NCBI GenBank assembly: GCA_964629235.1
Contig: CAZVQB010000002.1
Location: 4,339 to 68,338, forward strand
Source: an uncultured Candidatus Saccharibacteria bacterium
GTDB taxonomy: Bacteria > Patescibacteriota > Minisyncoccia > Phycocordibacterales > PALSA-1337
DNA length: 64,000 nucleotides
Reading direction: 5' to 3'
Part shown: positions 1-64,000 of the stretch, piece after piece
Layout: every line of letters begins with the position of its first letter
How positions within the stretch are numbered: position 1 is the stretch's first letter
The notes under the pieces: generated by a model
Told to the model about the DNA's origin: nothing
The model's input: the letters and a program-made list of their open reading frames with translations, nothing else
Database searches by the model: none
Translations under genes and position numbers: made by a program

Positions 1-544
1 TACCGATATTATAGAGAACTGGACTCAAAGCATATATTAGAAATCTTTTATGCATTTGAGTAATACTTGATAGGAAATTCGATAGACCAAGAAATATTGG
101 TGAAAGTAACAATATTCTTGAATATAGAATCAAATCCTGGAGAAATTCACTATTTGCAAAACCCGGAAAAAGAATTGAAGTTAGGCTTGGTATTAAGAAA
201 TAAGTTGCAATACTTACAGCCACGATTCCAAAGAAGAAAGCTGAGAATATACTGTCTATAAATCTTCTTCCTCTATCACCATCATTATTGAATCGATCTA
301 TAAAGAAAGGGACCAGAACAGAAGCAGACACTATCGATGCTACAGATACGAATATAAGATCAGGAATTCTAAAAGCGGAATAGTATATATCAAGTATATG
401 ACCTGCACCGAAATTGTATGCAAGAAGTTTGTCTCGAACTAGAGCCAATATTTGTGATAGAAAGGCAAAAAAAGCCAAGAGGTAAGCAGCCTCGTGTAAA
501 CCAACTATTTCCTTGCCTACCATCTCGAAGAATTTTTTGACCAT
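1..544 (-). CDS. murJ: Lipid II flippase MurJ/MviN, N-terminal ~181 aa (partial; runs off the window start)
   Basis: The reverse-strand ORF starts with ATG at 544 and stays open to position 1. Its translation begins MVKKFFEMVGKEIVGLHEAAYLLAFFAFLSQILALVRDKLLAYNFGAGHILDIYYSAFRIPDLIF and continues to ALSPVLYNIG. This matches the conserved MurJ N-terminus (R-D, FGAG, xxDAFxxAFxIPN). The start lies 3 nt after the stop of the upstream gene, suggesting an operon. Confidence 0.55.
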   Translation of the reverse strand, partial: MVKKFFEMVGKEIVGLHEAAYLLAFFAFLSQILALVRDKLLAYNFGAGHILDIYYSAFRIPDLIFVSVASIVSASVLVPFFIDRFNNDGDRGRRFIDSIFSAFFFGIVAVSIATYFLIPSLTSILFPGFANSEFLQDLILYSRILLLSPIFLGLSNFLSSITQMHKRFLIYALSPVLYNIG

Positions 545-547
545 GTG

Positions 548-2992
548 CTACTTACTCTTTATCGGAAGTGTCTTTCTCTTTTCAGGTTTTGAATCTATTG
601 GTGGTTTTGCGTCTTGGAATGGTGATTTGCCAGCTCTTAGATTTGATAGAATAAATGCTACTTCTTGATTGTCTGGATTTGTCTTTGTAAGATTTTCAAA
701 TTGTATTATTGCATCTTGGAATTGATTTAATCTTGCATATGATAATCCAAGGAAATATTGTGCATTTGCATATTGATTATCTAGTTTAATTGCTTGATTT
801 AATGCATCGATAGCTGCTTGATAGTCTTTATCATTGTACTGTAATAAACCTAGTTGAAAGAAGATCAGGGGATTTGTATTGTTTATCTGACTTGCAACTT
901 GTACTGAAGTGATAGCATCTTTTATTTGACCCTGACTTACCTGTATCTGTGAAAGTAAGAATATTGCCTCTAGATAATTTTGCTTCAGTTGAAGTGCCAA
1001 ACCTATATTTCTCTGAGCTTCAGTCATTTTATTTTGTGATGCATCAACTCTTGCCATATTTAGATAAATCAATGGACTATATGGATTATATTTCAAAGCG
1101 TTTGCATAAGAATTTTTAATATTTTCATAAGCATTTGGAGCTTGAAGAGTAAGTGCAACTTCAGAAATTCTCGCTTCAGAAATATAGTTATAGTAGTTTG
1201 TTGGATCAGTATTGATTGCTTCTCTAGTGTACTTTAGAGCTTCTTCTGTTAGTGTAGCTACTTCTTTTAGAATTTCTTGACTTGTATTTTGTTTTGATTG
1301 AATTTGTTGTACAAGATTAGAAATTTTCAAGATATTTATCTCTGAAAGAGCTTGATAGTATGTATCATTTTTATCCAAAGCTAGTGCTTTTTTGAAATTA
1401 TCTTGTGCCTTTGCCATACCCTGTCCATTTGGAAGATTTAGAGCACTTATACCCCCTTGGAAATATCCAATAGCAAGAACTTTCTTTGTATACACTGCTG
1501 TCCATATTACACAGATTGCGAAAATAACTATTAGAACAAGAGGAGTTAACTTTTTAACTATTCCTTCATCCTTACTAACATCTACAAGAACAACCTCACC
1601 CTCATTTACAAGACATGCCAAGAACAGACCAGTCATTATGAAAGTTAATAGTAATACTGCATGAGAAGGAAGATAAACTATATTTACAAGCCATAGGAAT
1701 AATGCAGTGAAAAATGTAGATGTAGTAAAGAATATAGAAAGATTGTCTGACTTCTTCTTTAGTGCTTTGAATCCTGAATAGATAAATATAACTATAAATA
1801 CTAACCATAGAGCAATACCAACTAAACCTTGTGTAACTACGAAAGTTGGAATAGTTCCAAATCCTGAACCGAATTCTGTATTCCAAAATATTGTTGGATT
1901 AACAACAGGTGGTTTGAATTTCAAATATTGATTGCCAAATCTATTTGGACCAGCACCAAAGAATGGTGATTCTTTTATTGTATCTGTAGCAACATCAAGA
2001 CTCAATTGCCAAGGAAGATTGACTTCTGTTTGGCTAATATTAAGTTTACTTATTATAGGATTTACAATAGCATCCCCTTTCCACAATCCCAAAACCACAA
2101 CAATCACTATTATAGAAGTAAGCACCGGAATCTTTTTTATCATTCCACTAATACCAGCTACATTTGATGTATTATTTCTATATTCATATATAGCCAAGAG
2201 AATCATAGTCAGAAGGAACATTGACCAAACAATACTTGAATTTACAAGCACAGCGAAGACGAAAGAAAGTATAGATACAACTGTAAGTAGAATTTTGAAT
2301 GATCTTTTCAAAGAAATCATCCTCAATCCAAGATATGAAAGTATAAATACGATACCAGAAAGTATAGATAGATCATTCCATTTTCCAAATATTGTAGAAG
2401 TTGTTGTTTTGAATATAGAAAATCCCAGAACATCAGCTCCACCGAACATTCTAATTACATGGAATACAAAAATAATTGCGAATGAAAATAGGATAGAACC
2501 ATAAACATAAAGTATTCTATCTTTTTCGTTTCTTGTTAGATTTAAAGTTAAGAAAGCTCCTAGAAACAATACCAGGATCATACTAACTGTTCCAAGTTCG
2601 AAACCTTGTCCAAAGACAGATTTCCAAATGTTTGTACTGAACATTGTTGAGACAATAAGTGAAAGCACGATTCCACACGAAGCTAGGAAAATAGGGTGCT
2701 TTGGTATATATAGGCTCTTATTTTTAAAAGCAGATAGAAAATAAAGTAGACTTGAAATAAGAATACCGAATGTTATTACGGTATTTTTTTCCATTTCCAT
2801 AGGGCCATATAAAGTTGGAATGAAAGCCAGCACACCCAAAATTATCGTTGGTAGACGAACAATAAAAGAAATTCTTTCTAAACGACCTTTTGATTCAGTA
2901 GGAGCTTGAACAGTGTCTACTGAAGATTGATTTGGTTGATTTATTGTATCCATAATAAGAACTAATACTTTATTAATAATCGATAGGGACAA
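548..2992 (-). CDS. Polytopic membrane protein with an O-antigen-ligase-like (Wzy_C) core and C-terminal TPR repeats
   Basis: The 814-aa ORF has about 12 hydrophobic helices and a periplasmic loop WNTEFGSGFGTIPTFVVTQGLVGIALWLVF, resembling a degenerate Wzy_C motif. The C-terminal ~300 aa carry repeated TPR-like units (AxxYxxxAxxLxP, NAxxxLGL). It is a paralog of the gene at 25182-27428. Confidence 0.6.
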   Translation of the reverse strand: MSLSIINKVLVLIMDTINQPNQSSVDTVQAPTESKGRLERISFIVRLPTIILGVLAFIPTLYGPMEMEKNTVITFGILISSLLYFLSAFKNKSLYIPKHPIFLASCGIVLSLIVSTMFSTNIWKSVFGQGFELGTVSMILVLFLGAFLTLNLTRNEKDRILYVYGSILFSFAIIFVFHVIRMFGGADVLGFSIFKTTTSTIFGKWNDLSILSGIVFILSYLGLRMISLKRSFKILLTVVSILSFVFAVLVNSSIVWSMFLLTMILLAIYEYRNNTSNVAGISGMIKKIPVLTSIIVIVVVLGLWKGDAIVNPIISKLNISQTEVNLPWQLSLDVATDTIKESPFFGAGPNRFGNQYLKFKPPVVNPTIFWNTEFGSGFGTIPTFVVTQGLVGIALWLVFIVIFIYSGFKALKKKSDNLSIFFTTSTFFTALFLWLVNIVYLPSHAVLLLTFIMTGLFLACLVNEGEVVLVDVSKDEGIVKKLTPLVLIVIFAICVIWTAVYTKKVLAIGYFQGGISALNLPNGQGMAKAQDNFKKALALDKNDTYYQALSEINILKISNLVQQIQSKQNTSQEILKEVATLTEEALKYTREAINTDPTNYYNYISEARISEVALTLQAPNAYENIKNSYANALKYNPYSPLIYLNMARVDASQNKMTEAQRNIGLALQLKQNYLEAIFLLSQIQVSQGQIKDAITSVQVASQINNTNPLIFFQLGLLQYNDKDYQAAIDALNQAIKLDNQYANAQYFLGLSYARLNQFQDAIIQFENLTKTNPDNQEVAFILSNLRAGKSPFQDAKPPIDSKPEKRKTLPIKSK

Positions 2993-3032
2993 TTATAACA
3001 AACAAAAAACTCCCTGTTAAGGAAGTTTCTTG

Positions 3033-3352
3033 ATTTGACATATCGATAAGCCGAGTTCTGTATCAATTTTTCATACTCTTGTGAATATAATATTGACGAC
3101 AATCATTTATCTGGGATTTACCTTACGATAAACCTCAAGCGGCACTCCTATTTGCATAGGCACGGCCTTGCACTGAAGTAAGGATTTTGCCGTTTCACTC
3201 CCACTAAAGGGATTCGTCACTGTTCTCACCTCGCACCTCACGGTGGACGGGCATTACCCGCTACCCTGCTCCTATTCTTGCGAATTGGCAGTGCTCGGAC
3301 TTTCCTCTATTTGCAAGCTTCCGCTTACAATAGCGATTGTCTGATATGTGGA
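3033..3352 (-). ncRNA. rnpB: RNase P RNA (bacterial type A-like), about 320 nt
   Basis: A locally GC-rich segment lies on the minus strand. The reverse complement of 3296-3305 reads GGAAAGTCCG, the P4 5' strand GGAAAGUCCGGGCU. The reverse complement of 3041-3060 reads ACAGAACTCGGCTTATCG, the P4 3' strand ACAGAAcCCGGCUUA. AGACAATCGC resembles P2 AGACAGUCGC. GGGTAATGCCCGTCC resembles the P10-12 GGUAAcGCC core. P1 can be paired as ACATATC/GATATGT at the ends. Confidence 0.85.
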
Positions 3353-3477
3353 TATATTATAACACAGATTTGGATTATATGGAATAATGTTGACTATTAG
3401 TAATAAAATACTAATATCATAGTAGAACTTTGATTTTTATGAAAAAAAGTCTACTTAATTTCACTCAAGGTAGTGTA

Positions 3478-3813
3478 ATGTCTGATTACGTTAGTTCATT
3501 AAAATTAACCGAGGAAGAATCAGGTAAGCTTCATATGTTTTTTAGTCCAAATCGAGTACCCATTGGCTTAACAGACAGAGAAGTTATCGTCTGTATAAAT
3601 CTGTATCCACTTAAAAAGAAAAACAGACGCCGAAGTATTCTACCAAGACAGCCAAATTCAAATGGTAGTATTGAGGAGGAAGTACTGGAAGCAATCAACA
3701 CCATAATGTACACAGACGACAATTTACCTGAAGAATTCAATCCAGATAGAAAGATGACAAGGGGTAAATTCAAAAGGGGCGTCATAAAATTCCTATTTGG
3801 ACTAAAAAAATGA
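3478..3813 (+). CDS. Hypothetical small basic protein (start uncertain; alternative ATG at 3430/3439)
   Basis: An ORF with an AAGG motif before ATG 3478 and a Lys/Arg-rich C-terminus. It has no recognisable domain and is followed by a hairpin terminator. Confidence 0.3.
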   Translation: MSDYVSSLKLTEEESGKLHMFFSPNRVPIGLTDREVIVCINLYPLKKKNRRRSILPRQPNSNGSIEEEVLEAINTIMYTDDNLPEEFNPDRKMTRGKFKRGVIKFLFGLKK

Positions 3814-3828
3814 TTATCATCGAACACC

Positions 3829-3857
3829 AAAAAACCAGCCGACGAAGCTGGTTTTTG
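3829..3857. terminator. Bidirectional rho-independent terminator between the small ORF and nrdB
   Basis: AAAAAACCAGC-CGACGAA-GCTGGTTTTTG. This is a 7-bp GC-containing stem flanked by an A-run on one side and a T-run on the other. Confidence 0.5.
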
Positions 3858-3876
3858 TTTGTAAAATATTTACCAC

Positions 3877-4899
3877 TTACTCCCCACTTCCTACACTCGC
3901 TGGAGCTGATTCTTTCTTTTTTCCATGTGAATGTGAATCCACTTCATAACTTGTATTCTGTGCTTCAAAGAAGTTTACAAGTTCATACACATCTGTAGCT
4001 GTACTCATCCATTTTGCTGGATTTGTTACATTGTAATACTTTGGAAAACCTAGCTCTTCTAGTCTTCTATCTGCTACATATTTTACATATTGATTTACAT
4101 AGTCAGCATTCAGACCAAGAATACCATTTGGGAATAGATCTTTATTGTAATCTACTTCTCGATTCACACCTTCTATGATTATATTTCTAATCTCATCAGC
4201 AAACTCTGGGGAAAGTAAATCTTGATTCTCTTCTAGAATATTGTGGATCAAATTTATTCCAAATTGCAGGTGTAGACTTTCATCTCGCAAAACCCAGTTG
4301 ATCATAGAACCAAAGTTTCTAAGTTGCTTTCTTTGTCTGAATGATAGTACCACCATGAATCCTGAATAGAACCAAATTCCTTCCATCACAATGTTTGTAG
4401 CAACTAGATTTCGGATGAAATCCTTTTTACCTTCAACAGTCTCAACATCTAGAGAAGTTTCGGTCATTCTTCTCATATAGTTGTTTATATAATCCTCTTT
4501 TGCTTTCATTGAAGGAACATTCAAATGGTGATTGAATACCTTTTCTCTATCAAATGGGAATGTCTCAAGAACATATTCAAAAGCAACACAGTGGTTGGCT
4601 TCTTCCCACATTTGTTTTGCTAGATATAGGTGGCATTCTGGAGACTTTAGATATGGATATATACCTAGAGCAATAGAACGATTCACGATAAGTTCGGCAG
4701 GGTTAAAGAATGCCATTAGGAACTCTACTGCATGTCTTTCATCATCAGTCATTTTCTTCCAATCATCTAGATCCTCTTTTAGAGTGATTTCGTGAGGAAA
4801 CCAAGTATTACGTACAGCTTGATTGTACAAATCATATGCCCACTTATACTTGATTGGATGTAAACTTGTATCTTCAGGTGCGGCTTTTCCGATAAGCAT
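3877..4899 (-). CDS. nrdB: Ribonucleotide reductase class I small (beta) subunit
   Basis: The 340-aa ORF carries ferritin-like di-iron motifs (EANHCVAFEYVL, EGIWFYSGF, RDESLHLQFG). It lies immediately downstream of nrdA in the same orientation. Confidence 0.9.
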   Translation of the reverse strand: MLIGKAAPEDTSLHPIKYKWAYDLYNQAVRNTWFPHEITLKEDLDDWKKMTDDERHAVEFLMAFFNPAELIVNRSIALGIYPYLKSPECHLYLAKQMWEEANHCVAFEYVLETFPFDREKVFNHHLNVPSMKAKEDYINNYMRRMTETSLDVETVEGKKDFIRNLVATNIVMEGIWFYSGFMVVLSFRQRKQLRNFGSMINWVLRDESLHLQFGINLIHNILEENQDLLSPEFADEIRNIIIEGVNREVDYNKDLFPNGILGLNADYVNQYVKYVADRRLEELGFPKYYNVTNPAKWMSTATDVYELVNFFEAQNTSYEVDSHSHGKKKESAPASVGSGE

Positions 4900-4924
4900 A
4901 ATATTTTATTTAATTAATTTATAA

Positions 4925-7654
4925 TTACTGACAACTATCACATTGTGCTCTTTCTGCTGGATCTATTGGGCAAACTTTTGGCTGAGATTTGACTTGGAAG
5001 TTTGGATTGTTACTTAACTTTGCCATAATCTCATCTCTAGACAAAGAACTATCTTTTTTAACTTCTTTTATACTTTCCACTTTTTTAATTTCAGGCATTG
5101 ATGACATCAGAGGCATACTTGGTTGTATTGTCGAGGCTTCTCTTACTTCATCTCTCATCTCTTCTCTTTGATAAACTGGTGTAGCAACCTTTGCAACTTC
5201 TACTCTTTGTATAATAAGTGGACTCTCTATAGGTTGCTTCACTTCTGATACAGTCTCCTCTTTTGTCGCTGAAGCTACTGCTGCGAATCCTCTCTTTCCA
5301 ATCTTTTCTGCTTTATTAACTTTAGTTGTACTTTGTTCTGCTGTATGTCGAGGCTTCATATGTAGATAATACGTTGACTTCAAACCTTTTTTCCAAGCAG
5401 TTGTGTAAATATCCATAGTTTCATCTATATCTCTTGTCTCAAGATACATATTTCTTGAAAGAGCTTGATCCACCCACTTCTGTGCACGTGCAGCTACTTC
5501 TACATAAGCTAGAGGTGATGTTGTGAATGATGTTTTATAAACATCTTTGATGTGTTGTGGAATACCTGGAATATTTGAAATATCTCCTTGATTCTCGATA
5601 ATTGCTTCTCGAACCTTTTCCCAGATTCCCATATTCTTAAGATCTTTAACTAGGTTATGGTTTATATCCATATATTTTCCTGAAATCTTATTTCTAGAAA
5701 ATACTTGAGCAAAACGAGCATCAATTCCTGGAGTTGTTCCTACTACTAGACCGATATTTGCATTTGGAGCTACAGCCATCAAAGTAGCATTTCTAATTCC
5801 CTTTTTAACTTTCTCTCTTAGAATCTGCCAATTCAATCCTCTGTGTTTGCTCTGACTATCTACAGTTACAGATATTCCTCTTGAATCGCCAACCTTGTTT
5901 AAAGTATCTATTGGAACTTTTCCTTTTGACCATTCTGAACCAGTAAAATGACTATATGATCCTCTTTCTTGTGCAAGATTTGCACTTTCGTCTATAGCCA
6001 TATAACTTACGAATTCAAATATTCTGTCAGCAAAATCCCAAGCGTGTTCACTGTCATAAGACATACCTAGTTGTTCGATGGTATCTGCAAATCCCATCAC
6101 TCCAAGACCAATAGCACGATTCTCTCGATCTGATTTTGCTGCTTCTGGAATCGGTAGAATATTTATATCTATTAGGTTATCCAACTGTCGAACTGCAAGT
6201 CGAACACTCTCTTCCAATCTTCCCCAGTGCACTTCTTTATTCTTTATGTGAGCCGCTAGATTTAGTGAAGCGAGATTACAAACTGCGACATTGTCTTTGT
6301 CTTGAGGTAGACATATCTCTGTACAAAGGTTCGACATATGAATCGTTCCTGTATTGTTATTCAAAGCACGGTTGTTTATTGTATCTTTCCAAACAAGCCA
6401 TGGGTGTGATGTTGATTGTAGAGATGTAATAATCTGTCTATATTGTTCTTTTGCAGGAACTTTTTTGAACATTACCAATTCCCCTCTTTCTGCTTTTTCT
6501 ATATAGTGAGCGTATTTTACACTGAATTCTTTTCCATATAATTCATTTAAATCCCCTGTTTCTGCAGGGTCGAACATATACCAATCTTGATCCTTTTCGA
6601 CTCTAGACATAAATTCATCTGATAGGAAAACGGCAGTATTGGCAGTTCTCATTCTCATATAATCATCACCCGCATTGTGTTTCCAATCTAGGAATTCTGG
6701 AAAATCGTAGTGCCAGTTCTCCATATAGAAACATAGTGCTCCTTTTTTCTTTCCACCTCTCATAACTGCACGAATAGCTGTATCGATTATCTTTGCAAAA
6801 GGAGTAGGACCGCTAGAAACACCTCCGAAATTTGATTTCAAAGGAGAACCTGTTGCTCTCAACTTTGTAATAGACGCTCCGATTCCTCCTGAACCTTTTG
6901 ATAGAAGTAAAACATCTGATACAGACTTTGCAATATGACCCATATCATCATGTATCTCCATTAGATAACAGTTTGAAAGCGCTGGTCGTGTAGTACCTGA
7001 ACCGAGATTTGTAGATCCACCAGCTATATACTGATGACGAGACATTTTGTCATAGAACTTCTTTGCATATTCATTTGGATTTTTCTCATTGTAACAAAGC
7101 CCCATAGCAACTCTCATAAAAAAATATTGCGGTGTTTCTAGAGGATGTTGTTTATCGTCCTTTAAGAAATATCTATTTATAAGTCCATCAAGACCAGCAT
7201 AGACGAAAAGCTCGTCTCTATCCAAAGATATATAATCAGCCAACTCTTCGAGATTAAACCTTGATCCCATATCCTTGTGAAGACGATTTTGTTCTATTCC
7301 AGATTTTATATAGTGAATAAAAGCATCTCTATGTTTCTTCTGCAAATCAGCTGGATTCTCTTTATCATATTCACCCACAACTCTACGATAAACAGTCTTT
7401 AGAAGTAGTCTAGTTGCTACTTTATCGTATTGTATATCCTCTTTAATATTTTGAACTGCAGCATTTATAGTTGCATGATCTAGTTCATCAGTGGTAATAC
7501 CATTATAAAGAGTTAGATATGTCTCTGTAGCTATTTGAGTAACCATAGCTATAGGATCAACAAGTCCCGCACAAGCTCTTTCGATAGAACGATTTACTCT
7601 ATCTGCATTATGCAATTCACGTGTACCATCAGTCTTCGTTATGTATATGCTCAT
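4925..7654 (-). CDS. nrdA: Ribonucleotide reductase class I large (alpha) subunit with an N-terminal ATP-cone and an extended C-terminal tail
   Basis: The 909-aa ORF has an N-terminal ATP-cone-like segment (KTDGTRELHNADRVNRSIERA). It carries the catalytic NLCTEICLP motif and a C-terminal Cys pair (QCDSCQ). A low-complexity K/E/V-rich insertion of about 130 aa precedes the C-terminal tail. Confidence 0.92.
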   Translation of the reverse strand: MSIYITKTDGTRELHNADRVNRSIERACAGLVDPIAMVTQIATETYLTLYNGITTDELDHATINAAVQNIKEDIQYDKVATRLLLKTVYRRVVGEYDKENPADLQKKHRDAFIHYIKSGIEQNRLHKDMGSRFNLEELADYISLDRDELFVYAGLDGLINRYFLKDDKQHPLETPQYFFMRVAMGLCYNEKNPNEYAKKFYDKMSRHQYIAGGSTNLGSGTTRPALSNCYLMEIHDDMGHIAKSVSDVLLLSKGSGGIGASITKLRATGSPLKSNFGGVSSGPTPFAKIIDTAIRAVMRGGKKKGALCFYMENWHYDFPEFLDWKHNAGDDYMRMRTANTAVFLSDEFMSRVEKDQDWYMFDPAETGDLNELYGKEFSVKYAHYIEKAERGELVMFKKVPAKEQYRQIITSLQSTSHPWLVWKDTINNRALNNNTGTIHMSNLCTEICLPQDKDNVAVCNLASLNLAAHIKNKEVHWGRLEESVRLAVRQLDNLIDINILPIPEAAKSDRENRAIGLGVMGFADTIEQLGMSYDSEHAWDFADRIFEFVSYMAIDESANLAQERGSYSHFTGSEWSKGKVPIDTLNKVGDSRGISVTVDSQSKHRGLNWQILREKVKKGIRNATLMAVAPNANIGLVVGTTPGIDARFAQVFSRNKISGKYMDINHNLVKDLKNMGIWEKVREAIIENQGDISNIPGIPQHIKDVYKTSFTTSPLAYVEVAARAQKWVDQALSRNMYLETRDIDETMDIYTTAWKKGLKSTYYLHMKPRHTAEQSTTKVNKAEKIGKRGFAAVASATKEETVSEVKQPIESPLIIQRVEVAKVATPVYQREEMRDEVREASTIQPSMPLMSSMPEIKKVESIKEVKKDSSLSRDEIMAKLSNNPNFQVKSQPKVCPIDPAERAQCDSCQ

Positions 7655-7767
7655 AAATTAATAATATTATTTTACTAGTGGAAACATTTTACCTTTTTAG
7701 CAAGGTTTAAAAAAGGGGAAAATAACTTTTTTTATAGATAAGAGACAGAAATTTAAAAATGTAAATA

Positions 7768-8229
7768 CTATCCCTTCGTTAATTTTAAAATATTTCCCAC
7801 TTCAAGTTTATTTTCATCAGAAAAACCAGCATTTGCTTCAATTACGTATAGGCTTTTTTCTGGTGGGAAGAATTGTTCTGGATAACTGTCTATTGATACA
7901 CTTTTTTCGATATATACAATTTTATTATTTTCATCTAACCAGATAATATCTATCGGAAATTTCATATCTTTCATCCAAAAACCATATGTATCTGGTTCAT
8001 CGAATACAAAAAGCATAGCACTTCCCTTTACTAAACTTGCCCTACCGCTTAAACCAGCAACCCTCGAAGCTTCAGTATCAGAAACAATAAGTGGAATATT
8101 TTTACCATTTACCTCCAATTTATACTTGGCAATATTTTTAATGTTTGTATCTTTAGGCAAAACACAGAATATCCAAACAATAATCGCAACCAACAAAACA
8201 TAAAATGGTATTTTCTTTTTCATATACAT
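7768..8229 (-). CDS. DUF192 (COG1430) family secreted protein
   Basis: A signal peptide-like N-terminus is followed by the motifs LIVSDTEASRVAGLSGRASL, MLFVFDEPDTYGFWMKDMKFPIDIIWLD and YVIEANAGF, which are typical of DUF192. Confidence 0.6.
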   Translation of the reverse strand: MYMKKKIPFYVLLVAIIVWIFCVLPKDTNIKNIAKYKLEVNGKNIPLIVSDTEASRVAGLSGRASLVKGSAMLFVFDEPDTYGFWMKDMKFPIDIIWLDENNKIVYIEKSVSIDSYPEQFFPPEKSLYVIEANAGFSDENKLEVGNILKLTKG

Positions 8230-8297
8230 TATTATCCCTTTTTAATATTCTTTCATCAAGATGATATGGAGAAAAAAGATATGTTAATATTATATAT

Positions 8298-8849
8298 ATG
8301 AAAATTTCTTTTGTAGGACCATTCGCAGTAGGAAAAGATGCTGTATCAAGTTATGTTGAAAAGAAATACAATTTAACGCACATTTCAAGTGGGAATCTGG
8401 TAAGAGATTATGTAACAAAGAACAATCTCGGTGGCTTGGATAGAAAAAATCTTCAAATTGTTGCAAATAAGATGCGAGCTGAGGGTGGTGGTGACATTTT
8501 AGTCAAAATAGCTTTATCTGAAGCAAAAGACAATGTAATAATTAGCGGCCTACGCGCAATAGATGAAGTAAAAACTTTTAAAAAAATGGGTGGCACTGTA
8601 ATTGCAATAACCGCTCCAATTGAGCAAAGATACAAATTGGCGCAAATGCGTGGTCGTATAGATGATCATATTTCTTTTGAAGAATTCAGGAAAATTGAAG
8701 AGGAAGAAAATAAAAGTAAAGACCATAACGAACAAAATCTGTCCAAAGTCATAGCAATGGCAGATTTTGAAGTCATAAATGATGGAAGTCTTGAGGAGTT
8801 ATTCGCAAAATGCGATAAGACTATTTCCCAAATTATGAATGGATTCTAA
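8298..8849 (+). CDS. P-loop nucleotide/nucleoside kinase-like protein (dNMP kinase / dephospho-CoA kinase-like fold) with an atypical Walker A
   Basis: The 183-aa ORF starts MKISFVGPFAVGKD (GxxxxGKD instead of GK[ST]). It has a LID-like basic segment (RGRIDDH) and an acidic C-terminal half. It sits in the neighbourhood of the nrdAB operon. Confidence 0.4.
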   Translation: MKISFVGPFAVGKDAVSSYVEKKYNLTHISSGNLVRDYVTKNNLGGLDRKNLQIVANKMRAEGGGDILVKIALSEAKDNVIISGLRAIDEVKTFKKMGGTVIAITAPIEQRYKLAQMRGRIDDHISFEEFRKIEEEENKSKDHNEQNLSKVIAMADFEVINDGSLEELFAKCDKTISQIMNGF

Positions 8850-8851
8850 TA

Positions 8852-9325
8852 TTATCTTGAGAATATACTCATGATTGCATCCCATAGACTAGCAAGGTTT
8901 GCACTGAAACTCTTTTCAACTGCAAAAGTCTTATTGTCTACACTTGATACACAACCACCTGTAAAACTCTCAGGATTTCCACAACCGATTTCGATTTGTA
9001 GATTTTCACCTAATTCATCTCTTTTTGGTGACCATTTGAAACTTCCATCATTCTCAGTATTAGTAGCAATTTGTCTAACTAGTTCATAACTTACTGGTGA
9101 ATCTGAAACCTTTTTTATAAGGTTAATATTTATACTTGCTCCAGCTGGGAAATTCTCAGTTGTCCAAGTTATATTTTGATTTGATCCAGTCTTAATTATA
9201 GACTTTGAAACAGAATTAACTGTATTTACCTTTGCTTCATTTGAAGCATTTACTGCAGAAAAACTTATTGAAAATACCGATAAAACGACTATTAATGTTG
9301 CGATTGAATAAGATAATTTGTTCAT
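8852..9325 (-). CDS. Hypothetical secreted protein (signal peptide)
   Basis: The N-terminus MNKLSYSIATLIVVLSVFSISFSAVNA looks like a signal peptide. The rest is Ser/Thr/Asn-rich with no recognisable domain. Confidence 0.4.
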   Translation of the reverse strand: MNKLSYSIATLIVVLSVFSISFSAVNASNEAKVNTVNSVSKSIIKTGSNQNITWTTENFPAGASININLIKKVSDSPVSYELVRQIATNTENDGSFKWSPKRDELGENLQIEIGCGNPESFTGGCVSSVDNKTFAVEKSFSANLASLWDAIMSIFSR

Positions 9326-9393
9326 ATTTTTATTGTTATTTTATAAGTATACACGAAAATTTCAATTTGTCAAGGTCTATATAAAGTGGATAA

Positions 9394-10350
9394 CTATTTC
9401 ATTTTTAACCTAGATCCCGCACCGAATAATAATAACACAATAGCGATAGAGAAATGTGGTAAATGACCCATAAGCTCCACAGGTCCAAGCATTATCAAAG
9501 TAGATAATAGAAATACAGCTAGTGCTATTATAGTTGTCCTTGTAACAAGACCTAGTATAAGAAATAGTCCAAACAATGCTTCTGCAACACCAGCTGAGAA
9601 TGCAAACCAATAATCAGTAAACCAAGTAAAGCCGATATTATGCATGAAATTCCAATGATACAAACTCAAGAAATTCTCTGTTAGTGAAGGAGACATTATC
9701 TTTTCAGAAAAGCCAAGAATAAAGAGATTAAGTCCTGTACCAATTCTTAGTAGTGGTAATCCATAAGGATGGATTTTGTGTGTATATTCTTTGAATATTT
9801 CTGTATCGACTATTCTCCATTTTGGCCTTCCAACAATCATTGCAAATAGACTAAAACCGAGCATTTCGAATGTATCCATCATTTCCATAAAACCGTATTC
9901 CTTTATTCCAAGAATAAATAGAATCACAAGAAGTAAACCTCCAATTCTCTCATAATACCCTGCCAGTATCATTATTCCCGCTAGAGTTTGTATGATAATA
10001 AGCAATAGGGCTAACGGGCCATTTGCTATTAGATTCGGAGCAAAGATAAAACCGTTATACGAGAATATAAGGAAAGACAATCCAAAACCAATACTTGAAA
10101 TAGACATCACATACGGTGCCCACCTCTCTTCTATACGACGGAACCATGTTGGAATCTTTAGTTTTTTTTCTAGGATATAACCGATTATGAGGATTACAAT
10201 CACGGTTATAATAGCTATGATTACCGGAAGGTCTGTTAATTCATAAGGTCTTACTTCTTTTACCGGATGAGCAAACCATTTTACATGTGCTGAGACTAGA
10301 AAAGGAATTCCAAATAAAACCGAAACAATTGATAATATTTTTTTGTACAT
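9394..10350 (-). CDS. Integral membrane protein (DoxX-like, apparently duplicated 4-TM halves)
   Basis: The 318-aa ORF has about 8 hydrophobic helices and two similar halves. The call is tentative. Confidence 0.4.
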   Translation of the reverse strand: MYKKILSIVSVLFGIPFLVSAHVKWFAHPVKEVRPYELTDLPVIIAIITVIVILIIGYILEKKLKIPTWFRRIEERWAPYVMSISSIGFGLSFLIFSYNGFIFAPNLIANGPLALLLIIIQTLAGIMILAGYYERIGGLLLVILFILGIKEYGFMEMMDTFEMLGFSLFAMIVGRPKWRIVDTEIFKEYTHKIHPYGLPLLRIGTGLNLFILGFSEKIMSPSLTENFLSLYHWNFMHNIGFTWFTDYWFAFSAGVAEALFGLFLILGLVTRTTIIALAVFLLSTLIMLGPVELMGHLPHFSIAIVLLLFGAGSRLKMK

Positions 10351-10410
10351 ATATCAATTATACATTACAGAAATCGGTCTTTTTTATAAAAATGTGAAGA
10401 AATAGAGTGT

Positions 10411-10439
10411 TTGACAAATCACCTATTTTGGTGTATTAT
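10411..10439 (+). promoter_or_regulatory. Near-consensus sigma70-type promoter for 10542-11300
   Basis: TTGACA (10411-10416), a 17-nt spacer, then TATTAT (10434-10439). An approximately 100-nt leader follows. Confidence 0.55.
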
Positions 10440-10541
10440 ATGAGAAGAATAGCTGCCGAACTATTTTGAATATATGAAGTATCTCCTAGCTCATGAGGCT
10501 AGTAGATGGACACAATCCCATTATTCTAAAAGGCATTTGAA

Positions 10542-11300
10542 ATGATTAACATTCATATCGCAAAGAAATTACTCAACCAGGTCACACCCGAGATCAGGGA
10601 GCATTGGGAGAAGAAGAACAACGTTAGTTTGGCTGAATCAATCGCTGAAATCGAGTCCATCGAAAATGAGCGAATTCCGGACGAGGATCGAATTGTTACT
10701 TCCAGGAAGACTGTAAGAATCCTGATCTTAACTATTTTATCCTTGTTCTTGATTATGGTGATGTTGGCTTGCAACTATCACCATATTAAACCGGTATACC
10801 TGTACACACTGATTGCACTGATTTTTGTCACCATGATAGTGATCGCTTGCATTCAGATACGCGAGATCAACCTCAGGGACAAATTGTGGGATTACAAACA
10901 AGATCGGATAAACCAACAAGAAATCCTATCTGGTAAAGTGAACCAATTCTGGGACACTATCCTCAAGGTGTGTGAGCATAACGAACTCCCGGAAAACAGA
11001 CTCGTCGATGCAGAATATCTGAAAGATGTGTTGCATAGAGCGATCAAAGATTTGCTTTTAAAGCAAGCTGTGCTCAAGAGTCAACTTAATCCAAGTATGA
11101 ATATTACATTGGATAATCTCTCGATATCCGCAATGAACTTCACAAATGCAGATTTACACTTAGATAAACTATTGGACATCATCAAGGACAAACTAGGTGT
11201 AGATGTGAATAAGAAAGCACTGTTCAAAAAAGCCGAAGATGAGATGCGAATTACTTATCCAGGTCTCAGTCAGTATTTCAAGACAACAGAGGGTCAATAA
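10542..11300 (+). CDS. Hypothetical protein with one TM segment and a short pentapeptide-repeat-like stretch; compositionally atypical (GC about 40-48%)
   Basis: The ORF uses CTG/ATC/GAC/ACC codons that are uncommon in neighbouring genes. It has its own strong promoter and terminator. Confidence 0.5.
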   Translation: MINIHIAKKLLNQVTPEIREHWEKKNNVSLAESIAEIESIENERIPDEDRIVTSRKTVRILILTILSLFLIMVMLACNYHHIKPVYLYTLIALIFVTMIVIACIQIREINLRDKLWDYKQDRINQQEILSGKVNQFWDTILKVCEHNELPENRLVDAEYLKDVLHRAIKDLLLKQAVLKSQLNPSMNITLDNLSISAMNFTNADLHLDKLLDIIKDKLGVDVNKKALFKKAEDEMRITYPGLSQYFKTTEGQ

Positions 11301-11315
11301 ACACAACCCACTCAC

Positions 11316-11348
11316 AGCCACGATTTTGCAAAAATCGTGGCTTTTTTA
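11316..11348. terminator. Bidirectional rho-independent terminator shared by convergent genes
   Basis: AGCCACGATTTT-GC-AAAATCGTGGCT followed by TTTTTT. This is a 12-bp stem, and the complementary A-run serves the opposite strand. Confidence 0.65.
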
Positions 11349-12218
11349 TTACCAAGATCCACTTGAACCTCCTCCACCAGAACTTCCACCCCCAAACCCT
11401 CCGAAACCACCGGATGATCCTCCCTTTCCTCCTCCTATAAATAGTGGCCAAACACCTCCCCCTTTACTTGGTGGATGTTTTGAAACAATATAATCAAAGA
11501 TAAGACCAGCAATAGTAAGAGCTATTGTTGCAATTATGATTTTAAGTGTAAAACCAAAAGCTATACCAAGAGCAATACCAATAACAAAACCTATAACACC
11601 ACCAAGCCACCAAGATTTAGTTCTGCCAAGCAAACTTGAAAAGAAAATTATTGCTGTCCAGAATATAAAAATAATAAATTCAATAGATTTTCCATCTATT
11701 TTAGTATTACTAGGTTCATTTTTTATTGAATAATCAACATCACTTGTCACCACAGAAACAATAGCATTCGTTCCATCAGTTATTCCTTTTGGCAAATTCC
11801 CTGCTTTGAATTCTGGTAGAACTATTTTTTGAATAATTCCATTTGATTGTAGATCGGTTAATACACCTTCCAAACCGTAACCAACTTCTATTCTTACTTT
11901 TCTTTCATTTGGCGCGATCAGAAACAATACCCCATTATCCTTCTCTGAATTACCTATACCCCATTCTTTAAAAAGCTTTACAGCATAAGTTTCAATGGTC
12001 TCATTATCGAGTGAATTTATAGTCACAACCGCAACTTGTATTGTGGTTTTATTATTAAGATCGTTTAATTTTGATTCTATTTGGTCTTTATTTTCTTTAG
12101 ATAAAATATTTGCATAGTCATTTACAAAGCCCTGTGGTTTTCCAGGGCTTGTAAAAGCATTAGCGATAGTAATGCTAAATGCAAATATTATTGTTGCAAA
12201 TAAAGCAACCTTCTTCAT
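11349..12218 (-). CDS. TPM-domain (YgcG/TLP18.3-like) protein with a TM segment and a Gly-rich C-terminal tail
   Basis: A signal peptide is followed by the TPM motifs GFVNDYANILS, QVAVVTINSL and GVLFLIAPNERKVRIEVGYGLEG. A TM region comes next, then a GGGKGGSSGGFGGFGGGSSGGGG tail. Confidence 0.75.
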   Translation of the reverse strand: MKKVALFATIIFAFSITIANAFTSPGKPQGFVNDYANILSKENKDQIESKLNDLNNKTTIQVAVVTINSLDNETIETYAVKLFKEWGIGNSEKDNGVLFLIAPNERKVRIEVGYGLEGVLTDLQSNGIIQKIVLPEFKAGNLPKGITDGTNAIVSVVTSDVDYSIKNEPSNTKIDGKSIEFIIFIFWTAIIFFSSLLGRTKSWWLGGVIGFVIGIALGIAFGFTLKIIIATIALTIAGLIFDYIVSKHPPSKGGGVWPLFIGGGKGGSSGGFGGFGGGSSGGGGSSGSW

Positions 12219-12219
12219 T

Positions 12220-12777
12220 TTAGAATTTTACTTGTGGAGCTTGTTCAGCGCCCTTTACTGCTTCAAAGTATGATCTCTCTTTAAACCCGAATATTGATGC
12301 AATTATTGAACTTGGAACTTTCATTACTTTCAAATTGTATAGTTTTACAGAATCATTAAATCTCATTCTTTCAACACTAATACGATTCTCTGTACCTTCT
12401 AGTTGTGACATCATAGATTGTACTGTCTCTGAAGATTTCAGTGAAGGATAACTTTCAACTATAACTAAAAGTCTACTTAGAGCACTTTCGATCTGTCCTG
12501 CAGCAATAGCTTTATCATTTACATTTGAAGCTCCAGAATATCGTGTTCTTGCATCAGATATAGCAGTAAATACTACTTGTTCTTGTTTCATCACACCTTT
12601 TGCTGATTCTACAAGATTTGGAATAAGGTCAAAACGTCTTTGATAGTTTGTTTCTACTTGCTTCCATTGTGCGTCAGCATCTACATTTAACGTTACAAGA
12701 CTGTTATAAGTTACAGCTGTATATCCAGCTATTACTACAAGTATTGCAACTATAACAATAATTAATTTTTTATTCAT
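12220..12777 (-). CDS. lemA: LemA family protein
   Basis: An N-terminal TM segment is followed by YNSLVTLNVDADAQWKQVETNYQRRFDLIPNLVE, the LemA signature. It is adjacent to a TPM-domain gene, a conserved pairing. Confidence 0.8.
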   Translation of the reverse strand: MNKKLIIVIVAILVVIAGYTAVTYNSLVTLNVDADAQWKQVETNYQRRFDLIPNLVESAKGVMKQEQVVFTAISDARTRYSGASNVNDKAIAAGQIESALSRLLVIVESYPSLKSSETVQSMMSQLEGTENRISVERMRFNDSVKLYNLKVMKVPSSIIASIFGFKERSYFEAVKGAEQAPQVKF

Positions 12778-12802
12778 TTTTAATTTTATTAACTAGTAAA
12801 TA

Positions 12803-13486
12803 CTATTTCTTTGGGGAAGCCTTTGTCTCGTCTGTTCCAGCTGGACCTGTTACGAATTTGAATGTCTTTACCATATCTTTGAATTGTGTATCTGCTTCAT
12901 CAACTAGCTTTGTATTGTTTGTAGATACTAACTTTACATCATCACCCTTGAACCCTTTACTAGCTGGAGTTAGAACAATTGAAGAATATGTAAATAGGTA
13001 ACAAATCGAATTGTTTTGTAGTGAATACATTCTGTTAAAATAATTTCTACCCTGTACTGTATTTGAGATAGAAATCATGTTTAGAGTTAAATCACCGACT
13101 GTTAGATTCGATCTTTCTTTGACTGTTGTTACAGGTGGAAAAGCACACTTTCCAGACACGATATCAACTTTCACTTCCAATTTACCTATTGAATTCTTGT
13201 CTTTTGAAGCACTGACTGGAATAGCAAGAGTAAGGTTACTAGGAGCTTCTGACTTTTCCCATGCTGTTGGATATTTTACTGAAAATCCAAGTTCATCATT
13301 CTTATATTCAGAAAGTTTTGTAGATACTGGTATTGTCTGACTTGTAGGTACTGGAGGAGTATTCTCGGTTGTATTTTCACCACCTGAAACTACAGGAGAA
13401 GTTATACTTGGTCCATTAAACTTCCAAATAACTGCACCTGCTATAATAATTACTATAACGAAAGCTAATATTTTTTTCATATTCAC
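12803..13486 (-). CDS. Hypothetical secreted/anchored protein
   Basis: An N-terminal hydrophobic segment and a Pro/Thr-rich linker. No recognisable domain. Confidence 0.4.
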   Translation of the reverse strand: MNMKKILAFVIVIIIAGAVIWKFNGPSITSPVVSGGENTTENTPPVPTSQTIPVSTKLSEYKNDELGFSVKYPTAWEKSEAPSNLTLAIPVSASKDKNSIGKLEVKVDIVSGKCAFPPVTTVKERSNLTVGDLTLNMISISNTVQGRNYFNRMYSLQNNSICYLFTYSSIVLTPASKGFKGDDVKLVSTNNTKLVDEADTQFKDMVKTFKFVTGPAGTDETKASPKK

Positions 13487-13501
13487 ACATTATAACAGAT
13501 A

Positions 13502-15142
<1,641 letters not shown>

Positions 15143-15475
15143 TTATTTGATTATTGCTAATAATTCACTTTCTTTTACTATATAGTATTCTTCATCATTT
15201 ATTTTTACTTTATCTCCCCACTGAAACAGAACTTGATCACCTACTGATACAGATACAGGTACAAGTTTTCCATCCTCTATTCTACCTTGACCCACAGCCA
15301 CTACTTCTCCTCTTTTACCTCCTTTATCTTCATTTACAGTAACTGGAATAATAATTCCTGACGCTGTTTTATTTTCTTTATGCTTTGAATCTTCTTTTAT
15401 TAAAACTCTATCAGATAGAGGTATGATAACTGTTGAACTGTTATTTGTTTTCGTCTTTTTTGTATCTTTTATCAT
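15143..15475 (-). CDS. groS: Co-chaperonin GroES with an N-terminal extension
   Basis: The 110-aa ORF carries PLSDRVLIKE, GIIIP and GEVVAVGQGR. It lies 3 nt upstream of groL. Confidence 0.9.
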   Translation of the reverse strand: MIKDTKKTKTNNSSTVIIPLSDRVLIKEDSKHKENKTASGIIIPVTVNEDKGGKRGEVVAVGQGRIEDGKLVPVSVSVGDQVLFQWGDKVKINDEEYYIVKESELLAIIK

Positions 15476-15518
15476 AATGGAATTAAATTTTATAGTAACG
15501 AATGATCATAAGCAATAT

Positions 15519-15547
15519 TGCACGTTTAAACTGGCTATGCTATAGTG
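15519..15547 (+). promoter_or_regulatory. Putative sigma70-type promoter immediately upstream of secG (possibly a leaderless transcript)
   Basis: TTGCAC, a 17-nt spacer, then TATAGT. The -10 ends only about 7 nt before the ATG at 15555. Confidence 0.3.
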
Positions 15548-15554
15548 TTCCGTA

Positions 15555-15785
15555 ATGAAGACGATCGCCTCTATACTACCGTACATACAGATTGTACTTG
15601 CTGTAATACTTTTAACAGCAATACTTCTTCAAAGAACTGGAGCACAAATCGGTGGTGCTTTTGGTGGTAGTGACAATTTTAGTTCTGCATTCCACACAAG
15701 ACGAGGCTTCGAGAAACAACTCTTCATTGTAACAATTATAGTTGCAATACTCTTTGCAATTTCAGCGCTTTTGAGTCTTATTTAA
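15555..15785 (+). CDS. secG: Preprotein translocase subunit SecG
   Basis: The 76-aa ORF has two TM helices and the Gly-rich loop QRTGAQIGGAFGGSDNF typical of SecG. Confidence 0.75.
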   Translation: MKTIASILPYIQIVLAVILLTAILLQRTGAQIGGAFGGSDNFSSAFHTRRGFEKQLFIVTIIVAILFAISALLSLI

Positions 15786-15809
15786 CATTGTCTAAAATCT
15801 ATACACTAT

Positions 15810-17552
15810 ATGAAAGAGTTTCGCTTTAAGGGAAGTGAAAAATTTCTCGCTACTATTCATGCTTTTTCAGCCACAGAAAAGGTTGTCTTTGCTTTTTTTA
15901 CTTTGATTGCTTTAATTAGTGCACTCTCTTTGGCTTGGAAAGTCAACTCTTTATTTTTAATACCCATACCTGCCCACGGTGGTTCATTTTCTGAAGGAAT
16001 GATTGGTCTTCCAAGATCTATTAATCCTGTATTAGCTTTCACAGAGACAGACAAAAATCTTTCAAATCTTATTTATTCTGGTTTAATGAAATTTGATGGG
16101 GATGAAATAGTAAAGGATATTGCTGAAACATATACAGTATCAGAAGATGGTCTAGTTTATGATTTTAAAATCAAAGACAATATAAGATTTCACGATGGAA
16201 CGCAATTAACAACTGACGACATAGAATTTACTATACAAAAAATACAGGATAATGAGATAAAAAGTCCAAAATATGTTGATTGGGCAAGTGTAATAATCAA
16301 AAAAATTAGTCCTACTGAAATACAGTTTGTTTTGAGACAACCTTATGCCCCTTTTCTTTCAAATACTACTATTGGCATCATTCCTAAAAATATTTGGAAA
16401 AATCAAAGTCCAGAACAGTTTATTTTTAATCAAAAAAACCTTGAGCCTATAGGTTCTGGGCCATATAAAGTAAATAATATAGTAAAAGATAAAGCTGGCA
16501 CTCCAACCTCTTATAACCTTTCTTCATTTAATAAATATCATAATGGTGAACCTTTTATCTCAGACATAAATATAATCTTCTACCAAAATGAAGATATGGC
16601 TATTGATGCATTTAAGTCTGGAATAATAAATAACTTTGCGGGAATTTCTCCTCAAAAATCATATGAGATATCTTCATCAACTCAGAATGTAAACATAATT
16701 CACAATCCCCTTCCAAGAATTTTTGGTGTATTTTTTAATCAAAACAACTTACCAGTTTTAGCAAATAAAGAAGTGAGACAAGCCTTGAATATGGTGGTAG
16801 ATAAGGATGCTATTATCCAAAAAGCTCTTTATGGATATGCTGTAAGTATCAATAGTCCGATACCTCTTAATGAAGCGACAAGTACAATCAAGAAAGAAGA
16901 AATTGATATTGAAAAGAATATCCAATCAGCAAAAGATCTATTGTCGAAATCTGGTTGGGCAATAAATGAAAATGGGATTCTTGAGAAAAAAACAAAAACT
17001 ACAAAGCAAACACTAGAACTATCCATATCAACTGCTGATTCTACTGAATTGAAATTAATTGCTGAAATGGTAAAGAAAAGTTGGGAGGAACTAGGTGCAA
17101 AAGTTACAGTAAAAGTTTATGAATTCGGGGATCTTTCACAAAATATAATTAAGACTAGAAAATACGATACATTACTTTTTGGTGAAATAATAAATAAAGA
17201 TCTAGATTTATATGCATTCTGGCACTCATCACAAAGAAATTCTCCAGGATTGAATGTATCAATGTATGTTAATAGTAAAGCAGATAAAATATTAGAAGAC
17301 GCAAGAACATCATTTGATGAAAAAACAAAAGACAGTCTTTATAAGTCTTTTGAAGAAATAATAAAGGATGATGTACCAGCAATATTCCTTTACTCTCCAG
17401 AATATCTATATATGATGTCAAAAGAAATAAAAGGATATGATATGAAGACAATATCAAGTCCATCAGACAGATTCTCAGGTATAGACAAATGGTATATCAA
17501 GACGGACAAAGTATGGGAGATATTCGTAAAAGACACAGAAACAAATAAATAA
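15810..17552 (+). CDS. ABC-transporter substrate-binding protein, family 5 (OppA/DppA-like), membrane-anchored
   Basis: The 580-aa ORF has an N-terminal TM segment and overall SBP_bac_5 organisation (LVKFDGDEIVKDIAETYTVSEDG, RFHDGTQLTTDDIEFT). Confidence 0.7.
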   Translation: MKEFRFKGSEKFLATIHAFSATEKVVFAFFTLIALISALSLAWKVNSLFLIPIPAHGGSFSEGMIGLPRSINPVLAFTETDKNLSNLIYSGLMKFDGDEIVKDIAETYTVSEDGLVYDFKIKDNIRFHDGTQLTTDDIEFTIQKIQDNEIKSPKYVDWASVIIKKISPTEIQFVLRQPYAPFLSNTTIGIIPKNIWKNQSPEQFIFNQKNLEPIGSGPYKVNNIVKDKAGTPTSYNLSSFNKYHNGEPFISDINIIFYQNEDMAIDAFKSGIINNFAGISPQKSYEISSSTQNVNIIHNPLPRIFGVFFNQNNLPVLANKEVRQALNMVVDKDAIIQKALYGYAVSINSPIPLNEATSTIKKEEIDIEKNIQSAKDLLSKSGWAINENGILEKKTKTTKQTLELSISTADSTELKLIAEMVKKSWEELGAKVTVKVYEFGDLSQNIIKTRKYDTLLFGEIINKDLDLYAFWHSSQRNSPGLNVSMYVNSKADKILEDARTSFDEKTKDSLYKSFEEIIKDDVPAIFLYSPEYLYMMSKEIKGYDMKTISSPSDRFSGIDKWYIKTDKVWEIFVKDTETNK

Positions 17553-17560
17553 TTAATAAA

Positions 17561-19456
17561 ATGGAAAACACAAAAACAAATACAATAACAAATACGAATG
17601 TGAACACAAATACAACTGCAAACACGAACACACATGCAGGAACAAGCCATACCAGAGGTTCACATTCAAATCATGGACCGAGACGGCCTGTATCTAGATC
17701 ACATGGAATGAGACCAACTCGTCCACCTGATGCTACACAAATGCATAAAAAGGTTGAAGATACTGTCCCAGCTTTGGCACCAAACTCTATACGTATAATT
17801 CCGCTTGGAGGTGTAGAAGAGATCGGTAAAAACATGACCATGATCGAATATGGAAATGACATAATTGTTATTGATATTGGTTTTCAATTTAAAGACGAAA
17901 ACACTCCTGGAATCGATTATATCCTTCCAAACACCAAGTATCTTGAGGAGAGAAAGGATAAAATAAGAGCTGTGATAATAACTCACGGTCACCTAGACCA
18001 CATAGGTGGTATTCCTTATGTAATGCCAAGAATCGGTAATCCACCACTATATACAAGAATGCTTACATCAGTAATGGTTAAGAAGCGCCAGGAAGAATTT
18101 ACTCATGTTCCACCTCTAGACATAAAGATAGTAGAAAAAGATGAAACCATATCATTGGGTGCATTGAAGGTAAAATTCTTTGCTGTAACTCACACCATTC
18201 CAGACGCTATGGGAGTTGTTATACAAACTCCATTCGGTTCAGTTGTACATACTGGTGACCTAAAACTAGATCACGTAGAAGGAATACCAACTGAAGCAGA
18301 GGAAGCTGAATACGATAGAGTTTTTAAGAATGAAAAAGTATTACTTCTAATGGCTGATTCTACAAACGTAGAAAATCCTGGTTTTTCAATACCTGAAAAA
18401 ACTGTTCATAAAAATATTGAAGAAATAATAAAAAATACAAAGGGCAGATTGATTATTGCTACATTCGCTTCTCTACTAGAAAGAATGCTAAAGATTATAG
18501 AATTCTCAGAAAAATATGGAAAGAAAGTAGTTGTAGAAGGACGAAGTATGAAAACAAATATCGAGATTTGTATGAATCTTGGTCTTTTGAAACCTAAAAA
18601 AGATACCTTGATTACAGTTGAAGAAATAGATAACTTCCCTCCTGAGAGAATCGTAGTTCTAGCAACTGGTGCTCAAGGTGATGAATTCGCAGCAATGATG
18701 AGAATGTCTAATAAGACACATAAGTATATTAAAATAAATAAAAGAGATACTATCCTTCTTTCTTCATCTATCGTTCCAGGAAATGAAAGAGCAGTTCAAA
18801 AACTAAAAGACAATCTTTCAAGGCAAGGTGCTAGTATCATTCACTATAGAATTGCTGATGTTCACTCTTCAGGACATGCAAATCATGATGAAACAGCTTG
18901 GATACACAAGAAAATAAATGCCAAATTCTTCATACCAGTTCACGGTTATCACTATATGTTGAGAGTGCACGGTGAAATAGCGAAAGAAACCAATGGATTA
19001 ACTGAGGATCAAATAATAATTCCTGACAATGGATCAGTTATAGAAATACAAGATGGTGGAGCAAAAATAGTTAAAATAAAAGAAAAAGCACCGTCTGGTA
19101 TCGTTATGGTTGATGGATTCTCTGTTGGAGATATACAGGATGTTGTTATACGCGATAGACAAATGCTCGCTCAGGACGGAATTTTCATTGTCTTTGCAAT
19201 TATAAATTCTCAAACAGGTAAACTAAAGAAATCACCAGATATTATATCTAGAGGATTCGTTTATCTAAGAGAATCACAAGAACTTCTACATCACACAAGA
19301 ATAATAATTAAAAATACAATTGATGAATCTACAAAAGGAATGAATCCTATAAATATCGATTTCGTCAAAACAAGTATTAGTGACAATGTAAGTAAATTCT
19401 TACTCCAAAAGACTGCGAAAAGACCTATAGTTATCCCTGTATTACTGACTATTTAA
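17561..19456 (+). CDS. rnj: Ribonuclease J (metallo-beta-lactamase/beta-CASP RNase) with a ~75-aa low-complexity N-terminal extension
   Basis: It carries HGHLDHIGG, a beta-CASP region and RNase J C-terminal domain features. The N-terminus reads TNTITNTNVNTNTTANTNTHAGTSHTRGSHSNHGPRRP. Confidence 0.85.
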   Translation: MENTKTNTITNTNVNTNTTANTNTHAGTSHTRGSHSNHGPRRPVSRSHGMRPTRPPDATQMHKKVEDTVPALAPNSIRIIPLGGVEEIGKNMTMIEYGNDIIVIDIGFQFKDENTPGIDYILPNTKYLEERKDKIRAVIITHGHLDHIGGIPYVMPRIGNPPLYTRMLTSVMVKKRQEEFTHVPPLDIKIVEKDETISLGALKVKFFAVTHTIPDAMGVVIQTPFGSVVHTGDLKLDHVEGIPTEAEEAEYDRVFKNEKVLLLMADSTNVENPGFSIPEKTVHKNIEEIIKNTKGRLIIATFASLLERMLKIIEFSEKYGKKVVVEGRSMKTNIEICMNLGLLKPKKDTLITVEEIDNFPPERIVVLATGAQGDEFAAMMRMSNKTHKYIKINKRDTILLSSSIVPGNERAVQKLKDNLSRQGASIIHYRIADVHSSGHANHDETAWIHKKINAKFFIPVHGYHYMLRVHGEIAKETNGLTEDQIIIPDNGSVIEIQDGGAKIVKIKEKAPSGIVMVDGFSVGDIQDVVIRDRQMLAQDGIFIVFAIINSQTGKLKKSPDIISRGFVYLRESQELLHHTRIIIKNTIDESTKGMNPINIDFVKTSISDNVSKFLLQKTAKRPIVIPVLLTI

Positions 19457-19479
19457 ACTTGATGTTATAATTAACATCA

Positions 19480-20652
19480 ATGAAGCATCATCACAGTATA
19501 AAAAAAGCGAGTGCACTTTATAGTATAAGTGTAATCGCTTTTTTCCTTGCACTACATATCAGTATACCAGCATATTTCAATTCGAGTTTTCTATCTGCTA
19601 TTACAGACGATAAAACTGTAAGTATTGTTTATTTAATAATATCACTGACGACTATTGTAGGCCTATTATCGATGGATAGCATCCTGCATAGATTTGGAAA
19701 TCTAAATACCTCAATTGCCTTTATTCTTATTCAAATTTTTGTCTTCTATGGTTTGATTACATCGAATTCGGAAAATACCCTATTGTTCTTATTTATAATC
19801 GCTTCCAGTATGATTAGTTTAATCGGTTTTACTATTGATATTTTTTTACAAAAAAGTACTGATTTAGGTCATACAGGAGGTATACGAGGCATGGTAATGA
19901 CAGCTACAAACAGTGCTTGGATACTTGGACCGTTACTTGGAGGTATGTTGGTTATTGGCGATAATTATAGAGGTATATATATGGCAGGTTTTGCTCTTCT
20001 TTTTCCACTTATATACCTGATCCATAAAAATTTTAAAGATTTTAGAGACTCGCACTACGTACAGGTTTCAGCTAGACAAACATTCTTAAAAATTCTAAGA
20101 GATAAGGACATTAGTAAAATATTTATAATAAACATAGTATTACAGACTTTTTATGCTTGGATGGTGGTCTATACACCTATGTATCTTCATGAATATATAA
20201 AATTCGATTGGAGTGAAATAAGTGTAATCTTTACTATAATGCTAATACCATTTGTACTTGTTCAATTTCCTCTTGGTAAACTTGCAGATAAAAAATGGGG
20301 TGAAAAAGAATTATTAGCAATCGGTTTTACAATAATTGGTATAACAACAGCATCTTTGGTTTTTTTCGATACAAAAAATATCATGATTTGGTCAATTGCT
20401 CTTTTCTTAACACGTATTGGTGCTGCAACAGCAGAAATTATGATTGAAACTTATTTCTTCAAAAAAACAGATAAGAGAGATCCTGAAGTCTTGAGTATGT
20501 TTAGAATTACAAGACCCTTATCATATTTTATTGCACCTATTATTACTACTGTTGGTCTTTCATATACAACTCAGCCTTATTTATTCGTAATTCTTGGAAT
20601 TATATGCCTACTTACTCTTTATCCTATACTAAATATTAAAGATACGAATTAG
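19480..20652 (+). CDS. MFS-type transporter (12 TM)
   Basis: The 390-aa ORF has two 6-TM halves and a G-x-x-x-D/R-x-G-R-like loop (GKLADKKWGEK). Confidence 0.6.
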   Translation: MKHHHSIKKASALYSISVIAFFLALHISIPAYFNSSFLSAITDDKTVSIVYLIISLTTIVGLLSMDSILHRFGNLNTSIAFILIQIFVFYGLITSNSENTLLFLFIIASSMISLIGFTIDIFLQKSTDLGHTGGIRGMVMTATNSAWILGPLLGGMLVIGDNYRGIYMAGFALLFPLIYLIHKNFKDFRDSHYVQVSARQTFLKILRDKDISKIFIINIVLQTFYAWMVVYTPMYLHEYIKFDWSEISVIFTIMLIPFVLVQFPLGKLADKKWGEKELLAIGFTIIGITTASLVFFDTKNIMIWSIALFLTRIGAATAEIMIETYFFKKTDKRDPEVLSMFRITRPLSYFIAPIITTVGLSYTTQPYLFVILGIICLLTLYPILNIKDTN

Positions 20653-20675
20653 TACCTTAACTCTTTATTTTTATT

Positions 20676-20704
20676 TTGCTTTCCCACTCAAACTCATATA
20701 TAAT
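20676..20704 (+). promoter_or_regulatory. Putative sigma70 promoter of eno
   Basis: TTGCTT, a 17-nt spacer, then TATAAT (20699-20704), about 35 nt upstream of the eno ATG. Confidence 0.45.
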
Positions 20705-20723
20705 TTCGCTACAAAATTATTAA

Positions 20724-22031
<1,308 letters not shown>

Positions 22032-22054
22032 TTATTTAAGACAAATAGAATAAA

Positions 22055-22093
22055 AAATAACCTCCAGATCTAGAATTTGGAGGTTATTTTTAT
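22055..22093. terminator. Bidirectional rho-independent terminator after eno
   Basis: AAAAAATAACCTCCA-GATCTAGAAT-TTGGAGGTTATTTTTAT. This is an 8-bp stem with flanking A- and T-tracts. Confidence 0.7.
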
Positions 22094-22367
22094 GATTTCG
22101 ACACAAACATTACATTTGTGTTGGCGCTGCAGGTGCTGGTGCAGCTGGCTTTGGTGTCTTTGCCATATTATTATCAATCACAGGTTGATTAGCTCCTGTG
22201 TGTACAAATTATACCGTCGTTTCAAGTCACTTGACCTTTCCCTCATTTAATTGACACTGAGTCAAAACATTGGGTGAAAAAGCCATATAAAATGGTACTT
22301 TTTAGGTATGGTGTAATGATTGGTGATATTTCACAATAAAATATATATTTTGTATATATTTTCAGCA

Positions 22368-23081
22368 TTACAGAGGTTGCTCTACTCCATCTGCCATCAA
22401 ATAGTATCTCTTCAAAGGTTTTAGGTTCTCATCTAGTTCATAGACTATCGGAACTGCATTCTTTATCTCAATTCCAACGATATCGTTATCACTTACATTA
22501 TCTATATGCTTCACCATTGCTCTTATACTATTGTTACTTGCAGAAATTAAAACTCTTTTACCACTCTTTATAGCTGGCACTATCTCTGAATTCCAATATG
22601 GCATTACTCTCTTGATAGTATCTTCTAGTGATTCACCTAGGGGTAATTCACTTTCTGACAGATCAGCATACATTGGATCATGTCCTGGATATCTTGGATC
22701 ATCTTTTGTTAATTGAAGTGGCTTATCACTAAAACTTCTTCTCCATTTATGTACTTGTTCTGGTGAATACTTTGCACCAATATCTGCATGCTTTTGTCCT
22801 TGCAAAGCTCCATAATGTCTTTCATTCAATCTCCAAGAATATTTTATTGGTAAATCTTTTATACCAATTTCATTTACTACAGTATTTAAAGTATCTTTTG
22901 CTCTTTTTAGAACTGAACAAAAGGCCAAATCAAAACCAAAACCTGCATTTTTTAGATTTTTACCTGCGATTTTGGCTTCCTCAACTCCCTTTTCTGTTAG
23001 ATCAACGTCTGTCCAACCACAAAACATCTTTTCAATATTATAAACTGTCTGTCCGTGTCTTATTATTACTAATTTATACAT
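22368..23081 (-). CDS. gpmA: 2,3-bisphosphoglycerate-dependent phosphoglycerate mutase
   Basis: The 237-aa ORF starts MYKLVIIRHGQTVYN and carries ERHYGALQG plus the histidine phosphatase family motifs. Confidence 0.9.
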   Translation of the reverse strand: MYKLVIIRHGQTVYNIEKMFCGWTDVDLTEKGVEEAKIAGKNLKNAGFGFDLAFCSVLKRAKDTLNTVVNEIGIKDLPIKYSWRLNERHYGALQGQKHADIGAKYSPEQVHKWRRSFSDKPLQLTKDDPRYPGHDPMYADLSESELPLGESLEDTIKRVMPYWNSEIVPAIKSGKRVLISASNNSIRAMVKHIDNVSDNDIVGIEIKNAVPIVYELDENLKPLKRYYLMADGVEQPL

Positions 23082-23109
23082 AGACCGATATTATACAGTA
23101 AACGATATT

Positions 23110-24396
23110 TTATTTAAAGTTATTTTTATCTTCAGCTTTTTTAAATAATGCTAGTACAATACTTACATATTTTACAAGGAGGATAATAGAAGTTACCCAA
23201 AATAAGCCAAAACCTATACCTGCTAGAACATCTGATAGCCAATGAACCCCTAAATACACCCTGCTGAATGCTGTAAGAATTATAGACAATACACACAATA
23301 CAACCAATATTTCTCTAATTACCATTGATTTTATCTTTGTAATAAAGAAATATATAAGTAATGTAAAGAAGATTGTTGCTGCCACCGCGTGACCGCTTGG
23401 AAAACTATATCCCTTTACGATCAAAAATGCATTTTCTGGTCTGATTCTTATAACTATATTTTTAATAATGAAAGTAAATATATAACCACCGCCTAGAGAA
23501 AATATTGAGATTAGAGAATAATAGTAATTTCTTTTATAAATCAAATACAGAATCAAAAAGAAACTAATACCTGTTATAAAAGTTGGACTAAATATATTGG
23601 TTATCACATACATCAAATCTCGAAATACTTCGCTTGAATGATTAAAAAAGAAATCATTTACAAAAATATCTAATTCGAGTAAAAAAACCTTATCAGTTAT
23701 AGCGTCTTGTAATGTTTTAAAAAATAAATATAGCCCAAATAGGTTAAAACCTAAAGTTAAGAGTTCGTATTTTGCAAAAATATGAAACTGCTTGTTAATA
23801 AACCGATACCCCCAAACAATAAAGAATCCTAGAATAATTGCGAATAAAATGTATTTTCCTAACAATGTCGATACTGTGTGGTAACTAGCACCAAATATAT
23901 ATCCCACTAATATAGACATCGTTGCCCAAATAAATACCCCAATAGAATCAAATATCCAAAACTTTTTTGTATGAGTACCACTAGCACCAACCAAAAACGG
24001 TGAGAGGGTTCTTGTAATAGGACTGAATCGACCAAGTATTATTGCTTTTGCAGTATTTTCTTTAACTAACAACAATGCTTTATCAATAAATTCCCTTTTA
24101 AGAAAAAAATATTGTCCAAATCTTGTGAGAAGTGATATTCCGTATTTTTTTCCCAAATAAAAACCTATGATATCACCAATTATTGCTCCGAGCATTACAA
24201 TTATAAAAACCTTGTATATATTTAATACTTCAATTTTTGCTAGCAAACCAGATATTATAACGATACTATGTCCAGGTATAAATTGACCAAATATAGGTAT
24301 TCCTTCAGATATAGTTGAGATTAAAATAAAGAGATAACCTCCATGCTCCACTATTGCCTGTAAGTTGTGAGAAATAAGAGAAAATATACTAGACAT
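23110..24396 (-). CDS. Fusion membrane protein: N-terminal DedA/SNARE-associated domain + C-terminal PAP2 (undecaprenyl-pyrophosphate phosphatase-like) domain
   Basis: The N-terminal ~190 aa show the DedA pattern (GxxxPGxSIVI, GRFSPITRT). The C-terminus has the PAP2 motifs KxxxxxxRP (KNIVIRIRPEN), PSGH (SFPSGHAVA) and SRxxxxxHxxxD (SRVYLGVHWLSD). Confidence 0.7.
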   Translation of the reverse strand: MSSIFSLISHNLQAIVEHGGYLFILISTISEGIPIFGQFIPGHSIVIISGLLAKIEVLNIYKVFIIVMLGAIIGDIIGFYLGKKYGISLLTRFGQYFFLKREFIDKALLLVKENTAKAIILGRFSPITRTLSPFLVGASGTHTKKFWIFDSIGVFIWATMSILVGYIFGASYHTVSTLLGKYILFAIILGFFIVWGYRFINKQFHIFAKYELLTLGFNLFGLYLFFKTLQDAITDKVFLLELDIFVNDFFFNHSSEVFRDLMYVITNIFSPTFITGISFFLILYLIYKRNYYYSLISIFSLGGGYIFTFIIKNIVIRIRPENAFLIVKGYSFPSGHAVAATIFFTLLIYFFITKIKSMVIREILVVLCVLSIILTAFSRVYLGVHWLSDVLAGIGFGLFWVTSIILLVKYVSIVLALFKKAEDKNNFK

Positions 24397-24526
24397 AGAA
24401 GATTATTTTGTAAAGATATTATACCATAAATTAGATAAATTTTTGATAAAATTTTTATATTAGATTTCCACAAATAAATTTGATTTAGAGCCATAATTAT
24501 TCAATAATCAAGCCATAAAAAATATT

Positions 24527-25195
24527 ATGAAAATCCTGATTATTGAAGATGATGTAGATATTTCCAGTTTTATAAAAGACAATCTAACTGAAAGTACTTA
24601 TTCCGTAGAAGTCGCAAAGGATGGACCTGATGGATCATTCTTAGCTAGAACAAACTTTTACGATGTCATAATTATGGATTATTCCCTACCATCAAAAGAT
24701 GGTGTTCTAGTATGTGAGGAGATACGTGCTTCTGGCGTCGAAACACCCATAATCTTTTTAACAGTTCATCAAGATATAAAGAAGAAAGTCAAAGCTTTAG
24801 AAAAAGGTGCGGATGACTATATGACCAAACCTTTTTCTATTGAAGAATTAAAAGCAAGAATAAAAGCTTTAGCGCGTAGGCCAAGAAAAATTGAAAGCCC
24901 AATTTTAATAGTAGATGATTTAATCCTAGATACACACAAAAGAACAGTAAAAAGAGGCGAAACGTCTATTTATCTAACGAGAAAAACATATGATCTATTG
25001 GAATACCTTATGAGGAATAAAGGTATTGTACTTTCAAGAGGTTCTATAATGGAATATGTATGGAATTCTGATAGTGACCCATTTTCAAATACTATAGAAG
25101 CACATATACTAAACCTGAGAAAGAAAATAAATGTGAAGGGTAAAAAGGATATACTAAAGAATATTCCAGGAAGAGGTTATATTATGGGGTCCTAA
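24527..25195 (+). CDS. OmpR-family two-component response regulator (receiver + winged-helix); no histidine kinase adjacent
   Basis: MKILIIEDD, the phospho-acceptor context VIIMDYSLP, MTKPF, and a C-terminal trans_reg_C-like wHTH (NTIEAHILNLRKKI). Confidence 0.85.
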   Translation: MKILIIEDDVDISSFIKDNLTESTYSVEVAKDGPDGSFLARTNFYDVIIMDYSLPSKDGVLVCEEIRASGVETPIIFLTVHQDIKKKVKALEKGADDYMTKPFSIEELKARIKALARRPRKIESPILIVDDLILDTHKRTVKRGETSIYLTRKTYDLLEYLMRNKGIVLSRGSIMEYVWNSDSDPFSNTIEAHILNLRKKINVKGKKDILKNIPGRGYIMGS

Positions 25196-27428
25196 ATTTA
25201 CCTTCTTGTATTTGCTTAATAGCGTCATCAACCTGAGATTTTATAAGCGGGAATCTTTCTTTTGCTTTTTTTAACAATTCAATAGCCTGATATTCTTGCT
25301 TATTTAATAGATAAGTATAAGCTAGAGATGAATACACTTCTTGATTATCTGGATCTTTTGCTAATATCTTTTTGTATATTTCGATAGCTTTATCATATTG
25401 TTTTGACAATACATAAGCGTTTATAACTCTTGGATCACTAAATACCTCGAGATCATCTCCAAAAATTTTCTTTGCTTTTGCTTCTTCACCTGCTGTTATT
25501 AGAGCTGTAACATAAGTAGTCTTGGCTATTGGATTATCTGTTGATGATTGATATGCTTTATCCAATATCTCAACCGCCTCCTTATTTTTACCAATATTTA
25601 AATAATTAACAGCAAGTTCAAATATTATACTTTGTTTATTTGGAGAAAGTTCATTTGCTTTTTCAAGTAATGGGGTGGCAGTATTGAAATCTCTAATAGC
25701 GTTATAATAACTTCCACCAATTATGTATATTCTAGCGTCTTTCGGTGTACTCTTTATTTGATTTTCGATTTCCTTTTTTGCCAAATCATAGAATGCTGCC
25801 TTTTTATCTTGTTGAATCTGTGGGTCTTGTATTACATTAGCAGAACAGTTCAACAATTGCTCAACAGCCTCTTGGTTTGCAACTGTTTGACCAAGTTTAA
25901 ATACTTTTTCAAACGGCACCACAGATACAGTTTGAGGATTTGAACAAGCAATTAGCGCTCCGATTAATCTTGTATTCGCTTGTATAGGTCGGACATTTAC
26001 AAAATACATTGATGCAACAAATAGAATCACTACAATAGGTACATACACATAATCTCTTATTGTTTCAGCATCTTCAGATATTGATTTGCTGTAATTTTCA
26101 AATATAGACAAATCCTTATTCTTTCTTAGTGAATGAACAAAAGCGAGTAATGTGAAGAACATTATATAACTTGTTTGATTGTCGAATACGAACACATTAT
26201 GTATTGCATATCCAACTAGTAGACCGATTAGTATTGACTTTTCTCCAATCGTCTTTTCACTCTTAATAATAAAAATTAGGGAGATTAAATATAGCGCAAG
26301 ATATGCAAGTAATCCTAATATTCCTCCAGCAACAAACCAGTCTAAGAAAACACTGTGTGCTCGATCAAACCACTGTTCATGCTTCCACATTTCTGGATTG
26401 TAGTGTGAATTGAATATGTAGTTAAAATTTTCTTGCCCAACTCCGATAATTGCTGTCTTTGGACTCTCAACAACCCCCTTTATTGCCATAGGCCAGATAA
26501 ATCTTCTTGCTTGGGTCTTTGTATCTGAAATTGATATTGAAGCCAATCTTCCTAGTACTTCATTCTTTTGAATCCAGTTGGCATTTCTATTGAAGTAGAA
26601 TAATACACCGACAACAATCACAAAGATAATAATTGAACCTGAAAATATTCTACTTTTATTTGATTGACCATTATTCTTTCTACCAAAAATTGTATAAATA
26701 GCACAAGAAACAATGATTGCAATTGTCCAACCTATAATAGTTCCTCGAGTTGCTGTCTGAAACATTATAAAAGAGAAAAATGCCGCAGCAATAGAGTATG
26801 AATAGAACAAATGTTTCTTTGCAAAATAACTTATTGCTAGGTATGCAGAAATAAAAGCATTGAACAACATATAAACAGCCATATATGCAGAGTTACCTAG
26901 TGATGCATCAACTCTTCCTCCTTGGTGTGTTTCTGCCCAACCAAAAAATTGTGTTAAACCATAAAGTGCTGTTATCAAACCTGAAATAATTACAACATTG
27001 AAAAATTTGTGCCAACTTTCTTTTGTTTTTAAGACCGAAGACAAAACCATGAAATAACCCCAAAGGTGGACTATCATGAGCCAACCTTCCATTCTCTCAA
27101 AGTTTGACCAGATACTTCTCAGTGGATTTAATCCAGCGAGATCAGCAATCAAAGCAATGAAAGCAAATATACCTATAGAAACAGAGATCGCATTACACTT
27201 TGGAAGAACACTTTTATCTGTTCCAACAATACTTGTACCTTTTTCTCTGAAGATAAGGATTAGCCACAGAGCAAAAACAATTTCAACAATTATTCTAAAA
27301 GCAAACCCTTTACCTGTTATAAATGGAAAAAATAAAGAATTAACAACGTAAGTTGGAATAAATGGAATTACTGCTAAACCGATAATAATTGCGTATTTAA
27401 TTAAAGTATTTATTGTTGAATTGTTCAT
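25182..27428 (-). CDS. O-antigen ligase-like (Wzy_C) polytopic membrane protein with C-terminal TPR repeats
   Basis: The 748-aa ORF has about 12 TM helices and a clear Wzy_C signature, FDRAHSVFLDWFVAGGILGLLAY (H-N/S-x-x-L...GIIG). The C-terminal ~280 aa are TPR-like repeats. Confidence 0.7.
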   Translation of the reverse strand: MNNSTINTLIKYAIIIGLAVIPFIPTYVVNSLFFPFITGKGFAFRIIVEIVFALWLILIFREKGTSIVGTDKSVLPKCNAISVSIGIFAFIALIADLAGLNPLRSIWSNFERMEGWLMIVHLWGYFMVLSSVLKTKESWHKFFNVVIISGLITALYGLTQFFGWAETHQGGRVDASLGNSAYMAVYMLFNAFISAYLAISYFAKKHLFYSYSIAAAFFSFIMFQTATRGTIIGWTIAIIVSCAIYTIFGRKNNGQSNKSRIFSGSIIIFVIVVGVLFYFNRNANWIQKNEVLGRLASISISDTKTQARRFIWPMAIKGVVESPKTAIIGVGQENFNYIFNSHYNPEMWKHEQWFDRAHSVFLDWFVAGGILGLLAYLALYLISLIFIIKSEKTIGEKSILIGLLVGYAIHNVFVFDNQTSYIMFFTLLAFVHSLRKNKDLSIFENYSKSISEDAETIRDYVYVPIVVILFVASMYFVNVRPIQANTRLIGALIACSNPQTVSVVPFEKVFKLGQTVANQEAVEQLLNCSANVIQDPQIQQDKKAAFYDLAKKEIENQIKSTPKDARIYIIGGSYYNAIRDFNTATPLLEKANELSPNKQSIIFELAVNYLNIGKNKEAVEILDKAYQSSTDNPIAKTTYVTALITAGEEAKAKKIFGDDLEVFSDPRVINAYVLSKQYDKAIEIYKKILAKDPDNQEVYSSLAYTYLLNKQEYQAIELLKKAKERFPLIKSQVDDAIKQIQEGKFRTP

Positions 27429-27463
27429 AATATGGAGATGATATCATATTATGAATATGTTAT

Positions 27464-28411
27464 CTATTGAAATTTCTTTAATTTATTGGCTATAAATATA
27501 TCAGTATCTCTTCTAGATTCATAAGTCATACCTCCAGTATGTGGAGCTATAATTACATTTGGATTTTTTCTTGCAAACTTTACTAGTGGATGATTCTTGC
27601 AACTATTTTTTGTAAATAAAATCTCACCATCAAGAACGTCAGCTGCATATCCAGCAATCTTTTTCTGTTTTATTACAGTCATCAAATCACCTTCATGAAC
27701 GATCTTACCTCTTGAAGTATTTATTAAATAAGCATTTTTTTTCATAAGACTCATAGTCTTTTTATTGAAAAGGAATTCTGTTTCTGGATTCAAATGTATG
27801 TGTATAGAAATAAAATCACTTTTCTTTAAAAGATCGTTAAAACCAACCTTTTTCCAATTTAGATTTGATGATTCGACTTTTGGATCAGTAAATATAACTT
27901 TCATACCCAAGGCTTCGCCGTATATAGCCATCCACCTTCCGAGTCTTCCAAGACCAACTATTCCTAAAGTTTGACCGTTCAATGAGTGTCCTTTGAACTT
28001 TTCTCTATTCCATTCCCCTTTTAAAACAGACTGGACTGAACTTGGAATATGCCTTGAAGAAGATATGAGTAATCCCAAAGCTAGTTCAGCGGTACCAGTA
28101 ATAGTATTTAAGAAATCATCTTCACCTTTTAGACTAAGAACTTTTACACCTTTTTCTTCAGCGTATTTTATATCAATATGATCCAATCCTGTAGTTGCTG
28201 TAACAAGAAATTTAAGATTTTTTGCTTTTGACAAAACTTCTTTATTAAAATTTAGTCCCAAACCACAGACCACTACATCGTATTTTTCTATTTTTTTTGA
28301 TAGTTCTTGATTTGTAGGTATAACATAATCAACCTTACCTAAAGTATTTAAGATTTTCTTTGCCTCCGGATCAAAATCCTTTCCGATTGTATTTAGTATT
28401 CTGTATGCCAT
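27464..28411 (-). CDS. D-isomer-specific 2-hydroxyacid dehydrogenase family, NAD-binding
   Basis: The 315-aa ORF has a GxGxxG Rossmann motif (GIVGLGRLGRWMA) and the catalytic-type motifs NTSRG and HTGG. Confidence 0.8.
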   Translation of the reverse strand: MAYRILNTIGKDFDPEAKKILNTLGKVDYVIPTNQELSKKIEKYDVVVCGLGLNFNKEVLSKAKNLKFLVTATTGLDHIDIKYAEEKGVKVLSLKGEDDFLNTITGTAELALGLLISSSRHIPSSVQSVLKGEWNREKFKGHSLNGQTLGIVGLGRLGRWMAIYGEALGMKVIFTDPKVESSNLNWKKVGFNDLLKKSDFISIHIHLNPETEFLFNKKTMSLMKKNAYLINTSRGKIVHEGDLMTVIKQKKIAGYAADVLDGEILFTKNSCKNHPLVKFARKNPNVIIAPHTGGMTYESRRDTDIFIANKLKKFQ

Positions 28412-28425
28412 GTTATGTAATTTAA

Positions 28426-30306
28426 CTAAAACTTAAATCCTTTTTTCTTTAATTCCTTCAGCATATATTCTGCTATAATCCAATCGAGTGGATAATCAAT
28501 ATCTACCGATCTATCCTTAGGTACAATATATCCTGCGACCTTATCTCCATAAAGCTTATTTTCTTTCATAATTAAATCCCTTCTCATAGAGTATATTGCT
28601 GCACTTCTCTTATACGCTACAGGCAGATCTTGTCTTCTTGTACCCTCTACTTCTGGAACTGAATATGCACTAATGAAATCTCCTTCGAGTTTTTTAATTT
28701 TAATTGGATTCACATTACTTGGAACTTCAACTATTGATACAGCACTATCTGCTTTTGTATCTATAAGTTTTTGAATTGTTCCATCGATATCATCTATAGT
28801 TCTAAATGGTGAAGTTGGTTGAAGTATAACTACATAATCGATAGTAATATTATTTTTCTTTTCATAAAAATCAATTGCATGTTGCATTACCGGAAGATGT
28901 GGAGTTCCATCTTGAGCCAATTCTTTTGGTCTCATAAAAGGTACATCTGCTCCGTACTTCTTACATACATCAGCAATTTCTTTGTCATCTGTTGAAACAA
29001 TAAGATGATTTATCAATTTGCTCTTCTTTGCAGCATCGATTGTATAAGCAATAAGAGGTTTATTGCCAAGTTTCTTTATATTCTTACCCGGAATGCCTTT
29101 TGATCCTCCGCGAGCGGTTATAACACCAAGGACATTTGGAGTTCTATATTCCCTATCAACATGTTCTTCTGTAAGTGGTTCGAATTTCTTAATATCTTTT
29201 ATTATTTTTTTATCCAAAATATCATGAAAAAAATTTGAAAAAATTCCATTTAGATGAAGTCTTGGTCTCATAGCATAGACCATATCACTGGTGATTATAG
29301 TTCCAGCTTTAATATCTCTTGATGCAACAAGTGTTTTATTGAAATAAGGTCTAAACTTATTTTGTGCACCTTCCAATTCTTTTTCCTTTTGACCATAGAA
29401 AATATTTGTATCTATTTTCTTATATTCATTTTTCTTAATACCAGAGACTAGTTGTTTCATTTCTTCTGGAGTAACTGAAGCTTTATGATCTGAACCCCAA
29501 AGACCTCGATCTAGAGAAAAATGTTTTTCTATAACCTGTGCACCCATTTTTACTGCAGCTAAAGGAATAGTATTGTCTCCAACTGAATGATCAGAAAAAC
29601 CAATGATTGCATGAGGATATTTTTCTTTAAAATATTCTATAGTAGAAAGATTAAATGCTTCTGGAGGACATGGATATTCACTAACGCAATATAGAATAAT
29701 AATTGGTGACCCACGCTTTGTAATATAGTTGACAACGTCATCCAATTCCTTGTGACTAACCATTCCTGTTGAAATGATTATTGGTTTTTGCGTTTTCGTT
29801 AAAAAATCCAAAAGAACATGATCCTGAACATCTCCAGAACCTACTTTCCAAAAAGGTACATCTAGATTTTCAAGTTTAACCGCTGCCATTCTAGACATCG
29901 GAGTTGAGAAGAATATAATTCCTTTTTTTTCTGAATATCTTTTTATTTCTTTGAAAAATTCTATAGGTGCTTCTTCTGTATTTCTTTTAACCCAAGAATA
30001 TCTATCACTACCTTTAAAGTGCGGAGAAACGACATTTATATTTGCTTGTTCATCTTCAACCTCATGAGTTTGAAACTTCACAGCATGTGCACCTGCTTTT
30101 ACTGCTTCATCAATAAGCTTTTTTGCATTCTTAATATAGACTTTTAGAGGTTGAGATTCTTGTGTTTGTATAAAATTCTTACCGATTTCAGCAATAACAA
30201 AAACTTTATCCTTTGATATGATTTTAGAGATAGCGTGAGGCTTCACTATTTTTGAATTTTTATTCTTGCCGGCTTTATAGGATTTAACAGGCTTTTTTAT
30301 TTTCAT
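28426..30306 (-). CDS. Bifunctional nonulosonic (sialic-acid-like) acid synthase NeuB domain fused to CMP-nonulosonate cytidylyltransferase NeuA domain
   Basis: The N-terminal ~360 aa match NeuB (VIAEIGKNF, TIM barrel, C-terminal SAF-like segment). The C-terminal ~230 aa match acylneuraminate cytidylyltransferase (VLGVITARGGSKGIPGKNIKKLGNKPLIAYTIDAA). Confidence 0.8.
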   Translation of the reverse strand: MKIKKPVKSYKAGKNKNSKIVKPHAISKIISKDKVFVIAEIGKNFIQTQESQPLKVYIKNAKKLIDEAVKAGAHAVKFQTHEVEDEQANINVVSPHFKGSDRYSWVKRNTEEAPIEFFKEIKRYSEKKGIIFFSTPMSRMAAVKLENLDVPFWKVGSGDVQDHVLLDFLTKTQKPIIISTGMVSHKELDDVVNYITKRGSPIIILYCVSEYPCPPEAFNLSTIEYFKEKYPHAIIGFSDHSVGDNTIPLAAVKMGAQVIEKHFSLDRGLWGSDHKASVTPEEMKQLVSGIKKNEYKKIDTNIFYGQKEKELEGAQNKFRPYFNKTLVASRDIKAGTIITSDMVYAMRPRLHLNGIFSNFFHDILDKKIIKDIKKFEPLTEEHVDREYRTPNVLGVITARGGSKGIPGKNIKKLGNKPLIAYTIDAAKKSKLINHLIVSTDDKEIADVCKKYGADVPFMRPKELAQDGTPHLPVMQHAIDFYEKKNNITIDYVVILQPTSPFRTIDDIDGTIQKLIDTKADSAVSIVEVPSNVNPIKIKKLEGDFISAYSVPEVEGTRRQDLPVAYKRSAAIYSMRRDLIMKENKLYGDKVAGYIVPKDRSVDIDYPLDWIIAEYMLKELKKKGFKF

Positions 30307-30457
30307 ATGTTATATCCTATGTTATTTGGTGATTTTATTCAATATTAAATAGCTAATATTGACAAATATATATATTAATGATAAGGTTTTAAAAAATTTT
30401 GTTCTTTTATATATGATTAAAGAAAATTGGAGGAAGTGGGCTGTACTCGAAGGTCTG

Positions 30458-31348
30458 ATGAAGACAGCTTCAAGTTCATTTCAAAAGATTGCTGGTAGTG
30501 CATCGAGTAACTTTGCTGGCACATTACTTGTGGCTGGTATAATTGGTTTGACTCAAGTGATCTTTGCGTTAACGTATCTCTTGATAAAGAAAGAGGGATT
30601 ACTTATTGATAGAAAGGGAATCTTCGGTTCCATGCTATTCGGACTTGTTGCCTTTAGTAGTACAGTATTCGGTATCATAACCTTTCTTAAGGGTGGTGAT
30701 GTCTCGGTAAACACATTCATCATAACCCTATCAATTGTACCAGGGATGATCATTGATATCGTGTTTTTTAAATACAAACCACGTAATCAAGAGTGGCTTG
30801 GAATGATCATTGCAATTATTGCAGGTTGGGCGGTCTTAAACTTCCCAACAACAAACATCAAATCATTACCAACATGGGTTTGTTTCTCATTTGGTAATAT
30901 GTTGTGCTTATCAATCAACCAAGGTATATCTCAAAAGATAAAGAACATATCACCTATGTTCAAAAATTTTTGGGGTGGTATGGTTGCACTTATACTGGCG
31001 ACTACTGTCATAATATTGATCGGTAGAAGTTCTTTGTTTTTGAGTTTTACAGACAATAAGATTTTATGGTTCACATCTGCATTGATTGGACTTATAGTCA
31101 TTGCAATGTGGTCATTCAACTTATTGAGCTATAGGGACGGAGCGAGTATTGCACTAAAGAAGTTAGTCATGAGTAGTACATACTTATTAGGTGCCATGCT
31201 ACTTGGTTATATTATCTTTCAAGAGAAGATAACCATTGGCAAACTAGTTGCTATTCCTCTCTTTGCCATTGCCTATGTGCTTATGGATAGGAAAGCCTAC
31301 GATTTTATTTTCACTTCAACAACAAAAAGTGAGGTGCACCAAATATAA
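30458..31348 (+). CDS. DMT-superfamily (EamA-like, duplicated 4-5 TM halves) transporter; start uncertain (TTG 30359 / ATG 30413 / ATG 30458)
   Basis: Ten predicted TM helices in two repeat units. GC is about 40%, clearly above the flanking neu genes. It is bounded by a terminator. Confidence 0.45.
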   Translation: MKTASSSFQKIAGSASSNFAGTLLVAGIIGLTQVIFALTYLLIKKEGLLIDRKGIFGSMLFGLVAFSSTVFGIITFLKGGDVSVNTFIITLSIVPGMIIDIVFFKYKPRNQEWLGMIIAIIAGWAVLNFPTTNIKSLPTWVCFSFGNMLCLSINQGISQKIKNISPMFKNFWGGMVALILATTVIILIGRSSLFLSFTDNKILWFTSALIGLIVIAMWSFNLLSYRDGASIALKKLVMSSTYLLGAMLLGYIIFQEKITIGKLVAIPLFAIAYVLMDRKAYDFIFTSTTKSEVHQI

Positions 31349-31360
31349 AACTATTTTTCG

Positions 31361-31390
31361 AATCCTCATGGAAACATGAGGATTTTTTAT
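31361..31390 (+). terminator. Rho-independent terminator of the DMT transporter gene, overlapping the neuC stop codon
   Basis: AATCCTCATG-GAAA-CATGAGGATT followed by TTTTTAT. Confidence 0.6.
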
Positions 31391-32544
31391 TCAACAAATG
31401 TCTTTTGAGTATAAAGAGGTACAGTAGCAATAACTTCTGCGATCTTTTTACTTGTACTTTCTGAAAAATATAATTTTGATGATTCGTATCTACCCTTTTT
31501 GACTTGTTTCTGTATAGCCTTTTTTATTTCTTCTACATTATGATCAACAGTAATAACATTTTCTGCACTCAATCTCTTGAATTGTCTATTTCCAATATTT
31601 ACAACAGGTAAACCCATAAAAGAAGACTCTTTTATTCCAGCTGAAGAATTCCCTATCAAACATAGACTGTTGTTTAACAACCAAATAAAATCCTTTGGAC
31701 CCATATAACGCATAAAGCGTATTTTATGTCCTTTAACTTCATCCTTAAATATTCTAAGTTCATGTGATATATCTTCTGCACCCGCATCAGCATTTGGCCA
31801 AAACCAGAGTGTTGGAATCTTTAGACTATGTACTGCATCAAGTATCTTTTTTGTATTTTCATGTACATGTTTAACATCCATAATATCAGGATGATACATT
31901 ACCATCAGATATCCTTTACTGAGATCGAACATCGCTCCACTTCCAGTAGTATTTAAATCAAATTTATGTTTTTTGCTTGATAATTTCTTTACCACTTCAA
32001 TTTCTGGACTACCGAAATTAAAAACGTGTGAGTCTTTTTCTCCTAGTCTCAATACTCTTTTCCTTGCTGGCTCATTTGTTGTAAAGTGAATATGAGAAAG
32101 CTTCGTGATAGCGTGTCTTACACTTTCATCTATTGATCCAGATACATCACCACCTTCTATATGTGCTATTGGAATAGATAAATATGCAGCAGCAATTGTA
32201 GCTGACAGAACTTCAAATCTATCACCTCTTACCACAACAACATCAGGTTTAATCTGATTAAAAAGTGTAGTAAATTCTATTATTCCAAGTCCTGTCGTTT
32301 TTGCTTTTACGATTGTGTCATTACCTTCTAGATTAAAATGAAGTTCATATAACTTATCATATCCATCATCAGTTAATAACTTTTTAATATCTGCAAGTTT
32401 AGATGTATAGCGAGACAATAGAGCTGTACCGCCAACTACTATATGTAGGTCAATATCTTTTCTTTTCTTTAGTTCTTCTAGAATAAGAAAGTTACGACTG
32501 TAGTGTATAAAACTTGTAATAACGAAACAGACTTTTCTCTTCAT
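31387..32544 (-). CDS. neuC: UDP-N-acetylglucosamine 2-epimerase (NeuC/WecB family; hydrolysing type likely)
   Basis: The 385-aa ORF starts MKRKVCFVITSF and carries VVRGDRFEVLSATIAAAYLSIPIAHIEGGDVSG, the epimerase_2 signature. Confidence 0.8.
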   Translation of the reverse strand: MKRKVCFVITSFIHYSRNFLILEELKKRKDIDLHIVVGGTALLSRYTSKLADIKKLLTDDGYDKLYELHFNLEGNDTIVKAKTTGLGIIEFTTLFNQIKPDVVVVRGDRFEVLSATIAAAYLSIPIAHIEGGDVSGSIDESVRHAITKLSHIHFTTNEPARKRVLRLGEKDSHVFNFGSPEIEVVKKLSSKKHKFDLNTTGSGAMFDLSKGYLMVMYHPDIMDVKHVHENTKKILDAVHSLKIPTLWFWPNADAGAEDISHELRIFKDEVKGHKIRFMRYMGPKDFIWLLNNSLCLIGNSSAGIKESSFMGLPVVNIGNRQFKRLSAENVITVDHNVEEIKKAIQKQVKKGRYESSKLYFSESTSKKIAEVIATVPLYTQKTFVE

Positions 32545-32547
32545 AGT

Positions 32548-33531
32548 CTAGCTAATATGCAGTATTTTTCGCAAAAATGCAAATCTATTTGAGTATCTTA
32601 TTAGATATACTATTTTAACCAAAATTGGTGATAGAGACATGCGCGCTTTTAGATAAATACTCTTCGGGATTTCTATATCTTTTGATAATGTATCCTTCCT
32701 TGCAACCAAACGTATATGATGAGTATTCAATCCATCCTGTTTTTGCTTTTTAATTTGTTCTTGATTCTTTCCTTCATCAACATCCATATAAACAATTACG
32801 AAACCTGCTTTTTTACACATTAAAGAAAGTGTTTCTGGTGTAAACATATATACATGGTCGATCTGCACTCCTGATTGAAGTTTTCCCATTCTTCTTACTT
32901 GATGTCTCCAATTTTTTACCGCAAGGAAAATATGTCCTCCTGGTTCTAAAGCTTCGTGTGACCAATTTAGAAATTTCATTGGATCCAAAAGATGATTTAA
33001 ACTTTGAACACATAGAATATTTTTTACTTTATTCTTAATGTCCATATTCACATCCTCAAAAAGTCCACGAATCGTCTTTACGCCTTTTGACTCAGCATAA
33101 CCCGATTCTTCAAGCGAAGGTTCAATACCTAGTAGTTCTAGATTTTTCCTAGACTCTCTCATACCAAAAAGTATTCCACCCGTACTTGAACCAACATCAA
33201 TAGTAAGTCCATCTTTTACATATTTACCCATATAACCGACTATAGCCTTGCCGAATCTTCTAGCATTCTCAAAATTCTTCTCTAAATCTGAATTGTATTC
33301 ACGATTCTTTATACTTGCCCTGTCTTGTCTATAAAAAGACATATAGTATTCATCATAGTCTTTAGCGGTCATACGTGGATTAATAAAAACCAAACTACAC
33401 TTCTTACACATTACTGTATTTGCTTTAAGATTGTTTACACTTCTTTTAACAATTACCTTAAAATCATTTCCACCACAAAGATTACATGCTATGTATTCAA
33501 GATTCTTTTTATTGTAGTCAAATCCTTCCAT
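32548..33531 (-). CDS. Class I SAM-dependent methyltransferase with N-terminal Cys4 zinc-ribbon (copy 1)
   Basis: CNLCGG...CKKCSLVFINPR zinc ribbon, then the SAM motif IDVGSSTGG. Paralog of 36216-37163. Confidence 0.7.
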   Translation of the reverse strand: MEGFDYNKKNLEYIACNLCGGNDFKVIVKRSVNNLKANTVMCKKCSLVFINPRMTAKDYDEYYMSFYRQDRASIKNREYNSDLEKNFENARRFGKAIVGYMGKYVKDGLTIDVGSSTGGILFGMRESRKNLELLGIEPSLEESGYAESKGVKTIRGLFEDVNMDIKNKVKNILCVQSLNHLLDPMKFLNWSHEALEPGGHIFLAVKNWRHQVRRMGKLQSGVQIDHVYMFTPETLSLMCKKAGFVIVYMDVDEGKNQEQIKKQKQDGLNTHHIRLVARKDTLSKDIEIPKSIYLKARMSLSPILVKIVYLIRYSNRFAFLRKILHIS

Positions 33532-33532
33532 T

Positions 33533-34891
33533 TTATTTAATTAAATTAATTATATAATCTGCAATTCTTTTCCCTGATAGACCGTCTGTAAATGTTGTCT
33601 GTTCTTTTACCAGGTTCTCTCTTTCTTTACTCTTTACTGATGGATCATCTAAATATTTATTTATTGAATCTAATAACTCTTGTCTATTATTTACCAAATC
33701 AACAGCATTAGTCTTTAATACATTCTTATAATGCCAAGTTCTGTAGTATTGTACAGGAGATTTTAACAATTTTGGAATTTTATTTATTTCAAAATTTATA
33801 TTTATTACTGGTTTGTCAAAAATACTTGCATCAATACTAATACTTGAAGCATAACAAACCAAGACAGACATATGATAAAGAGTATCCTGTAAATGATCTA
33901 GATCTGCTTTATTCATATCCCAATCAACACCTCTTTTTGTACCAAAACGTATACCGGGTTTATCACATTTTAGATCTGGTCTCTTTGATATTTCTTCTTC
34001 ATCAACAAAATCATTTGGTTGGAATCTTACCAACAATTCACATTCATATTTCAATTCTTTTGAGTAAATCATTTCTTGTAATAGGTCGATTATATCCCAA
34101 TCAGCAGAACTAAATGCTCTACCCATCGGAGCATATACTATCAATTTTTTATCACTAGGAATTTTTATTTTATTAAAGAATTCTTCTCTTAGAATAGGTT
34201 TCCTTGTATAGAAAAAATCATATTGTGGTAAACCACTAACAAAAATATCTTGTTCATTCATTTCATTAAAATCCATCATCTCTCCTTTGACGATATCGTT
34301 AAAAACTATAGCTTTATCAGGCAATAATCTTAAAATACATCTTGAAGTAACCTTATCCCAAGAGTTTATATAACCTATTGTTTTTATTTTTCTCTTTTTT
34401 GCTTCTCTTAATAGATTGATTTCAATTTCTTCAAATAGATGGGCGGTAAAAACAAGATCTGGTGAATATTTATCAAAATACTCACTATATGTATTGTCTT
34501 TTATTAAAAGAAAATCCAAATATCTCACAATTTTTCTTATCAAAGACCAAGCAAGAATATAGTTCGATACTTTACCAAAATAGTATCCAAAAAATCTCCC
34601 TTCATAATCACTGACCATTTTTCGTTTTAAATTTGTAGTTTCAGTTCTAAGTAAAGTGAACTTCATCTTTGAGAAAAAACTATCGAACATTGGTATGGAT
34701 TTTTGTTCAACAAATTCAAATACTATTCTTGGATCATTGAATTCATTTTTATAATAATCTACTTTTTGTTGCGATTTTGTAAAAAGAACAATTCTTATAT
34801 CTTTATTAAAAAGAAGATTCTCTAAAATAGGTGTTCGTAGAATATTCTTTACTTCTACACCTTCAAAAATTGTTATAAATATTGTTTTCAT
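33533..34891 (-). CDS. Putative TagB/TagF-like (CDP-glycerol glycerophosphotransferase family-like) polymer transferase, paralog 1
   Basis: The 452-aa ORF has a C-terminal half with the R-x-(Q/H)-P and YASSISIDASIFDKPVININ pattern, similar to the TagF HP / TDYSS motifs. One of three paralogs. Confidence 0.4.
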   Translation of the reverse strand: MKTIFITIFEGVEVKNILRTPILENLLFNKDIRIVLFTKSQQKVDYYKNEFNDPRIVFEFVEQKSIPMFDSFFSKMKFTLLRTETTNLKRKMVSDYEGRFFGYYFGKVSNYILAWSLIRKIVRYLDFLLIKDNTYSEYFDKYSPDLVFTAHLFEEIEINLLREAKKRKIKTIGYINSWDKVTSRCILRLLPDKAIVFNDIVKGEMMDFNEMNEQDIFVSGLPQYDFFYTRKPILREEFFNKIKIPSDKKLIVYAPMGRAFSSADWDIIDLLQEMIYSKELKYECELLVRFQPNDFVDEEEISKRPDLKCDKPGIRFGTKRGVDWDMNKADLDHLQDTLYHMSVLVCYASSISIDASIFDKPVININFEINKIPKLLKSPVQYYRTWHYKNVLKTNAVDLVNNRQELLDSINKYLDDPSVKSKERENLVKEQTTFTDGLSGKRIADYIINLIK

Positions 34892-36216
34892 TTATTTATC
34901 AAATCTAATATTGCATTGAAAAGCCTTTCGGTATTTTTACCATCCAAAAATCCTGCCTCCATCTCAGCTAATTTCTTTCTTTTATCTTTATCTAGACTAG
35001 GATTTTTAACATACTCATCTAAATAATCTTTGAATTGCCGCATAGATTCAGCAAGCTTCACTCCCCCACTTTCTATTACTGGAATAAAATTATTATAATC
35101 GTAATATCTTCTTATACTATCGAAATATTCTCTCTTCTCATATCCATCAAAACCAAAAAGAATTATAGGCTTATTCATATATGCTGAATCAAGAACAAAA
35201 GTTGATGGTGAACTGATAACTAACTCTGACCAGAATAGGGTTTCAGCCAAATGCACATCGTCATTTTTATCGATTTCTGTAATCTTGATATTATCGAACT
35301 TTGGTTTTGCTCTATCATATATAACCTTTAGATTTGGAAATTTTGGATTATTCTCTAATTCTCTAACATAATCTCCTGGTGGAAGCCTGACTAGAAGTTG
35401 ATAATCTTTTGGTAAAGTCTTATCCAAAATATCTACAATATCTCTATCAACTGTATTATTTCTCAAATATCGATCACCTAACGGTATGAAGAGTGCTAAC
35501 TTTTTATCCTGATCACCACCTATTTTTTCTATAAATTCTTTTCTATTTGTAAACACATTTTTCTTATAATCATCATAGTGTGGAATTCCAATAACAGATA
35601 TCATTGATTCTCTTATTTCTTGAAGACATATCGCTTCATCTTTAATGATATTATTCCATACTAACAATTTATTAGGTATAACTCTTATGAGACCTTTTGA
35701 AGTAAGGTTGTCCCAAGAACGAACCATTCCTGCAGTTTTAATATTCGAAAAAATACCCTCATTCAATATTGCAATATCAAGTTCACTTTGGATATCGGTA
35801 GAAAATATGCAATCAGGTTTATACTGATCAAATAATTTCTCAAATCTTTTATTTTTATAACTTACTCTTTCTAGAAATCTTACGAATTTATGACCTATTT
35901 TATTTGATAATAAATAAGTTAAATACATTCCGCTACCTTTCATTTCTGTCTTTCTTTTTATATAAAGCGTTTTCGTATTTAATGCTGTTAGTGAAAGATA
36001 CTTTAATAGATTTTCTCTCTTGGTATTTTTAAATTCGAATCCTTCAACAATAACGTCATCTCTCTCAAAATTTTCTTTAAAAAAACTTTCTTTATTTTTT
36101 GGAGCAATTATTACAACTTTTATATTATTTTTAACAAGTACATCCAGGATTCCAGATGAAAGAATATTTCTTGATATGAGTGGATGAAAACTAGTTATAA
36201 AAATTGTCTTTTTCAT
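34888..36216 (-). CDS. Putative TagB/TagF-like polymer transferase, paralog 2
   Basis: The 442-aa ORF starts MKKTIFITSF and carries LVRLPPGDY...ISSPSTFVLDSAYMNKPIILF. Confidence 0.4.
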   Translation of the reverse strand: MKKTIFITSFHPLISRNILSSGILDVLVKNNIKVVIIAPKNKESFFKENFERDDVIVEGFEFKNTKRENLLKYLSLTALNTKTLYIKRKTEMKGSGMYLTYLLSNKIGHKFVRFLERVSYKNKRFEKLFDQYKPDCIFSTDIQSELDIAILNEGIFSNIKTAGMVRSWDNLTSKGLIRVIPNKLLVWNNIIKDEAICLQEIRESMISVIGIPHYDDYKKNVFTNRKEFIEKIGGDQDKKLALFIPLGDRYLRNNTVDRDIVDILDKTLPKDYQLLVRLPPGDYVRELENNPKFPNLKVIYDRAKPKFDNIKITEIDKNDDVHLAETLFWSELVISSPSTFVLDSAYMNKPIILFGFDGYEKREYFDSIRRYYDYNNFIPVIESGGVKLAESMRQFKDYLDEYVKNPSLDKDKRKKLAEMEAGFLDGKNTERLFNAILDLINK

Positions 36217-37163
36217 TATCTTTTAAGGAATTGCTGCAGACGTACAGTAAGTAAATATCTTAAATAAATATAATATTTGTTTATTGATAATAAAGTAAAA
36301 ATATAATTACCTTTACCTATTGTTAAATCCTTAAAAGGAGTTTTATTCAATCTTTTGGCCACAATGCGAATATGCACTCTTGGAATTCCTTGCATGATCT
36401 TCTTCTTTGTATATTCATCAGCTTCAAAGAAAAGGATTTCAAATCCAGCTGACGTTATAAAATCTCTCAGAACTTCAGGCGTATACATATAGACATGGTC
36501 AATCTTTACACTATTTTCATACTTTCCTGCTTTTTGTAATTGTTGCCTGAAATTCATAACTTCAACAACAAGAAGTCCATCATCAAAAAGAGATTCATGT
36601 GCCCATTTGAAAAAGTATCTCGGATCCAAATAGTGATTAAGAGCTTGAGTACTAACTATAACTGCAAATTTTTCTTTTTTATTATGATCTTCGATTAAAG
36701 CATGATAAGTCTTTATTCCTTGAGAATTCGCATAATCCGATTCTACCTTTGACGGCTCAAGACCTATTACTTCTCTATTTAAATATACTTTCATTCCTTT
36801 CAAAACACCTCCGACTCCAGAGCCAACTTCCATTATATTTCCTTTTACTTTTAGATATGGTGATATAAGCTCGCCCAAAAATTTGCCATGTCCTATAGTC
36901 GATTCAAATAATCTCTTGCAATCAAAATCTGAACCTGCCTCGCCATTGTTTATAGTCTTTTGTCTGTATTCTTCTTCATAATAGAATTTATAACCAGACT
37001 TCGTCATTCTCGGATTTATATATATAAGACCACACTTTTTACAAATAACAGAGTTTAAAGCTAGACCATCTGTACCCTTTTTTGACAGGATTTTATAATT
37101 GTTACTTAAACAGAAACTGCAAACAATATTCTCCTTTTCAATTGTATTGTATGGGAAAGACAT
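36216..37163 (-). CDS. Class I SAM-dependent methyltransferase with N-terminal Cys4 zinc-ribbon (copy 2)
   Basis: CSFCLS...CKKCGLIYINPR zinc ribbon, then MEVGSGVGG. Paralog of 32548-33531. Confidence 0.7.
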   Translation of the reverse strand: MSFPYNTIEKENIVCSFCLSNNYKILSKKGTDGLALNSVICKKCGLIYINPRMTKSGYKFYYEEEYRQKTINNGEAGSDFDCKRLFESTIGHGKFLGELISPYLKVKGNIMEVGSGVGGVLKGMKVYLNREVIGLEPSKVESDYANSQGIKTYHALIEDHNKKEKFAVIVSTQALNHYLDPRYFFKWAHESLFDDGLLVVEVMNFRQQLQKAGKYENSVKIDHVYMYTPEVLRDFITSAGFEILFFEADEYTKKKIMQGIPRVHIRIVAKRLNKTPFKDLTIGKGNYIFTLLSINKYYIYLRYLLTVRLQQFLKR

Positions 37164-37224
37164 TTTATGATAAACAAGTATATCACAACAAAATATTGCT
37201 TCAATTTTAAAAATTAATAAAAGA

Positions 37225-38619
37225 CTAGATAATTTTTTCTAAAAAATCTACATTTCTCTTATAAGACAAACCGTCTCTAAAGAAAATAAAATCATTGAAT
37301 ACTTTTTCTTGTTGCTTCTTTTTTACATCGTGATTTTTCAAACAAATATTAACATGTTCAACGATATTATCGAAACTCTTTGAGAGGAAAACTGCATCAG
37401 CATCAACAATTGGCTTATAGTGACGGAAATTGTATGCTCTATGATACTTTTCTGGATAATCTATATTTACAACTGGTTTTCCAAAGATAAAAGATTCGAG
37501 GGTCATTGTTGAAACGTAGTTTATAACTACATCAGAATATTTTAGAGTTAACTTTAGATTCAAAATATCATCCTCATGTATTTCAATTCTCGTACCCATT
37601 TCTTGTGAAAGCAATTTGCCCGGATATTCAACATGTAGATTTGGTATTTTACTATCAATATATACTTTAAATTTATCAAACTCCTCTTTTGGATGCATTC
37701 GCACTAGAATATTTGGTTTACCATCAAATTTGCCTTGATCACGAGCTTTCAATAGTTCTCCAAGAAGAATATCTTCATCAGGATAATTCCCTTTTGTAAC
37801 TGTAGTTATAAGTATAGTTTTTTCTTTTGGATTTAATCCTTTACTCAAAAGGAAAGTTTCTCTTGAGAGTTCACTTGGATTATTTACAGAATAAGAATCA
37901 AAACGCATTGTACCTGAGACAAATACATTGTTTTCTGAATATCCATATTCTTTTACTGCAGTATTTTTTATTATTTTATTCCAAACTATTAGATAATCTG
38001 GTCTTCTAAAATGCACGCCTCCATTATGAAGATTGTCCCAACTAAAATTTATCGCTGCAGTCTTTATACCAAATTTCTTTGCATATATTATTGCTTCAGC
38101 ATCAGGATGACTGAATCCTGGAGTTGCTGTTAGAAACATTACTGGTTTGTATTCTTTAATCTTTTCTTCAAGGGCTTTTGATCTTGGTATAAAAATTTTC
38201 TCTAGTTTAGTAAATAAATCATTTGTCCAAAAAGATGCAGGGGCAATATAAGAAAAATACTTTAAAAATCTTCTTCTCCAATCTTTCATACCCTTTTCTT
38301 TATTCCTAACTACCACCGGTTCAAAATCGTATTTACGGATTATTGAATACCTAAAATATTTACCAAATAGATTCCAAAATCCTGGATTTTGCAATTTCCA
38401 AGGAACATAAGTCACATTTTCTGATTTAAAATATGGCTTATTGTCTTCACAAAAAGCTTGTGGAGACATGAATACCACTACTTTGTATTTTGTTGATAAA
38501 TACTTTATATAATCTGTACGTAAAAAATCCGATGAGTAAACAAAGTTAGAAATAAAAAGAAATACTGTTTTCATAGAAAGGTATTGTAGCATATATGTTA
38601 TAATCGTTATTATTACCAC
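37225..38619 (-). CDS. Putative TagB/TagF-like polymer transferase, paralog 3
   Basis: The 464-aa ORF carries ILVRMHPKE...INYVSTMTLESFIFGKPVVNI. Confidence 0.4.
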   Translation of the reverse strand: MVIITIITYMLQYLSMKTVFLFISNFVYSSDFLRTDYIKYLSTKYKVVVFMSPQAFCEDNKPYFKSENVTYVPWKLQNPGFWNLFGKYFRYSIIRKYDFEPVVVRNKEKGMKDWRRRFLKYFSYIAPASFWTNDLFTKLEKIFIPRSKALEEKIKEYKPVMFLTATPGFSHPDAEAIIYAKKFGIKTAAINFSWDNLHNGGVHFRRPDYLIVWNKIIKNTAVKEYGYSENNVFVSGTMRFDSYSVNNPSELSRETFLLSKGLNPKEKTILITTVTKGNYPDEDILLGELLKARDQGKFDGKPNILVRMHPKEEFDKFKVYIDSKIPNLHVEYPGKLLSQEMGTRIEIHEDDILNLKLTLKYSDVVINYVSTMTLESFIFGKPVVNIDYPEKYHRAYNFRHYKPIVDADAVFLSKSFDNIVEHVNICLKNHDVKKKQQEKVFNDFIFFRDGLSYKRNVDFLEKII

Positions 38620-39738
38620 ATGAAAAAACCTATTCTGCTACTCTGGATAATTTCATCATGGATTCTCTATCCCTTTTTTAGTCTATCTTCAAAAATTAAG
38701 AGCAAAAAACTAGGTGAGAAAAAGAGAGTGCTTGTATTGCCACAACTTTCTAGAATTGGAGATATCGTCTGTTCTACTGGTGTATTTTATAATATTAAAA
38801 AATCATATCCTGATAGTTATGTATCTGTATTAGTATCGAAAAAAGCATTTGGAATTATAAAAAACAACAAAAGAATTGATAATTTTATTATTTATGAAGA
38901 CTATTCATTTTTTGGTTTAATAAATAAAATTAAATCAGAAAATTTCAACTATTCAATAAACCTTACAGCAACATCCATAAATACTTGTTTAACTCTTTGG
39001 AGTTGTATAAATCATAGAATCAAGACTGTAGTAGAAACTCCTCCAATTACAGAAAGACTTACTGATTGTATGTCGAATCATCGATTACTATACAGGAATC
39101 ATACATATTTACCACTTCACCATATAAAGTTGTTGAATTTCATTGGAATAAATAATCCTGAGGATAAAAAAGAAATATACCTAAGTGGTACAGCGGAAAT
39201 AAAGGCAAATGATTTTGTTAAAAACTTTGGAGAAAATAAAAAAATAATAGGAATAAGCATAACTGCAGGAAATAAAATAAAGGAACTTGGTGATGAAAGA
39301 TTTGAAAAATTAATCAATAAACTTTTAGAAAATCAGGATAACATAGTTTGCTGTATAGGATCTAAAAATGACTCAGAAAGGATTGATAAAATAATATCCA
39401 GCGTGAATAATCCTCGTTTCATTAAAGCAACTGATTTTAATTTGGAAGAATTACCATCTCTTATGAAAACATTCTCGCTTTATATTGCGGTTGATACTGG
39501 TCCTATTTATATTGCGCATGCCCTAGGAATACCTCTGATAGACATAATTGGTCCAGTAGATCCGAATGAACAACCACCAAAAGACAGTAAGAGTATACAA
39601 ATTCTTCCTAGAGGAGATATAAAACCTAGTTCATTTGTATTTAAGAAACGTGGAACTAAAGATGAAATTATTTCAGCAATACGAAATACTGATATAAATG
39701 ATATTTATAAAGCCGCAGTAATACTATTGAGTAAGTAG
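38620..39738 (+). CDS. Glycosyltransferase family 9 (LPS heptosyltransferase-like)
   Basis: The C-terminal motif DTGPIYIAHALGIPLIDIIGPVDP matches the GT9 D-S/T-G-P-x-H-L-A...G-P-T signature. Confidence 0.7.
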   Translation: MKKPILLLWIISSWILYPFFSLSSKIKSKKLGEKKRVLVLPQLSRIGDIVCSTGVFYNIKKSYPDSYVSVLVSKKAFGIIKNNKRIDNFIIYEDYSFFGLINKIKSENFNYSINLTATSINTCLTLWSCINHRIKTVVETPPITERLTDCMSNHRLLYRNHTYLPLHHIKLLNFIGINNPEDKKEIYLSGTAEIKANDFVKNFGENKKIIGISITAGNKIKELGDERFEKLINKLLENQDNIVCCIGSKNDSERIDKIISSVNNPRFIKATDFNLEELPSLMKTFSLYIAVDTGPIYIAHALGIPLIDIIGPVDPNEQPPKDSKSIQILPRGDIKPSSFVFKKRGTKDEIISAIRNTDINDIYKAAVILLSK

Positions 39739-41112
39739 ACCGTATCTAACAAACCAACCTCGTACTATTGATATACCCTTTCGAATAATAATTTTATCTT
39801 CTTCTTTAAAACCAAAAATGATCTTGAAATCGAAATGGAATCCTTTGTCCTGATTTTTCGTATATATATAGTTTGCAATAACCATAATTAAAGGCACAAG
39901 TACGAATTCAAGAGCCAAACCCCAAAGACCAATGAAAGGTAGTGTTGAGACAATAATTCCAAGTGCAAGACTATTTCTAAATAAATGTAAAAAGAAAAGG
40001 TACTTTTGCTTTCTTAATGCTATGAGATAGTTGCCTATTATTATTCCCGCCGCAAATATTGGTAAATTTAAAAGCATAAAATAGAATAGCGGTATTGATT
40101 GTTCGTATTTCGAGAAGAAAGTATATATAATCGGTGGAACTGCAATAATTGCTGATATAACCACCAATATACTTCCAAGTACAAAATATTTTATTCCATA
40201 AGAAAACATTTTAACTGATAAATGTTTATCTTTTATCCAAAGTGGAACAAGTGATTGCATGGTATTACTTGGCATTAAATCTTGAATTGTAGTAACAATA
40301 GTCTCAGCAATAGAATATATAGCTACCGCTTCAGTATTTATAAAGAATTTAACTAACCAAGGCTTAACTCTAAAAGTTATTTTATTTATAAATTGTCGAA
40401 GCACATCCCATGTTCCGTATGTTACGAAAATATTCCACAACAATACATTTGGAGTGACTGCTATATGACTCCATTTGAAATAAACTTTAAAGAATTGATA
40501 TGAAACCGCCAAAACACTGAGTGATGAAGCGATTATTATAGATAGTATCAATTGTTTCAAACCGAGATTGCCTTGTAAGAAATAATAAATAAGTACAATA
40601 GATTGAATAGCTTTATTTATAGTATATCTCTGAGCAACTACTGAAAACTTCAATCGGACTAGACATAGTAATCGTATAAGGACGAACAGCCCTTCACTCA
40701 ATATCACAAAAGAAATCATTCTCATATCTTTTACGAAATCGATATCGTAAGATTTAAAAATATAAACCGAACCAAAGAATATTATTGCCCAAGCAGTGAA
40801 AGTTATAACTATTCTAACCAAAGAATATTCTAAGAAAATTCTCTTTGCATCACTAAGTCTATTGTCAGCGATTGCTCGAGACATTTCATTTGAAATAATA
40901 GCTGAACCAAGATTCAAAACATCAGATGGTACACCTGAAAAAGAAAGTAGGAGTTGGAATACACCGTACTGATACAAAGTAAGTGATGTAATAGTTAAGA
41001 ATGTATTCAATAGACCTATTACTTTTGTTACAAGATTCCAAAAGGTTGAAACGGCTTCCCCTTTTAAGAAAATAGCCATAAATGACGGCTTTTTTTGAGT
41101 GTTTGTATCCAT
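39724..41112 (-). CDS. Wzx-like oligosaccharide/polysaccharide flippase (MOP superfamily)
   Basis: The 462-aa ORF has 12-14 TM helices and overall Polysacc_synt organisation. Confidence 0.55.
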   Translation of the reverse strand: MDTNTQKKPSFMAIFLKGEAVSTFWNLVTKVIGLLNTFLTITSLTLYQYGVFQLLLSFSGVPSDVLNLGSAIISNEMSRAIADNRLSDAKRIFLEYSLVRIVITFTAWAIIFFGSVYIFKSYDIDFVKDMRMISFVILSEGLFVLIRLLCLVRLKFSVVAQRYTINKAIQSIVLIYYFLQGNLGLKQLILSIIIASSLSVLAVSYQFFKVYFKWSHIAVTPNVLLWNIFVTYGTWDVLRQFINKITFRVKPWLVKFFINTEAVAIYSIAETIVTTIQDLMPSNTMQSLVPLWIKDKHLSVKMFSYGIKYFVLGSILVVISAIIAVPPIIYTFFSKYEQSIPLFYFMLLNLPIFAAGIIIGNYLIALRKQKYLFFLHLFRNSLALGIIVSTLPFIGLWGLALEFVLVPLIMVIANYIYTKNQDKGFHFDFKIIFGFKEEDKIIIRKGISIVRGWFVRYGLLTQ

Positions 41113-41171
41113 AACTTAATATACTATCATAAATTGTCATAACCATATATAATCTTAAAAAATACAATTTT

Positions 41172-42560
41172 ATGAAAAATATATCCAAAAAGGCATTCAT
41201 TATCATATTTTTAATAATCGTATCCGTAAATTTCCTTTATTCTATATCATACAAGATAAAACCAGCTGTAGATGCTGAAGCATACGATGAAATTGCTACA
41301 AATATAGTTGAGCATGAACAATATAGATCAAGCTTCAATGTACCTATAGAACTTGATGGTTCAATAACAAGAATCGGTCCTGGGTATGAATTGTTCTTAG
41401 CAACAAATTATTTATTCTTTGGTAAACATCTTTGGATTATTTGGTTATTCCAAGCAATACTCTATGCTTTGACTATCGTAATGCTTGGTTTGATGAGTCT
41501 AAAGTTATTCCCTGTAATAAATCAAAATACAAAGATCCTTTATGGTTCAATGATTGTTTTTGGCTTACTCATCGATATAATTCAATTGAATGCAATGATA
41601 ATGACTGAATCCCTTTTCCTATTTCTTTTAACTCTTTCTTTCTTTATTTGGTCACAGATCTACAATCACGATCCGAAAATAAAATATGGATTATGGATCA
41701 TTCTAGGATTTGTCTTAGGATTATTAACCCTTACTCGTCCTACTGGATTATTAGTATTTATACTATTAAGTGGAGCAACAATATACAGAAAAAAGCTTGG
41801 TTCAATACTTGCTATATGTCTTATTACTATTCCATTTATCTTAATCCAAGTTCCTTGGTTTATAAGAAATTATCATGTTTATAATCAATTTATTTTTCAC
41901 TCTAGCGCTGATGGTCTGAATTTCTTAAGTGGCAACTATCCTGGCAATCATGGAGAATTTACTTCTGATTTTCCTTTTTATAAAGAATTAAAAGAGAAAT
42001 ACCCATCTCCAGTAGAATTAAATAATGAAGCAAAAAAATGGTATAAAGATTTTGTATTACATCACCCTATTCAAGCTACAAAAATACTAATTGAAAAAGC
42101 TTTAATATTCTTTTCTCTTACCAAGACTTCTGGTTTTTGGTTCCATTATTTTGGAAAGACTGATCAGATACTTACAATCCTCATATCAATACTACAAAAC
42201 TTTATAATACTTGGAAGTATTATATTGTATGGGACAATGGTTGTTAAAAGATGGATAAATAAACAATTCCTTCTACCAGACATATTTCTTGCTTCAACTT
42301 TTGTAGTATTGACCGTAACTCCAATAATTTCAGTTATAGCAAATAGACATAGACTTCCACTAGTTATAATGTCTCTGCCTTTATTCGCCTATGTTGCATA
42401 TATATTAAAAAATAACTTCAGAAAAATGAAATGGGAAATTGCTATTACGATTCTTATCCTTATCGCAAGTACTAGTCTAGATCTATTCTTACAATTCGAT
42501 AAATTCAAATCAAAAATACATTCAGTAAATAAAAGTCCAGTGGAAACAGTAACTAAATAA
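41172..42560 (+). CDS. GT-C fold membrane glycosyltransferase (ArnT/PMT-like, family 39/83-like)
   Basis: Polytopic membrane protein. The first extracytoplasmic loop holds the acidic motif AVDAEAYDEIA, similar to the GT-C DE/DxD loop-1 motif. Confidence 0.5.
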   Translation: MKNISKKAFIIIFLIIVSVNFLYSISYKIKPAVDAEAYDEIATNIVEHEQYRSSFNVPIELDGSITRIGPGYELFLATNYLFFGKHLWIIWLFQAILYALTIVMLGLMSLKLFPVINQNTKILYGSMIVFGLLIDIIQLNAMIMTESLFLFLLTLSFFIWSQIYNHDPKIKYGLWIILGFVLGLLTLTRPTGLLVFILLSGATIYRKKLGSILAICLITIPFILIQVPWFIRNYHVYNQFIFHSSADGLNFLSGNYPGNHGEFTSDFPFYKELKEKYPSPVELNNEAKKWYKDFVLHHPIQATKILIEKALIFFSLTKTSGFWFHYFGKTDQILTILISILQNFIILGSIILYGTMVVKRWINKQFLLPDIFLASTFVVLTVTPIISVIANRHRLPLVIMSLPLFAYVAYILKNNFRKMKWEIAITILILIASTSLDLFLQFDKFKSKIHSVNKSPVETVTK

Positions 42561-42563
42561 TTT

Positions 42564-44222
42564 ATGATTAAGAAAATAATCAAACATCCATTAAGTTATA
42601 TACTACTTTTTGCTTTTCTAATTCGTATAGTAATGATCAAATATGGTTTACCATTCTGGTTATACAATGATGAACCACCTTTTGTACTTACAACATTGAA
42701 GATGTTTCAATTAAAGACGCTTTTACCAGTTTTACATGAAGCTGATTTCAAGCCATTCATGTATTACCCTCCTTATATTAGTTATTTATATATTCCCTTC
42801 TTTTTATTTTCTATAGCACTATCATGGATTGGCTTTGATGGAAACCTCAGTGAATTACAGAATGTGTTAGCTAGCGATCCTTCGATATTTTTCCTAACAG
42901 CGAGAGTAATAATGATTTTTATTAGTACATTAACCATTTATTTAATATACAAAATAACTCAATCATTAACACAAAGTAAAACTGCATCGCTTTATTCTGC
43001 AATCCTTTCTTCAACAAGTTTAATGTTTATAAGCCTTTCAATCACAGGCAAACACTGGGTACCAATACTTTTCTTTTATACACTTTGTCTTTTTATACTT
43101 ACACGTCCGAATTGGTCTATTAAAAAAAGATATATATTTTCAGTAATTACTGTAGGTATTGGAACTGGCATAAGTACAATAGTAATTCTTTTCTCTGTAG
43201 TGATTTTCCTTTGGTATATCACGTACGATAAAGTAAGTATAAAAGAAAGTTTGACCAGTCTATTTATGTACAAACTTGGTTTTATTGTGGCTATTTTATC
43301 TTTTATTCCAGTTCTTCTTTACCCTGCAAGTCTTGGTTTCGTACCAGACACAACATTACATGGTGGCAAGACTCTTTTGGGCTTTATAACTAGTCCTTTT
43401 GTTTTTCCATTCCCTTTCATCGCTACTGAACCAGTTTTAGTACTACTCAGTCTTATTGGTTTATATCTCGGTCTTAAAAAATATAAACCGTTCTATGTGA
43501 CGTCTATTATTTTTACAGTGTTTTATAGCATGATATTCTATGTATTTTTCAGATTTGAATACCGTTTCCTTTTACCTCTCGTATTATTCTTAACGATTGG
43601 ATCTGCAATAGGAATAAATGAAATCAGGAATAAATATCCAAACAAATATTCCAAAATTTTTATTTATTTGATTCTTCTAATTCCAATATTATTCTCTTTA
43701 AGACTTAGTTATCTTGGTTATACAAATGATTCAAGAATAAAAGCAAAAGAATGGTTGAATGCTAATGCAGAAGCTCATGACAAGGTTATTGTCTATGCGA
43801 ATCTCATGAGAATAGCAAATAATAAAAGTGGGATACTGGAACAACAGTTCATCGATGCGAAATCATTAAGAACAAATGATAAAAATATGTTGAGTATTCG
43901 AGATGGTTTGATAAAAGAAAAAACATTCCATGCTTTGAATCTATACACAGTTGAGAACGACAATTTCTACAAAATGATTGATGTTTATGTAAAAAAGAAT
44001 GGTTATAAATATCTGATATTTAGTAAAAGAGATTTCTTAGATAAACCTGAACAATTTGAGTATGTTAAAAATCTTACAAAAGATGCTAAACTTATAGTAA
44101 GTTATGGTAATAATGAAAGTAACTATTCCCTTTCAAAAACTGAGATCGGACCTAGTTTATTACCTTTCTTTAGAATAAATGAATTCGGACCGGAGATAGA
44201 AATATATAAATTGAATGACTAA
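42564..44222 (+). CDS. GT-C fold membrane glycosyltransferase (ArnT/PMT-like) with a C-terminal periplasmic domain
   Basis: Polytopic membrane protein. Loop 1 reads WLYNDEPPF (DE motif), and a ~200-aa soluble domain is C-terminal. Confidence 0.5.
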   Translation: MIKKIIKHPLSYILLFAFLIRIVMIKYGLPFWLYNDEPPFVLTTLKMFQLKTLLPVLHEADFKPFMYYPPYISYLYIPFFLFSIALSWIGFDGNLSELQNVLASDPSIFFLTARVIMIFISTLTIYLIYKITQSLTQSKTASLYSAILSSTSLMFISLSITGKHWVPILFFYTLCLFILTRPNWSIKKRYIFSVITVGIGTGISTIVILFSVVIFLWYITYDKVSIKESLTSLFMYKLGFIVAILSFIPVLLYPASLGFVPDTTLHGGKTLLGFITSPFVFPFPFIATEPVLVLLSLIGLYLGLKKYKPFYVTSIIFTVFYSMIFYVFFRFEYRFLLPLVLFLTIGSAIGINEIRNKYPNKYSKIFIYLILLIPILFSLRLSYLGYTNDSRIKAKEWLNANAEAHDKVIVYANLMRIANNKSGILEQQFIDAKSLRTNDKNMLSIRDGLIKEKTFHALNLYTVENDNFYKMIDVYVKKNGYKYLIFSKRDFLDKPEQFEYVKNLTKDAKLIVSYGNNESNYSLSKTEIGPSLLPFFRINEFGPEIEIYKLND

Positions 44223-44986
44223 TGAAAATCACGATAATAATACCAACATACAATGAAGGTGAAGCAATCGGTAACTTACTCGATGCAGTTATTGCTGAAA
44301 CAAAAGAAATAAAGAATCATATATTTTCTATTCTTATCGTTGATGGGAATTCAAAAGACAATACTCAAGAGAATGTAAAAAACAAATCAAATAAATACAA
44401 CAATATAAAACTAATAGTTGAAAAAAATAAAAGTGGTCTTGGGAACGCATATTTAGAAGGAATGAATTATGCAATAAACAATCTTGGTGCGGATGCTTTC
44501 ATGGAATTTGATGGTGATTTCCAACACAATCCAAAAGATATAAAGAAGTTGGTGGAAAAACTAGATCAGGGATATGAATATATAATCGGATCAAGATATA
44601 TAAAAGGAGGAACTATCCCTAGGGAATGGCCTTGGTATAGAAAAGCTATTAGTTCATTCGGAAATATTGTAATAAGTGTAGGATTAAGACTTGGAATAAA
44701 TGACGCAACTTCAGGATTCAAACTATCGACGGTTGATAAATTTAAAGACTCGATGCCATTAAAACAAGGACAATTGATCTCTCTTCGACATGCATATAAG
44801 ATTCATTTTCTTTATAATATGATAAAAGCTGGAGCAAAAACAGTAGAGGTACCTATAGAATTCTTAAATCGGAATAAAGGAATATCAAAAAGTACCTTCG
44901 AAGATATAATAGAATCACTAAGAGTTGTTTTCGTTTTGATTATTAAGGGTGGGAATAATCGCATTGTTTTTAAAAATAAACCTTGA
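44222..44986 (+). CDS. GT2 polyprenyl-phosphate sugar synthase (Dpm1/ArnC/GtrB-like)
   Basis: ITIIIPTYNEGEAIGNLL, DGNSKDNT, DGDFQHNPKDI and the C-terminal amphipathic/TM segment are typical of Dol-P/Und-P-sugar synthases. Confidence 0.8.
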   Translation: MKITIIIPTYNEGEAIGNLLDAVIAETKEIKNHIFSILIVDGNSKDNTQENVKNKSNKYNNIKLIVEKNKSGLGNAYLEGMNYAINNLGADAFMEFDGDFQHNPKDIKKLVEKLDQGYEYIIGSRYIKGGTIPREWPWYRKAISSFGNIVISVGLRLGINDATSGFKLSTVDKFKDSMPLKQGQLISLRHAYKIHFLYNMIKAGAKTVEVPIEFLNRNKGISKSTFEDIIESLRVVFVLIIKGGNNRIVFKNKP

Positions 44987-45349
44987 ATAGATATAGTAAC
45001 TACTTATAGCGAGTAGACCTGAAGCTAGTATTTGACTTAAGAAATAATGAATATGGAAATGATCTACAAATAAATACATTAAAAGTGTATTTATACCAAG
45101 ATTCGCACTCGAGACAATAAAATAGATAGTTGCTTGTTTATGAACTCCTTCGGTACTCTTATCTTGGAATGTCCAAAACTTTTGTAACATAAAACTAACA
45201 GAAAATGCTATTAGAAAAGCTAAGACAGCAGATATCAGATAGTTTATTTTAAAAATATCAACAAATATTGCCAAGAAAGCCAGGTCAACAATGGCAGCGG
45301 TTCCGCCAGATATAATATATTTTATTGTTTTAATTATTTTGGTTCTCAT
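44918..45349 (-). CDS. GtrA-family small membrane protein (polyprenyl-phosphate-sugar flippase component)
   Basis: The 143-aa ORF has 4 TM helices and carries YIISGGTAAIVDLAFLAIFV...LQKFWTF. Confidence 0.75.
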   Translation of the reverse strand: MRTKIIKTIKYIISGGTAAIVDLAFLAIFVDIFKINYLISAVLAFLIAFSVSFMLQKFWTFQDKSTEGVHKQATIYFIVSSANLGINTLLMYLFVDHFHIHYFLSQILASGLLAISSYYIYSRFIFKNNAIIPTLNNQNENNS

Positions 45350-46035
45350 TGCTTAACAATCACACACTGACCTACTGTAGTAATTATAGGTATCTCTTTT
45401 TTATCAATTAGAAATTCATCTAATGCCTTCTTAACTCCTGGAGTATTTTTACCCATATAGTCATCGAAGAACATGAATCCTCCTTTTAACATTTTTGGAT
45501 AAAAGAAATTTAGTGAATCAAGTGTTGATTGATAGATATCGACATCGATATAAACAAAAGAAAAATTTTCATTTTGTGCTGGAGCACTTGTATCTGGAAA
45601 AAAACCTGGACAAAAAACTATATCTTTTGCATCCTTAAAAATTTCTTTTACACCTTCCAAAGAAGTATTTATAAAATCACCTTCTTTATGTAAATCAATT
45701 TTTTCATTTACTTTTGGCATTCCTTTGAAAGTATCAAAAAGATAAAACTTCTTACCATTTCCCTCTTTTGCATGAGCTATAAGTCTCGCTGATCCACCAC
45801 GGAATACTCCTACTTGAGCCATTGCTCCAGGGAAACGTTTAGCCTGTCTTGCGAATTGCCAAAGCATAAACAATCTATCTCTTTCAAGCATTGTATATGG
45901 ACTTACTTTTTTATAAGCATTCTCAAAATCACTATCCTTCGCCCAAGAAATAAAATCCATCCTTACATCTGTGCGAGTAATAGTATAACCTGTTTTCTCA
46001 ATTATTCCTTTAATTAAATCTTTTATTTTTTTCAT
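45346..46035 (-). CDS. TylF/MycF-like sugar O-methyltransferase (class I SAM-dependent methyltransferase)
   Basis: FSFVYIDVDIYQSTLDSLNFFYPKMLKGGFMFFDDY, the macrocin-O-methyltransferase family signature. Confidence 0.65.
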   Translation of the reverse strand: MKKIKDLIKGIIEKTGYTITRTDVRMDFISWAKDSDFENAYKKVSPYTMLERDRLFMLWQFARQAKRFPGAMAQVGVFRGGSARLIAHAKEGNGKKFYLFDTFKGMPKVNEKIDLHKEGDFINTSLEGVKEIFKDAKDIVFCPGFFPDTSAPAQNENFSFVYIDVDIYQSTLDSLNFFYPKMLKGGFMFFDDYMGKNTPGVKKALDEFLIDKKEIPIITTVGQCVIVKQ

Positions 46036-46625
46036 TTTATTGCATATAAATAATAACCGTAAGTTGTTGTTCGCTTTGCTGTACCAAAAATTTTATCAAG
46101 AATAGTTGATACTGGATGCAAAATAAATTTCAATTTATGTTGCATTGGAAAAAAGAAGGATAAAGTCTTAAAGTATCCACCTGCTTTGATAAGTTCAACT
46201 TTAGAAAAGCCTTCGAACATAAATAACAGTGAATCATCAAAAAATCTCCAATAGTCAGGATATGAGCCTTTTCTTGCATGGTATGGATATATAGAAGGTA
46301 CATAAACAAATATCTTACCTCCTCTTTTCAATACCCTTTTAAGCTCCAAAACTGCTCTAATAGGGTCTTTTACATGCTCAAGTACAGAACTACATATTAT
46401 CGCATCTACACTTTCGTCTTTTAGTGGTATTGCATGTATATCACCAACAACATCTGCACCTGTACGTGCATCATAATCCATGGTTTTATAATCACTATTT
46501 TTAAAAAGATCTTTATATGGTTCAAGCCATTTTTGGAATCGATCACCTCCTCCAATATCAAGAACTATTTTCTCTTTACTAATCAAAACCATTTTTTCAT
46601 CAATAAATTTTTGATAATGTGTCAT
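46032..46625 (-). CDS. Class I SAM-dependent methyltransferase (Methyltransf_11-like)
   Basis: VLDIGGGD motif I and an acidic motif II (DAIICSSVLEH). Confidence 0.65.
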   Translation of the reverse strand: MTHYQKFIDEKMVLISKEKIVLDIGGGDRFQKWLEPYKDLFKNSDYKTMDYDARTGADVVGDIHAIPLKDESVDAIICSSVLEHVKDPIRAVLELKRVLKRGGKIFVYVPSIYPYHARKGSYPDYWRFFDDSLLFMFEGFSKVELIKAGGYFKTLSFFFPMQHKLKFILHPVSTILDKIFGTAKRTTTYGYYLYAIK

Positions 46626-46629
46626 ATAT

Positions 46630-47319
46630 TTATTTTGTAAATCTTGTCCTTATAATAGTACCGAGTATCATGAATCCATGCTTCCAATTTATTTTCTTAC
46701 CTTCTGAATAACTTCGTGGGTTGTAATGTATTGGTACATCTACAGTCTTATATCCCATTTTCAAAGCCTTACAAACTAACTCGTTCTCATAATCAAAACT
46801 ATTTGCCTTAACATCGATTTTTCTTGCCAATTCTTTTGATATAGCTTTATAGCATCCCTCATATTCACCTGCATTATTTAAAAATAAAATATTTGTAAGC
46901 CAAGTAATTGTAAAGTTCCCTATTGTGCCAAGAAAATACAATAATTTTCTCCCTGTATGTCGATCTTCGATTCTAACCCCTAGAGTCAATTCAGTTTTAC
47001 CATCTAGTATCGGTTGAATGACGGCTTTAAAATCATTTGGATCATATTCTAGATCTGCATCTTGTATGATAAATATATCTCCTGTCGCTTCTTTAAATCC
47101 TCTTTTTACTGCCGCACCTTTTCCTGGAATGGTTTCTTTAACAACTTTTACCCCCTGTATTGAACTCGCAATATTATAAGTATTATCTTTTGAATTATTA
47201 TCAACAATAATAATCTCTCTTTCTAGATTCCCAATATCGGCTTTTTTAACCAATTCCACTATCTGTTGAATTGTCTTTTCTTCATTATATGCAGGAATAA
47301 CGATGGAAAGTTTTTTCAT
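46630..47319 (-). CDS. Glycosyltransferase family 2
   Basis: [22 protein letters not shown] and [10 protein letters not shown] (DxD). Confidence 0.75.
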
Positions 47320-48455
47320 ATTTTTTTACCTATTATAACATCTTTAACTATTGATATATGAGTATCATTAACTACATCCCAAGATTGATTTAATGGCAAT
47401 GAATTCACAATTTCCACCATATTTGGATAGTAATTTTTATCGAACATATTTAGCATTTTATTCTCCAATTCTTTTTTATCGTATGGATCAAATAAAAATT
47501 CTTCTGGAAGAGTGACTGAAAGACCATTACCTTTTGTAAGAAGCACTGGTTTACCCAAAGAAAGAGATTCGAGTATAAAGTTTGGATTAAACTCCGAAAG
47601 AGCTGGTCCAATACACACGGTTGAGTTCCTAATATAGTCAAACAATTCACTTTGTGGAACTGAATCTTTAAAAATCACCATTTCTTTTATTCCCATTTTT
47701 TCGACCAGGTCCACTAGTTTATTTTTATCTGGCCCATTTCCGACCAAAACAAACTTTCCTTTACCAATCTTTTTTATAATATTGCTAAATACTTCAATAA
47801 CTAATTCTAGATTTTTATAACTAACAAATCTTCCTGCAAAAAGTAGCGTCGGTATGTCTTGTATTTGAGGACTGGCTTTTTCTTTTCTTACTACGGGATT
47901 TTTAACTATTATTATTTTGTTTGGATTTGCATCATAATAATTTACATAAAAATCTTTAAAGAATTGACCGTAAACTATAACTCTGTCCGCTCTTTTTATA
48001 ATAAATTTTATTAATTTGTATAGAATTGGCTTATCTACTTTATATAATCCTTGCTTATAATAATCATCAATAGTTATAAACCTCTTCCCCATTTCAACTG
48101 TCCTTTCCCAGATGGGGTCACCTCCAATTCTTATGATAAAAGGCTTCCTAAAGATGATTGATGCTAGACACGCTGGTAATCCAGCAGCAGTAGGGTCGAA
48201 AGCGTATATGGCTTTACTAGTAATTGCTTTATACTTGATTATTGAATAATAGCAGAGCCACTGCAAAACTTTTGGCAAACGTCTAGAAACTCGAATAACT
48301 TTGAATGGAAATTGCCTATTGGTTTTATCATCTCCATAAGCAACCACAGTTACATCGAAACCATTTGCTTGCATAGCTTCTGCTATTTTTAAAACATGTA
48401 TAGCAGGGCCTCCAACATCAGGATAAAAGATTCCAGCGGCGAATAAGATTTTCAT
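47316..48455 (-). CDS. Glycosyltransferase family 4 (GT-B, Glycos_transf_1)
   Basis: N-terminal [20 protein letters not shown] and C-terminal E-x7-E-like region ([16 protein letters not shown]). Confidence 0.7.
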
Positions 48456-48501
48456 ATATTTATGCTTGTCACCTTAATAATATTGTCATACTATATCAAA
48501 C

Positions 48502-49410
48502 ATGAATGAAAAACTAAACCTAGCAATTATCGGTATAGGTAGATGGGGTAAAAACCTGACAGATACTTTTAGTAAACAGAATGTAAATATTAAATACTGC
48601 TTCCACAACGGTTCTGCAGAAAATACAAAATGGATAAATGAAAAATACCCAAATATTATATTAGCAAAAAACTATGAAGAAATACTTGAAGACAAAACTG
48701 TCGACACAATCGTCATAGCAACACCAATAAAGACTCATTTCGAACTTGCAAAAAAAGCACTTGAAGCAAAAAAGAATGTATTTATAGAAAAGCCAGGAAC
48801 TCAGACGATTGAAGAATTCGAAGAATTAAAAAAGATTCAAAAAGAAAATGATTCTATCGTTACAATTGGTTACGTCTTTATTCATCACCCGATTTGTAAC
48901 CATATAAATAAAATATTGAGAGATGAAAAAATCACCAGCATACATTTTGAATGGAATAAATGGGGATCTTTCGGTGAAGATATTATTGAAAACTTGGTTA
49001 CTCATGAAATATCAATATTAAAATATTTAGGAATTGATATAGATACAAAAACATTATCGATTACGAATCATCCACATATAACAAAAAGTGATATATTCAT
49101 TCTTGAAGCAAAAAGTACACAGGGTGTTCACGTATCAATAAATATAAACAGGGTTAGTCAAGAAAAAAGAAAATCTATCACTATTAAAACAGATAAAAAT
49201 TCGTACATTTGGACTAATAACGAACTAAAGAAAATTAATACGAATCAAAATACCGACAATATTGAAGTTAACAATACCACAGCCTTAGACCTGGAAATAT
49301 CAAACTTTATAAATGATATTAAGAATCATACAAATCCCCTAGTAGATATCGATTTTTCAATTGATATATTAAAGACTATTTCTTTTTTAAAAGATTCAAA
49401 ACATCTTTAG
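48502..49410 (+). CDS. Gfo/Idh/MocA-family NAD(P)-dependent oxidoreductase
   Basis: LAIIGIGRWGKN Rossmann N-terminus, with EKP as the catalytic-lysine context. Confidence 0.65.
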   Translation: MNEKLNLAIIGIGRWGKNLTDTFSKQNVNIKYCFHNGSAENTKWINEKYPNIILAKNYEEILEDKTVDTIVIATPIKTHFELAKKALEAKKNVFIEKPGTQTIEEFEELKKIQKENDSIVTIGYVFIHHPICNHINKILRDEKITSIHFEWNKWGSFGEDIIENLVTHEISILKYLGIDIDTKTLSITNHPHITKSDIFILEAKSTQGVHVSININRVSQEKRKSITIKTDKNSYIWTNNELKKINTNQNTDNIEVNNTTALDLEISNFINDIKNHTNPLVDIDFSIDILKTISFLKDSKHL

Positions 49411-50422
49411 CTGCTTGAACGCAATTACCTATTTTCCCAGAGAAAACTTGTATTAAACGTTTATTAAGTCTATTTACGACCGTAGGCCGTTCATCTGTTT
49501 TGTCTTTATTTGGCAATACAGTTCTTATCGTATACATTGAACCGATATGCTCAGCTTTTGCCATATCAGGGATTATCTCTGAAGCAGATTTCAAGAATTT
49601 CTTTATATTTGTTACTGGAGGATTCTTTATTAGACCTTTATTTAAAAGTGGAATTATTTTTTTGGGTATTTTTGGATAATATCCATTGTTTGTAGAATGT
49701 ATAGCATGCACTACATTCCCCATAAAATGTAGATCTGTTCTACCAAAAGGATCAATACAGAAAAACGGTCCATCCAATACTACAATACTTTTCTTTCTAT
49801 ATTCATCTGGCAATTTTATAAGGGGTTTTTCACAAACCTCAAATTGATATTCTTTATGATTTTTTTTATCTTCAATAACAGAATTTAGACTTGCATAAGT
49901 ACAATTTATAATATAATCATGATCGCTTGAGCCGTATGAAAAAATAGTATCAGTGTAAATTTTGACTTTATTTTTTATTAAACGCTCACGAACCGTTTCT
50001 TTAAGTTTCGGATAATCAATTATTGATTCTTTAACCTTAACTAATAGATCGATTTTATCTTTTTTATGATAAGGTAAATCTGCAATTTCAAAATCTAAAT
50101 CACATCTTTTGCAGAAATCCATAAACTGTTTACCTGTAACTTTACTCCCTTGTGATGCAATGCAATAGTAATGTTCATTATCAGTAACAACAGAGTCCTT
50201 ATACTCTTTCTTGAAAGAAATTTCAGCATCTCTAGAGGATATAGCTGTCTCATCACTTCTTGGATAATGATAGCCTATATGAAGACGAAATTGATTGGCA
50301 CCAGAAGCACCCATCATAATATCTGATTCTTTTTCAAATAATTCAACCTTAAAACCCTTTTCCGCGAGTTTAATTGCAGTAGTTGTACCGAATATTCCAG
50401 CTCCGACAACAGCGATTTTCAT
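49376..50422 (-). CDS. FAD-dependent oxidoreductase
   Basis: MKIAVVGAGIFGTTTAIKLAEKGFKVELFEKE dinucleotide-binding motif. Confidence 0.55.
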   Translation of the reverse strand: MKIAVVGAGIFGTTTAIKLAEKGFKVELFEKESDIMMGASGANQFRLHIGYHYPRSDETAISSRDAEISFKKEYKDSVVTDNEHYYCIASQGSKVTGKQFMDFCKRCDLDFEIADLPYHKKDKIDLLVKVKESIIDYPKLKETVRERLIKNKVKIYTDTIFSYGSSDHDYIINCTYASLNSVIEDKKNHKEYQFEVCEKPLIKLPDEYRKKSIVVLDGPFFCIDPFGRTDLHFMGNVVHAIHSTNNGYYPKIPKKIIPLLNKGLIKNPPVTNIKKFLKSASEIIPDMAKAEHIGSMYTIRTVLPNKDKTDERPTVVNRLNKRLIQVFSGKIGNCVQAAKDVLNLLKKK

Positions 50423-51510
50423 TTTATATTATCTAAAATTTTTGTAGCAATATCTTCACTTGTCCAATTCACAATAGTTGCACCAACATCCTTTGCAATA
50501 CCTACATCAGTCGAAATTATTTTGCAATTATTCGCTTCAGCCTCTTTAAAAGTAAGTCCATAACCTTCATACCATGAACAAACCAGAAAAACATCACAAC
50601 CTCGATAGTATGGAGTCAAATCAGTCTGCCACCCTTCAAATACAATATTTTTTGATATTTTTAAAATTTCAGATCTTCTTTTAAGATAATCTTGCATTGT
50701 TCCCGAACCAACTATCACGAGTCCTGTATCAGGCTTTTTAGCCAAAACAATCTTCATCGCATCTATAGCCATTGAGAAATTCTTTTCAGCTTCGATCCTT
50801 GAAATCATAAGAATAATGTTCTTAAATTGAGGAAATTTCTCTTTTAAAACAAAAGATGTTTTATCATTCTTTATATAATCAATATTTATATCTATAGGTT
50901 TTACTATTATATCTTCCGGATTAAATCCTCTTTTAACAAGTGAATCAGCTATTTTATTCGATACCACTCTTATTATATTTGCATGATTTAAAGTAAAACG
51001 AGATATAAAAAGTCTTATTCTATTTAAAATAGAATTTAAAATACCGATTCTTGCATCAATAAAGTACGGACTATACAAATCAGTATGAATTTGTACCAAC
51101 AATTCTGAATTCTTTCTTTTACTATTTAAACATTTACCCACTAAAGCAGTTTCAAAAGGGTCCTGACAAGTTATAAGTATTGGTATCTCTGGATTGATTT
51201 CATCAATAATCTTTACACCAATCTTTCTTGCATCACTTACATAATTCCATCTTACAAATGATTTTGTAGAATAGACTTTACAATTTTGAGCAATTTCCTT
51301 ATCTTCTATTTTTGAATCTGAAAAGACGATAATATGTAATTCTTTATACTGCTTTGAATATTCGAGCATTCTTTGTCTGACGACACTTTTCTCTACAAGT
51401 ATTTGTCTATCAGTTGAAACCATTATCACCGAATGATTGGAATAGTCTTTATATGTTGTTTTGTAGACATTATTTGATTCTTTCATAAATTGAAATGATT
51501 TCATTCCCAA
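50419..51510 (-). CDS. Glycosyltransferase family 4
   Basis: The C-terminal motif EGYGLTFKEAEANNCKIISTDVG is the GT4 E-x7-E. Confidence 0.7.
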   Translation of the reverse strand: MGMKSFQFMKESNNVYKTTYKDYSNHSVIMVSTDRQILVEKSVVRQRMLEYSKQYKELHIIVFSDSKIEDKEIAQNCKVYSTKSFVRWNYVSDARKIGVKIIDEINPEIPILITCQDPFETALVGKCLNSKRKNSELLVQIHTDLYSPYFIDARIGILNSILNRIRLFISRFTLNHANIIRVVSNKIADSLVKRGFNPEDIIVKPIDINIDYIKNDKTSFVLKEKFPQFKNIILMISRIEAEKNFSMAIDAMKIVLAKKPDTGLVIVGSGTMQDYLKRRSEILKISKNIVFEGWQTDLTPYYRGCDVFLVCSWYEGYGLTFKEAEANNCKIISTDVGIAKDVGATIVNWTSEDIATKILDNIK

Positions 51511-52492
51511 TATTCTCCCAACTATGAACCCAATTAAACTTTTTTACCTTATCAGCTTGCAGCTTCCTATTTTTTGGATCAGATATCCAGACAATCTTTT
51601 CAATTATGTCATTTTTATTCATTGGATCTATAAAAATTGCGCAATCTTTTACTCTATCTGATATACCATTCTCCTTTGTAAGAATAAAAGGGGTACCGAC
51701 TCTTATTGCATCAAAAATCATATTTGGACTTATGTCCCCAATAGAATTTAAAATAACAGCATAAGATCGTCTCATTCTCTCTTGGAAATTATCATAAACT
51801 GCTTTTGTGGTATCGAATTCAATATCATCAAAACCTTTTCCTCTGACTTTATCTTGAGCAATTTTGAATGCATCTCTAAGTGATTCCAAGTTTTTCCATT
51901 TCAAATCTCTCGTACCAGCAACAAAGACTCTATTCTCTGGCTCAATTTGTTCATCTCTTTCTCCACAAAAATTCTCAACAATCGTACTCTTCTTTGAATC
52001 AAGACTATATACTTTTTCAAAAATATCCTTTTGCCACTTCGTACTAAAGATTATTGCCGAAGCATTCCTCATAGAATCACCACCGACTTTAAATATCACT
52101 TTCTCTTTTTTAGAAAGTTTATTTAGTGATGTATTATAAAAATCTTTAAATAGAACCAAGTCGCCGGTTCTTTCTACATATGTTTCCCATAAGAAATCCC
52201 CTCCAGTTCTTATGATATATTTTTTTCTCATAAGCTTACATGCATACATTGTAGGTACTGCTGCACTCCATGTATCGAGTACAAGGATCAAATCTGCATT
52301 CCAACCTTTTCTAAAAATCTTTAGAAAAAATAGAAAATGTCTGAGAAATTTTGGGAATGCTCTCTCCCAACGATATGCAGCAACTTTTACATCATGACCC
52401 TGCTTTTTCCAGGTTTCATAAAGATTCCTAGCATATTGAGCTGAACCCCCAATATCTGGTGGGTATATACCTGATGAAATTAGAATTTTCAT
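51470..52492 (-). CDS. Glycosyltransferase, GT-B fold (GT4-like)
   Basis: MKILISSGIYPPDIGGSAQYARNL N-terminus; overlaps the downstream gene by 41 nt. Confidence 0.6.
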   Translation of the reverse strand: MKILISSGIYPPDIGGSAQYARNLYETWKKQGHDVKVAAYRWERAFPKFLRHFLFFLKIFRKGWNADLILVLDTWSAAVPTMYACKLMRKKYIIRTGGDFLWETYVERTGDLVLFKDFYNTSLNKLSKKEKVIFKVGGDSMRNASAIIFSTKWQKDIFEKVYSLDSKKSTIVENFCGERDEQIEPENRVFVAGTRDLKWKNLESLRDAFKIAQDKVRGKGFDDIEFDTTKAVYDNFQERMRRSYAVILNSIGDISPNMIFDAIRVGTPFILTKENGISDRVKDCAIFIDPMNKNDIIEKIVWISDPKNRKLQADKVKKFNWVHSWENIGNEIISIYERIK

Positions 52493-53679
52493 ATTACCTT
52501 TAAGAATACCTTATTCTTCATATCACTTGCAATAAGGTTCCACTGATACTTTCTTTCCACCATATCCAAAGCATTTTTAACTATTTTTTCTTTTAAACTT
52601 TTATCATTCAGAAGCATTTCAACTTTCCAGGCTATACTTTTTGGATTCTTTACTTCACAAAAAAGACCTGTTTCTCCATCTTTAAGAAAATCTACTATTC
52701 CTCCAACTGGTGTTGCTATTACAGGAATTCCTGCCGCCATTGCTTCTATATATGAATTACCAAAACCCTCAGACAAAGATGGTCTTATAAATATATCTGA
52801 TATGTGTAAATACTTTGGCATATCTTCATGTTTAACAAAACCCAAGAAAATTACTCTATTTTCGAGATTCAATTTCTTTACTCTTTGCTTTAACATTTCT
52901 TCTTCATGACCAGTACCCAAGACAAGGAATTTCACATTTTCTGGTAGATAAGTTAGAGAGTCGATAATATCTATAGTTGCATTTTTTTCAACCAATCTAC
53001 TTGTGGTTACCAAGAAAATGTCTTTATCTTTTTTATTTAAACTCTTTTTCAAATTACTCAATTCATTTTCACTTTTTATATTTGAAAATAAAGAAAAATT
53101 AACACCATTTGGTATGACAATTATCGGGGATTTCGTTCCCATATTTTTTGACCACATTGATAAGAAATTCGATATCACTTGAACCATATCTGCTTTTCCA
53201 AAAATTTTTGTAAAAAATGTCTTAAATATTCCTTGGCGAATTTTAAAATTATCACCCTCTTGTATTGAAAGAACAAATGGAATGTTTTTATTAAATATTT
53301 TAAATAAATAGCAAGTAAATCCTGCATAACTTGCCATCATTGACCATACTAAATCGTATTTATTTTTCCTATGTAGTTGTAATGCTTTTATAAGAGCGAA
53401 GATTGGAAAAATTAACTTAGATAATGGGAATATCTTTGAACTTTTTGTATTGCTACCAAACCAAGGTAAACCAACTCTATATACATTTATATTCCCTATT
53501 CTTTCAAACTTAGGAGCTTGTTTCCTCAAGGTTATCATATCAAATTCAATATCAGATGGAATGATTCGATCTGTAATTTCTTTAATTGCTATTTCTGCTC
53601 CACCTATGAATCTTGGATAGTAAACTAGAGAAAAAATGAGTATTTTCTTACTTTTTTGTTCATTTTTAGCTTGTTCCAT
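52489..53679 (-). CDS. Glycosyltransferase family 4
   Basis: EGFGNSYIEAMAAGIPVIATPVGG. Confidence 0.75.
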   Translation of the reverse strand: MEQAKNEQKSKKILIFSLVYYPRFIGGAEIAIKEITDRIIPSDIEFDMITLRKQAPKFERIGNINVYRVGLPWFGSNTKSSKIFPLSKLIFPIFALIKALQLHRKNKYDLVWSMMASYAGFTCYLFKIFNKNIPFVLSIQEGDNFKIRQGIFKTFFTKIFGKADMVQVISNFLSMWSKNMGTKSPIIVIPNGVNFSLFSNIKSENELSNLKKSLNKKDKDIFLVTTSRLVEKNATIDIIDSLTYLPENVKFLVLGTGHEEEMLKQRVKKLNLENRVIFLGFVKHEDMPKYLHISDIFIRPSLSEGFGNSYIEAMAAGIPVIATPVGGIVDFLKDGETGLFCEVKNPKSIAWKVEMLLNDKSLKEKIVKNALDMVERKYQWNLIASDMKNKVFLKVI

Positions 53680-53683
53680 TTTA

Positions 53684-55507
53684 TTACTTTACCTTAAGTA
53701 CATCACGAAGTACATCTTCAGGAACCTCTCTTTTTGTGTCACTTTTTTCCTGATGATTTGTATGACTTTTATGCACTTCATTTGGTTTATGGCTATTTTG
53801 AGTATTGGTTTGATTTATACTGTTTAAATCTTTTTTAATATGTTCATCTTTATGTGCCAAAACTGATGCCAAAGCACTCTTCAATTCATTTATCCTTTGT
53901 GGGTGTGCATCCTTATGATGATTGTGAACTTTAGGTATATTTGTTAGGGAATTTAAGGATACTGATTTCAATTTTGGAAGAGTGGGATGTGGCTTTATAT
54001 GATTTACAATCTTTTCTTCAACTTTTTCTTTTTTAATTTCTTCTTTATGAACTATTGGGTTTGGATGATTATCCACAATTTTCGTATTGTCTTGCAAATT
54101 TTGATTTATAGGTTGTGTAGCTAATTGAACTGTAGGTTTTGGAGTAGGTGTTAGTGTTGGATTAGGCGCTGGTGTTGAAGTCCCCGCTGGTAAAGGATTT
54201 TTAGGGGTAATAATAGGTTTTATTGGCGCTAACCAAAGTTCAATCTTCTTTTCTACATCCACTCTCTTACTTGCAAATTGTCTTCTTGATTCTTCAATCA
54301 CCGCAGTTGCATTAGACTTCTCTGGTAGAGGAATAGGTGGCAATGTAGTAGCAGAAAATGGTGACGAACTAATACCATCGATCATCAATTTCAAATATAT
54401 TTGAAATATTCCAAGATTCACAATATCTTCAGCAGTAAACTGTGGTGCAAATTCTTTTTCCAAGACTTCTGCATCATAAGCACCCACACGGAATACAATC
54501 ATAGTTCCAACGTTTCCGAAGACCGCAGCTCTAACCTCCTCTTCCATTTGCTCTATGTACTGATGAGCCATTGTAAGATTTAATTTATATTTTCTGGCTT
54601 CAGAAAGAATATCTGCGAAGGATTCATTTGCAAAAGACTGGAATTCATCTACGAATAGATAGAAGTTTGGAAGTTTTTTTATAACATTATCAGAAACATC
54701 TGCACGAGATAGCGCAGCTAGATATATCTTGGTTATTATCATTCCTCCCAAAAGATTGGCATTTGATTCCCCGATTCTTCCTTTTGACAGGTTCACTATG
54801 AAGATCTTACTCTTATCCATCATTTCACGAATATTAAAAGAGGATTTAGGTTGACCGATCATATTTCGTATCAAAGCATTTGCTGTAAACTGACCGATTT
54901 TATTTTGAATTGCAGGAACAGCTTCGGCAGCCATTCTTTCTGTATAGTTTGCAAACTCTTGTACCCAGAATGATTTTACGGATGGATCAGTAACACACGC
55001 CACTACTTGTTTTCTAAACTCTTTATCTGAAAGCATTCTATTTACTCCAAGTAGAGTTGCATCAGGATATTCAAGTAAAGCCAGAAGAGTATTTGTAAGG
55101 ATATACTCCATTCTCGCTGACCAAGCGTCTTGCCAGATTTTTTTAAATGTACTCATGAGCCCTGATACAACCAGATGTCTTTTATCATGATCAACATTTT
55201 CAAGTACATTAAATGATATAGGGTAATCCATATCAAAAGGTGCAAAGTACACAACATCCTGCCTTCTATTCTCAGGAATATACTCTAGTAGCAATTCTGC
55301 TGTCTTACCGTGAGGATCAAGGAAAGCCATACCTTCCCCATTTTTTATATCTTGCACAGCCATGTTTTCAAGTAAAGTGGATTTACCCATACCTGTCTTA
55401 CCTATTACATAGACATGCTTTGTTCTATCTTTGGCTTTAATACCAAAATTTACCTTTTTATTTCTGGCATCAGTTTGACCAAAATATGTAATCTTTTCTT
55501 CATTCAT
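53684..55507 (-). CDS. VirD4/TraG/TrwB-like P-loop ATPase (T4SS coupling-protein family), with no N-terminal TM helices and a PT-rich/His-rich C-terminal tail
   Basis: Walker A VIGKTGMGKST, a Walker B-like FVDEF, and a TraG-D_C-like central region. The C-terminus reads NPLPAGTSTPAPNPTLTPTPKPT followed by a H/K/N-rich tail. Confidence 0.55.
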   Translation of the reverse strand: MNEEKITYFGQTDARNKKVNFGIKAKDRTKHVYVIGKTGMGKSTLLENMAVQDIKNGEGMAFLDPHGKTAELLLEYIPENRRQDVVYFAPFDMDYPISFNVLENVDHDKRHLVVSGLMSTFKKIWQDAWSARMEYILTNTLLALLEYPDATLLGVNRMLSDKEFRKQVVACVTDPSVKSFWVQEFANYTERMAAEAVPAIQNKIGQFTANALIRNMIGQPKSSFNIREMMDKSKIFIVNLSKGRIGESNANLLGGMIITKIYLAALSRADVSDNVIKKLPNFYLFVDEFQSFANESFADILSEARKYKLNLTMAHQYIEQMEEEVRAAVFGNVGTMIVFRVGAYDAEVLEKEFAPQFTAEDIVNLGIFQIYLKLMIDGISSSPFSATTLPPIPLPEKSNATAVIEESRRQFASKRVDVEKKIELWLAPIKPIITPKNPLPAGTSTPAPNPTLTPTPKPTVQLATQPINQNLQDNTKIVDNHPNPIVHKEEIKKEKVEEKIVNHIKPHPTLPKLKSVSLNSLTNIPKVHNHHKDAHPQRINELKSALASVLAHKDEHIKKDLNSINQTNTQNSHKPNEVHKSHTNHQEKSDTKREVPEDVLRDVLKVK

Positions 55508-55559
55508 ATGGAGTTCTATATGTATAATATTTTACCATGGTTTTTTATATTAAGTATAG

Positions 55560-57125
55560 TTAATTATGTTTGTATATTGTAAATAAATTATCACCATATA
55601 CCCTCTTCAAATTTGAGTATTTTAACAGATCATTGTGATTATCTTGTATAATATATTGAATATCGTATTTTTCTAGGTTTTTTAATATCTTTTCTTTTAT
55701 ATTTGAACTCATAGCATCATAAATTCTGTCTGGTTTTGATATCCATTGACCAGCATATAATGTCCAAAAAACATAATTTCTTGAATAAAGTGGAATGTAC
55801 TGTGAAAGAGATTCCGGGGCAATAAATACGGAGTCTTTGGAGTTAGATTTTATCCATTCAAGTATGGGGATGTATCTTTGAATGTAAATAGTATAGTCTA
55901 GAGAATTTTTATATGAATTAATTTGGATCAAAATCGAATTAACAATACAAAGAATAGATAGTAAGAATATTATTGCAATACTGGTTTTTGATTTTGTATT
56001 ATCTCTTAAAAATTCTTTAATAAAATAAATTACAACAATAACCAAAATCGGACTGAATACATACATTTCAAAATGACTATATTGCATTACAAGTCCAGTT
56101 AGAACATGCTCATTTCTAGTTAAAAAACATGCAGATATTAGGCCTGAAATAAATATAAATTCATCACTGATGATTTTACTTCTTTTATAAACCAGAAAGA
56201 GCAGAATGAAGCAGACTACAAAAATTGATACACCAAATAGACTGACATCCGGAACATGACTCATCCTTAGGTATTCATGTGGAATAGTTAAATAGTATTC
56301 ATGTGACATCAGATTAACAATTTGATAAAAGACTGGAATAGCCAATAACATACCTAATGCGAAACTAACAACAAGACCCTTAAGTTTGTCGGATTCCTTT
56401 CTAAAAAAATAAATCCCGATAAGAACTAAATTTAGGACAGTTAAATACGCATAGGTAAAAAAATAAATATAGAATGATATACAGAAGAAAATACCGAGGA
56501 TGATATACCATAGTCTAGTATTCTTTTTAATTGCCAAAAATAAAATATTCAGATACAAAAGAAAATATAATGAGCTAAATTGTGGATTAACCGGTCTGGA
56601 GAATATCAAAAACTGATTTTCCTCTACTCTAAACCTAAATAAATTGATGAGATCGTGAATATTTAGTAAATCCTCAAAATTTAGAAGATTATACCCCAAA
56701 ACGATTAATAGGGATCCTAAAATAGACAGAGGCGAATCTTTAGCGATTCTATTGATAATTAAATAAGATAAAATAAAAATAATGATTGGCAATACGAATT
56801 CATATACAATTTTTAAATCTAAAATATTTATATTCATCAAGATGCCTGGCATTGCTAGTATCATTGATGAAAGAGATGAATCGAAGTGTGGAAAATTATA
56901 GCCATACTCTTTTATAAAAGGATTACAATTAAACGTACAACCACTGTATACTCCGTGAATTTTATTTAGGTACAATGACTCTGCATCGGTATTCATTATT
57001 GGTATACCACTAAAACTAGCACTATTTATAAAGAGAATATTTGGAATTACATAAATAACACCACACATAATAGCAGCAACAAGTACTAAGAGTAATTTCT
57101 TTGAAATCATAAATAAATTATACAT
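55560..57125 (-). CDS. Polytopic membrane protein (about 12 TM) with a C-terminal soluble domain, directly downstream of the pilin gene
   Basis: The 521-aa ORF has no recognisable catalytic motif. It occupies the position held by the pilin O-oligosaccharyltransferase gene in some type IV pilin loci. Confidence 0.4.
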   Translation of the reverse strand: MYNLFMISKKLLLVLVAAIMCGVIYVIPNILFINSASFSGIPIMNTDAESLYLNKIHGVYSGCTFNCNPFIKEYGYNFPHFDSSLSSMILAMPGILMNINILDLKIVYEFVLPIIIFILSYLIINRIAKDSPLSILGSLLIVLGYNLLNFEDLLNIHDLINLFRFRVEENQFLIFSRPVNPQFSSLYFLLYLNILFLAIKKNTRLWYIILGIFFCISFYIYFFTYAYLTVLNLVLIGIYFFRKESDKLKGLVVSFALGMLLAIPVFYQIVNLMSHEYYLTIPHEYLRMSHVPDVSLFGVSIFVVCFILLFLVYKRSKIISDEFIFISGLISACFLTRNEHVLTGLVMQYSHFEMYVFSPILVIVVIYFIKEFLRDNTKSKTSIAIIFLLSILCIVNSILIQINSYKNSLDYTIYIQRYIPILEWIKSNSKDSVFIAPESLSQYIPLYSRNYVFWTLYAGQWISKPDRIYDAMSSNIKEKILKNLEKYDIQYIIQDNHNDLLKYSNLKRVYGDNLFTIYKHN

Positions 57126-57152
57126 TAAAAAACACCCATAGGGTGTTTTTTA
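57126..57152. terminator. Bidirectional rho-independent terminator downstream of the pilin gene
   Basis: AAAAAACACCC-ATA-GGGTGTTTTTT. Confidence 0.6.
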
Positions 57153-57179
57153 ATGTATACAAAATACTAATAAATAGTA

Positions 57180-57659
57180 TTAAGACGCAGGACAAGCATA
57201 AGTTGAAGCGGCAAGAGCTGTTGTAACTTGTCTTGAAGCTCCTGTACTATCTACACACCAAGCTACTATTGCTCCAGACGCTGAAGCCTTAAGTGGAACG
57301 ATTGCTGCCCAAGCTGTTGATGAATCGTGGCATTGTGATGTGTTATATGTTGAAGCAGTACCATCAGCTAAAGTTGGTGCAGCAACTCCATAAGCAGCAT
57401 TCGCAGCAATAACACTATCACCAATAACATTTGCTCCTGTTAGTGCACATACACCATCGTATGATGATGTTCCATTATCATAGAACAATTCAGCCTCTGC
57501 TCTAGCGCCAGATAGGTTTGACTTTACAGCAGTATCAGCTCCCTTTGAACGTGCTGTGTTTAGTGAAGCCAAAACAACTGATGACAATATACCGATAATA
57601 GCGATAACTACAAGCAACTCAATCAATGTAAAACCTTTTTGCAAATATGATTTCTTCAT
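57180..57659 (-). CDS. pilA: Type IV pilin (prepilin, class III signal peptide)
   Basis: MKKSYLQKG/FTLIELLVVIAIIGIL, the prepilin peptidase site G/F with Glu+5. The C-terminal domain has two Cys pairs and is Ser/Thr/Ala-rich. Confidence 0.85.
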   Translation of the reverse strand: MKKSYLQKGFTLIELLVVIAIIGILSSVVLASLNTARSKGADTAVKSNLSGARAEAELFYDNGTSSYDGVCALTGANVIGDSVIAANAAYGVAAPTLADGTASTYNTSQCHDSSTAWAAIVPLKASASGAIVAWCVDSTGASRQVTTALAASTYACPAS

Positions 57660-57766
57660 AACGAAATAATTAACTTAATAAATAAACTAATAATTAACTT
57701 ATGCCGTAAGTATATCAAACCTCAAAAAAATAGTGCAATATCGTTTGGGGATAAGTATAGGACAAC

Positions 57767-58975
57767 TTATTGCGAACTAGCCACGTTGTAAATAGGTATA
57801 AGGACTGAAGCGAGCAAAGTAGCAACACCAAGTCCAAGTAGAACGATCATAGCTGGTTCTATAAGATCTACTAGAGCATCAACAGCAGTTACAACTTCTC
57901 TTGAATAAAATTTAGCCAAAGTTTTAAGTATTGCTCCAAGTTCTCCTGATTCTTCACCAACTCTCATCATTTGAATCATAATTCCAGGAATTTCTCCATT
58001 ACCAGATAGAGCTTCTGACACTGTCTTTCCTGCTTTTACTGAATCTACCGCATCAGAGATTATTTTTTTATATATACTATTGTTAATAACTGAAGAAGTA
58101 AGCTCCAATGATCTAATCATAGGAATTCCAGACATAAGCATAGTATTCATATTGTCAGAAAGTCTAGCCCAGTATAGTTTTCTAAAAAGATTACTTAAAT
58201 AAGGGATATTGAGCTTAAATTGATCGAAGACAATTGCTCCACTAGGTGTTCTTACATATTTTACAACTATAAACCCTACGATCATGACAACAGCGAGCAT
58301 AATAAAACCATTTGCAACCATAAAATTACTAATTCCCAAAACTATTTTTGTATAAATTGGTATATCCTGACCAGACTCAGTCAAAATTGCACTAATCTTT
58401 GGTATAACCATAGTAAACATGAGTATCATCACAGTTATAAAAGTCATCATAACGAAAGCTGGATATATAAGTGCGCTCTTTGCTTTTGATACAAGTTCAT
58501 ATGTTCTATCTAGATAATCAGCTAGATATGCAAAAGTTTCATTGAGTTTACCAGATTCTTCACCTGCTTTTACCATACTCACGTAAAACTCTGAAAATAC
58601 CTTTGGATGCTTTTCAAGTGCACCAGATATCTGACTTCCTGCTTGTAGATCATCAGCTATTTGAATCAATTTTGCACCCAAAACTTTATTTTCACTTTCT
58701 GCACCTAAAAGTCTAAATATTCTCAAAGCAGAAACTTGTGCTTCAAAAAGTGTTGCCAACTGCCTTGAAAGAATAACTATATCTTTGTTTGAAACCCTAT
58801 CAAGAAAAGATAGATTCATTGAAAGTAATCCTGTCTTTTTATCTGCTTCGTTTATAGAAGTAATCACCAAACCTCTTCTCTGTAGAGATGCAATAGCGAT
58901 ATCAACATTTGCAGCATCTATAGAGCCTTTTTGTGGTGTTCCAGCTTGATCTACTGATTGATAATTAAAAAGCAT
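57767..58975 (-). CDS. pilC: Type IV pilus platform protein PilC (GspF family)
   Basis: The 402-aa ORF has two T2SSF repeats and 3 TM helices. Confidence 0.85.
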   Translation of the reverse strand: MLFNYQSVDQAGTPQKGSIDAANVDIAIASLQRRGLVITSINEADKKTGLLSMNLSFLDRVSNKDIVILSRQLATLFEAQVSALRIFRLLGAESENKVLGAKLIQIADDLQAGSQISGALEKHPKVFSEFYVSMVKAGEESGKLNETFAYLADYLDRTYELVSKAKSALIYPAFVMMTFITVMILMFTMVIPKISAILTESGQDIPIYTKIVLGISNFMVANGFIMLAVVMIVGFIVVKYVRTPSGAIVFDQFKLNIPYLSNLFRKLYWARLSDNMNTMLMSGIPMIRSLELTSSVINNSIYKKIISDAVDSVKAGKTVSEALSGNGEIPGIMIQMMRVGEESGELGAILKTLAKFYSREVVTAVDALVDLIEPAMIVLLGLGVATLLASVLIPIYNVASSQ

Positions 58976-58985
58976 TGTAAAAATA

Positions 58986-60044
58986 TTATATCATTCTTTC
59001 TAAATTTTTTGGATTAACTGAATTTATATATGCATTCTCAGGACTAATCTCTCCTCTTCTTACGAGTTCGGCTAGTGAACGATTCATATCAATCATACCT
59101 TCTGCAGAACTTGTCTCTATAACAGTATTTATTTCATGTATTCTTTTTTCTCGAATAAGATTTGCTACAGCGGAATTGTTTATCAAAAGTTCATATGCAG
59201 GTATTAGACCGCCTGATATTCTAGGAATCAATCTTTGAGAGAAAATACCAGTCATACTTCCAGCAAGTTGTACTCTTATCTGATCCTGTTGCGAAGCTGG
59301 GAAAGAGTCGATGATACGGTTAATTGTCTGTGATGCTGTATTTGTATGTAGAGTTGAGAATACCAAGTGACCTGTTTCAGCTGCTGTTACTGCTGTAGAT
59401 ATAGTCTCTGGATCTCTCATTTCACCTACCAAAGCAACATCTATATCCTCTCGAAACATCGCAATCAAAGCATTCTTGAAGTCTGGTGTATCTATTCTAA
59501 CCTCTCTTTGATCAATAATGGATTTCTTCGATTCATAAATATACTCGATAGGATCTTCGATTGTCATGATATGTTCATTTCTAGTTTGATTTATTATTTC
59601 AATCAAAGAAGCCAAAGTCGTACTCTTTCCTTGCCCAATCGGACCTACACATAAAAAGAATCCTTGTTGTTTTCTAGTAAAAGATTCAAGGATAGGTGGG
59701 AGATTCAACTCTGTAAGAGTTTTGATTTGTTTTGGAATAAGTCTAAGTGCAATAGATATAAGTCCTTGCCTGTAGTATGCATTTCCACGAAATCTTGCAT
59801 TTGTTAGACTGTAAGAAAAGTCTACATCTTTATCTTTAGCAAAGAGTTCTTTATTTTCATCAGAAAGAAAAGTATTTATATAACCTTTCATATCTGCTGC
59901 TGTAATGACAGATTTCTTAGCTAGAGGTATAAGACTTCCAGAGACTCGAATAAGCGGATTTCTACCTTCAGAAAGATGAAGGTCTGATGCGCCTTCATTT
60001 ATCACTGTTGTAACAAGTTCTTCTATATCTCTTTTATAATCCAT
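58986..60044 (-). CDS. pilT: Type IV pilus retraction ATPase PilT
   Basis: Walker A GPIGQGKST, DPIEY, the Asp box, and AIRNLIRE-like ANLIREKRIHEI. Confidence 0.9.
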   Translation of the reverse strand: MDYKRDIEELVTTVINEGASDLHLSEGRNPLIRVSGSLIPLAKKSVITAADMKGYINTFLSDENKELFAKDKDVDFSYSLTNARFRGNAYYRQGLISIALRLIPKQIKTLTELNLPPILESFTRKQQGFFLCVGPIGQGKSTTLASLIEIINQTRNEHIMTIEDPIEYIYESKKSIIDQREVRIDTPDFKNALIAMFREDIDVALVGEMRDPETISTAVTAAETGHLVFSTLHTNTASQTINRIIDSFPASQQDQIRVQLAGSMTGIFSQRLIPRISGGLIPAYELLINNSAVANLIREKRIHEINTVIETSSAEGMIDMNRSLAELVRRGEISPENAYINSVNPKNLERMI

Positions 60045-60064
60045 ATGATTTAATTATGAAAAAA

Positions 60065-60451
60065 CTATTTTTTAATATGTGAACAAATCTTCTCTACCTC
60101 AGACATAACTTCAGAAGGAATTGTTGTTGCTTTTATTATATAACCATCTACATTCAAAGCTTTAGCTCTAGCGATATCATCAGGAAGGCCTTGATTTGTT
60201 AACATAATTATAACTGATTTTTTTACCAAACCCTCTTTTCTTAAATTTGAAAGTAATTCGATACCATCCATTCCTGGCATTACAATATCTAAAAGTAAAA
60301 TATCTGGTTCCAATCCATCTCTAATCAACTTCAATGCCTCTTCCGTATCTGCTGATGTATGAACTATAAAATCATTCTTTGAAAATTTCAGAGAATACAT
60401 ATCTAACAGAAACTTATCATCATCTACAAAAAGTATTGAGCGTGGTTTCAT
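60065..60451 (-). CDS. CheY-like single-domain response regulator embedded in the pilus operon
   Basis: FVDDD, ILLLDIVMPGMDG, and the T/K positions (MLTNQ, IIKA). Confidence 0.85.
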   Translation of the reverse strand: MKPRSILFVDDDKFLLDMYSLKFSKNDFIVHTSADTEEALKLIRDGLEPDILLLDIVMPGMDGIELLSNLRKEGLVKKSVIIMLTNQGLPDDIARAKALNVDGYIIKATTIPSEVMSEVEKICSHIKK

Positions 60452-60473
60452 GTATATATTATATCATAATAAA

Positions 60474-62189
60474 TTAGAGCTTATTCACTTCTTCAAATGG
60501 TATTTTCTTTTCAAATGCCTTTAGCATTGCATCTTCCTTCATAGTAATCATACCTTTTTGCCTTAACAATCTACTTATTTCTAATTCAGTAGGACTCTTC
60601 AGAATCACATTTTCTATTTCTTTATCCATTTTGAATATTTCAAATATCGCCATACGTCCTCTAGTACCCTTTGGACAGTCTGGAGTCGGCTCTATTCCAT
60701 ATACTGTATCTGAAAAAGGTATTTCTTTTTTGAATTGTTCTGGTAAATCAGAAAATTGTTTATCAATCATCATTTTTATACTTCCATCTACCGGTATTGG
60801 TTTTCCTGCTCCAGGTGGGAATGTAGAAACAAGTCTTTGAGCAATAGCTAGAATAAGGGTAGGGGCAATAAGATACGGATCTACTCCCATGTCTATAAGA
60901 CGCGGAATAACACCAGCAGAGTTGTTGGTGTGTAGAGTTGAGAATACCAAGTGACCAGTAAGCGCAGCTTGCACAGCAAGCTGCGCAGTCTCTTTGTCTC
61001 GGATCTCACCCACCATGATTATATCTGGATCTTGTCTAAGTGTTGTTCTAAGTCCAGATGCGAAAGTATAACCAATCTCGGGATGAACTTGTGATTGACT
61101 CACACCATCCATATTGTATTCAATCGGATCTTCAAGAGAAAGAACATTCATAGTCTCTCGATCGACTTCATTTAACATAGAATATAGAGTTGTTGATTTT
61201 CCGGAACCTGTTGGACCAGTAATGAGAATAAGTCCGTATGGCCTTGTAATTGCATCTTTTATCAAAGCGAGATTCTTTGGTGTTAAACTCATATCATCAA
61301 TCTTTTTTACTCCTTTTTCTTGATCAAGGATACGCATCACAACTTTTTCTCCATAATATGCTGGGAATGTTGAAACTCGGAAGTCGATTTTTCTTCCATC
61401 TATACGAGCAGAGAATCTACCGTCTTGTGGTTTTCTCTTTTCATCAAGTTTCATATTACACAAAACCTTAATACGAGCCACAACCGCATTGTGTACTTGA
61501 GGTGGAAGAACCAAACTTGTGTTTAAAGTACCATCCACACGGAATCTAACACGAACTTTATCTCTCATATGTTCTATATGAACGTCAGAGGCATTGCCCT
61601 CTGTAGCATATCGGACGATAGTAGCCACAATCTTTATAACAGGAGCATCTTCTATGATAACTGCATCATTTTTCTTTTCAGTTTTACTTTGGGCAATATC
61701 AATAGTTGCTGCTTTATCTACAGATAGTACAGATTCTAGTTCAGTAAGAGCCTTTGACACTTCTCCACCGATACCTTTGTATGAATCGATTACCTTTTGA
61801 AAATCATCAATAGTAATCAAAAAAACTTTATAAGGAATATTTTTTTTAGAAGCAATAAAATTCAAAGCGTCTCTAGCTTCAATATTGTCCGGATCGACAA
61901 TTCCAACTTCTAGAGTGCTATCGTGTAACCCAATTGGTACGAATTTATAATGTTTTGCTGATTCTTCAGGAATATAATCTAGTGCTTCAAAAGGCACAAG
62001 AGTATCACCTAGGGCTTTTACTGGAATATTCAGGAATTCACCCCTTGCTGTAAGAATATCTTCAGGTCTGATGCCTTTTTCAATTAGTATTTTATCCAAA
62101 GCCTCACCTTTTGCAGCGATTTTCTTTATTTCTGCAACATCATCTTTGGTTATAAGATTTTTATTTAGTAAAATATCAACTATACTCAT
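60474..62189 (-). CDS. pilB: Type IV pilus assembly ATPase PilB (GspE family) with N-terminal GSPII_E_N domain
   Basis: Walker A GPTGSGKST, PIEY, the Asp box and His box (TGHLVFSTLHTN). Confidence 0.9.
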   Translation of the reverse strand: MSIVDILLNKNLITKDDVAEIKKIAAKGEALDKILIEKGIRPEDILTARGEFLNIPVKALGDTLVPFEALDYIPEESAKHYKFVPIGLHDSTLEVGIVDPDNIEARDALNFIASKKNIPYKVFLITIDDFQKVIDSYKGIGGEVSKALTELESVLSVDKAATIDIAQSKTEKKNDAVIIEDAPVIKIVATIVRYATEGNASDVHIEHMRDKVRVRFRVDGTLNTSLVLPPQVHNAVVARIKVLCNMKLDEKRKPQDGRFSARIDGRKIDFRVSTFPAYYGEKVVMRILDQEKGVKKIDDMSLTPKNLALIKDAITRPYGLILITGPTGSGKSTTLYSMLNEVDRETMNVLSLEDPIEYNMDGVSQSQVHPEIGYTFASGLRTTLRQDPDIIMVGEIRDKETAQLAVQAALTGHLVFSTLHTNNSAGVIPRLIDMGVDPYLIAPTLILAIAQRLVSTFPPGAGKPIPVDGSIKMMIDKQFSDLPEQFKKEIPFSDTVYGIEPTPDCPKGTRGRMAIFEIFKMDKEIENVILKSPTELEISRLLRQKGMITMKEDAMLKAFEKKIPFEEVNKL

Positions 62190-62194
62190 AAATT

Positions 62195-62563
62195 TTAATT
62201 CGATGAACCTTTAGGTAGCTTTATCGAGGTAGACGATGGAACTGAAGCACCTCCAGTTGGTGCAAACGGGTTTGGTCGACCGACATTCTGTTCTGGAATA
62301 GTTATCGTATAATCAACCAAAGAATTATATACTGGAGATTTAAAAATCTCACCATCAATCTTAAGTGAACTTATCGTGTTTAACAGTATCAATACCCTAC
62401 TAGCAGCGGCTTGAGCACCAACTGATGCAACGGTACTAGTAGTAGTCAATGAAGAACCAGTGTCAGTTGGTGTTCCTTTATAATAAAAATAAATTCCAAG
62501 TGACACTACTACTATTAGTATCAAAGCGATGAATGTTCCTTTTGATGGTGATTGTTGTTGCAT
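62195..62563 (-). CDS. Small single-TM protein in the pilus operon (PilP-like position; function unknown)
   Basis: The 122-aa ORF has an N-terminal TM helix and a Ser/Thr-rich region. Confidence 0.3.
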   Translation of the reverse strand: MQQQSPSKGTFIALILIVVVSLGIYFYYKGTPTDTGSSLTTTSTVASVGAQAAASRVLILLNTISSLKIDGEIFKSPVYNSLVDYTITIPEQNVGRPNPFAPTGGASVPSSTSIKLPKGSSN

Positions 62564-62567
62564 AATA

Positions 62568-63173
62568 TTATTGTTTTAACCAAAATGTTTTAACTTCTAC
62601 ATTGTAATCATATACACCAGTGTCGTTTGATTTTACTGTAATTTTTGAAATCTCAATAATTCTTAGACTTGCCTCTATATCTTTTAGGAAGTTTAGGAAA
62701 TTTTGATAATTACTTGATACATCAAAACTAAGAGTAACCGTACTATATGTGCTTTGTGTAGAACCATCACCAGAAACTTGATCAATACCAGGATTAGCAA
62801 CTGGTTCGGACGCATCCTTTGGAGTAGTAGTCTTTACATTTTTCATTACAATACCGTGTCTTGCTGCAACTCCACTTATATCTATTATAAGACGAACATT
62901 ATCGACATTATCTGGTAGAATTTTTTCTAATCTCTCTTGGTCATCTATGCCGATTTTATTGTAATTATCTTTTACAGCATCTCTAACCTTTATCAATTTT
63001 TCAGAATTTTCAAGTGCTTGTTCATACTGAGCATTTACTTGTCTTATAGCTTGTAATTCATCAATTTTCGCACGAGTAAAGGTAAAGTATATTCCAACCG
63101 CCAAGACTATTAGTATTAATGGTGTAACATTCTTATTCATATTATTGTGTTGGATTATTTGGCGCCGAATCAC
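62568..63173 (-). CDS. pilO: PilO-like pilus assembly protein (TM + coiled coil); true start probably the internal ATG (MNKNVTPL)
   Basis: Topology and coiled-coil segment match PilO. The position between pilN-like and pilB fits. Confidence 0.45.
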   Translation of the reverse strand: MIRRQIIQHNNMNKNVTPLILIVLAVGIYFTFTRAKIDELQAIRQVNAQYEQALENSEKLIKVRDAVKDNYNKIGIDDQERLEKILPDNVDNVRLIIDISGVAARHGIVMKNVKTTTPKDASEPVANPGIDQVSGDGSTQSTYSTVTLSFDVSSNYQNFLNFLKDIEASLRIIEISKITVKSNDTGVYDYNVEVKTFWLKQ

Positions 63174-63783
63174 CAGTTAATATTTTCTCATAATAAATGT
63201 CACTTGTATCAAAGCTTGCTGTCAAAGTAAAACCGACATTTCCTTTATCATCAAGTACCAAATCACCCAAAACTGGATTTTTTACAACCTTATTTTTTCC
63301 ATATTTTATCGATTGACCCAAAACATCTGATTGCCAAGCAATTGAACTAAAACTATTACCCGTTCCCTTCACAGTGATACGAGCTGAATCTCCAGAAACA
63401 ACAGGCGAAGTGAATTCAAAATTATCAAAACGTATTCCTTCAGTCGTAAGATTATTTATAATGTCAAAAACCTCAGAAACAGCTATATGATTTTTTAGAA
63501 GTTGATTTGCTAAATCAATTTTTGTATTGGCTTTCTTTAATTTTTCGATTAAAGCAATATCAAATCTTTTTTCTGCTTTTTCCAATTCAACTTGATAAGA
63601 AGCTTGTTGTTTAGTTAGTACATCTTTCCAAAAAAAAGTAAAACCCGCACCAGCTAGTGATAATATAAAAATCATAACAGATATAAACATAAAGACACTA
63701 GCACCTCCACTATGCTTTATTGTTTTCTGATCCATCAAAATTGGTTTTTTGGGAATGAACGATGTTTGGAATTTAGTGTCCAT
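63142..63783 (-). CDS. pilN: PilN-like pilus assembly protein (TM + coiled coil)
   Basis: The 213-aa ORF has an N-terminal TM and a coiled coil. It lies directly downstream of a pilM-like fragment. Confidence 0.45.
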   Translation of the reverse strand: MDTKFQTSFIPKKPILMDQKTIKHSGGASVFMFISVMIFILSLAGAGFTFFWKDVLTKQQASYQVELEKAEKRFDIALIEKLKKANTKIDLANQLLKNHIAVSEVFDIINNLTTEGIRFDNFEFTSPVVSGDSARITVKGTGNSFSSIAWQSDVLGQSIKYGKNKVVKNPVLGDLVLDDKGNVGFTLTASFDTSDIYYEKILTGDSAPNNPTQ

Positions 63784-63801
63784 TAATATAATTATAGTTG
63801 A

Positions 63802-64000
63802 TTACTCTATTTCAGACAATCGACGTAATGCACACCCGATTGCAACTGCGAACTCAGGTCCAGCCTTTAGGAATTGTTCACTCAAGAATGCCGGAGTTTC
63901 CAATTTTCCAAATGGATTTGCATAAACAATTTCAGTCTGGAAACTTATTTTTGCCAAATCAGTAAAACCACGAAGCAATACTCCACCTCCAGTAAGTACA
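63802..64000 (-). CDS. pilM: PilM-like actin-fold pilus assembly ATPase, C-terminal 65 aa (partial; the gene continues beyond the window end)
   Basis: The reverse-strand translation reads LTGGGVLLRGFTDLAKISFQTEIVYANPFGKLETPAFLSEQFLKAGPEFAVAIGCALRRLSEIE followed by a stop. The LTGGG...L.G motif and the C-terminus resemble PilM/FtsA-family ends. Confidence 0.6.
   Translation of the reverse strand, partial: VLTGGGVLLRGFTDLAKISFQTEIVYANPFGKLETPAFLSEQFLKAGPEFAVAIGCALRRLSEIE

What the first reader, a model, noticed from the sequence alone, without database searches (positions are those of the whole stretch)
25182..64000. A ~26-kb surface-glycan island lies next to a complete type IV pilus operon, suggesting a possible pilin or surface-protein glycosylation system
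From 25.2 to 53.7 kb nearly every gene belongs to glycan synthesis. These include nonulosonic acid synthesis (neuC, neuB-neuA), a Wzx flippase, a GT9, three TagF-like transferases, four methyltransferases, GT2/GT4 enzymes and a polyprenyl-P-sugar set (GT2 + GtrA + two GT-C enzymes). The island also includes a Wzy_C/TPR protein. It abuts the operon pilM-N-O-B-(CheY)-T-C-pilA without a break. In Neisseria (PglL) and P. aeruginosa (TfpO/PilO), pilins are O-glycosylated by Wzy_C-domain oligosaccharyltransferases using lipid-linked glycans. In Campylobacter and others, filament proteins are decorated with nonulosonic acids. That these components sit together in one locus of a small AT-rich (likely CPR-type) genome hints at a dedicated pilus/surface glycosylation system built around a sialic-acid-like sugar. 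I am not aware of such a system being described in this kind of organism.
Basis: partly seen in the sequence, partly recalled or inferred. Interest (0 to 1): 0.75.

Follow-up and report, generated by a model that had tools for sequence, protein, structure and literature searches.

The report
Variable surface-sugar island beside pilus genes
An ultrasmall Paceibacteria-type bacterium carries a swappable 28-kb sugar-coat gene island, here making a sialic-acid-like sugar, wedged between a conserved glycan-ligase gene and its pilus genes; a previously unnoticed membrane glycosyltransferase gene sits directly after the pilin gene, but whether any of these sugars end up on the pilus is not shown.

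Summary
The gene content is real. Positions 25182-53679 (28.5 kb, not ~26) hold 25 ORFs, 24 with glycan-synthesis signatures. These include a NeuC plus NeuB-NeuA set, three TagF-like paralogues resembling the Tannerella nonulosonic-acid transferase, four methyltransferases, a Wzx, GT2, GT4 and GT9 enzymes, GtrA and a Wzy_C-TPR protein.

Three details are wrong:
- The island does not abut pilA. A VirD4-like ATPase, a 521-aa membrane protein and a terminator-like hairpin lie between them.
- pilM is cut by the window end.
- The window has no PilD or minor pilins.

Related genomes keep the flanks (Wzy_C-TPR on one side, the pilus operon on the other) but swap the island content, much like an O-antigen locus. 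The Wzy_C-TPR family occurs in at least 572 species. Pilin genes lie near it in only 2 of 80 loci. In one related genome it is about 313 kb from the pilus operon.

Verdict: this is a hypervariable surface-glycan locus. Pilin glycosylation is plausible, most directly through the GT-C, but unproven.

The parts
23110..25195 (.). Conserved left flank: VTT+PAP2 membrane protein (23110-24396, -) and OmpR-type response regulator (24527-25195, +)
   Evidence: Pfam. The same two genes follow the Wzy_C-TPR ortholog in L012, L013, L014-L023, L034-L036 and L076.
25182..27428 (-). Wzy_C-TPR protein (748 aa): candidate glycan ligase or O-oligosaccharyltransferase with 13 membrane helices and a C-terminal TPR domain predicted to lie outside the cell
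   Evidence: Pfam Wzy_C 61 bits plus TPR. AF2 pLDDT 81.5, 13 TM helices then TPR 504-741. More than 3800 homologues and at least 572 species. An ortholog lies next to Wzm/Wzt in L013.
27464..28411 (-). D-2-hydroxyacid dehydrogenase (PGDH-like); part of the nonulosonic-acid cassette
   Evidence: Pfam, NCBIfam. Travels with NeuBA/NeuC in L017, L024, L026 and L036.
28426..30306 (-). Fused nonulosonic acid synthase (NeuB+SAF) and CMP-nonulosonate synthetase (NeuA-like)
   Evidence: Pfam NeuB 223 bits, CTP_transf_3 98 bits. TIGR03569 251 bits, below cut-off. Best PDB matches are N. meningitidis NeuB and CMP-Neu5Ac synthetases.
30359..31348 (+). EamA-family transporter inside the cassette
   Evidence: Pfam. 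Also present in L036.
31387..32544 (-). Hydrolysing UDP-GlcNAc 2-epimerase (NeuC/LegG type)
   Evidence: TIGR03568 346.5 bits against a cut-off of 235.9. Pfam Epimerase_2.
32548..37163 (-). Methyltransferase, TagF-like 1, TagF-like 2, methyltransferase (32548-33531, 33533-34891, 34888-36216, 36216-37163)
   Evidence: Pfam Methyltransf_23 and Glyphos_transf at 41 and 32 bits. NF046086 BFO_1060 family at 52 and 44 bits, below cut-off.
37225..38619 (-). TagF-like 3: best candidate nonulosonic-acid transferase. It is the only one of the three paralogues with an 'HP' dipeptide in the aligned VRxxP segment
   Evidence: NF046086 85 bits and TIGR04396 47 bits. About 25% identical to the other two. BFO_1060 is an ortholog of the T. 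forsythia Pse/Leg transferase (PMC5420450).
38620..41112 (.). GT9 glycosyltransferase (38620-39738, +) and Wzx-type flippase (39724-41112, -)
   Evidence: Pfam, NCBIfam.
41172..44222 (+). Two polytopic membrane proteins, probably GT-C glycosyltransferases (41172-42560 and 42564-44222)
   Evidence: 10-13 predicted TM helices; acidic first-loop motifs DAEAYDE and YNDEPP. PMT_2 22.8 bits, below cut-off, for the second. No profile similarity to the 521-aa GT-C. Assignment is inferred.
44222..45349 (.). Polyprenyl-phosphate-sugar synthase GT2 (44222-44986, +) and GtrA (44918-45349, -)
   Evidence: Pfam. Best NCBIfam matches PpgS, PgfS, AglJ and ArnC. Its orthologs (54-67% identity) lie convergent to the 521-aa GT-C in L005, L007, L010 and L011.
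45346..50422 (.). TylF methyltransferase, Methyltransf_11, GT2 (AglJ-like), GT4, GFO/IDH/MocA oxidoreductase and FAD oxidoreductase
   Evidence: Pfam, NCBIfam.
50419..53679 (-). Three GT4-type genes forming the conserved pilus-proximal module
   Evidence: Pfam. 58-79% identical in L005 and L007, 91-94% in L009.
53684..55507 (-). Soluble VirD4/TraG/HerA-like ATPase at the island-pilus junction; role unknown
   Evidence: Pfam, NCBIfam, PADLOC mad8/HerA weak. Present at the junction in L005, L007, L009 and L112; absent from L003, L004, L096 and L113, which lack the island.
55560..57125 (-). 521-aa GT-C-fold glycosyltransferase directly after pilA: candidate pilin glycosyltransferase (true start probably Met6 at 57110)
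57119..57159 (-). Terminator-like hairpin (19-bp stem, T-run) after pilA
57180..57659 (-). Major prepilin PilA (159 aa), ending in ...YACPAS
   Evidence: Pfam N_methyl, TIGR02532, sequence, alignment.
57767..64000 (-). Pilus machinery: pilC, pilT, cheY-like, pilB, a 122-aa gene, pilO, a pilN-like gene, and the 3' end of pilM (cut by the window end)
   Evidence: Pfam. PilM C-terminus translated. Same order in L003-L009, L094, L096, L112 and L113.

Best explanation
This is the hypervariable surface-glycan locus of a Paceibacteria-type (Patescibacteria) bacterium, organised like an O-antigen or S-layer-glycan locus. A replaceable set of sugar-synthesis genes sits between conserved flanks. One flank is a Wzy_C-TPR enzyme plus response regulator and VTT/PAP2. 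The other is three GT4 genes, a VirD4-like ATPase, a GT-C gene, pilA and the pilus operon.

Two routes are encoded.

Route 1 (inferred). NeuC, NeuB and NeuA convert UDP-GlcNAc to a CMP-activated nonulosonic acid of Neu5Ac or legionaminic type. Cytoplasmic GT4, GT2 and GT9 enzymes and the three TagF-like/BFO_1060-like transferases build a methylated oligosaccharide on a polyprenyl carrier. Wzx flips it. The conserved Wzy_C-TPR enzyme, acting as a ligase rather than a polymerase, transfers it en bloc to an acceptor outside the membrane. That acceptor is most likely one or more surface proteins, possibly including pilin. Its identity is unknown.

Route 2 (better supported). GT2 (44222-44986) makes a polyprenyl-phosphate monosaccharide. 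GtrA helps translocate it. GT-C enzymes transfer single sugars outside the cell. The GT-C encoded directly after pilA is the most likely pilin-specific glycosyltransferase. It would work like P. aeruginosa TfpW, streptococcal PgfS/PgfM or PMT enzymes.

Shown here: family and fold assignments, synteny, GT2-GT-C partnership.
Inferred: every substrate, every acceptor, and any pilin modification.
For: - Domain assignments.
- Flank conservation with content turnover. Window, L009+L036 (33-kb island), L005+L013 (31 kb, with Wzm/Wzt, GT11 and no neu genes seen) and L007+L012 (25 kb, with SIS, Ribul_P_3_epim and Hydrolase_3). Island GC is 0.28-0.31 against 0.31-0.35 in the 8 kb on either side and 0.31-0.37 across the rest of the window.
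- Ligase rather than polymerase. The Wzy_C-TPR orthologs stay 58-64% identical while the glycan genes change. In L013 the ortholog is next to an ABC (Wzm/Wzt) exporter, a pathway that needs no Wzy polymerase.
- The nonulosonic-acid cassette recurs directly next to Wzy_C-TPR in L017, L024, L026, L036 and L110.
- GT2 partnership. The cognate GT2 is convergent to the GT-C in L005, L007, L010 and L011, and is the ortholog of window GT2 44222-44986. Family members are fused to GT2 or GtrA.
- L020 has Wzx, Wzy_C-TPR, three pilins, PilD and two more pilins in a row.
- Precedent for a GT-C directly after pilA: TfpW (bioRxiv 10.1101/2020.04.19.049825).
Against: - There is no biochemical or proteomic evidence of any kind.
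- Conserved adjacency among related genomes can be inherited synteny without functional meaning.
- The pilus operon and Wzy_C-TPR are about 313 kb apart in CAYWKB01. L003, L004 and L096 have pilA and the GT-C without any island.
- In L010/L011 the GT-C is next to ruvA, not pilA.
- More distant GT-C relatives (34% identity or less) sit in ordinary glycan clusters. The family therefore need not act on proteins.
- No initiating phosphoglycosyltransferase is in the window.
- NeuB and NeuA score below the NCBIfam equivalog cut-offs, so the exact sugar is unresolved.
- A terminator-like hairpin separates pilA from the GT-C.
Confidence: 0.6

Rival explanations
1. The Wzy_C-TPR protein is a PglL/TfpO-type O-oligosaccharyltransferase dedicated to the pilus. 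It transfers the nonulosonic-acid-containing lipid-linked oligosaccharide made by the island onto PilA.
For: - Wzy_C domain plus a TPR domain predicted outside the cell.
- The island lies between this gene and pilA in at least four lineages.
- L020 and L044 have pilin genes directly after the Wzy_C-TPR gene.
- The pilin ends in Cys-Pro-Ala-Ser. This resembles the C-terminal Ser acceptor of TfpO in P. aeruginosa 1244 (from memory).
- Ortholog conservation across different glycans fits a relaxed-specificity transferase.
Against: - No PglL_A or Wzy_C_2 domain, even at E<=10.
- The gene is 30 kb from pilA.
- The family occurs in at least 572 species. 78 of 80 loci have no pilin within 10 kb and none has pilB, pilT or pilC within 10 kb.
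- It is about 313 kb from the pilus operon in CAYWKB01.
- The C-terminal Ser is present only in the window and its closest relative.
Confidence: 0.2
2. There is no pilus involvement. The island makes a general envelope glycan (S-layer glycan, capsule-like or wall-linked polymer). The GT-C enzymes decorate that glycan or other proteins. The position next to the pilus operon is an inherited or hot-spot arrangement, as with O-antigen loci that sit beside unrelated genes.
For: - The Wzy_C-TPR family is near-universal in this group and usually has no pilus genes nearby.
- The two loci are unlinked in CAYWKB01.
- The region after pilA also collects unrelated accessory genes: a PemK toxin in L005 and DUF3800 in L112, with a reverse transcriptase upstream of pilM in L112.
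- Remote GT-C relatives lie in plain glycan clusters.
Against: - The GT-C follows the pilin gene in about 11 of 12 lineages, including genomes with no island.
- In L020 the Wzy_C-TPR end of the island abuts the minor-pilin/PilD block.
- About 8 of 12 Wzy_C-TPR contigs of 50-140 kb appear also to carry the pilus operon, judged by matching contig lengths. Only three of these were verified directly; a fourth is the window's own contig.
Confidence: 0.3
3. The Wzy_C-TPR protein is a Wzy-type polymerase that polymerises island-encoded repeat units into a long surface polysaccharide.
For: Wzy_C is shared by polymerases and ligases. A Wzx flippase is present.
Against: - Polymerases co-vary with the repeat unit. 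Here the protein is conserved (58-64% identity) across islands with different content.
- Its ortholog sits next to a Wzm/Wzt ABC exporter in L013, a route that does not use Wzy.
Confidence: 0.08
4. The pilus-proximal module (VirD4/HerA-like ATPase plus GT4 genes with 'GT4-conflict' hits) is a defence or mobile-element module rather than surface-glycan machinery.
For: - PADLOC mad8 54 bits and HerA weak.
- Pfam GT4-conflict 32.6 bits for the GT4 at 52489-53679.
- TraD and CD1115 hits.
Against: - No GT4 matched any PADLOC model.
- No integrase, no tRNA and no flanking repeats.
- Identity of the module to relatives (58-79%) matches that of neighbouring core genes, consistent with vertical inheritance.
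- The GT4 genes hit ordinary glycan GT4 families far more strongly.
Confidence: 0.05

Closest known systems
P. aeruginosa TfpW (group IV pilin D-arabinofuranosyl transferase)
   Same: A GT-C membrane glycosyltransferase encoded immediately downstream of the major pilin gene. It depends on a polyprenyl-phosphate sugar and a GtrA-like protein and has an acidic motif in the first external loop (for TfpW; here).
   Different: The window protein is shorter (521 against 646 aa) and has no C-terminal TPR domain. The sugar is unknown. Sequence relatedness to TfpW was not tested. The host is a monoderm-like Patescibacterium. Pilin modification is not shown.
Neisseria PglL and P. aeruginosa/Acinetobacter TfpO (PilO) O-oligosaccharyltransferases
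   Same: A Wzy_C-domain polytopic enzyme with a large external C-terminal region, encoded beside lipid-linked glycan genes and a Wzx. It is conserved while the glycan genes vary, which fits relaxed glycan specificity.
   Different: It has no PglL_A or Wzy_C_2 domain, a TPR domain instead, is not adjacent to pilA, and belongs to a family of at least 572 species mostly without pilus linkage.
S-layer O-oligosaccharyltransferases of Firmicutes (WsaB of Geobacillus stearothermophilus, WsfB of Paenibacillus alvei; from my own knowledge)
   Same: Wzy_C enzymes in single-membrane bacteria that ligate ABC- or Wzx-exported lipid-linked glycans to a surface protein. They are encoded at the edge of a variable glycan cluster, as with Wzm/Wzt next to the ortholog in L013.
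   Different: No S-layer gene was identified here, and these proteins were not compared directly with the window protein.
Streptococcal Pgf system (PgfS GT2 plus PgfM GT-C) and Gtr-type three-component systems (GtrA/GtrB/GtrX; ArnC/ArnT)
   Same: A GT2 polyprenyl-P-sugar synthase, a GtrA and a GT-C transferase. The window GT2 hits PgfS, PpgS, AglJ and ArnC. Fusions of this GT-C family with GT2 or GtrA exist. Pgf glycosylates surface proteins (PMC12041528, PMC5856776; abstracts seen).
   Different: The GT-C part matches no curated Pfam family. The acceptor is unknown.
Tannerella forsythia general O-glycosylation with terminal Pse/Leg (transferase Tanf_01245 / BFO_1060)
   Same: A nonulosonic-acid pathway plus BFO_1060-like transferases that would add the sugar to a lipid-linked oligosaccharide destined for surface proteins.
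   Different: The window proteins score far below the family cut-off (44-85 against 200 bits). The pathway here is NeuC-type (Neu/Leg), not Pse. There are three paralogues interleaved with methyltransferases.
O-antigen, capsule and S-layer-glycan loci with conserved flanks and variable content
   Same: Low-GC, content-swapping island between conserved flanking genes.
   Different: One flank here is the type IV pilus operon, and the organism has no LPS.

Membership tests
Nonulosonic acid synthase (NeuB/LegI/PseI) | Pfam NeuB plus SAF domains above threshold | tested here: met
   NeuB 223 bits (cut-off 22), SAF 31 bits.
N-acetylneuraminate synthase equivalog (TIGR03569) | Score above the curated equivalog cut-off | tested here: not met
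   250.8 against 399.65 bits. PseI 214 against 340. The sugar type is therefore unresolved.
Hydrolysing UDP-GlcNAc 2-epimerase (NeuC/NnaA, TIGR03568) | Score above the curated cut-off | tested here: met
   346.5 against 235.9 bits.
Pseudaminic acid pathway | PseB/PseC/PseH/PseG-type genes (dehydratase, aminotransferase, acetyltransferase, UDP-sugar hydrolase) | tested here: not met
   None among the Pfam hits of any scanned ORF in the window. They could lie elsewhere in the genome.
Wzy_C superfamily (O-antigen ligase, polymerase, O-OTase) | Pfam Wzy_C above threshold in a polytopic membrane protein | tested here: met
   61.4 against 31.7 bits; 13 TM helices.
PglL-type O-oligosaccharyltransferase | PglL_A accessory domain | tested here: not met
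   No hit, even at E<=10.
PglL-type O-oligosaccharyltransferase | Demonstrated transfer of lipid-linked glycan to protein Ser/Thr | not testable with these tools
   Needs reconstitution or glycoproteomics.
TfpO/PilO pilin glycosylase | Gene immediately downstream of pilA | tested here: not met
   The Wzy_C-TPR gene is about 30 kb from pilA. The gene after pilA is a GT-C.
TfpO/PilO pilin glycosylase | Wzy_C_2 accessory domain | tested here: not met
   No Wzy_C_2 hit, even at E<=10.
TfpO/PilO pilin glycosylase | C-terminal Ser acceptor on the pilin | tested here: inconclusive
   The window and L009 pilins end in CPAS. L003, L004, L005 and L007 do not end in Ser.
TfpW-like pilin GT-C glycosyltransferase | GT-C fold | tested here: met
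TfpW-like pilin GT-C glycosyltransferase | Encoded immediately downstream of the major pilin gene | tested here: met
   Window plus L003, L004, L005, L007, L009, L094-L097, L106 and L107. Exception: L010/L011.
TfpW-like pilin GT-C glycosyltransferase | Acidic DDX-type motif in the first external loop | tested here: inconclusive
   Invariant D46 and E48 ('TDAES') after TM1. The motif is not identical, and the topology comes only from the model.
TfpW-like pilin GT-C glycosyltransferase | C-terminal periplasmic TPR domain | tested here: not met
   There is no TPR. Residues 430-520 form a small alpha/beta domain.
TfpW-like pilin GT-C glycosyltransferase | Sequence homology to TfpW | not tested
TfpW-like pilin GT-C glycosyltransferase | Loss of pilin glycosylation on deletion | not testable with these tools
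   Needs genetics or reconstitution in a heterologous host.
Gtr-type three-component system (GT2, GtrA, GT-C) | Polyprenyl-P-sugar synthase GT2 and GtrA genetically coupled to the GT-C | tested here: met
   Convergent GT2 partner in L005, L007, L010 and L011, orthologous to window 44222-44986. GT2- and GtrA-fused family members. Window GT2 hits PpgS, PgfS, AglJ and ArnC.
TagF-like CDP-glycerol glycerophosphotransferase (Pfam Glyphos_transf) | Score above the gathering threshold | tested here: inconclusive
   41 and 31.7 bits (cut-off 22.1) for two genes, matching only the C-terminal part of the profile. 16 bits for the third. No CDP-glycerol synthesis gene is in the island.
BFO_1060 family nonulosonic-acid transferases (NF046086) | Score above the curated cut-off | tested here: not met
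   85, 52 and 44 bits against 200.
BFO_1060 family nonulosonic-acid transferases (NF046086) | HP motif | tested here: inconclusive
   An HP dipeptide is present only in the protein at 37225-38619, in the aligned VRxxP segment. I did not align to the Tannerella proteins, so equivalence to the published HP motif is not shown.
BFO_1060 family nonulosonic-acid transferases (NF046086) | Co-occurrence with nonulosonic-acid synthesis genes | tested here: met
   The three paralogues travel with NeuBA and NeuC in L017, L024 and L036.
Type IVa pilus gene cluster | PilM, N, O, B, T, C, a prepilin, PilD and minor pilins | tested here: inconclusive
   PilO, PilB, PilT, PilC and a prepilin are present. PilN-like is assigned by position only. 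PilM is cut by the window end. PilD and minor pilins are absent from the window.

The most novel reading that the evidence does not exclude
In a clade of Paceibacteria, a hypervariable, O-antigen-like glycan island is embedded in the type IV pilus supercluster, between pilA plus the GT-C and the minor-pilin/PilD block. Its products would be put onto the pilus by two enzymes. The conserved Wzy_C-TPR O-oligosaccharyltransferase would add strain-specific oligosaccharides, here capped with a methylated sialic-acid-like sugar. The pilA-linked GT-C of an uncurated family would add single sugars. This would give these episymbionts glycan 'serotypes' on the organelle thought to mediate host contact, with consequences for host range and phage evasion.
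Probability: 0.2. Interest if true: 0.8.

Novelty: new variant of a known kind. Interest (0 to 1): 0.55.

Why it matters
Cultivated Patescibacteria live attached to other microbes, and in Saccharibacteria type IV pili drive that attachment (PMC12206443). Almost nothing is known about what decorates their surface. This locus points to three testable things:
- A conserved Wzy_C-TPR enzyme, found in at least 572 species, that probably ligates variable glycans.
- Repeated acquisition of nonulosonic-acid cassettes by these reduced genomes. I found no literature on this.
- A GT-C glycosyltransferase tied to the pilin gene.

If pili or other surface proteins carry strain-variable glycans, that would bear on host specificity, phage resistance and the interpretation of cryo-EM densities on CPR pili. 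If not, the locus is still a clean example of O-antigen-style locus architecture in a bacterium without LPS.

Tried and rejected
1. C-terminal Ser of the pilin as a TfpO-type signature. It is present only in the window and its nearest relative, so I dropped it as evidence.
2. Foldseek with the whole Wzy_C-TPR model. The hits were dominated by TPR proteins and said nothing about the membrane domain.
3. Profile comparison of the 521-aa GT-C family with the two other putative GT-C proteins and with the 814-aa TPR membrane protein. No relationship was found (probability below 1%).
4. PDB sequence searches for two of the TagF-like proteins. Nothing was found.
5. Search for att-like repeats, tRNA genes or integrases around the island. 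None were found, so there is no sign of a recent mobile insertion.
6. PADLOC scan of the pilus-proximal module. Only weak HerA/mad8 hits appeared for the ATPase, so I rejected the defence-system reading.
7. The afdb50 fold library was unavailable.
8. Distance between pilB and Wzy_C-TPR on the 256,750-bp contig. The look-up returned another contig instead.
9. Literature searches for CPR or Parcubacteria plus O-antigen ligase or nonulosonic acid returned nothing relevant.

Full report
**1. What is in the sequence**

ORF listing and Pfam/NCBIfam scans confirm a dense block of glycan genes from 25182 to 53679. It spans 28.5 kb and 25 ORFs.

In window order the block holds:
- a 748-aa Wzy_C protein with a C-terminal TPR domain;
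- a D-2-hydroxyacid dehydrogenase;
- a fused NeuB+SAF/CTP_transf_3 protein;
- an EamA transporter;
- a NeuC-type hydrolysing 2-epimerase (TIGR03568, 346 bits against a cut-off of 236);
- a methyltransferase, two Glyphos_transf (TagF-like) proteins and another methyltransferase;
- a third paralogue that fails Pfam (E=0.006) but hits NCBIfam NF046086 and TIGR04396;
- GT9 and Wzx;
- two polytopic membrane proteins, a GT2 and GtrA;
- TylF- and Methyltransf_11-type methyltransferases;
- a second GT2, a GT4, a GFO/IDH/MocA oxidoreductase and an FAD oxidoreductase;
- three more GT4-type genes.

GC is 0.28-0.31 in the island. It is 0.31-0.35 in the 8 kb on either side and 0.31-0.37 across the rest of the window. 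Homologues come from Patescibacteria/Paceibacteria MAGs such as Nomurabacteria and Taylorbacteria.

**2. Corrections to the observation**

The island does not run straight into the pilus operon. After the last GT4 come:
- a soluble VirD4/TraG/HerA-like ATPase (53684-55507);
- a 521-aa membrane protein with no Pfam hit (55560-57125);
- a 19-bp-stem terminator-like hairpin (57159-57119);
- only then pilA (57180-57659).

The hairpin overlaps the first ATG of the 521-aa ORF, so Met6 is the likelier start. pilM runs off the window end; its C-terminus is visible. No prepilin peptidase or minor pilin genes are in the window. The pilus cluster is therefore not complete here.

**3. The overlooked gene after pilA is a GT-C glycosyltransferase**

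The word-based search found only 18 homologues. An alignment-based AF2 model (pLDDT 79, pTM 0.84) matches only GT-C enzymes at the top of both structure searches:
- Foldseek: STT3/PglB, DPY19, AftA and ArnT, probability 1.0.

The family has invariant Asp46 and Glu48 just after the first membrane helix.

A profile search of 1.84 billion representatives finds 1738 clusters. Longer members carry N-terminal GT2, GtrA or GT4 domains. These fusions tie the family to polyprenyl-phosphate-sugar chemistry.

In L005, L007, L010 and L011 a ~245-aa GT2 lies convergent to the GT-C. That GT2 is the ortholog (54-67% identity) of window GT2 44222-44986. The window GT2's best NCBIfam matches are PpgS, PgfS, AglJ and ArnC. 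In the window this GT2 has moved 11 kb into the island, next to GtrA and the two other putative GT-C proteins.

**4. Synteny of the GT-C**

Among orthologs of at least 41% identity, a pilin gene lies immediately upstream in the window, L003, L004, L005/L006, L007, L009, L094, L095, L096, L097 and L106/L107.

The exception is L010/L011, where the GT-C and GT2 pair sits next to ruvA. Relatives at 34% identity or less lie in ordinary GT4/GT2/methyltransferase clusters without pilins.

L003, L004 and L096 have pilA and the GT-C followed directly by minor pilins and PilD, with no glycan island. The pilA-GT-C pairing is therefore independent of the island. The closest precedent is P. aeruginosa TfpW: a GT-C encoded right after pilA that arabinosylates pilin and needs a GtrA-like protein.

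**5. Synteny of the island**

Three further lineages carry both island flanks on one contig:

| Lineage | Identity to window | Island size | Content seen |
|---|---|---|---|
| L009+L036 | GT-C 83%, Wzy_C-TPR 92% | ~33 kb | same nonulosonic-acid cassette |
| L005+L013 | Wzy_C-TPR 64% | ~31 kb | Wzm/Wzt ABC exporter, GT11; no neu genes seen |
| L007+L012 | Wzy_C-TPR 62% | ~25 kb | Wzx, SIS, Ribul_P_3_epim, Hydrolase_3 |

Conserved on the left are enolase, VTT/PAP2, a response regulator and Wzy_C-TPR. Conserved on the right are three GT4 genes, the VirD4-like ATPase, (GT2), the GT-C, pilA and the pilus operon. The middle is replaced. This is the architecture of an O-antigen or S-layer-glycan locus.

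L112 shows the same pilus, VirD4-like and GT4 junction in a genome without the GT-C.

Matching contig lengths between the PilB and Wzy_C-TPR hit lists suggests that about 8 of 12 Wzy_C-TPR contigs of 50-140 kb also carry the pilus operon. Only three of these were verified directly; a fourth is the window's own contig.

**6. Limits of the linkage**

The Wzy_C-TPR protein belongs to a strongly conserved ~750-aa family with many invariant residues. It has more than 3800 hits and at least 572 GTDB species.

Among the 80 best loci:
- none has pilB, pilT or pilC within 10 kb;
- only two have pilin genes nearby.

Those two are L020 and L044. L020 reads Wzx, Wzy_C-TPR, three pilins, PilD, two pilins, an unassigned 177-aa ORF and LigA. 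That is the same minor-pilin block that follows the GT-C in L003 and L004. L044 has one pilin-like ORF 3 bp downstream.

On the 523-kb contig CAYWKB010000001.1 the pilus operon lies at about 88-90 kb and is followed by housekeeping genes. The Wzy_C-TPR gene, still with its response regulator, VTT/PAP2 and enolase flank, lies at about 403-406 kb. The two are about 313 kb apart.

In L110 (50% identity) the neighbours are another NeuB, methyltransferases and a PglK-like ABC transporter on one side, and MurB and SecA on the other.

The adjacency is thus clade-restricted and breakable, and could be inherited rather than selected.

**7. What the Wzy_C-TPR protein most likely does**

Its conservation across islands of different content, and its position next to a Wzm/Wzt exporter in L013, argue for a ligase or oligosaccharyltransferase rather than a Wzy polymerase.

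The AF2 model (pLDDT 81.5) has 13 membrane helices followed by TPR 504-741. With a WaaL-like topology the thirteenth helix places the TPR domain outside the cell. This is an inference.

The protein has no PglL_A or Wzy_C_2 domain. These bacteria lack LPS, so the acceptor is probably one or more surface proteins, possibly pilin, or some other envelope component. The sequence does not decide which.

**8. The sugar**

NeuC, NeuB and NeuA form a three-step pathway from UDP-GlcNAc.
- NeuC passes its equivalog cut-off. NeuB (251 against 400 bits) and the NeuA part (best match PseF, 176 against 206 bits) do not.
- The best solved relatives are N. meningitidis NeuB and CMP-Neu5Ac synthetases.
- No Pse-type or Leg-type dehydratase, aminotransferase or acetyltransferase genes occur in the window.

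A Neu5Ac-type product is the simplest reading. A legionaminic type remains possible if those genes lie elsewhere in the genome.

The three TagF-like paralogues are about 25% identical to each other. They hit the BFO_1060 family well below its cut-off. BFO_1060 is the ortholog of the T. forsythia Pse/Leg transferase Tanf_01245 (PMC5420450).

They travel with NeuBA, NeuC, the two methyltransferases and the 2-hydroxyacid dehydrogenase as one cassette, always next to Wzy_C-TPR, in L017, L024, L026 (partial) and L036. They are therefore better read as candidate nonulosonic-acid transferases than as teichoic-acid polymerases. This too is an inference.

**9. Mechanistic constraint and precedent**

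The globular part of a prepilin is exported. Any nonulosonic acid on pilin would therefore have to arrive by en bloc transfer from a flipped lipid-linked glycan. That is the Wzy_C route, as with the pseudaminic-acid trisaccharide on P. aeruginosa 1244 pilin (my own knowledge, not checked here). The GT-C route can add only polyprenyl-P-linked single sugars.

**10. Verdict**

The gene content is real and well above chance. The best-supported description is a hypervariable surface-glycan locus with a nonulosonic-acid allele, bounded by a conserved Wzy_C-TPR ligase-type gene and the pilus operon.

Pilin glycosylation is plausible, and the most direct candidate is the GT-C after pilA.

No paper in the searchable library describes nonulosonic acids, Wzy_C-TPR enzymes or pilin-linked GT-C genes in Patescibacteria. 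The Saccharibacteria pilus study only predicts pilin O-glycosylation in silico (PMC12206443).

Noticed in passing
window 548-2992 (-): A second large membrane-plus-TPR protein (814 aa, about 15 predicted TM helices, C-terminal TPR). The membrane part has no Pfam hit even at E<=10. It shows only a faint BLASTP resemblance (E=0.12, 20% over 257 aa) to the N-terminus of the Wzy_C-TPR protein. It may be a divergent paralogue or another glycan-handling enzyme.
   Followed up: partly
window 53684-55507 (-); L005 13577-15487; L007 2764-4563; L009 10466-12340; L112 16413-18182: A soluble VirD4/TraG/HerA-like ATPase always marks the junction between the pilus operon and the glycan island. It is present in 5 of 5 lineages that have the island and absent in 4 of 4 examined without it. 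It lies 4 bp upstream of the first GT4. It has weak hits to TraD, CD1115, CedD (a DNA-import ATPase) and PADLOC mad8. Its role is unexplained.
   Followed up: partly
P0259-P0406; P0271, P0331, P0356, P0339, P0342, P0288, P0332: The GT-C family of the 521-aa protein has at least 1738 clusters at 50% identity but no Pfam model. Natural fusions with GT2, GtrA and GT4 domains exist. It looks like an uncurated GT-C family.
   Followed up: partly
L020 8582-19330: In one species (contig CAZLCD010000003.1) the Wzy_C-TPR gene is flanked by Wzx and GT4 on one side. On the other side lie three pilin genes, PilD, two more pilin genes, an unassigned 177-aa ORF and LigA. That is the same block that follows the pilA-linked GT-C in L003 and L004. 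This hints that the island may once have lain inside the pilus supercluster. The far side of that island could not be fetched.
   Followed up: partly
L017, L024, L026, L036, L039, L065, L091, L110: Nonulosonic-acid synthase genes recur next to Wzy_C-TPR orthologs in several Paceibacteria species. In L110 this is a separate NeuB with methyltransferases, an ATP-grasp protein and a PglK-like ABC transporter. This suggests such sugars are a common theme of the glycan these enzymes handle.
   Followed up: partly
window 27464-28411 (-): A PGDH-like D-2-hydroxyacid dehydrogenase is a fixed member of the nonulosonic-acid cassette (also in L017, L024, L026 and L036). It could supply a hydroxyacyl (glyceroyl or lactyl) substituent, as on the Tannerella sugar. 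This was not tested.
   Followed up: no
L005 12395-13404; L112 2228-3298 and 15623-16228: Accessory genes accumulate around the pilus operon in relatives: a PemK toxin in L005 and a DUF3800 protein in L112 just downstream of pilA, and a reverse transcriptase upstream of pilM in L112. This suggests the region around the operon is a hot spot for accessory genes.
   Followed up: no
window 25182-53679: No initiating phosphoglycosyltransferase (Bac_transf or MraY/WecA type) and no obvious Wzy polymerase are encoded in the island or elsewhere in the window.
   Followed up: partly
record titles: Many of the GTDB MAGs carrying close relatives are titled 'uncultured Candidatus Saccharibacteria', while others with equally similar genes are titled Paceibacteria, Nomurabacteria or Taylorbacteria. 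The Saccharibacteria label on those assemblies may be a generic or wrong assignment.
   Followed up: no

Follow-up and report, generated by a model that had tools for sequence, protein, structure and literature searches.

A Wzy_C–TPR fusion protein bordering a glycan island in Patescibacteria, a candidate terminal ligase of surface glycans

The gene under study is an ORF at positions 25182..27428, on the minus strand, of a 64-kb stretch of DNA that was analysed as a whole (the window); all features within the gene lie on the same strand. The ORF is real, starting with ATG and encoding 748 aa, and public MAGs contain an identical copy of the protein. Close relatives in its protein cluster carry the automatic name 'O-antigen ligase/TPR'. 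The confident full-length AF2 model (pLDDT 89.2, pTM 0.85) comprises a Wzy_C (WaaL-fold) membrane domain and a C-terminal TPR ectodomain. The former covers residues 1–484 (25977..27428), with 13 TM helices predicted from the AF2 helices. The latter covers residues 485–748 (25185..25976), is predicted to be extracytoplasmic and contains Pfam TPR matches and AF2 hairpins at residues 504–741.

An earlier note on this DNA had reported a Wzy_C signature, and profile searches agree. Pfam Wzy_C aligned with residues 214–377 (26298..26789) at 61.4 bits (E 1e-16, cutoff 31.7). When the membrane domains of the target and three orthologs were scanned, Wzy_C (PF04932) scored 62.5–89.4 bits, above the gathering threshold, and was the sole Pfam family retrieved by hmmscan at E<=10. 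The signature, RAHSVFLDWFVAGGILG, spans residues 356–372 (26313..26363) and includes the invariant residues R356, H358 and D363. The TPR fusion described in the same note is equally real, but the soluble region measures 264 aa and not about 280 aa. TPR_19 matched it with 72.6 bits, and residues ~535–727 were matched by many more Pfam TPR models. AF2 folds the C-terminal region as an unbroken stack of helical hairpins, for which Foldseek retrieved consensus TPR proteins and the TPR domain of OGT.

Foldseek comparison of the membrane domain with the PDB returned WaaL 7tpg_B as the best match (E 1.4e-4, prob 1.00, TM 0.60 normalised to WaaL) and the only one at E<=0.001; FtsW 8p1u_A came second (E 1e-2). 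The modelled fold is the WaaL-type GT-C(B) fold of the Wzy_C/GT121 superfamily, and the protein combines an enzyme of this Wzy_C/WaaL fold with TPR repeats. At the sequence level it stands apart from bona fide WaaL, a check proposed in the earlier note: a profile of the Wzy_C–TPR family found no WaaL among PDB sequences, and hhalign against E. coli WaaL gave a probability of just 11%. The best-conserved region of the protein (mean top-residue frequency 0.675 among 53 sequences) is a large, putatively catalytic loop between TM9 and TM10, residues 280–359 (26352..26591), which is extracytoplasmic according to the AF2 secondary structure. Three residues match up with E. coli WaaL despite the low overall alignment probability. 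These are R228 in a TATRG motif (codon 26745..26747; 100% conserved among the 53 sequences), which falls on R215 in the hhalign register, R308 (26505..26507; 98%), aligned with R288, and H358 (26355..26357; 100%), aligned with H338. All three E. coli residues are essential, and their roles have been described, H338 being the proposed acceptor-activating base (PMC3643930, PMC10920833).

WaaL has 12 TM helices (PMC10920833). The target has an extra one, TM13, at residues ~452–484 (25977..26075), which AF2 models as part of one long helix, 452–495, and which is preceded by a 19-residue cytoplasmic linker that is K/R-rich and poorly conserved. Lysine and arginine account for 13 of the 58 residues in inside loops of the membrane domain and for 3 of the 53 in outside loops. 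Two cysteines, Cys495 (codon 25944..25946) and Cys528 (25845..25847), co-vary: 35 of the 53 sequences have both, 18 have neither and none has one alone. A Cys495–Cys528 disulfide may thus be inferred, which would fit a location outside the cell. The count of 13 TM helices, the charge distribution under the positive-inside rule and a cysteine pair that behaves as a unit in 53/53 sequences agree in predicting an extracytoplasmic TPR domain, as the earlier note's proposal entailed.

A glycan-biosynthesis island adjoins the target on the 5' side of the gene (27464..53679, the end being approximate) and is the presumed source of its donor glycan. It encodes a 2-hydroxyacid dehydrogenase, a NeuB–cytidylyltransferase fusion, a NeuC-type epimerase, three BFO_1060/TagF-like glycosyltransferases (GTs), methyltransferases, GT9, GT2 and GT4 enzymes, GtrA and a PMT_2-like GT-C protein. 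The target had been placed at the head of this island; it does border it, but as the last, 3'-most co-directional gene. A Wzx-type flippase (Pfam Polysacc_synt) is encoded within the island (39724..41112, minus strand). Another, unassigned window protein with 10 TM helices (41172–42560) could be a polymerase. Two genes from the target lies a DedA/UptA-like undecaprenyl phosphate (Und-P) transporter fused to a PAP2 phosphatase (23110..24396, minus strand; Pfam VTT_dom and PAP2). The NCBIfam models for UptA, Und-PP phosphatase and SepP all match this fusion below their cutoffs; we infer a role in carrier-lipid recycling and a functional link to the target. The Und-PP linkage of the donor is an indirect assignment, since the enzymes recognised in the island do not include an initiating phosphoglycosyltransferase. 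No lpx, waa or kds genes and no S-layer gene were identified within the 64-kb window.

At the edge of the window, the earlier note had pointed to a paralog co-oriented with murJ. The ORF at 548–2992 on the minus strand (548..2953 from the annotated start; 801 aa) has the same multi-TM plus TPR plan. BLASTP against the target gave only E=0.001, and profile–profile comparison settled the matter (99.7% probability, E 7e-27, 708 aligned columns). It is therefore a true distant homologue, but has no residues corresponding to R228, R308 and H358, and no Pfam Wzy_C match was found in its membrane part even at E<=10. Judged from these residues, the paralog is catalytically degenerate. The orientation is as the note had it: the N-terminal part of MurJ is encoded directly downstream (1..547, minus strand), and murJ follows the paralog or its ortholog, stop/start-coupled, in 3/3 genomes (the window, L085 and L086).

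The Wzy_C–TPR family is large, with thousands of sequence clusters and at least 528 species-level genomes. Of its best 150 representatives, nearly all measure 700–860 aa. Among the 80 best loci, 79 have titles of Patescibacteria type or of unclassified MAGs, the exception being a MAG contig labelled Nitrospira sp. (L080). Orthologs of the target border a hypervariable glycan cluster in 52 genomes. Their immediate 5' neighbour is a Wzx flippase in 18, an ABC-2 protein in 8 and a fused ABC exporter in 4 of these 52 other genomes (30/52 in total), and Wzt_C was detected in nine further neighbours. The next two 5' genes vary, encoding GT2s, GT4s, FkbM methyltransferases, Wzt or sugar-nucleotide enzymes. 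Four loci inspected singly carry a nonulosonic-acid cluster (the window's own kind), a fucosyl cluster, a GT17/GT92 cluster and an ABC/GT2 cluster, three of which are unrelated in gene content. Despite wholly different donor clusters, the TM domain retains ~50% identity among orthologs. The 3' side is of a housekeeping kind, with MurB in 27 and SecA in 24 of about 50 genomes; this murB–secA synteny is missing from the window and from the contig of P0037, where a response regulator is found instead. A conserved gene beside a hypervariable island is the pattern that diversifying selection on a strain-specific sugar coat leaves in the genome, phage or host recognition being one example of its source.

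Since exporter type and glycan genes vary beside a conserved enzyme, the donor range is probably relaxed, and we hold with good confidence that the target is a terminal ligase or oligosaccharyltransferase (OTase) of Und-PP-linked glycans. An enzyme of this expected kind at its expected place is only moderately surprising. Patescibacteria (CPR) make up a large share of bacterial diversity and depend on other cells or live fixed to them. The formation and structure of their envelope have been called 'unclear' (PMC5220378). One enzyme through which all island glycans must pass would open the CPR surface glycome to experiment at a single point, by way of heterologous expression, activity probes and glycoproteomics. 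If it is a promiscuous O-OTase taking both Wzx- and ABC-derived donors, it could be of use in bioconjugate engineering as well.

The nature of the acceptor is a closer call. Among the 53 sequences, conservation reaches 98% or more at six TPR residues (E520, E523, P562, R566, A591 and Y639). Because the TPR domain is under purifying selection, with E520, E523, R566 and Y639 invariant, while donor clusters vary, its conservation suggests that it binds something conserved, a specific macromolecule rather than the variable glycan. TPR domains may also scaffold enzyme complexes, as in polysaccharide-export TPR proteins (cited in PMC2943079). A protein is our best guess for the acceptor, at about even odds, which would make the target an O-OTase of the WsfB/PglL kind. 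Taken whole, the explanation of the target as the terminal en-bloc glycan transferase of surface glycosylation in the ultra-small Paceibacteria (CPR), acting on proteins, has in our view an equal chance of being right or wrong. According to this proposal, the island enzymes, working on the cytoplasmic side, would assemble the glycan with undecaprenyl diphosphate as its carrier, and Wzx, or in relatives Wzm/Wzt or a fused ABC exporter, would carry it outward. R228 and R308 would grip the diphosphate of the carrier lipid, a chemistry carried over from WaaL, and by the same analogy H358 would activate the acceptor hydroxyl, so that the whole glycan is moved and Und-PP released, possibly to be recycled by the nearby UptA–PAP2 fusion. 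TM13, which WaaL lacks, is predicted to put the 264-aa TPR superhelix at the outer face of the membrane. There it may dock protein acceptors, for instance those of the S-layer or others at the cell surface and perhaps also pilins, which would make the enzyme a general O-oligosaccharyltransferase, the functional counterpart of Paenibacillus WsfB and Neisseria PglL.

WsfB of Paenibacillus alvei and WsaB of Geobacillus stearothermophilus, O-OTases for S-layer proteins which are likened to the target here by their description (PMC2943079), come from monoderm hosts, as does the target. WsfB combines Wzy_C with a C-terminal TPR motif, whereas in the case of WsaB the TPR module is a protein in its own right, WsaA, encoded alongside (PMC2943079). 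Their slg clusters contain either Wzm/Wzt with methyl-capped chains or Wzx (PMC2943079), and orthologous CPR loci share these contexts, with Wzm/Wzt(Wzt_C) plus FkbM methyltransferases or with Wzx. The target thus shows both the architecture, a fused TPR, and the context, an exporter or flippase on the 5' side in 30/52 genomes, of the WsfB/WsaB type. Both enzymes are termed 'predicted' O-OTases in the review (PMC2943079).

The target shares with PglL/PglS of Neisseria and Acinetobacter, O-OTases of the general and the ComP-specific kind, a Wzy_C core with Arg/Arg/His (PMC3643930), a C-terminal region predicted to lie outside the cytoplasm and, probably, extreme donor promiscuity. A TPR motif has been reported for PglL, so that the combination of Wzy_C and TPR, as the earlier note held, has precedents among O-OTases in WsfB and PglL (PMC2943079). 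Like general PglL enzymes (PMC12645811), the target is not tied to a specific acceptor gene, and no conserved candidate acceptor gene was found beside its orthologs in 52 loci. PglL/PglS hosts, however, are diderm Proteobacteria, and their mark is Wzy_C together with PglL_A and Wzy_C_2 (PMC12645811, PMC3643930). Neither PglL_A (PF15864) nor Wzy_C_2 (PF11846) was detected by hmmscan at E<=10 in the membrane domain of the target or three orthologs. The earlier note's proposal of an O-OTase rather than an O-antigen ligase is thus partly supported. Some 'PglL-only' residues may have positional counterparts in the target, namely G329/G331 (GxG), N179 and H410. As for WsfB, genetic evidence was reportedly provided by Zarschler and colleagues in 2010.

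TfpO/PilO and TfpM are pilin-specific O-OTases of the Wzy_C family that, like the target, have neither PglL_A nor Wzy_C_2 (PMC12645811), but they are encoded beside their pilin. The major pilin of the window (57180–57659), which had been suggested as a substrate, is encoded ~30 kb from the target, and the link is weak. The slot after the pilin gene is taken by an ORF (55560–57125) for a 521-aa conserved membrane protein of its own, unrelated to Wzy_C (hhalign prob 0.2%). The window pilin ends in serine (...CPAS), the pilins of two related T4P clusters in ...CPAN and ...NATNC. No enrichment of pilins was seen beside the orthologs, where N_methyl occurred in 2/95 downstream genes.

That the target is no WaaL does not imply an O-OTase, because a monoderm, Streptococcus pneumoniae, has in TacL a Wzy_C enzyme with which it joins Und-PP-linked teichoic acid to a glycolipid (PMC5727136). 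A TacL-like lipoglycan ligase would move an Und-PP-linked polymer to a membrane glycolipid, giving an LTA-like or lipoglycan product, with the TPR domain as a scaffold or chain-length gauge. This would be mechanistically the simplest transfer of WaaL chemistry into a cell without LPS; the donor-side evidence fits it equally, and TacL, too, moves its polymer to a final anchor outside the membrane. Nevertheless, we consider it unlikely. TacL has 397 aa and no ectodomain (PMC5727136), whereas the target departs from this compact form of ~400 aa and its family nearly always has TM13 and TPR. For an acceptor lipid within the enzyme's own membrane, a 264-aa protein-interaction module would be superfluous, and the invariant polar TPR residues suggest a specific macromolecular ligand instead.

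A more doubtful alternative is a ligase of cell-wall glycopolymers, which would form a glycosidic bond between the glycan and either peptidoglycan or nascent strands derived from lipid II, as a WaaL-type alternative to LCP phosphotransferases, the TPR domain docking, as doubtfully, on the peptidoglycan synthesis machinery. The presence of murB 3' of the orthologs in 27 of ~50 genomes hints at the cell wall, as does the coupling of the degenerate paralog to the lipid II flippase MurJ in 3/3 genomes, and FtsW, a peptidoglycan polymerase of the SEDS kind, has the same fold as the target. A joining of capsule to peptidoglycan by Gram-positive members was put forward as a speculation by those who described the GT121 family (PMC10920833). 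The murB–secA synteny, however, may merely mirror the conserved gene order of streamlined genomes and is missing here and in P0037, and the paralog's coupling to murJ bears on the active enzyme at most indirectly. We know of no WaaL-family enzyme with a peptidoglycan acceptor, which counts against this alternative. It is more doubtful again, and distinctly improbable, that the two paralogs form a wall-directed system without known counterpart, in which the active enzyme would ligate the hypervariable glycans to the wall by a WaaL-type, LCP-independent route and the dead, MurJ-coupled paralog, as a TPR scaffold, would tie glycan attachment to lipid II export in these minimal cells.

The target is probably not a Wzy-type polymerase of flipped Und-PP-linked repeat units with the TPR domain as built-in co-polymerase or chain-length regulator, a reading to which we give very little credence. 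Pfam Wzy_C does include some O-antigen polymerases, and Wzx is present in the window's island and in many orthologous loci. Glycan clusters that depend on ABC transporters need no polymerase, however, the chain being polymerised in the cytoplasm, and orthologs of the target stand beside such Wzm/Wzt(Wzt_C) clusters. The fold clan (GT-C1 BP-Pols) also includes inverting polymerases, but these have Asp/Glu in place of the ligase His (PMC10920833), which is invariant in the target as H358. A ligase is favoured over a polymerase because of this histidine and the ABC-transporter context. Furthermore, the target stays constant in sequence across changing donor clusters, unlike Wzy, which co-varies with the repeat unit, and the 10-TM protein of the window could supply a polymerase.

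A classical WaaL joining O-antigen to lipid A-core, in line with the automatic annotation 'O-antigen ligase' and with the WaaL fold and catalytic residues, is close to refuted: the target is not an LPS ligase, because its family was recovered almost only from Patescibacteria records and lipid A/LPS genes were reported absent from the host lineage (Parcubacteria/Paceibacteria) in a Parcubacteria genome paper (PMC5220378), and the window contains neither waa nor lpx. WaaL of Cupriavidus metallidurans (7TPG) and E. coli K-12 (CAZy GT121) resembles the target in fold, Pfam Wzy_C, Arg/Arg/His and the relaxed donor range implied by context. It differs in having ~400 aa, 12 TM helices, both termini in the cytoplasm and no extra domain, compared with 748 aa, 13 TM helices and an outside TPR domain. 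The target gene, moreover, lies outside any core-LPS operon and its sequence similarity to WaaL is marginal, the PDB search with the family profile yielding none.

TMTC1–4 and PMT_2–TPR proteins are polytopic GT-C transferases that use lipid-linked sugars and hold TPR repeats on the non-cytoplasmic side for protein substrates. They share the design logic of the target only, as they belong to another GT-C subclass and have no sequence relationship with it. Their donors are Dol-P- or Und-P-monosaccharides rather than Und-PP-oligosaccharides.

The open reading frame at 25182-27428(-) is real: it begins with ATG and encodes a protein of 748 aa. The earlier note described it as a fusion of Wzy_C and TPR repeats, and Pfam recognizes both parts, Wzy_C at residues 214-377 (61.4 bits; gathering cutoff 31.7) and a battery of TPR models at residues ~535-727. 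Residues 356-372 (nt 26313-26363) form the motif quoted in that note. When the membrane part is scanned by itself, no Pfam family other than Wzy_C appears, even at E<=10. The window has a G+C content of 32%. A protein identical to the target exists in public MAGs, and near members of its cluster carry the automatic name 'O-antigen ligase / TPR repeat protein'. Clustered at 90%, its relatives number more than 3,800. Among the best 120 listed, a length of ~720-780 aa and the combination of Wzy_C with TPR are nearly universal, the exceptions being shorter proteins on short contigs. When only the membrane domain was used as phmmer query against 1.84 billion representatives, 6,141 matches were retrieved at E<=1e-3, 1,793 of them at E<=1e-30, and almost all of the best 150 are 700-860 aa long. 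Scanning a single genome for each species showed the family in at least 528 species-level genomes.

AlphaFold2 produced confident models of both the full-length protein (43 homologues, pLDDT 89.2, pTM 0.85) and the membrane domain (pLDDT 85.9, pTM 0.89). In Foldseek searches of the PDB, the full-length model retrieved TPR proteins only, while the membrane domain alone matched WaaL (7TPG, E 1.4e-4, probability 1.00, TM 0.60 on the WaaL length), followed by FtsW (E 1e-2); no other match was meaningful. When the PDB was searched by sequence with the full protein or the membrane domain, or with a 26-sequence family profile, TPR proteins or noise were found but not WaaL. The kinship is therefore distant, and the evidence for it is the Pfam match, the similarity in fold and the alignment of residues. 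The hhalign match of the family profile to E. coli K-12 WaaL is weak overall (11%, E 0.0028), but its register places R215, R288 and H338 of WaaL exactly on R228, R308 and H358 of the target. These three WaaL residues are essential in E. coli (PMC3643930), and in related polymerase families Asp or Glu takes the place of the His (PMC10920833). Among 53 orthologues down to ~35% identity, R228 is conserved in 100%, R308 in 98% and H358 in 100%. The target belongs to the Wzy_C/GT121 superfamily, all three of the defining features tested having been found. Among the papers searched, none describes this CPR Wzy_C-TPR family.

Thirteen transmembrane segments, one more than in WaaL, were recognized from the AlphaFold2 helices. 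With these helices and the N-terminus placed inside, K/R account for 13 of the 58 residues in inside short loops versus 3 of 53 in outside ones. The outside loops hold all invariant polar motifs (NPLRSIWSNFERMEGW, HQGGRVDASLGN, TATRG, GxGQENFNY and FDRAH), and TM12 is followed by a little-conserved linker of 19 residues rich in K/R. In the model, a helix of 44 residues (452-495) spans the membrane and runs on into the TPR stack. Just outside TM13, Cys495 and Cys528 are both present in 35 of 53 sequences and both absent from the other 18, with no sequence carrying a single one; this co-occurrence is the pattern of a putative disulfide. From the 13 segments, the loop charges and the Cys pair, the TPR domain is predicted to lie outside the cytoplasm. 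Within it, E520, E523, P562, R566, A591 and Y639 are at least 98% conserved.

By the features tested, the target falls outside the groups of WaaL proper, PglL/PglS, TfpO/TfpM and TacL. It does resemble WsfB-type enzymes in architecture and gene context. For the acceptor, we give a protein about an even chance. WsfB, which acts in S-layer glycosylation of a monoderm, carries Wzy_C and a TPR motif in one protein, for WsaB the TPR protein is a separate one from the adjoining gene, and PglL has also been reported with a TPR motif (PMC2943079). The predicted outside TPR module, large, conserved and fused to essentially every family member, likewise argues for a protein. Against it, no conserved acceptor gene lies beside the family gene. 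PglL_A and Wzy_C_2 were not detected on the membrane domain (Pfam, E<=10), although TfpO and TfpM lack them too (PMC12645811). A glycolipid acceptor is unlikely: TacL is a monoderm Wzy_C enzyme able to use one, but it has 397 aa and no ectodomain (PMC5727136). Slightly less probable still is the cell wall, a function for which the murB neighbourhood of the family and the coupling of a paralogue to murJ leave room.

The target closes the co-directional series of genes at the border of a glycan island of ~26 kb (27464-~53679) on its 5' side. The island contains a 2-hydroxyacid dehydrogenase and a nonulosonic-acid module (28426-30306, 31387-32544 and 33533-38619, all (-)), comprising a NeuB-type synthase fused to a PseF/NeuA-type cytidylyltransferase, a NeuC-type epimerase and three tandem paralogues. 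The latter have weak TagF-like matches and sub-cutoff matches to the NCBIfam BFO_1060-family glycosyltransferase model, and we presume that they may be nonulosonic-acid transferases. Methyltransferases, GT9, Wzx, GT2, GtrA, a PMT_2-like GT-C and several GT4s complete the island; among these, the PMT_2-like GT-C (42564-44222), GT2 (44222-44986) and GtrA (44918-45349) form a typical three-component module for Und-P-sugar decoration. A 10-TM protein without a family match (41172-42560) is a candidate for the island's Wzy polymerase, or may be a further GT-C. The nonulosonic-acid module is also present in the contig of P0037, a related protein, which shares with the window an OmpR-type response regulator as neighbour; in the window this gene (24527-25195(+)) converges on the target, the two overlapping by 14 nt at the 3' end of the target. 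Two genes off the target, a single protein (23110-24396(-)) joins a DedA/UptA-like undecaprenyl-phosphate transporter to a PAP2 domain like undecaprenyl-diphosphate phosphatases. This fusion, which would combine two steps of carrier-lipid recycling, also occurs at 18016-19293 of locus L001.

Four orthologous loci inspected individually each have a glycan cluster on the 5' side, and three of the four are unrelated in gene content: the nonulosonic-acid set as in the window, Wzx with GT10/GT11 fucosyltransferases, Wzx with GT17/GT92, and Wzm/Wzt with GT2s. Across 52 genomes, the gene directly 5' of the family member encodes Wzx in 18, an ABC-2 permease in eight and a fused ABC exporter in four. 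The next two 5' genes include 12 ABC ATPases (nine with the Wzt_C glycan-binding domain), six further Wzx, GT2s, GT4s, FkbM methyltransferases and sugar-nucleotide enzymes. On the 3' side, among the families listed, glycan-related ones are almost absent (two ABC-2 permeases), and the two 3' genes include MurB in 27 and SecA in 24 of about 50 genomes, in the order murB then secA. The target is thus a conserved fixture where the core genome meets a hypervariable glycan locus. In having Wzm/Wzt, methyl capping or Wzx, these loci resemble the slg clusters of S-layer-glycosylating bacteria, a likeness that argues for a protein acceptor. The gene neighbourhoods suggest that the family serves Wzx-dependent as well as ABC-dependent assembly, as would be expected of a terminal ligase or oligosaccharyltransferase that accepts varied donors and not of a repeat-unit polymerase. 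A repeat-unit polymerase co-varies with its substrate and is superfluous in ABC-dependent pathways. We therefore consider it quite likely that the target is a terminal ligase or oligosaccharyltransferase of Und-PP-glycans with relaxed donor specificity, working like WaaL, PglL, WsfB and TacL. That its main role is that of a Wzy polymerase is improbable, given the invariant His and the ABC-dependent contexts. Its value would be that the hypervariable surface glycome of CPR bacteria passes through this one conserved gateway.

By title, the 80 best loci come from Patescibacteria/Paceibacteria (Taylor-, Zambryski- and Campbellbacteria), Saccharibacteria-labelled records or unclassified MAGs, except for L080, a MAG contig labelled Nitrospira sp.; one is a complete genome of 752 kb (CP011215.1). 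No lipid A/LPS genes have been reported in Parcubacteria, whose envelope is uncharacterised (PMC5220378). Architecture and host biology practically rule out an LPS ligase. The proposal of a protein O-oligosaccharyltransferase rather than an O-antigen ligase is partly supported, and the WsfB-like features favour it; the lack of PglL_A and Wzy_C_2 counts against it.

The protein proposed as a paralogue (548-2992(-), annotated start 2953, 801 aa) has no Pfam Wzy_C match. Profile–profile comparison nevertheless revealed homology to the target over its whole length (99.7%, E 7e-27, 708 columns), with the same multi-TM plus TPR plan. The catalytic residues have no equivalents: R228 falls in a gap, R308 lies opposite Thr and FDRAH opposite FGSGF. 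In 31 aligned members of its family, no Arg, His, Asp or Glu of the membrane domain is invariant, the invariant positions being mainly Gly, plus K56, P336 and two Phe. The two families co-occur on contigs of 70,459, 66,610, 104,582 and 656,986 bp (paired by equal length), and both are present on a 256,750-bp contig. The paralogue is directly followed by MurJ (1-547(-)) within a conserved order nrdAB-paralogue-murJ-lepA (L085, 8001-12091; L086, 8001-12092, loci from other genomes); in L085 its stop and the murJ start touch. Judged from sequence and gene order, it is best described as a relative that has probably lost catalysis and is linked to the export of lipid II, perhaps as a pseudo-enzyme scaffold.

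The earlier note also suggested the pilin at 57180-57659(-) as a substrate. It is a typical major type IVa pilin with Ala/Ser/Thr-rich stretches that ends in ...YACPAS, with a Ser at the C-terminus after the disulfide-loop Cys, an ending that recalls TfpO/TfpM targets (PMC12645811). The genes of TfpO-class enzymes, however, adjoin that of their own pilin, whereas the target gene does not adjoin this one. The slot beside the pilin, which in Pseudomonas is that of tfpO/tfpW, is occupied by a 521-aa protein with 8-10 TM helices (55560-57125(-)), unrelated to Wzy_C and without a Pfam, NCBIfam or PDB match. Only 18 relatives of this protein were found. In PilB-RR-PilT-PilC-pilin clusters of Patescibacteria its gene keeps the place right behind that of the major pilin, as seen in three other genomes (L088, 6001-7566; L089, 6001-7569; L090, 3001-4581). 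Two related clusters have pilins ending in ...CPAN and ...NATNC, so the terminal Ser is not kept in these two. A dedicated TfpO-like substrate is thus unsupported and nothing singles this pilin out, although it may be one substrate of a general O-oligosaccharyltransferase. A VirD4/TraD/TrwB-like coupling ATPase (53684-55507(-)) separates the glycan island from the type IV pilus cluster. A similar ATPase is found near the pilin-adjacent gene in L090 (6577-7581), and L088 and L089 have minor pilins and a prepilin peptidase there instead.

What the first reader, a model, noticed from the sequence alone, without database searches (positions are those of the whole stretch)
28426..30306. Single-polypeptide NeuB-NeuA fusion (nonulosonic acid synthase + CMP-activating cytidylyltransferase)
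The 626-aa ORF joins a NeuB-like TIM-barrel synthase with a SAF-like segment to a C-terminal cytidylyltransferase domain with the GGSKGIPGKN motif. Synthesis and CMP activation of the nine-carbon sugar would then occur in one protein. No frameshift or stop separates the two halves. The fusion acts as a Rosetta-stone link that strengthens the pathway assignment. It may also channel the intermediate.
Basis: seen in the sequence. Interest (0 to 1): 0.55.

Follow-up and report, generated by a model that had tools for sequence, protein, structure and literature searches.

The report
Recently fused sialic-acid synthase–activase gene
In one lineage of the tiny episymbiotic Saccharibacteria, two neighbouring genes that make and then CMP-activate a sialic-acid-like nine-carbon sugar have recently merged into one gene; the merger is real and kept by selection, but similar mergers are common in uncultured microbes, so it is a modest curiosity.

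Summary
Window 28426-30306 (minus strand) is an uninterrupted 626-aa ORF with NeuB (aa 64-294), SAF (326-383) and CMP-sugar cytidylyltransferase (394-612) domains.

It is not an assembly artefact. The exact protein sits on 3 contigs, and its 90% cluster holds 15 distinct sequences from four archives.

Saccharibacteria relatives at 75-77% identity keep neuB and neuA as separate genes 1-4 nt apart. The fusion arose by TAA→TAT/TAC, a 1-nt deletion and ATG→ACT. Two fused alleles differ by dS 0.33-0.52 with dN/dS 0.03-0.05 in both halves.

The architecture is not unique. Among the 150 best 50%-identity representatives, 55 are reverse-order NeuA-NeuB fusions. NeuB-NeuC and NeuB-NeuC-NeuA fusions also occur.

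The sugar is unproven. The synthase belongs to a divergent CPR/DPANN clade, below the NeuB/LegI and PseI equivalog cutoffs. It is always coupled to a bona fide NeuC, and no amino-sugar tailoring genes are nearby, so a Neu5Ac-type product is most likely.

A 2-hydroxyacid dehydrogenase is a conserved, unexplained fourth module member. Channelling is untested. Interest is modest.

The parts
28426..30306 (-). Fused neuB-neuA ORF, 626 aa (bifunctional NulO synthase / CMP-NulO synthetase)
   Evidence: ORF; Pfam and NCBIfam matches; identical protein on 3 contigs.
29425..30117 (-). NeuB TIM-barrel synthase domain (aa 64-294). Catalytic/metal residues E40, D159 (= N. meningitidis E134, here Asp), H240, E260 and H262
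   Evidence: Pfam PF03102, E 4e-66. Residues D159, H240, E260 and H262 mapped through the alignment to N. meningitidis NeuB 1xuu; residue roles from PMC8208679 and, for the metal-binding histidines, from my own knowledge. E40 lies outside the alignment and is assigned by the EIG motif from memory.
29158..29331 (-). SAF / antifreeze-protein-like domain of the synthase (aa 326-383), with R347 equivalent to N. meningitidis NeuB R314
   Evidence: Pfam PF08666, 31.3 bits against a cutoff of 21; alignment.
29131..29157 (-). Fusion junction (aa 384-392, DREYRTPNV). Y387 (29146-29148) is the former stop codon, R388 (29143-29145) is the former 4-nt spacer minus one base, and T389 (29140-29142) is the former ATG of neuA
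   Evidence: DNA alignment of window, L001, L002 and L003; separate ORFs in L002, L003 and L010.
28471..29127 (-). CMP-NulO cytidylyltransferase domain (aa 394-612). GGSKGIPGKN lies at 29080-29109; the LQPTSP, RRQDLP and DID motifs are conserved
   Evidence: Pfam PF02348, E 9e-28; PDB matches 6ifd, 9ftb, 1eyr and 1qwj.
31387..32544 (-). NeuC-type UDP-hydrolysing UDP-GlcNAc 2-epimerase, the first pathway step
   Evidence: TIGR03568, 346.5 bits against a cutoff of 235.9; Pfam Epimerase_2.
27464..28411 (-). D-isomer 2-hydroxyacid dehydrogenase, 14 nt downstream of the fusion. It is a conserved fourth member of this clade's module; its role is unknown
   Evidence: Pfam; NCBIfam best hit PGDH at 203 bits, far below the 454 cutoff; synteny in L010, L011, L013, L016, L018 and L019; catalytic motifs intact.
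30359..31348 (+). EamA-family transporter gene on the opposite strand, inserted between neuC and the fusion. Seen only in the fused lineage
   Evidence: Pfam. Present in L001 and L019, absent in L002 and L010.
32548..38619 (-). Two methyltransferases (32548-33531, 36216-37163) and three TagB-like GT-B paralogs (33533-34891, 34888-36216, 37225-38619), which are candidate CMP-NulO-using transferases
   Evidence: PF04464 and PF13489. Weak NF046086 BFO_1060-family hits of 52, 44 and 85 bits against a cutoff of 200. The family's role in Pse/Leg transfer comes from PMC5420450. No invariant His or HP motif.
25182..27428 (-). Wzy_C (O-antigen ligase / O-oligosaccharyltransferase-like) membrane protein with C-terminal TPR repeats, the last gene of the module
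   Evidence: Pfam; conserved downstream in L010, L017 and L019.

Best explanation
This is a real, recently evolved fusion of two adjacent native genes, neuB (nonulosonic-acid synthase) and neuA (CMP-nonulosonate synthetase), in one lineage of Candidatus Saccharibacteria.

Shown:
- The ancestral state is neuB, stop, a 1-4 nt spacer, then neuA in another frame.
- In this lineage the TAA stop became a Tyr codon, one spacer base was lost (which restored the frame), and the neuA start codon was replaced.
- Both halves have since stayed under strong purifying selection.
- No internal start codon could yield a stand-alone NeuA that retains the essential N-terminal motif.

Inferred:
- The chain carries both activities.
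- NeuC (the upstream gene) converts UDP-GlcNAc to ManNAc.
- The N-terminal TIM barrel, capped by its SAF domain, condenses ManNAc with PEP to give a Neu5Ac-type nonulosonic acid.
- The C-terminal domain uses CTP to form the CMP-sugar.
- That CMP-sugar feeds the TagB-like transferases, methyltransferases and Wzy_C/TPR protein of the same operon to build a surface glycan.
- The benefit of fusion is most likely fixed 1:1 co-expression and co-localisation in a streamlined genome, not a dedicated channel.
For: ORF and domains.

Separate genes in relatives: L002 and L003 (75-76% identity, 4-nt spacer, different frames) and L010 (77% identity, 1-nt gap).

Junction changes: TAA to TAT (window) or TAC (L001), a 1-nt deletion, and ATG AAA to ACT CCA.

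Replication: identical protein on 3 contigs, a 97% allele in an independent MAG, and 15 distinct cluster members from four archives.

Selection, window against L001: dN/dS 0.032 in the NeuB half and 0.046 in the NeuA half, at dS 0.33 and 0.52. There is no in-frame ATG, GTG or TTG between aa 365 and 430.

Native origin of both halves: the closest NeuB-only and NeuA-only homologs lie on the same contigs, for example the 31,550-bp and 47,212-bp contigs.

Phylogeny: the fused protein nests inside unfused CPR NeuB sequences, sister to P0002 and P0003.

Catalytic residues are retained.

Pathway: NeuC passes its equivalog cutoff. NeuB-NeuC and NeuB-NeuC-NeuA fusions occur in the same synthase clade. 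No 4,6-dehydratase, DegT aminotransferase or hexapeptide acetyltransferase was found in the window or in L007-L010, L012 and L019.
Against: - No enzyme assay was possible.
- The synthase half fails both curated equivalog cutoffs: NeuB_NnaB 250.8 against 399.65, and PseI 214.2 against 340.25. It groups away from the characterised N. meningitidis NeuB.
- The cytidylyltransferase half fails the PseF cutoff (176 against 205.7), and NCBIfam showed no competing NeuA or LegF model.
- A conserved 2-hydroxyacid dehydrogenase and the methyltransferases suggest the final sugar may not be plain Neu5Ac.
- The rest of the genome was not seen, so amino-sugar genes could lie elsewhere.
- The tree is a neighbour-joining tree without support values and contains only one characterised reference.
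Confidence: 0.72

Rival explanations
1. The fusion is real, but the pathway makes a nonulosonic (or related ulosonic) acid other than plain Neu5Ac. The conserved 2-hydroxyacid dehydrogenase and the methyltransferases would be integral steps, for example supplying a glyceroyl, lactyl or glycolyl substituent, or an alternative three-carbon donor.
For: - The synthase clade scores only 244-275 bits on TIGR03569, whereas fusions in Leg-type loci pass at 409-459 bits.
- The clade is separate from N. meningitidis NeuB.
- It carries the E134D substitution and the motif AEIGKNF in place of AEVGVNH.
- The dehydrogenase is contiguous with NeuB-NeuC-NeuA in L016 and L018, and with the fusions in L011, L013 and L019. 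Its catalytic motifs are intact.
- Methyltransferases recur in these loci.
Against: - NeuC is a clear equivalog (346 bits against 236), and NeuB-NeuC fusions imply a ManNAc-type substrate.
- No amino-sugar tailoring genes occur in six loci.
- The Woesearchaeota loci carry the same synthase clade without the dehydrogenase.
- D-2-hydroxyacid dehydrogenases act on alpha-hydroxy or alpha-keto acids, and no step for such an enzyme is known in any NulO pathway.
Confidence: 0.25
2. The fusion exists to channel the free nonulosonic acid directly from the synthase to the cytidylyltransferase active site.
For: - Consecutive enzymes have fused repeatedly and independently: NeuB-NeuA, NeuA-NeuB, NeuB-NeuC and NeuB-NeuC-NeuA.
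- The linker is almost absent, since the native termini are joined directly.
Against: - Both domain orders exist, and one fusion has a whole NeuC domain between the two halves, so no conserved inter-domain geometry is required.
- Closely related lineages keep separate genes.
- No structural or kinetic data are available.
Confidence: 0.12
3. The fusion is a sequencing or assembly artefact (an indel error merging two adjacent genes), or a decaying read-through in which one half is no longer functional.
For: Close relatives have two genes only 1-4 nt apart, so a single-base error could in principle merge the frames.
Against: - Three separate changes are needed, not one.
- The two fused alleles use different Tyr codons (TAT and TAC) and differ by dS 0.33-0.52 while keeping the frame.
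- dN/dS is 0.03-0.05 in both halves.
- The fusion was found in many independent assemblies.
Confidence: 0.02

Closest known systems
Neisseria meningitidis NeuB (SiaC; PDB 1xuu/1xuz), Neu5Ac synthase
   Same: - Same two-domain build: a TIM barrel plus a C-terminal antifreeze-like/SAF domain.
- Best PDB match at 160 bits.
- The metal-binding histidines (H240, H262), E260 and the SAF arginine (R347 = R314) are conserved.
   Different: - The window synthase lies in a different major branch of the NJ tree.
- It fails the TIGR03569 equivalog cutoff.
- It has E134D, extra insertions and a Lys-rich N-terminal extension.
- It is fused to NeuA.
Bacterial and mammalian CMP-sialic acid synthetases (V. cholerae 6ifd, N. 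meningitidis 1eyr, mouse 1qwj)
   Same: Same fold family (PF02348), with the ARGGSKG...KN, LQPTSP, RRQDLP and DID motifs. Matches of 87-118 bits.
   Different: Here it is the C-terminal domain of a synthase fusion. Its sugar specificity is unassigned, since the score lies below the PseF cutoff and there is no NeuA or LegF model to compare with.
Reverse-order NeuA-NeuB (LegF-LegI-like) fusion proteins of uncultured Patescibacteria and DPANN archaea (e.g. P0162 = MFA4995849.1; P0017 cluster including HII89193.1, Woesearchaeota)
   Same: The same two activities in one chain. They are abundant: 55 of the 150 best representative clusters. P0017 shares the same divergent synthase clade and sits next to NeuC.
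   Different: - Opposite domain order, so an independent origin.
- P0162 sits in a complete legionaminic-type locus with dehydratase, aminotransferase and acetyltransferase genes.
- Its synthase passes the NeuB_NnaB cutoff.
Other natural fusions in sialic-acid pathways: mammalian GNE (epimerase-kinase) and the Leptospira interrogans synthase-phosphatase (PMC3438082)
   Same: Consecutive or adapter steps of the NulO pathway merged into one ORF, and used in the literature as a pathway clue.
   Different: Different partner domains. Three searches of the held library for a natural synthase-cytidylyltransferase fusion found no paper describing one, and two further searches on NulOs in CPR found nothing relevant.

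Membership tests
NeuB family (Pfam PF03102), NulO/sialic acid synthases | Significant match to the TIM-barrel synthase profile above the gathering score | tested here: met
   223.3 bits against a cutoff of 22.1, aa 64-294.
NeuB family, catalytic apparatus | Catalytic Glu residues (Nm E25, E134, E234), metal-binding His residues (Nm H215, H236) and the SAF-domain Arg (Nm R314) | tested here: met
   From the alignment: D159 (the conservative E134D variant, reported in 29% of environmental NeuB and in archaeal/eukaryotic synthases, PMC8208679), H240, E260, H262 and R347. E40 lies outside that alignment and is assigned by the EIG motif from memory.
N-acetylneuraminate synthase equivalog (NCBIfam TIGR03569 NeuB_NnaB; in practice also captures LegI-type enzymes) | Whole-protein score at or above the curated cutoff of 399.65 | tested here: not met
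   250.8 bits. Fusions from Leg-type loci score 409-459 bits and pass, while the whole window clade scores 244-275 bits.
Pseudaminic acid synthase equivalog (TIGR03586 PseI) | Score at or above 340.25, and a PseB/C/H/G gene context | tested here: not met
   214.2 bits. No PseB, PseC, PseH or PseG-like genes in the window. A NeuC-type epimerase is present instead.
Legionaminic acid pathway (LegI/LegF) | Co-occurrence with a 4,6-dehydratase, an aminotransferase and an N-acetyltransferase (LegB/C/H), in addition to the NeuC-like LegG | tested here: not met
   None of these genes occurs in the 64-kb window or in L007-L010, L012 and L019. The Leg-type locus L014 has all of them. The rest of the genome was not seen.
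CMP-NulO cytidylyltransferases (Pfam PF02348 CTP_transf_3) | Profile match above the gathering score, plus the N-terminal (A/S)RGGSKG...KN CTP-binding motif and the DxD metal site | tested here: met
   98.1 bits against a cutoff of 22.6. ARGGSKGIPGKN lies at aa 398-409, and the LQPTSP, RRQDLP and DID motifs align to 6ifd.
Pseudaminic acid cytidylyltransferase equivalog (TIGR03584 PseF) | Score at or above 205.7 | tested here: not met
   176.3 bits. The Leg-type fusions also score 165-188 bits, so this model does not discriminate between sugar types.
Canonical bacterial Neu5Ac pathway (NeuC-NeuB-NeuA) | A UDP-hydrolysing UDP-GlcNAc 2-epimerase encoded alongside the synthase and the cytidylyltransferase | tested here: met
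   TIGR03568, 346.5 bits against a cutoff of 235.9. NeuC is adjacent or fused in every locus of this clade examined, with the single exception of L013.
Bifunctional enzyme (both activities in one chain) | Demonstrated ManNAc + PEP condensation and CTP-dependent CMP-sugar formation by the 626-aa protein | not testable with these tools
   Only indirect evidence: purifying selection on both halves, and no internal start codon that would allow a separate NeuA.

The most novel reading that the evidence does not exclude
The fused gene belongs to a CPR/DPANN-specific four-enzyme module: a divergent NeuB, NeuC, NeuA and a D-2-hydroxyacid dehydrogenase. This module would make a not-yet-described nonulosonic acid derivative rather than plain Neu5Ac, with the dehydrogenase carrying out a pathway step that has no counterpart in the known Neu, Leg or Pse routes. 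The repeated independent fusions (NeuB-NeuA, NeuA-NeuB, NeuB-NeuC, NeuB-NeuC-NeuA) would then reflect selection for tight coupling of this pathway in ultra-small episymbiont genomes.
Probability: 0.22. Interest if true: 0.55.

Novelty: new variant of a known kind. Interest (0 to 1): 0.3.

Why it matters
The find has three modest uses.

1. It gives a clean, datable example of how a bifunctional enzyme is born: stop-codon loss, a 1-nt deletion and loss of the start codon, with unfused sister lineages still available for comparison.

2. It shows that Saccharibacteria and many other CPR/DPANN organisms encode a compact route to a CMP-activated sialic-acid-like sugar. That is relevant to how these episymbionts decorate their surface and interact with hosts or host immunity.

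3. It provides natural fused enzymes (two-domain, and one three-domain candidate) that could serve as one-pot biocatalysts for CMP-sialic acid synthesis.

The fusion alone does not change understanding of the pathway. The conserved dehydrogenase partner is the part that could.

Tried and rejected
**Full-length structure prediction.** I made two attempts to build a combined alignment of fused, NeuB-only and NeuA-only rows (A2, A4). MAFFT pushed the NeuB-only rows into the NeuA region (19-41% identity where 60-80% was expected). I did not submit a fold. A monomer model would not settle dimer geometry or channelling in any case.

**Tree with characterised NeuB, LegI and PseI references.** Only N. 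meningitidis NeuB could be reconstructed from tool output. PseI (8h2c) and SpsE (1vli) alignments were not displayed, and I did not use sequences from memory. Subtype was judged instead from NCBIfam score calibration and gene context.

**Literature.** Three searches looked for a described natural NeuB-NeuA fusion, two looked for NulOs in Saccharibacteria or CPR, and one covered both CPR and NulO types. They returned only other fusions (the Leptospira synthase-phosphatase) or irrelevant hits. Lewis et al. 2009 (PMC2726416) is not held. The large NulO-synthase phylogeny PMC8208679 mentions no fusions.

**Sialyltransferase motifs in the three TagB-like paralogs.** No invariant His or HP motif was found, so their role as NulO transferases rests only on weak BFO_1060-family hits.

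**Link between 2-hydroxyacid dehydrogenase and neuB in the literature.** Nothing relevant was found. The PDB search gives only generic PGDH, glyoxylate reductase and McyI relatives.

**Pse-type and Leg-type assignments.** Both were considered and rejected for lack of the defining tailoring genes and because the equivalog cutoffs were not met.
Full report

Yes. The ORF listing returns one ATG-initiated ORF of 626 aa at exactly 28426-30306, on the minus strand.

Pfam gives three non-overlapping matches:
- NeuB, aa 64-294, E 4e-66.
- SAF, aa 326-383, E 3e-7, above its gathering score.
- CTP_transf_3, aa 394-612, E 9e-28.

The GGSKGIPGKN motif is at aa 400-409. Nothing interrupts the frame.

**2. 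Organism and locus**

The best DNA-level relatives are three independently assembled 'uncultured Candidatus Saccharibacteria' MAGs. The window has about 32% GC.

The gene sits in a minus-strand glycan operon. In transcription order it contains:
- a GT9-like gene nearby;
- a TagB-like GT-B;
- a methyltransferase;
- two more TagB-like GT-B paralogs;
- a second methyltransferase;
- NeuC (TIGR03568, 346 bits against a cutoff of 236);
- an opposite-strand EamA transporter;
- the fusion;
- a D-2-hydroxyacid dehydrogenase, 14 nt downstream;
- a Wzy_C + TPR membrane protein.

The TagB-like paralogs hit, weakly, the BFO_1060 family. That is the Tannerella forsythia Pse/Leg-derivative transferase family, which has knockout support (PMC5420450). 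They lack an invariant His or HP motif, so this role is only a lead.

**3. The fusion is recent and lineage-specific**

In L002 and L003 (75-76% identity) and in L010 (77% identity), neuB and neuA are separate ORFs 1-4 nt apart and in different frames. Only the window, L001 (97% identity) and L019 carry them fused.

The nucleotide alignment shows three changes:
- The stop TAA became a Tyr codon: TAT in the window, TAC in L001.
- One base of the 4-nt spacer was deleted.
- ATG AAA became ACT CCA.

The fused linker is therefore just the native termini joined together (…EEHVDRE-Y-R-TPNVLGVITARGG…).

The closest stand-alone NeuB proteins (P0002, P0005, P0009) and NeuA proteins (P0312, P0310, P0311) lie on the same contigs as each other. 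Both halves are therefore native neighbours and not a chimera.

In an NJ tree of the synthase domain, the fused protein nests deep inside unfused CPR sequences, sister to P0002 and P0003.

**4. It is not an artefact, and both halves are maintained**

- The exact protein is on 3 contigs.
- The 90% cluster holds 15 distinct sequences from JGI, ENA, NCBI and Logan. IMG already labels them 'sialic acid synthase SpsE/CMP-N-acetylneuraminic acid synthetase'.
- Between the two fused alleles, dS is 0.33 (NeuB half) and 0.52 (NeuA half), with dN/dS of 0.032 and 0.046. This is long persistence under strong purifying selection.
- There is no in-frame ATG, GTG or TTG between aa 365 and 430. A separate NeuA that keeps its essential N-terminal ARGGSKG motif therefore cannot be translated.

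Catalytic residues map correctly. On N. meningitidis NeuB (residue roles from PMC8208679), the window protein has D159 (= E134, here Asp), H240, E260, H262 and R347 (= R314). E40 (= E25) is assigned from the EIG motif alone, because the alignment starts at Nm residue 34. The NeuA half keeps the ARGGSKG…KN, LQPTSP, RRQDLP and DID motifs when aligned with V. cholerae CMAS.

**5. How unusual is the architecture?**

Not very. An exhaustive phmmer search of 1.84 billion representatives, classified by domain order, gives for the 150 best hits:
- 55 NeuA-NeuB fusions (reverse order);
- 1 other NeuB-NeuA fusion (P0166, 38% identity);
- 2 NeuB-NeuC fusions;
- 65 NeuA-only proteins;
- 27 NeuB-only proteins.

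The Woesearchaeota cluster (P0017, P0018, P0022) is in reverse order, lies next to NeuC, and belongs to the same divergent synthase clade.

P0034 is a NeuB-NeuC fusion. P0008 is a NeuB-NeuC-NeuA fusion with all three pathway enzymes in one 986-aa chain, but it is seen on a single contig only.

Fusion of these consecutive enzymes has therefore happened repeatedly and in different orders. The window's order is the rare one.

I found no paper describing such a natural fusion in the held library. Related published fusions join a synthase to a phosphatase (Leptospira, PMC3438082) or an epimerase to a kinase (GNE).

**6. Which sugar?**

This is unproven. The scores fall below every curated subtype cutoff:
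- Synthase half: 250.8 bits on NeuB_NnaB (cutoff 399.65) and 214.2 bits on PseI (cutoff 340.25).
- Cytidylyltransferase half: 176.3 bits on PseF (cutoff 205.7).

Calibration shows that fusions in a complete Leg-type locus pass the NeuB_NnaB cutoff at 409-459 bits. One example is P0162, whose locus has NeuC-like, hexapeptide acetyltransferase, DegT aminotransferase and dehydratase genes. The whole window clade scores only 244-275 bits. The characterised N. meningitidis enzyme falls in the other major branch of the tree.

Context points to a Neu5Ac-type route:
- NeuC is adjacent or fused in every locus of the clade examined, with the exception of L013.
- No dehydratase, aminotransferase or acetyltransferase gene occurs in the window or in the related loci examined.

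I put about 55% on Neu5Ac or a simple derivative of it.

**7. Unexplained partner**

A D-isomer 2-hydroxyacid dehydrogenase follows NeuA directly or within one gene in many loci:
- the window, L001 and L019;
- L002 and L010;
- L011 (the triple fusion);
- L013 (the only other same-order fusion);
- the distant CPR loci L016 and L018, where the order NeuB-NeuC-NeuA-DH is contiguous.

Its NAD-binding motif and its catalytic Arg and His motifs are intact. Its nearest solved relatives are generic short PGDHs, glyoxylate reductases and McyI.

No known Neu, Leg or Pse pathway uses such an enzyme. It is absent from the Woesearchaeota, Leg-type and Pse-type loci. This is the most interesting loose end.

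**8. Mechanism and rivals**

Best supported (see Best explanation): a bifunctional chain made by a neutral-to-mildly-beneficial fusion that fixes 1:1 expression of the two activities.

Channelling is possible but unsupported. Variable domain order, a NeuC domain inserted between the halves in P0008, and functional unfused sisters all argue against a required geometry.

The artefact and pseudogene readings are effectively excluded.

**9. Verdict**

This is a new architectural variant of well-known enzymes, in a divergent CPR/DPANN clade. Interest is modest (0.3). It would rise if the dehydrogenase-containing module proves to make a new sugar.

Noticed in passing
window 27464-28411 (-); also L011 5707-6666, L013 4496-5452, L016 8975-9910, L018 8953-9915: A D-2-hydroxyacid dehydrogenase is a conserved immediate neighbour of NeuA, or of the fusion, across CPR loci whose synthases are only 38-64% identical to the window's. 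No known nonulosonic-acid pathway includes such an enzyme. Its catalytic motifs are intact.
   Followed up: partly
L011 2744-5704 (protein P0008, 986 aa): A single polypeptide with NeuB (aa 13-360), NeuC (365-743) and NeuA (753-981), so all three pathway enzymes from UDP-GlcNAc to the CMP-sugar are in one chain. It is followed directly by the dehydrogenase. It is seen on one Logan contig only, so it needs confirmation.
   Followed up: partly
L007-L009 and L012 (proteins P0017, P0018, P0022): Candidatus Woesearchaeota (DPANN archaea) carry a reverse-order NeuA-NeuB fusion. Its synthase domain belongs to the same divergent clade as the bacterial CPR enzymes, which suggests transfer between CPR bacteria and DPANN archaea.
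   Followed up: partly
window 33533-34891, 34888-36216, 37225-38619 (-): Three paralogous TagB-like GT-B proteins (26-32% identical to each other), interleaved with two methyltransferases. They hit the Tannerella BFO_1060 Pse/Leg-transferase family weakly, but they lack an invariant His or HP motif.
   Followed up: partly
window 25182-27428 (-): A 748-aa Wzy_C (O-antigen ligase / O-oligosaccharyltransferase-like) protein with C-terminal TPR repeats closes the operon and is conserved in L010, L017 and L019. This is notable in a lineage that, to my knowledge, lacks an outer membrane. It may be a protein O-glycosylation enzyme.
   Followed up: no
window 30359-31348 (+): An EamA-family transporter gene sits on the opposite strand between neuC and the fusion. 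It occurs only in the fused lineage (window, L001, L019), which also lacks the 340-aa unknown gene found between neuA and the dehydrogenase in L002 and L010.
   Followed up: partly
L001 6966-7904 (+): The 97%-identical MAG carries an extra 312-aa methyltransferase-like ORF between the EamA gene and the fusion, plus a gap of about 490 bp after the fusion. Both are absent from the window, so the locus is structurally fluid even between near-identical strains.
   Followed up: partly
L015 2696-5587 (protein P0194, 963 aa): This protein has two tandem NeuB domains (aa 16-363 and 403-712), and the collection's precomputed Pfam annotation also records a CTP_transf_3 hit. It sits next to a GNAT acetyltransferase (PseH-like) and a Glyco_tran_28_C protein (PseG-like) fused to FrhB domains.
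   Followed up: no
window 38620-39738 (+): A GT9 (heptosyltransferase-family) gene lies at the edge of the glycan locus and is conserved in L010. That is unexpected for an organism that, to my knowledge, has no LPS.
   Followed up: no
window 44222-53679: A second glycan-assembly block: GT2, GtrA-like, TylF-type and other methyltransferases, four GT4 genes, a GFO/IDH/MocA oxidoreductase and an FAD oxidoreductase.
   Followed up: no
window 53684-62189 (-): A TraG/VirD4-like coupling ATPase, followed by type IV pilus-type genes (T2SSF and two T2SSE ATPases, one with an MshEN domain), lies next to the glycan loci. Pilins could be glycosylation targets.
   Followed up: no
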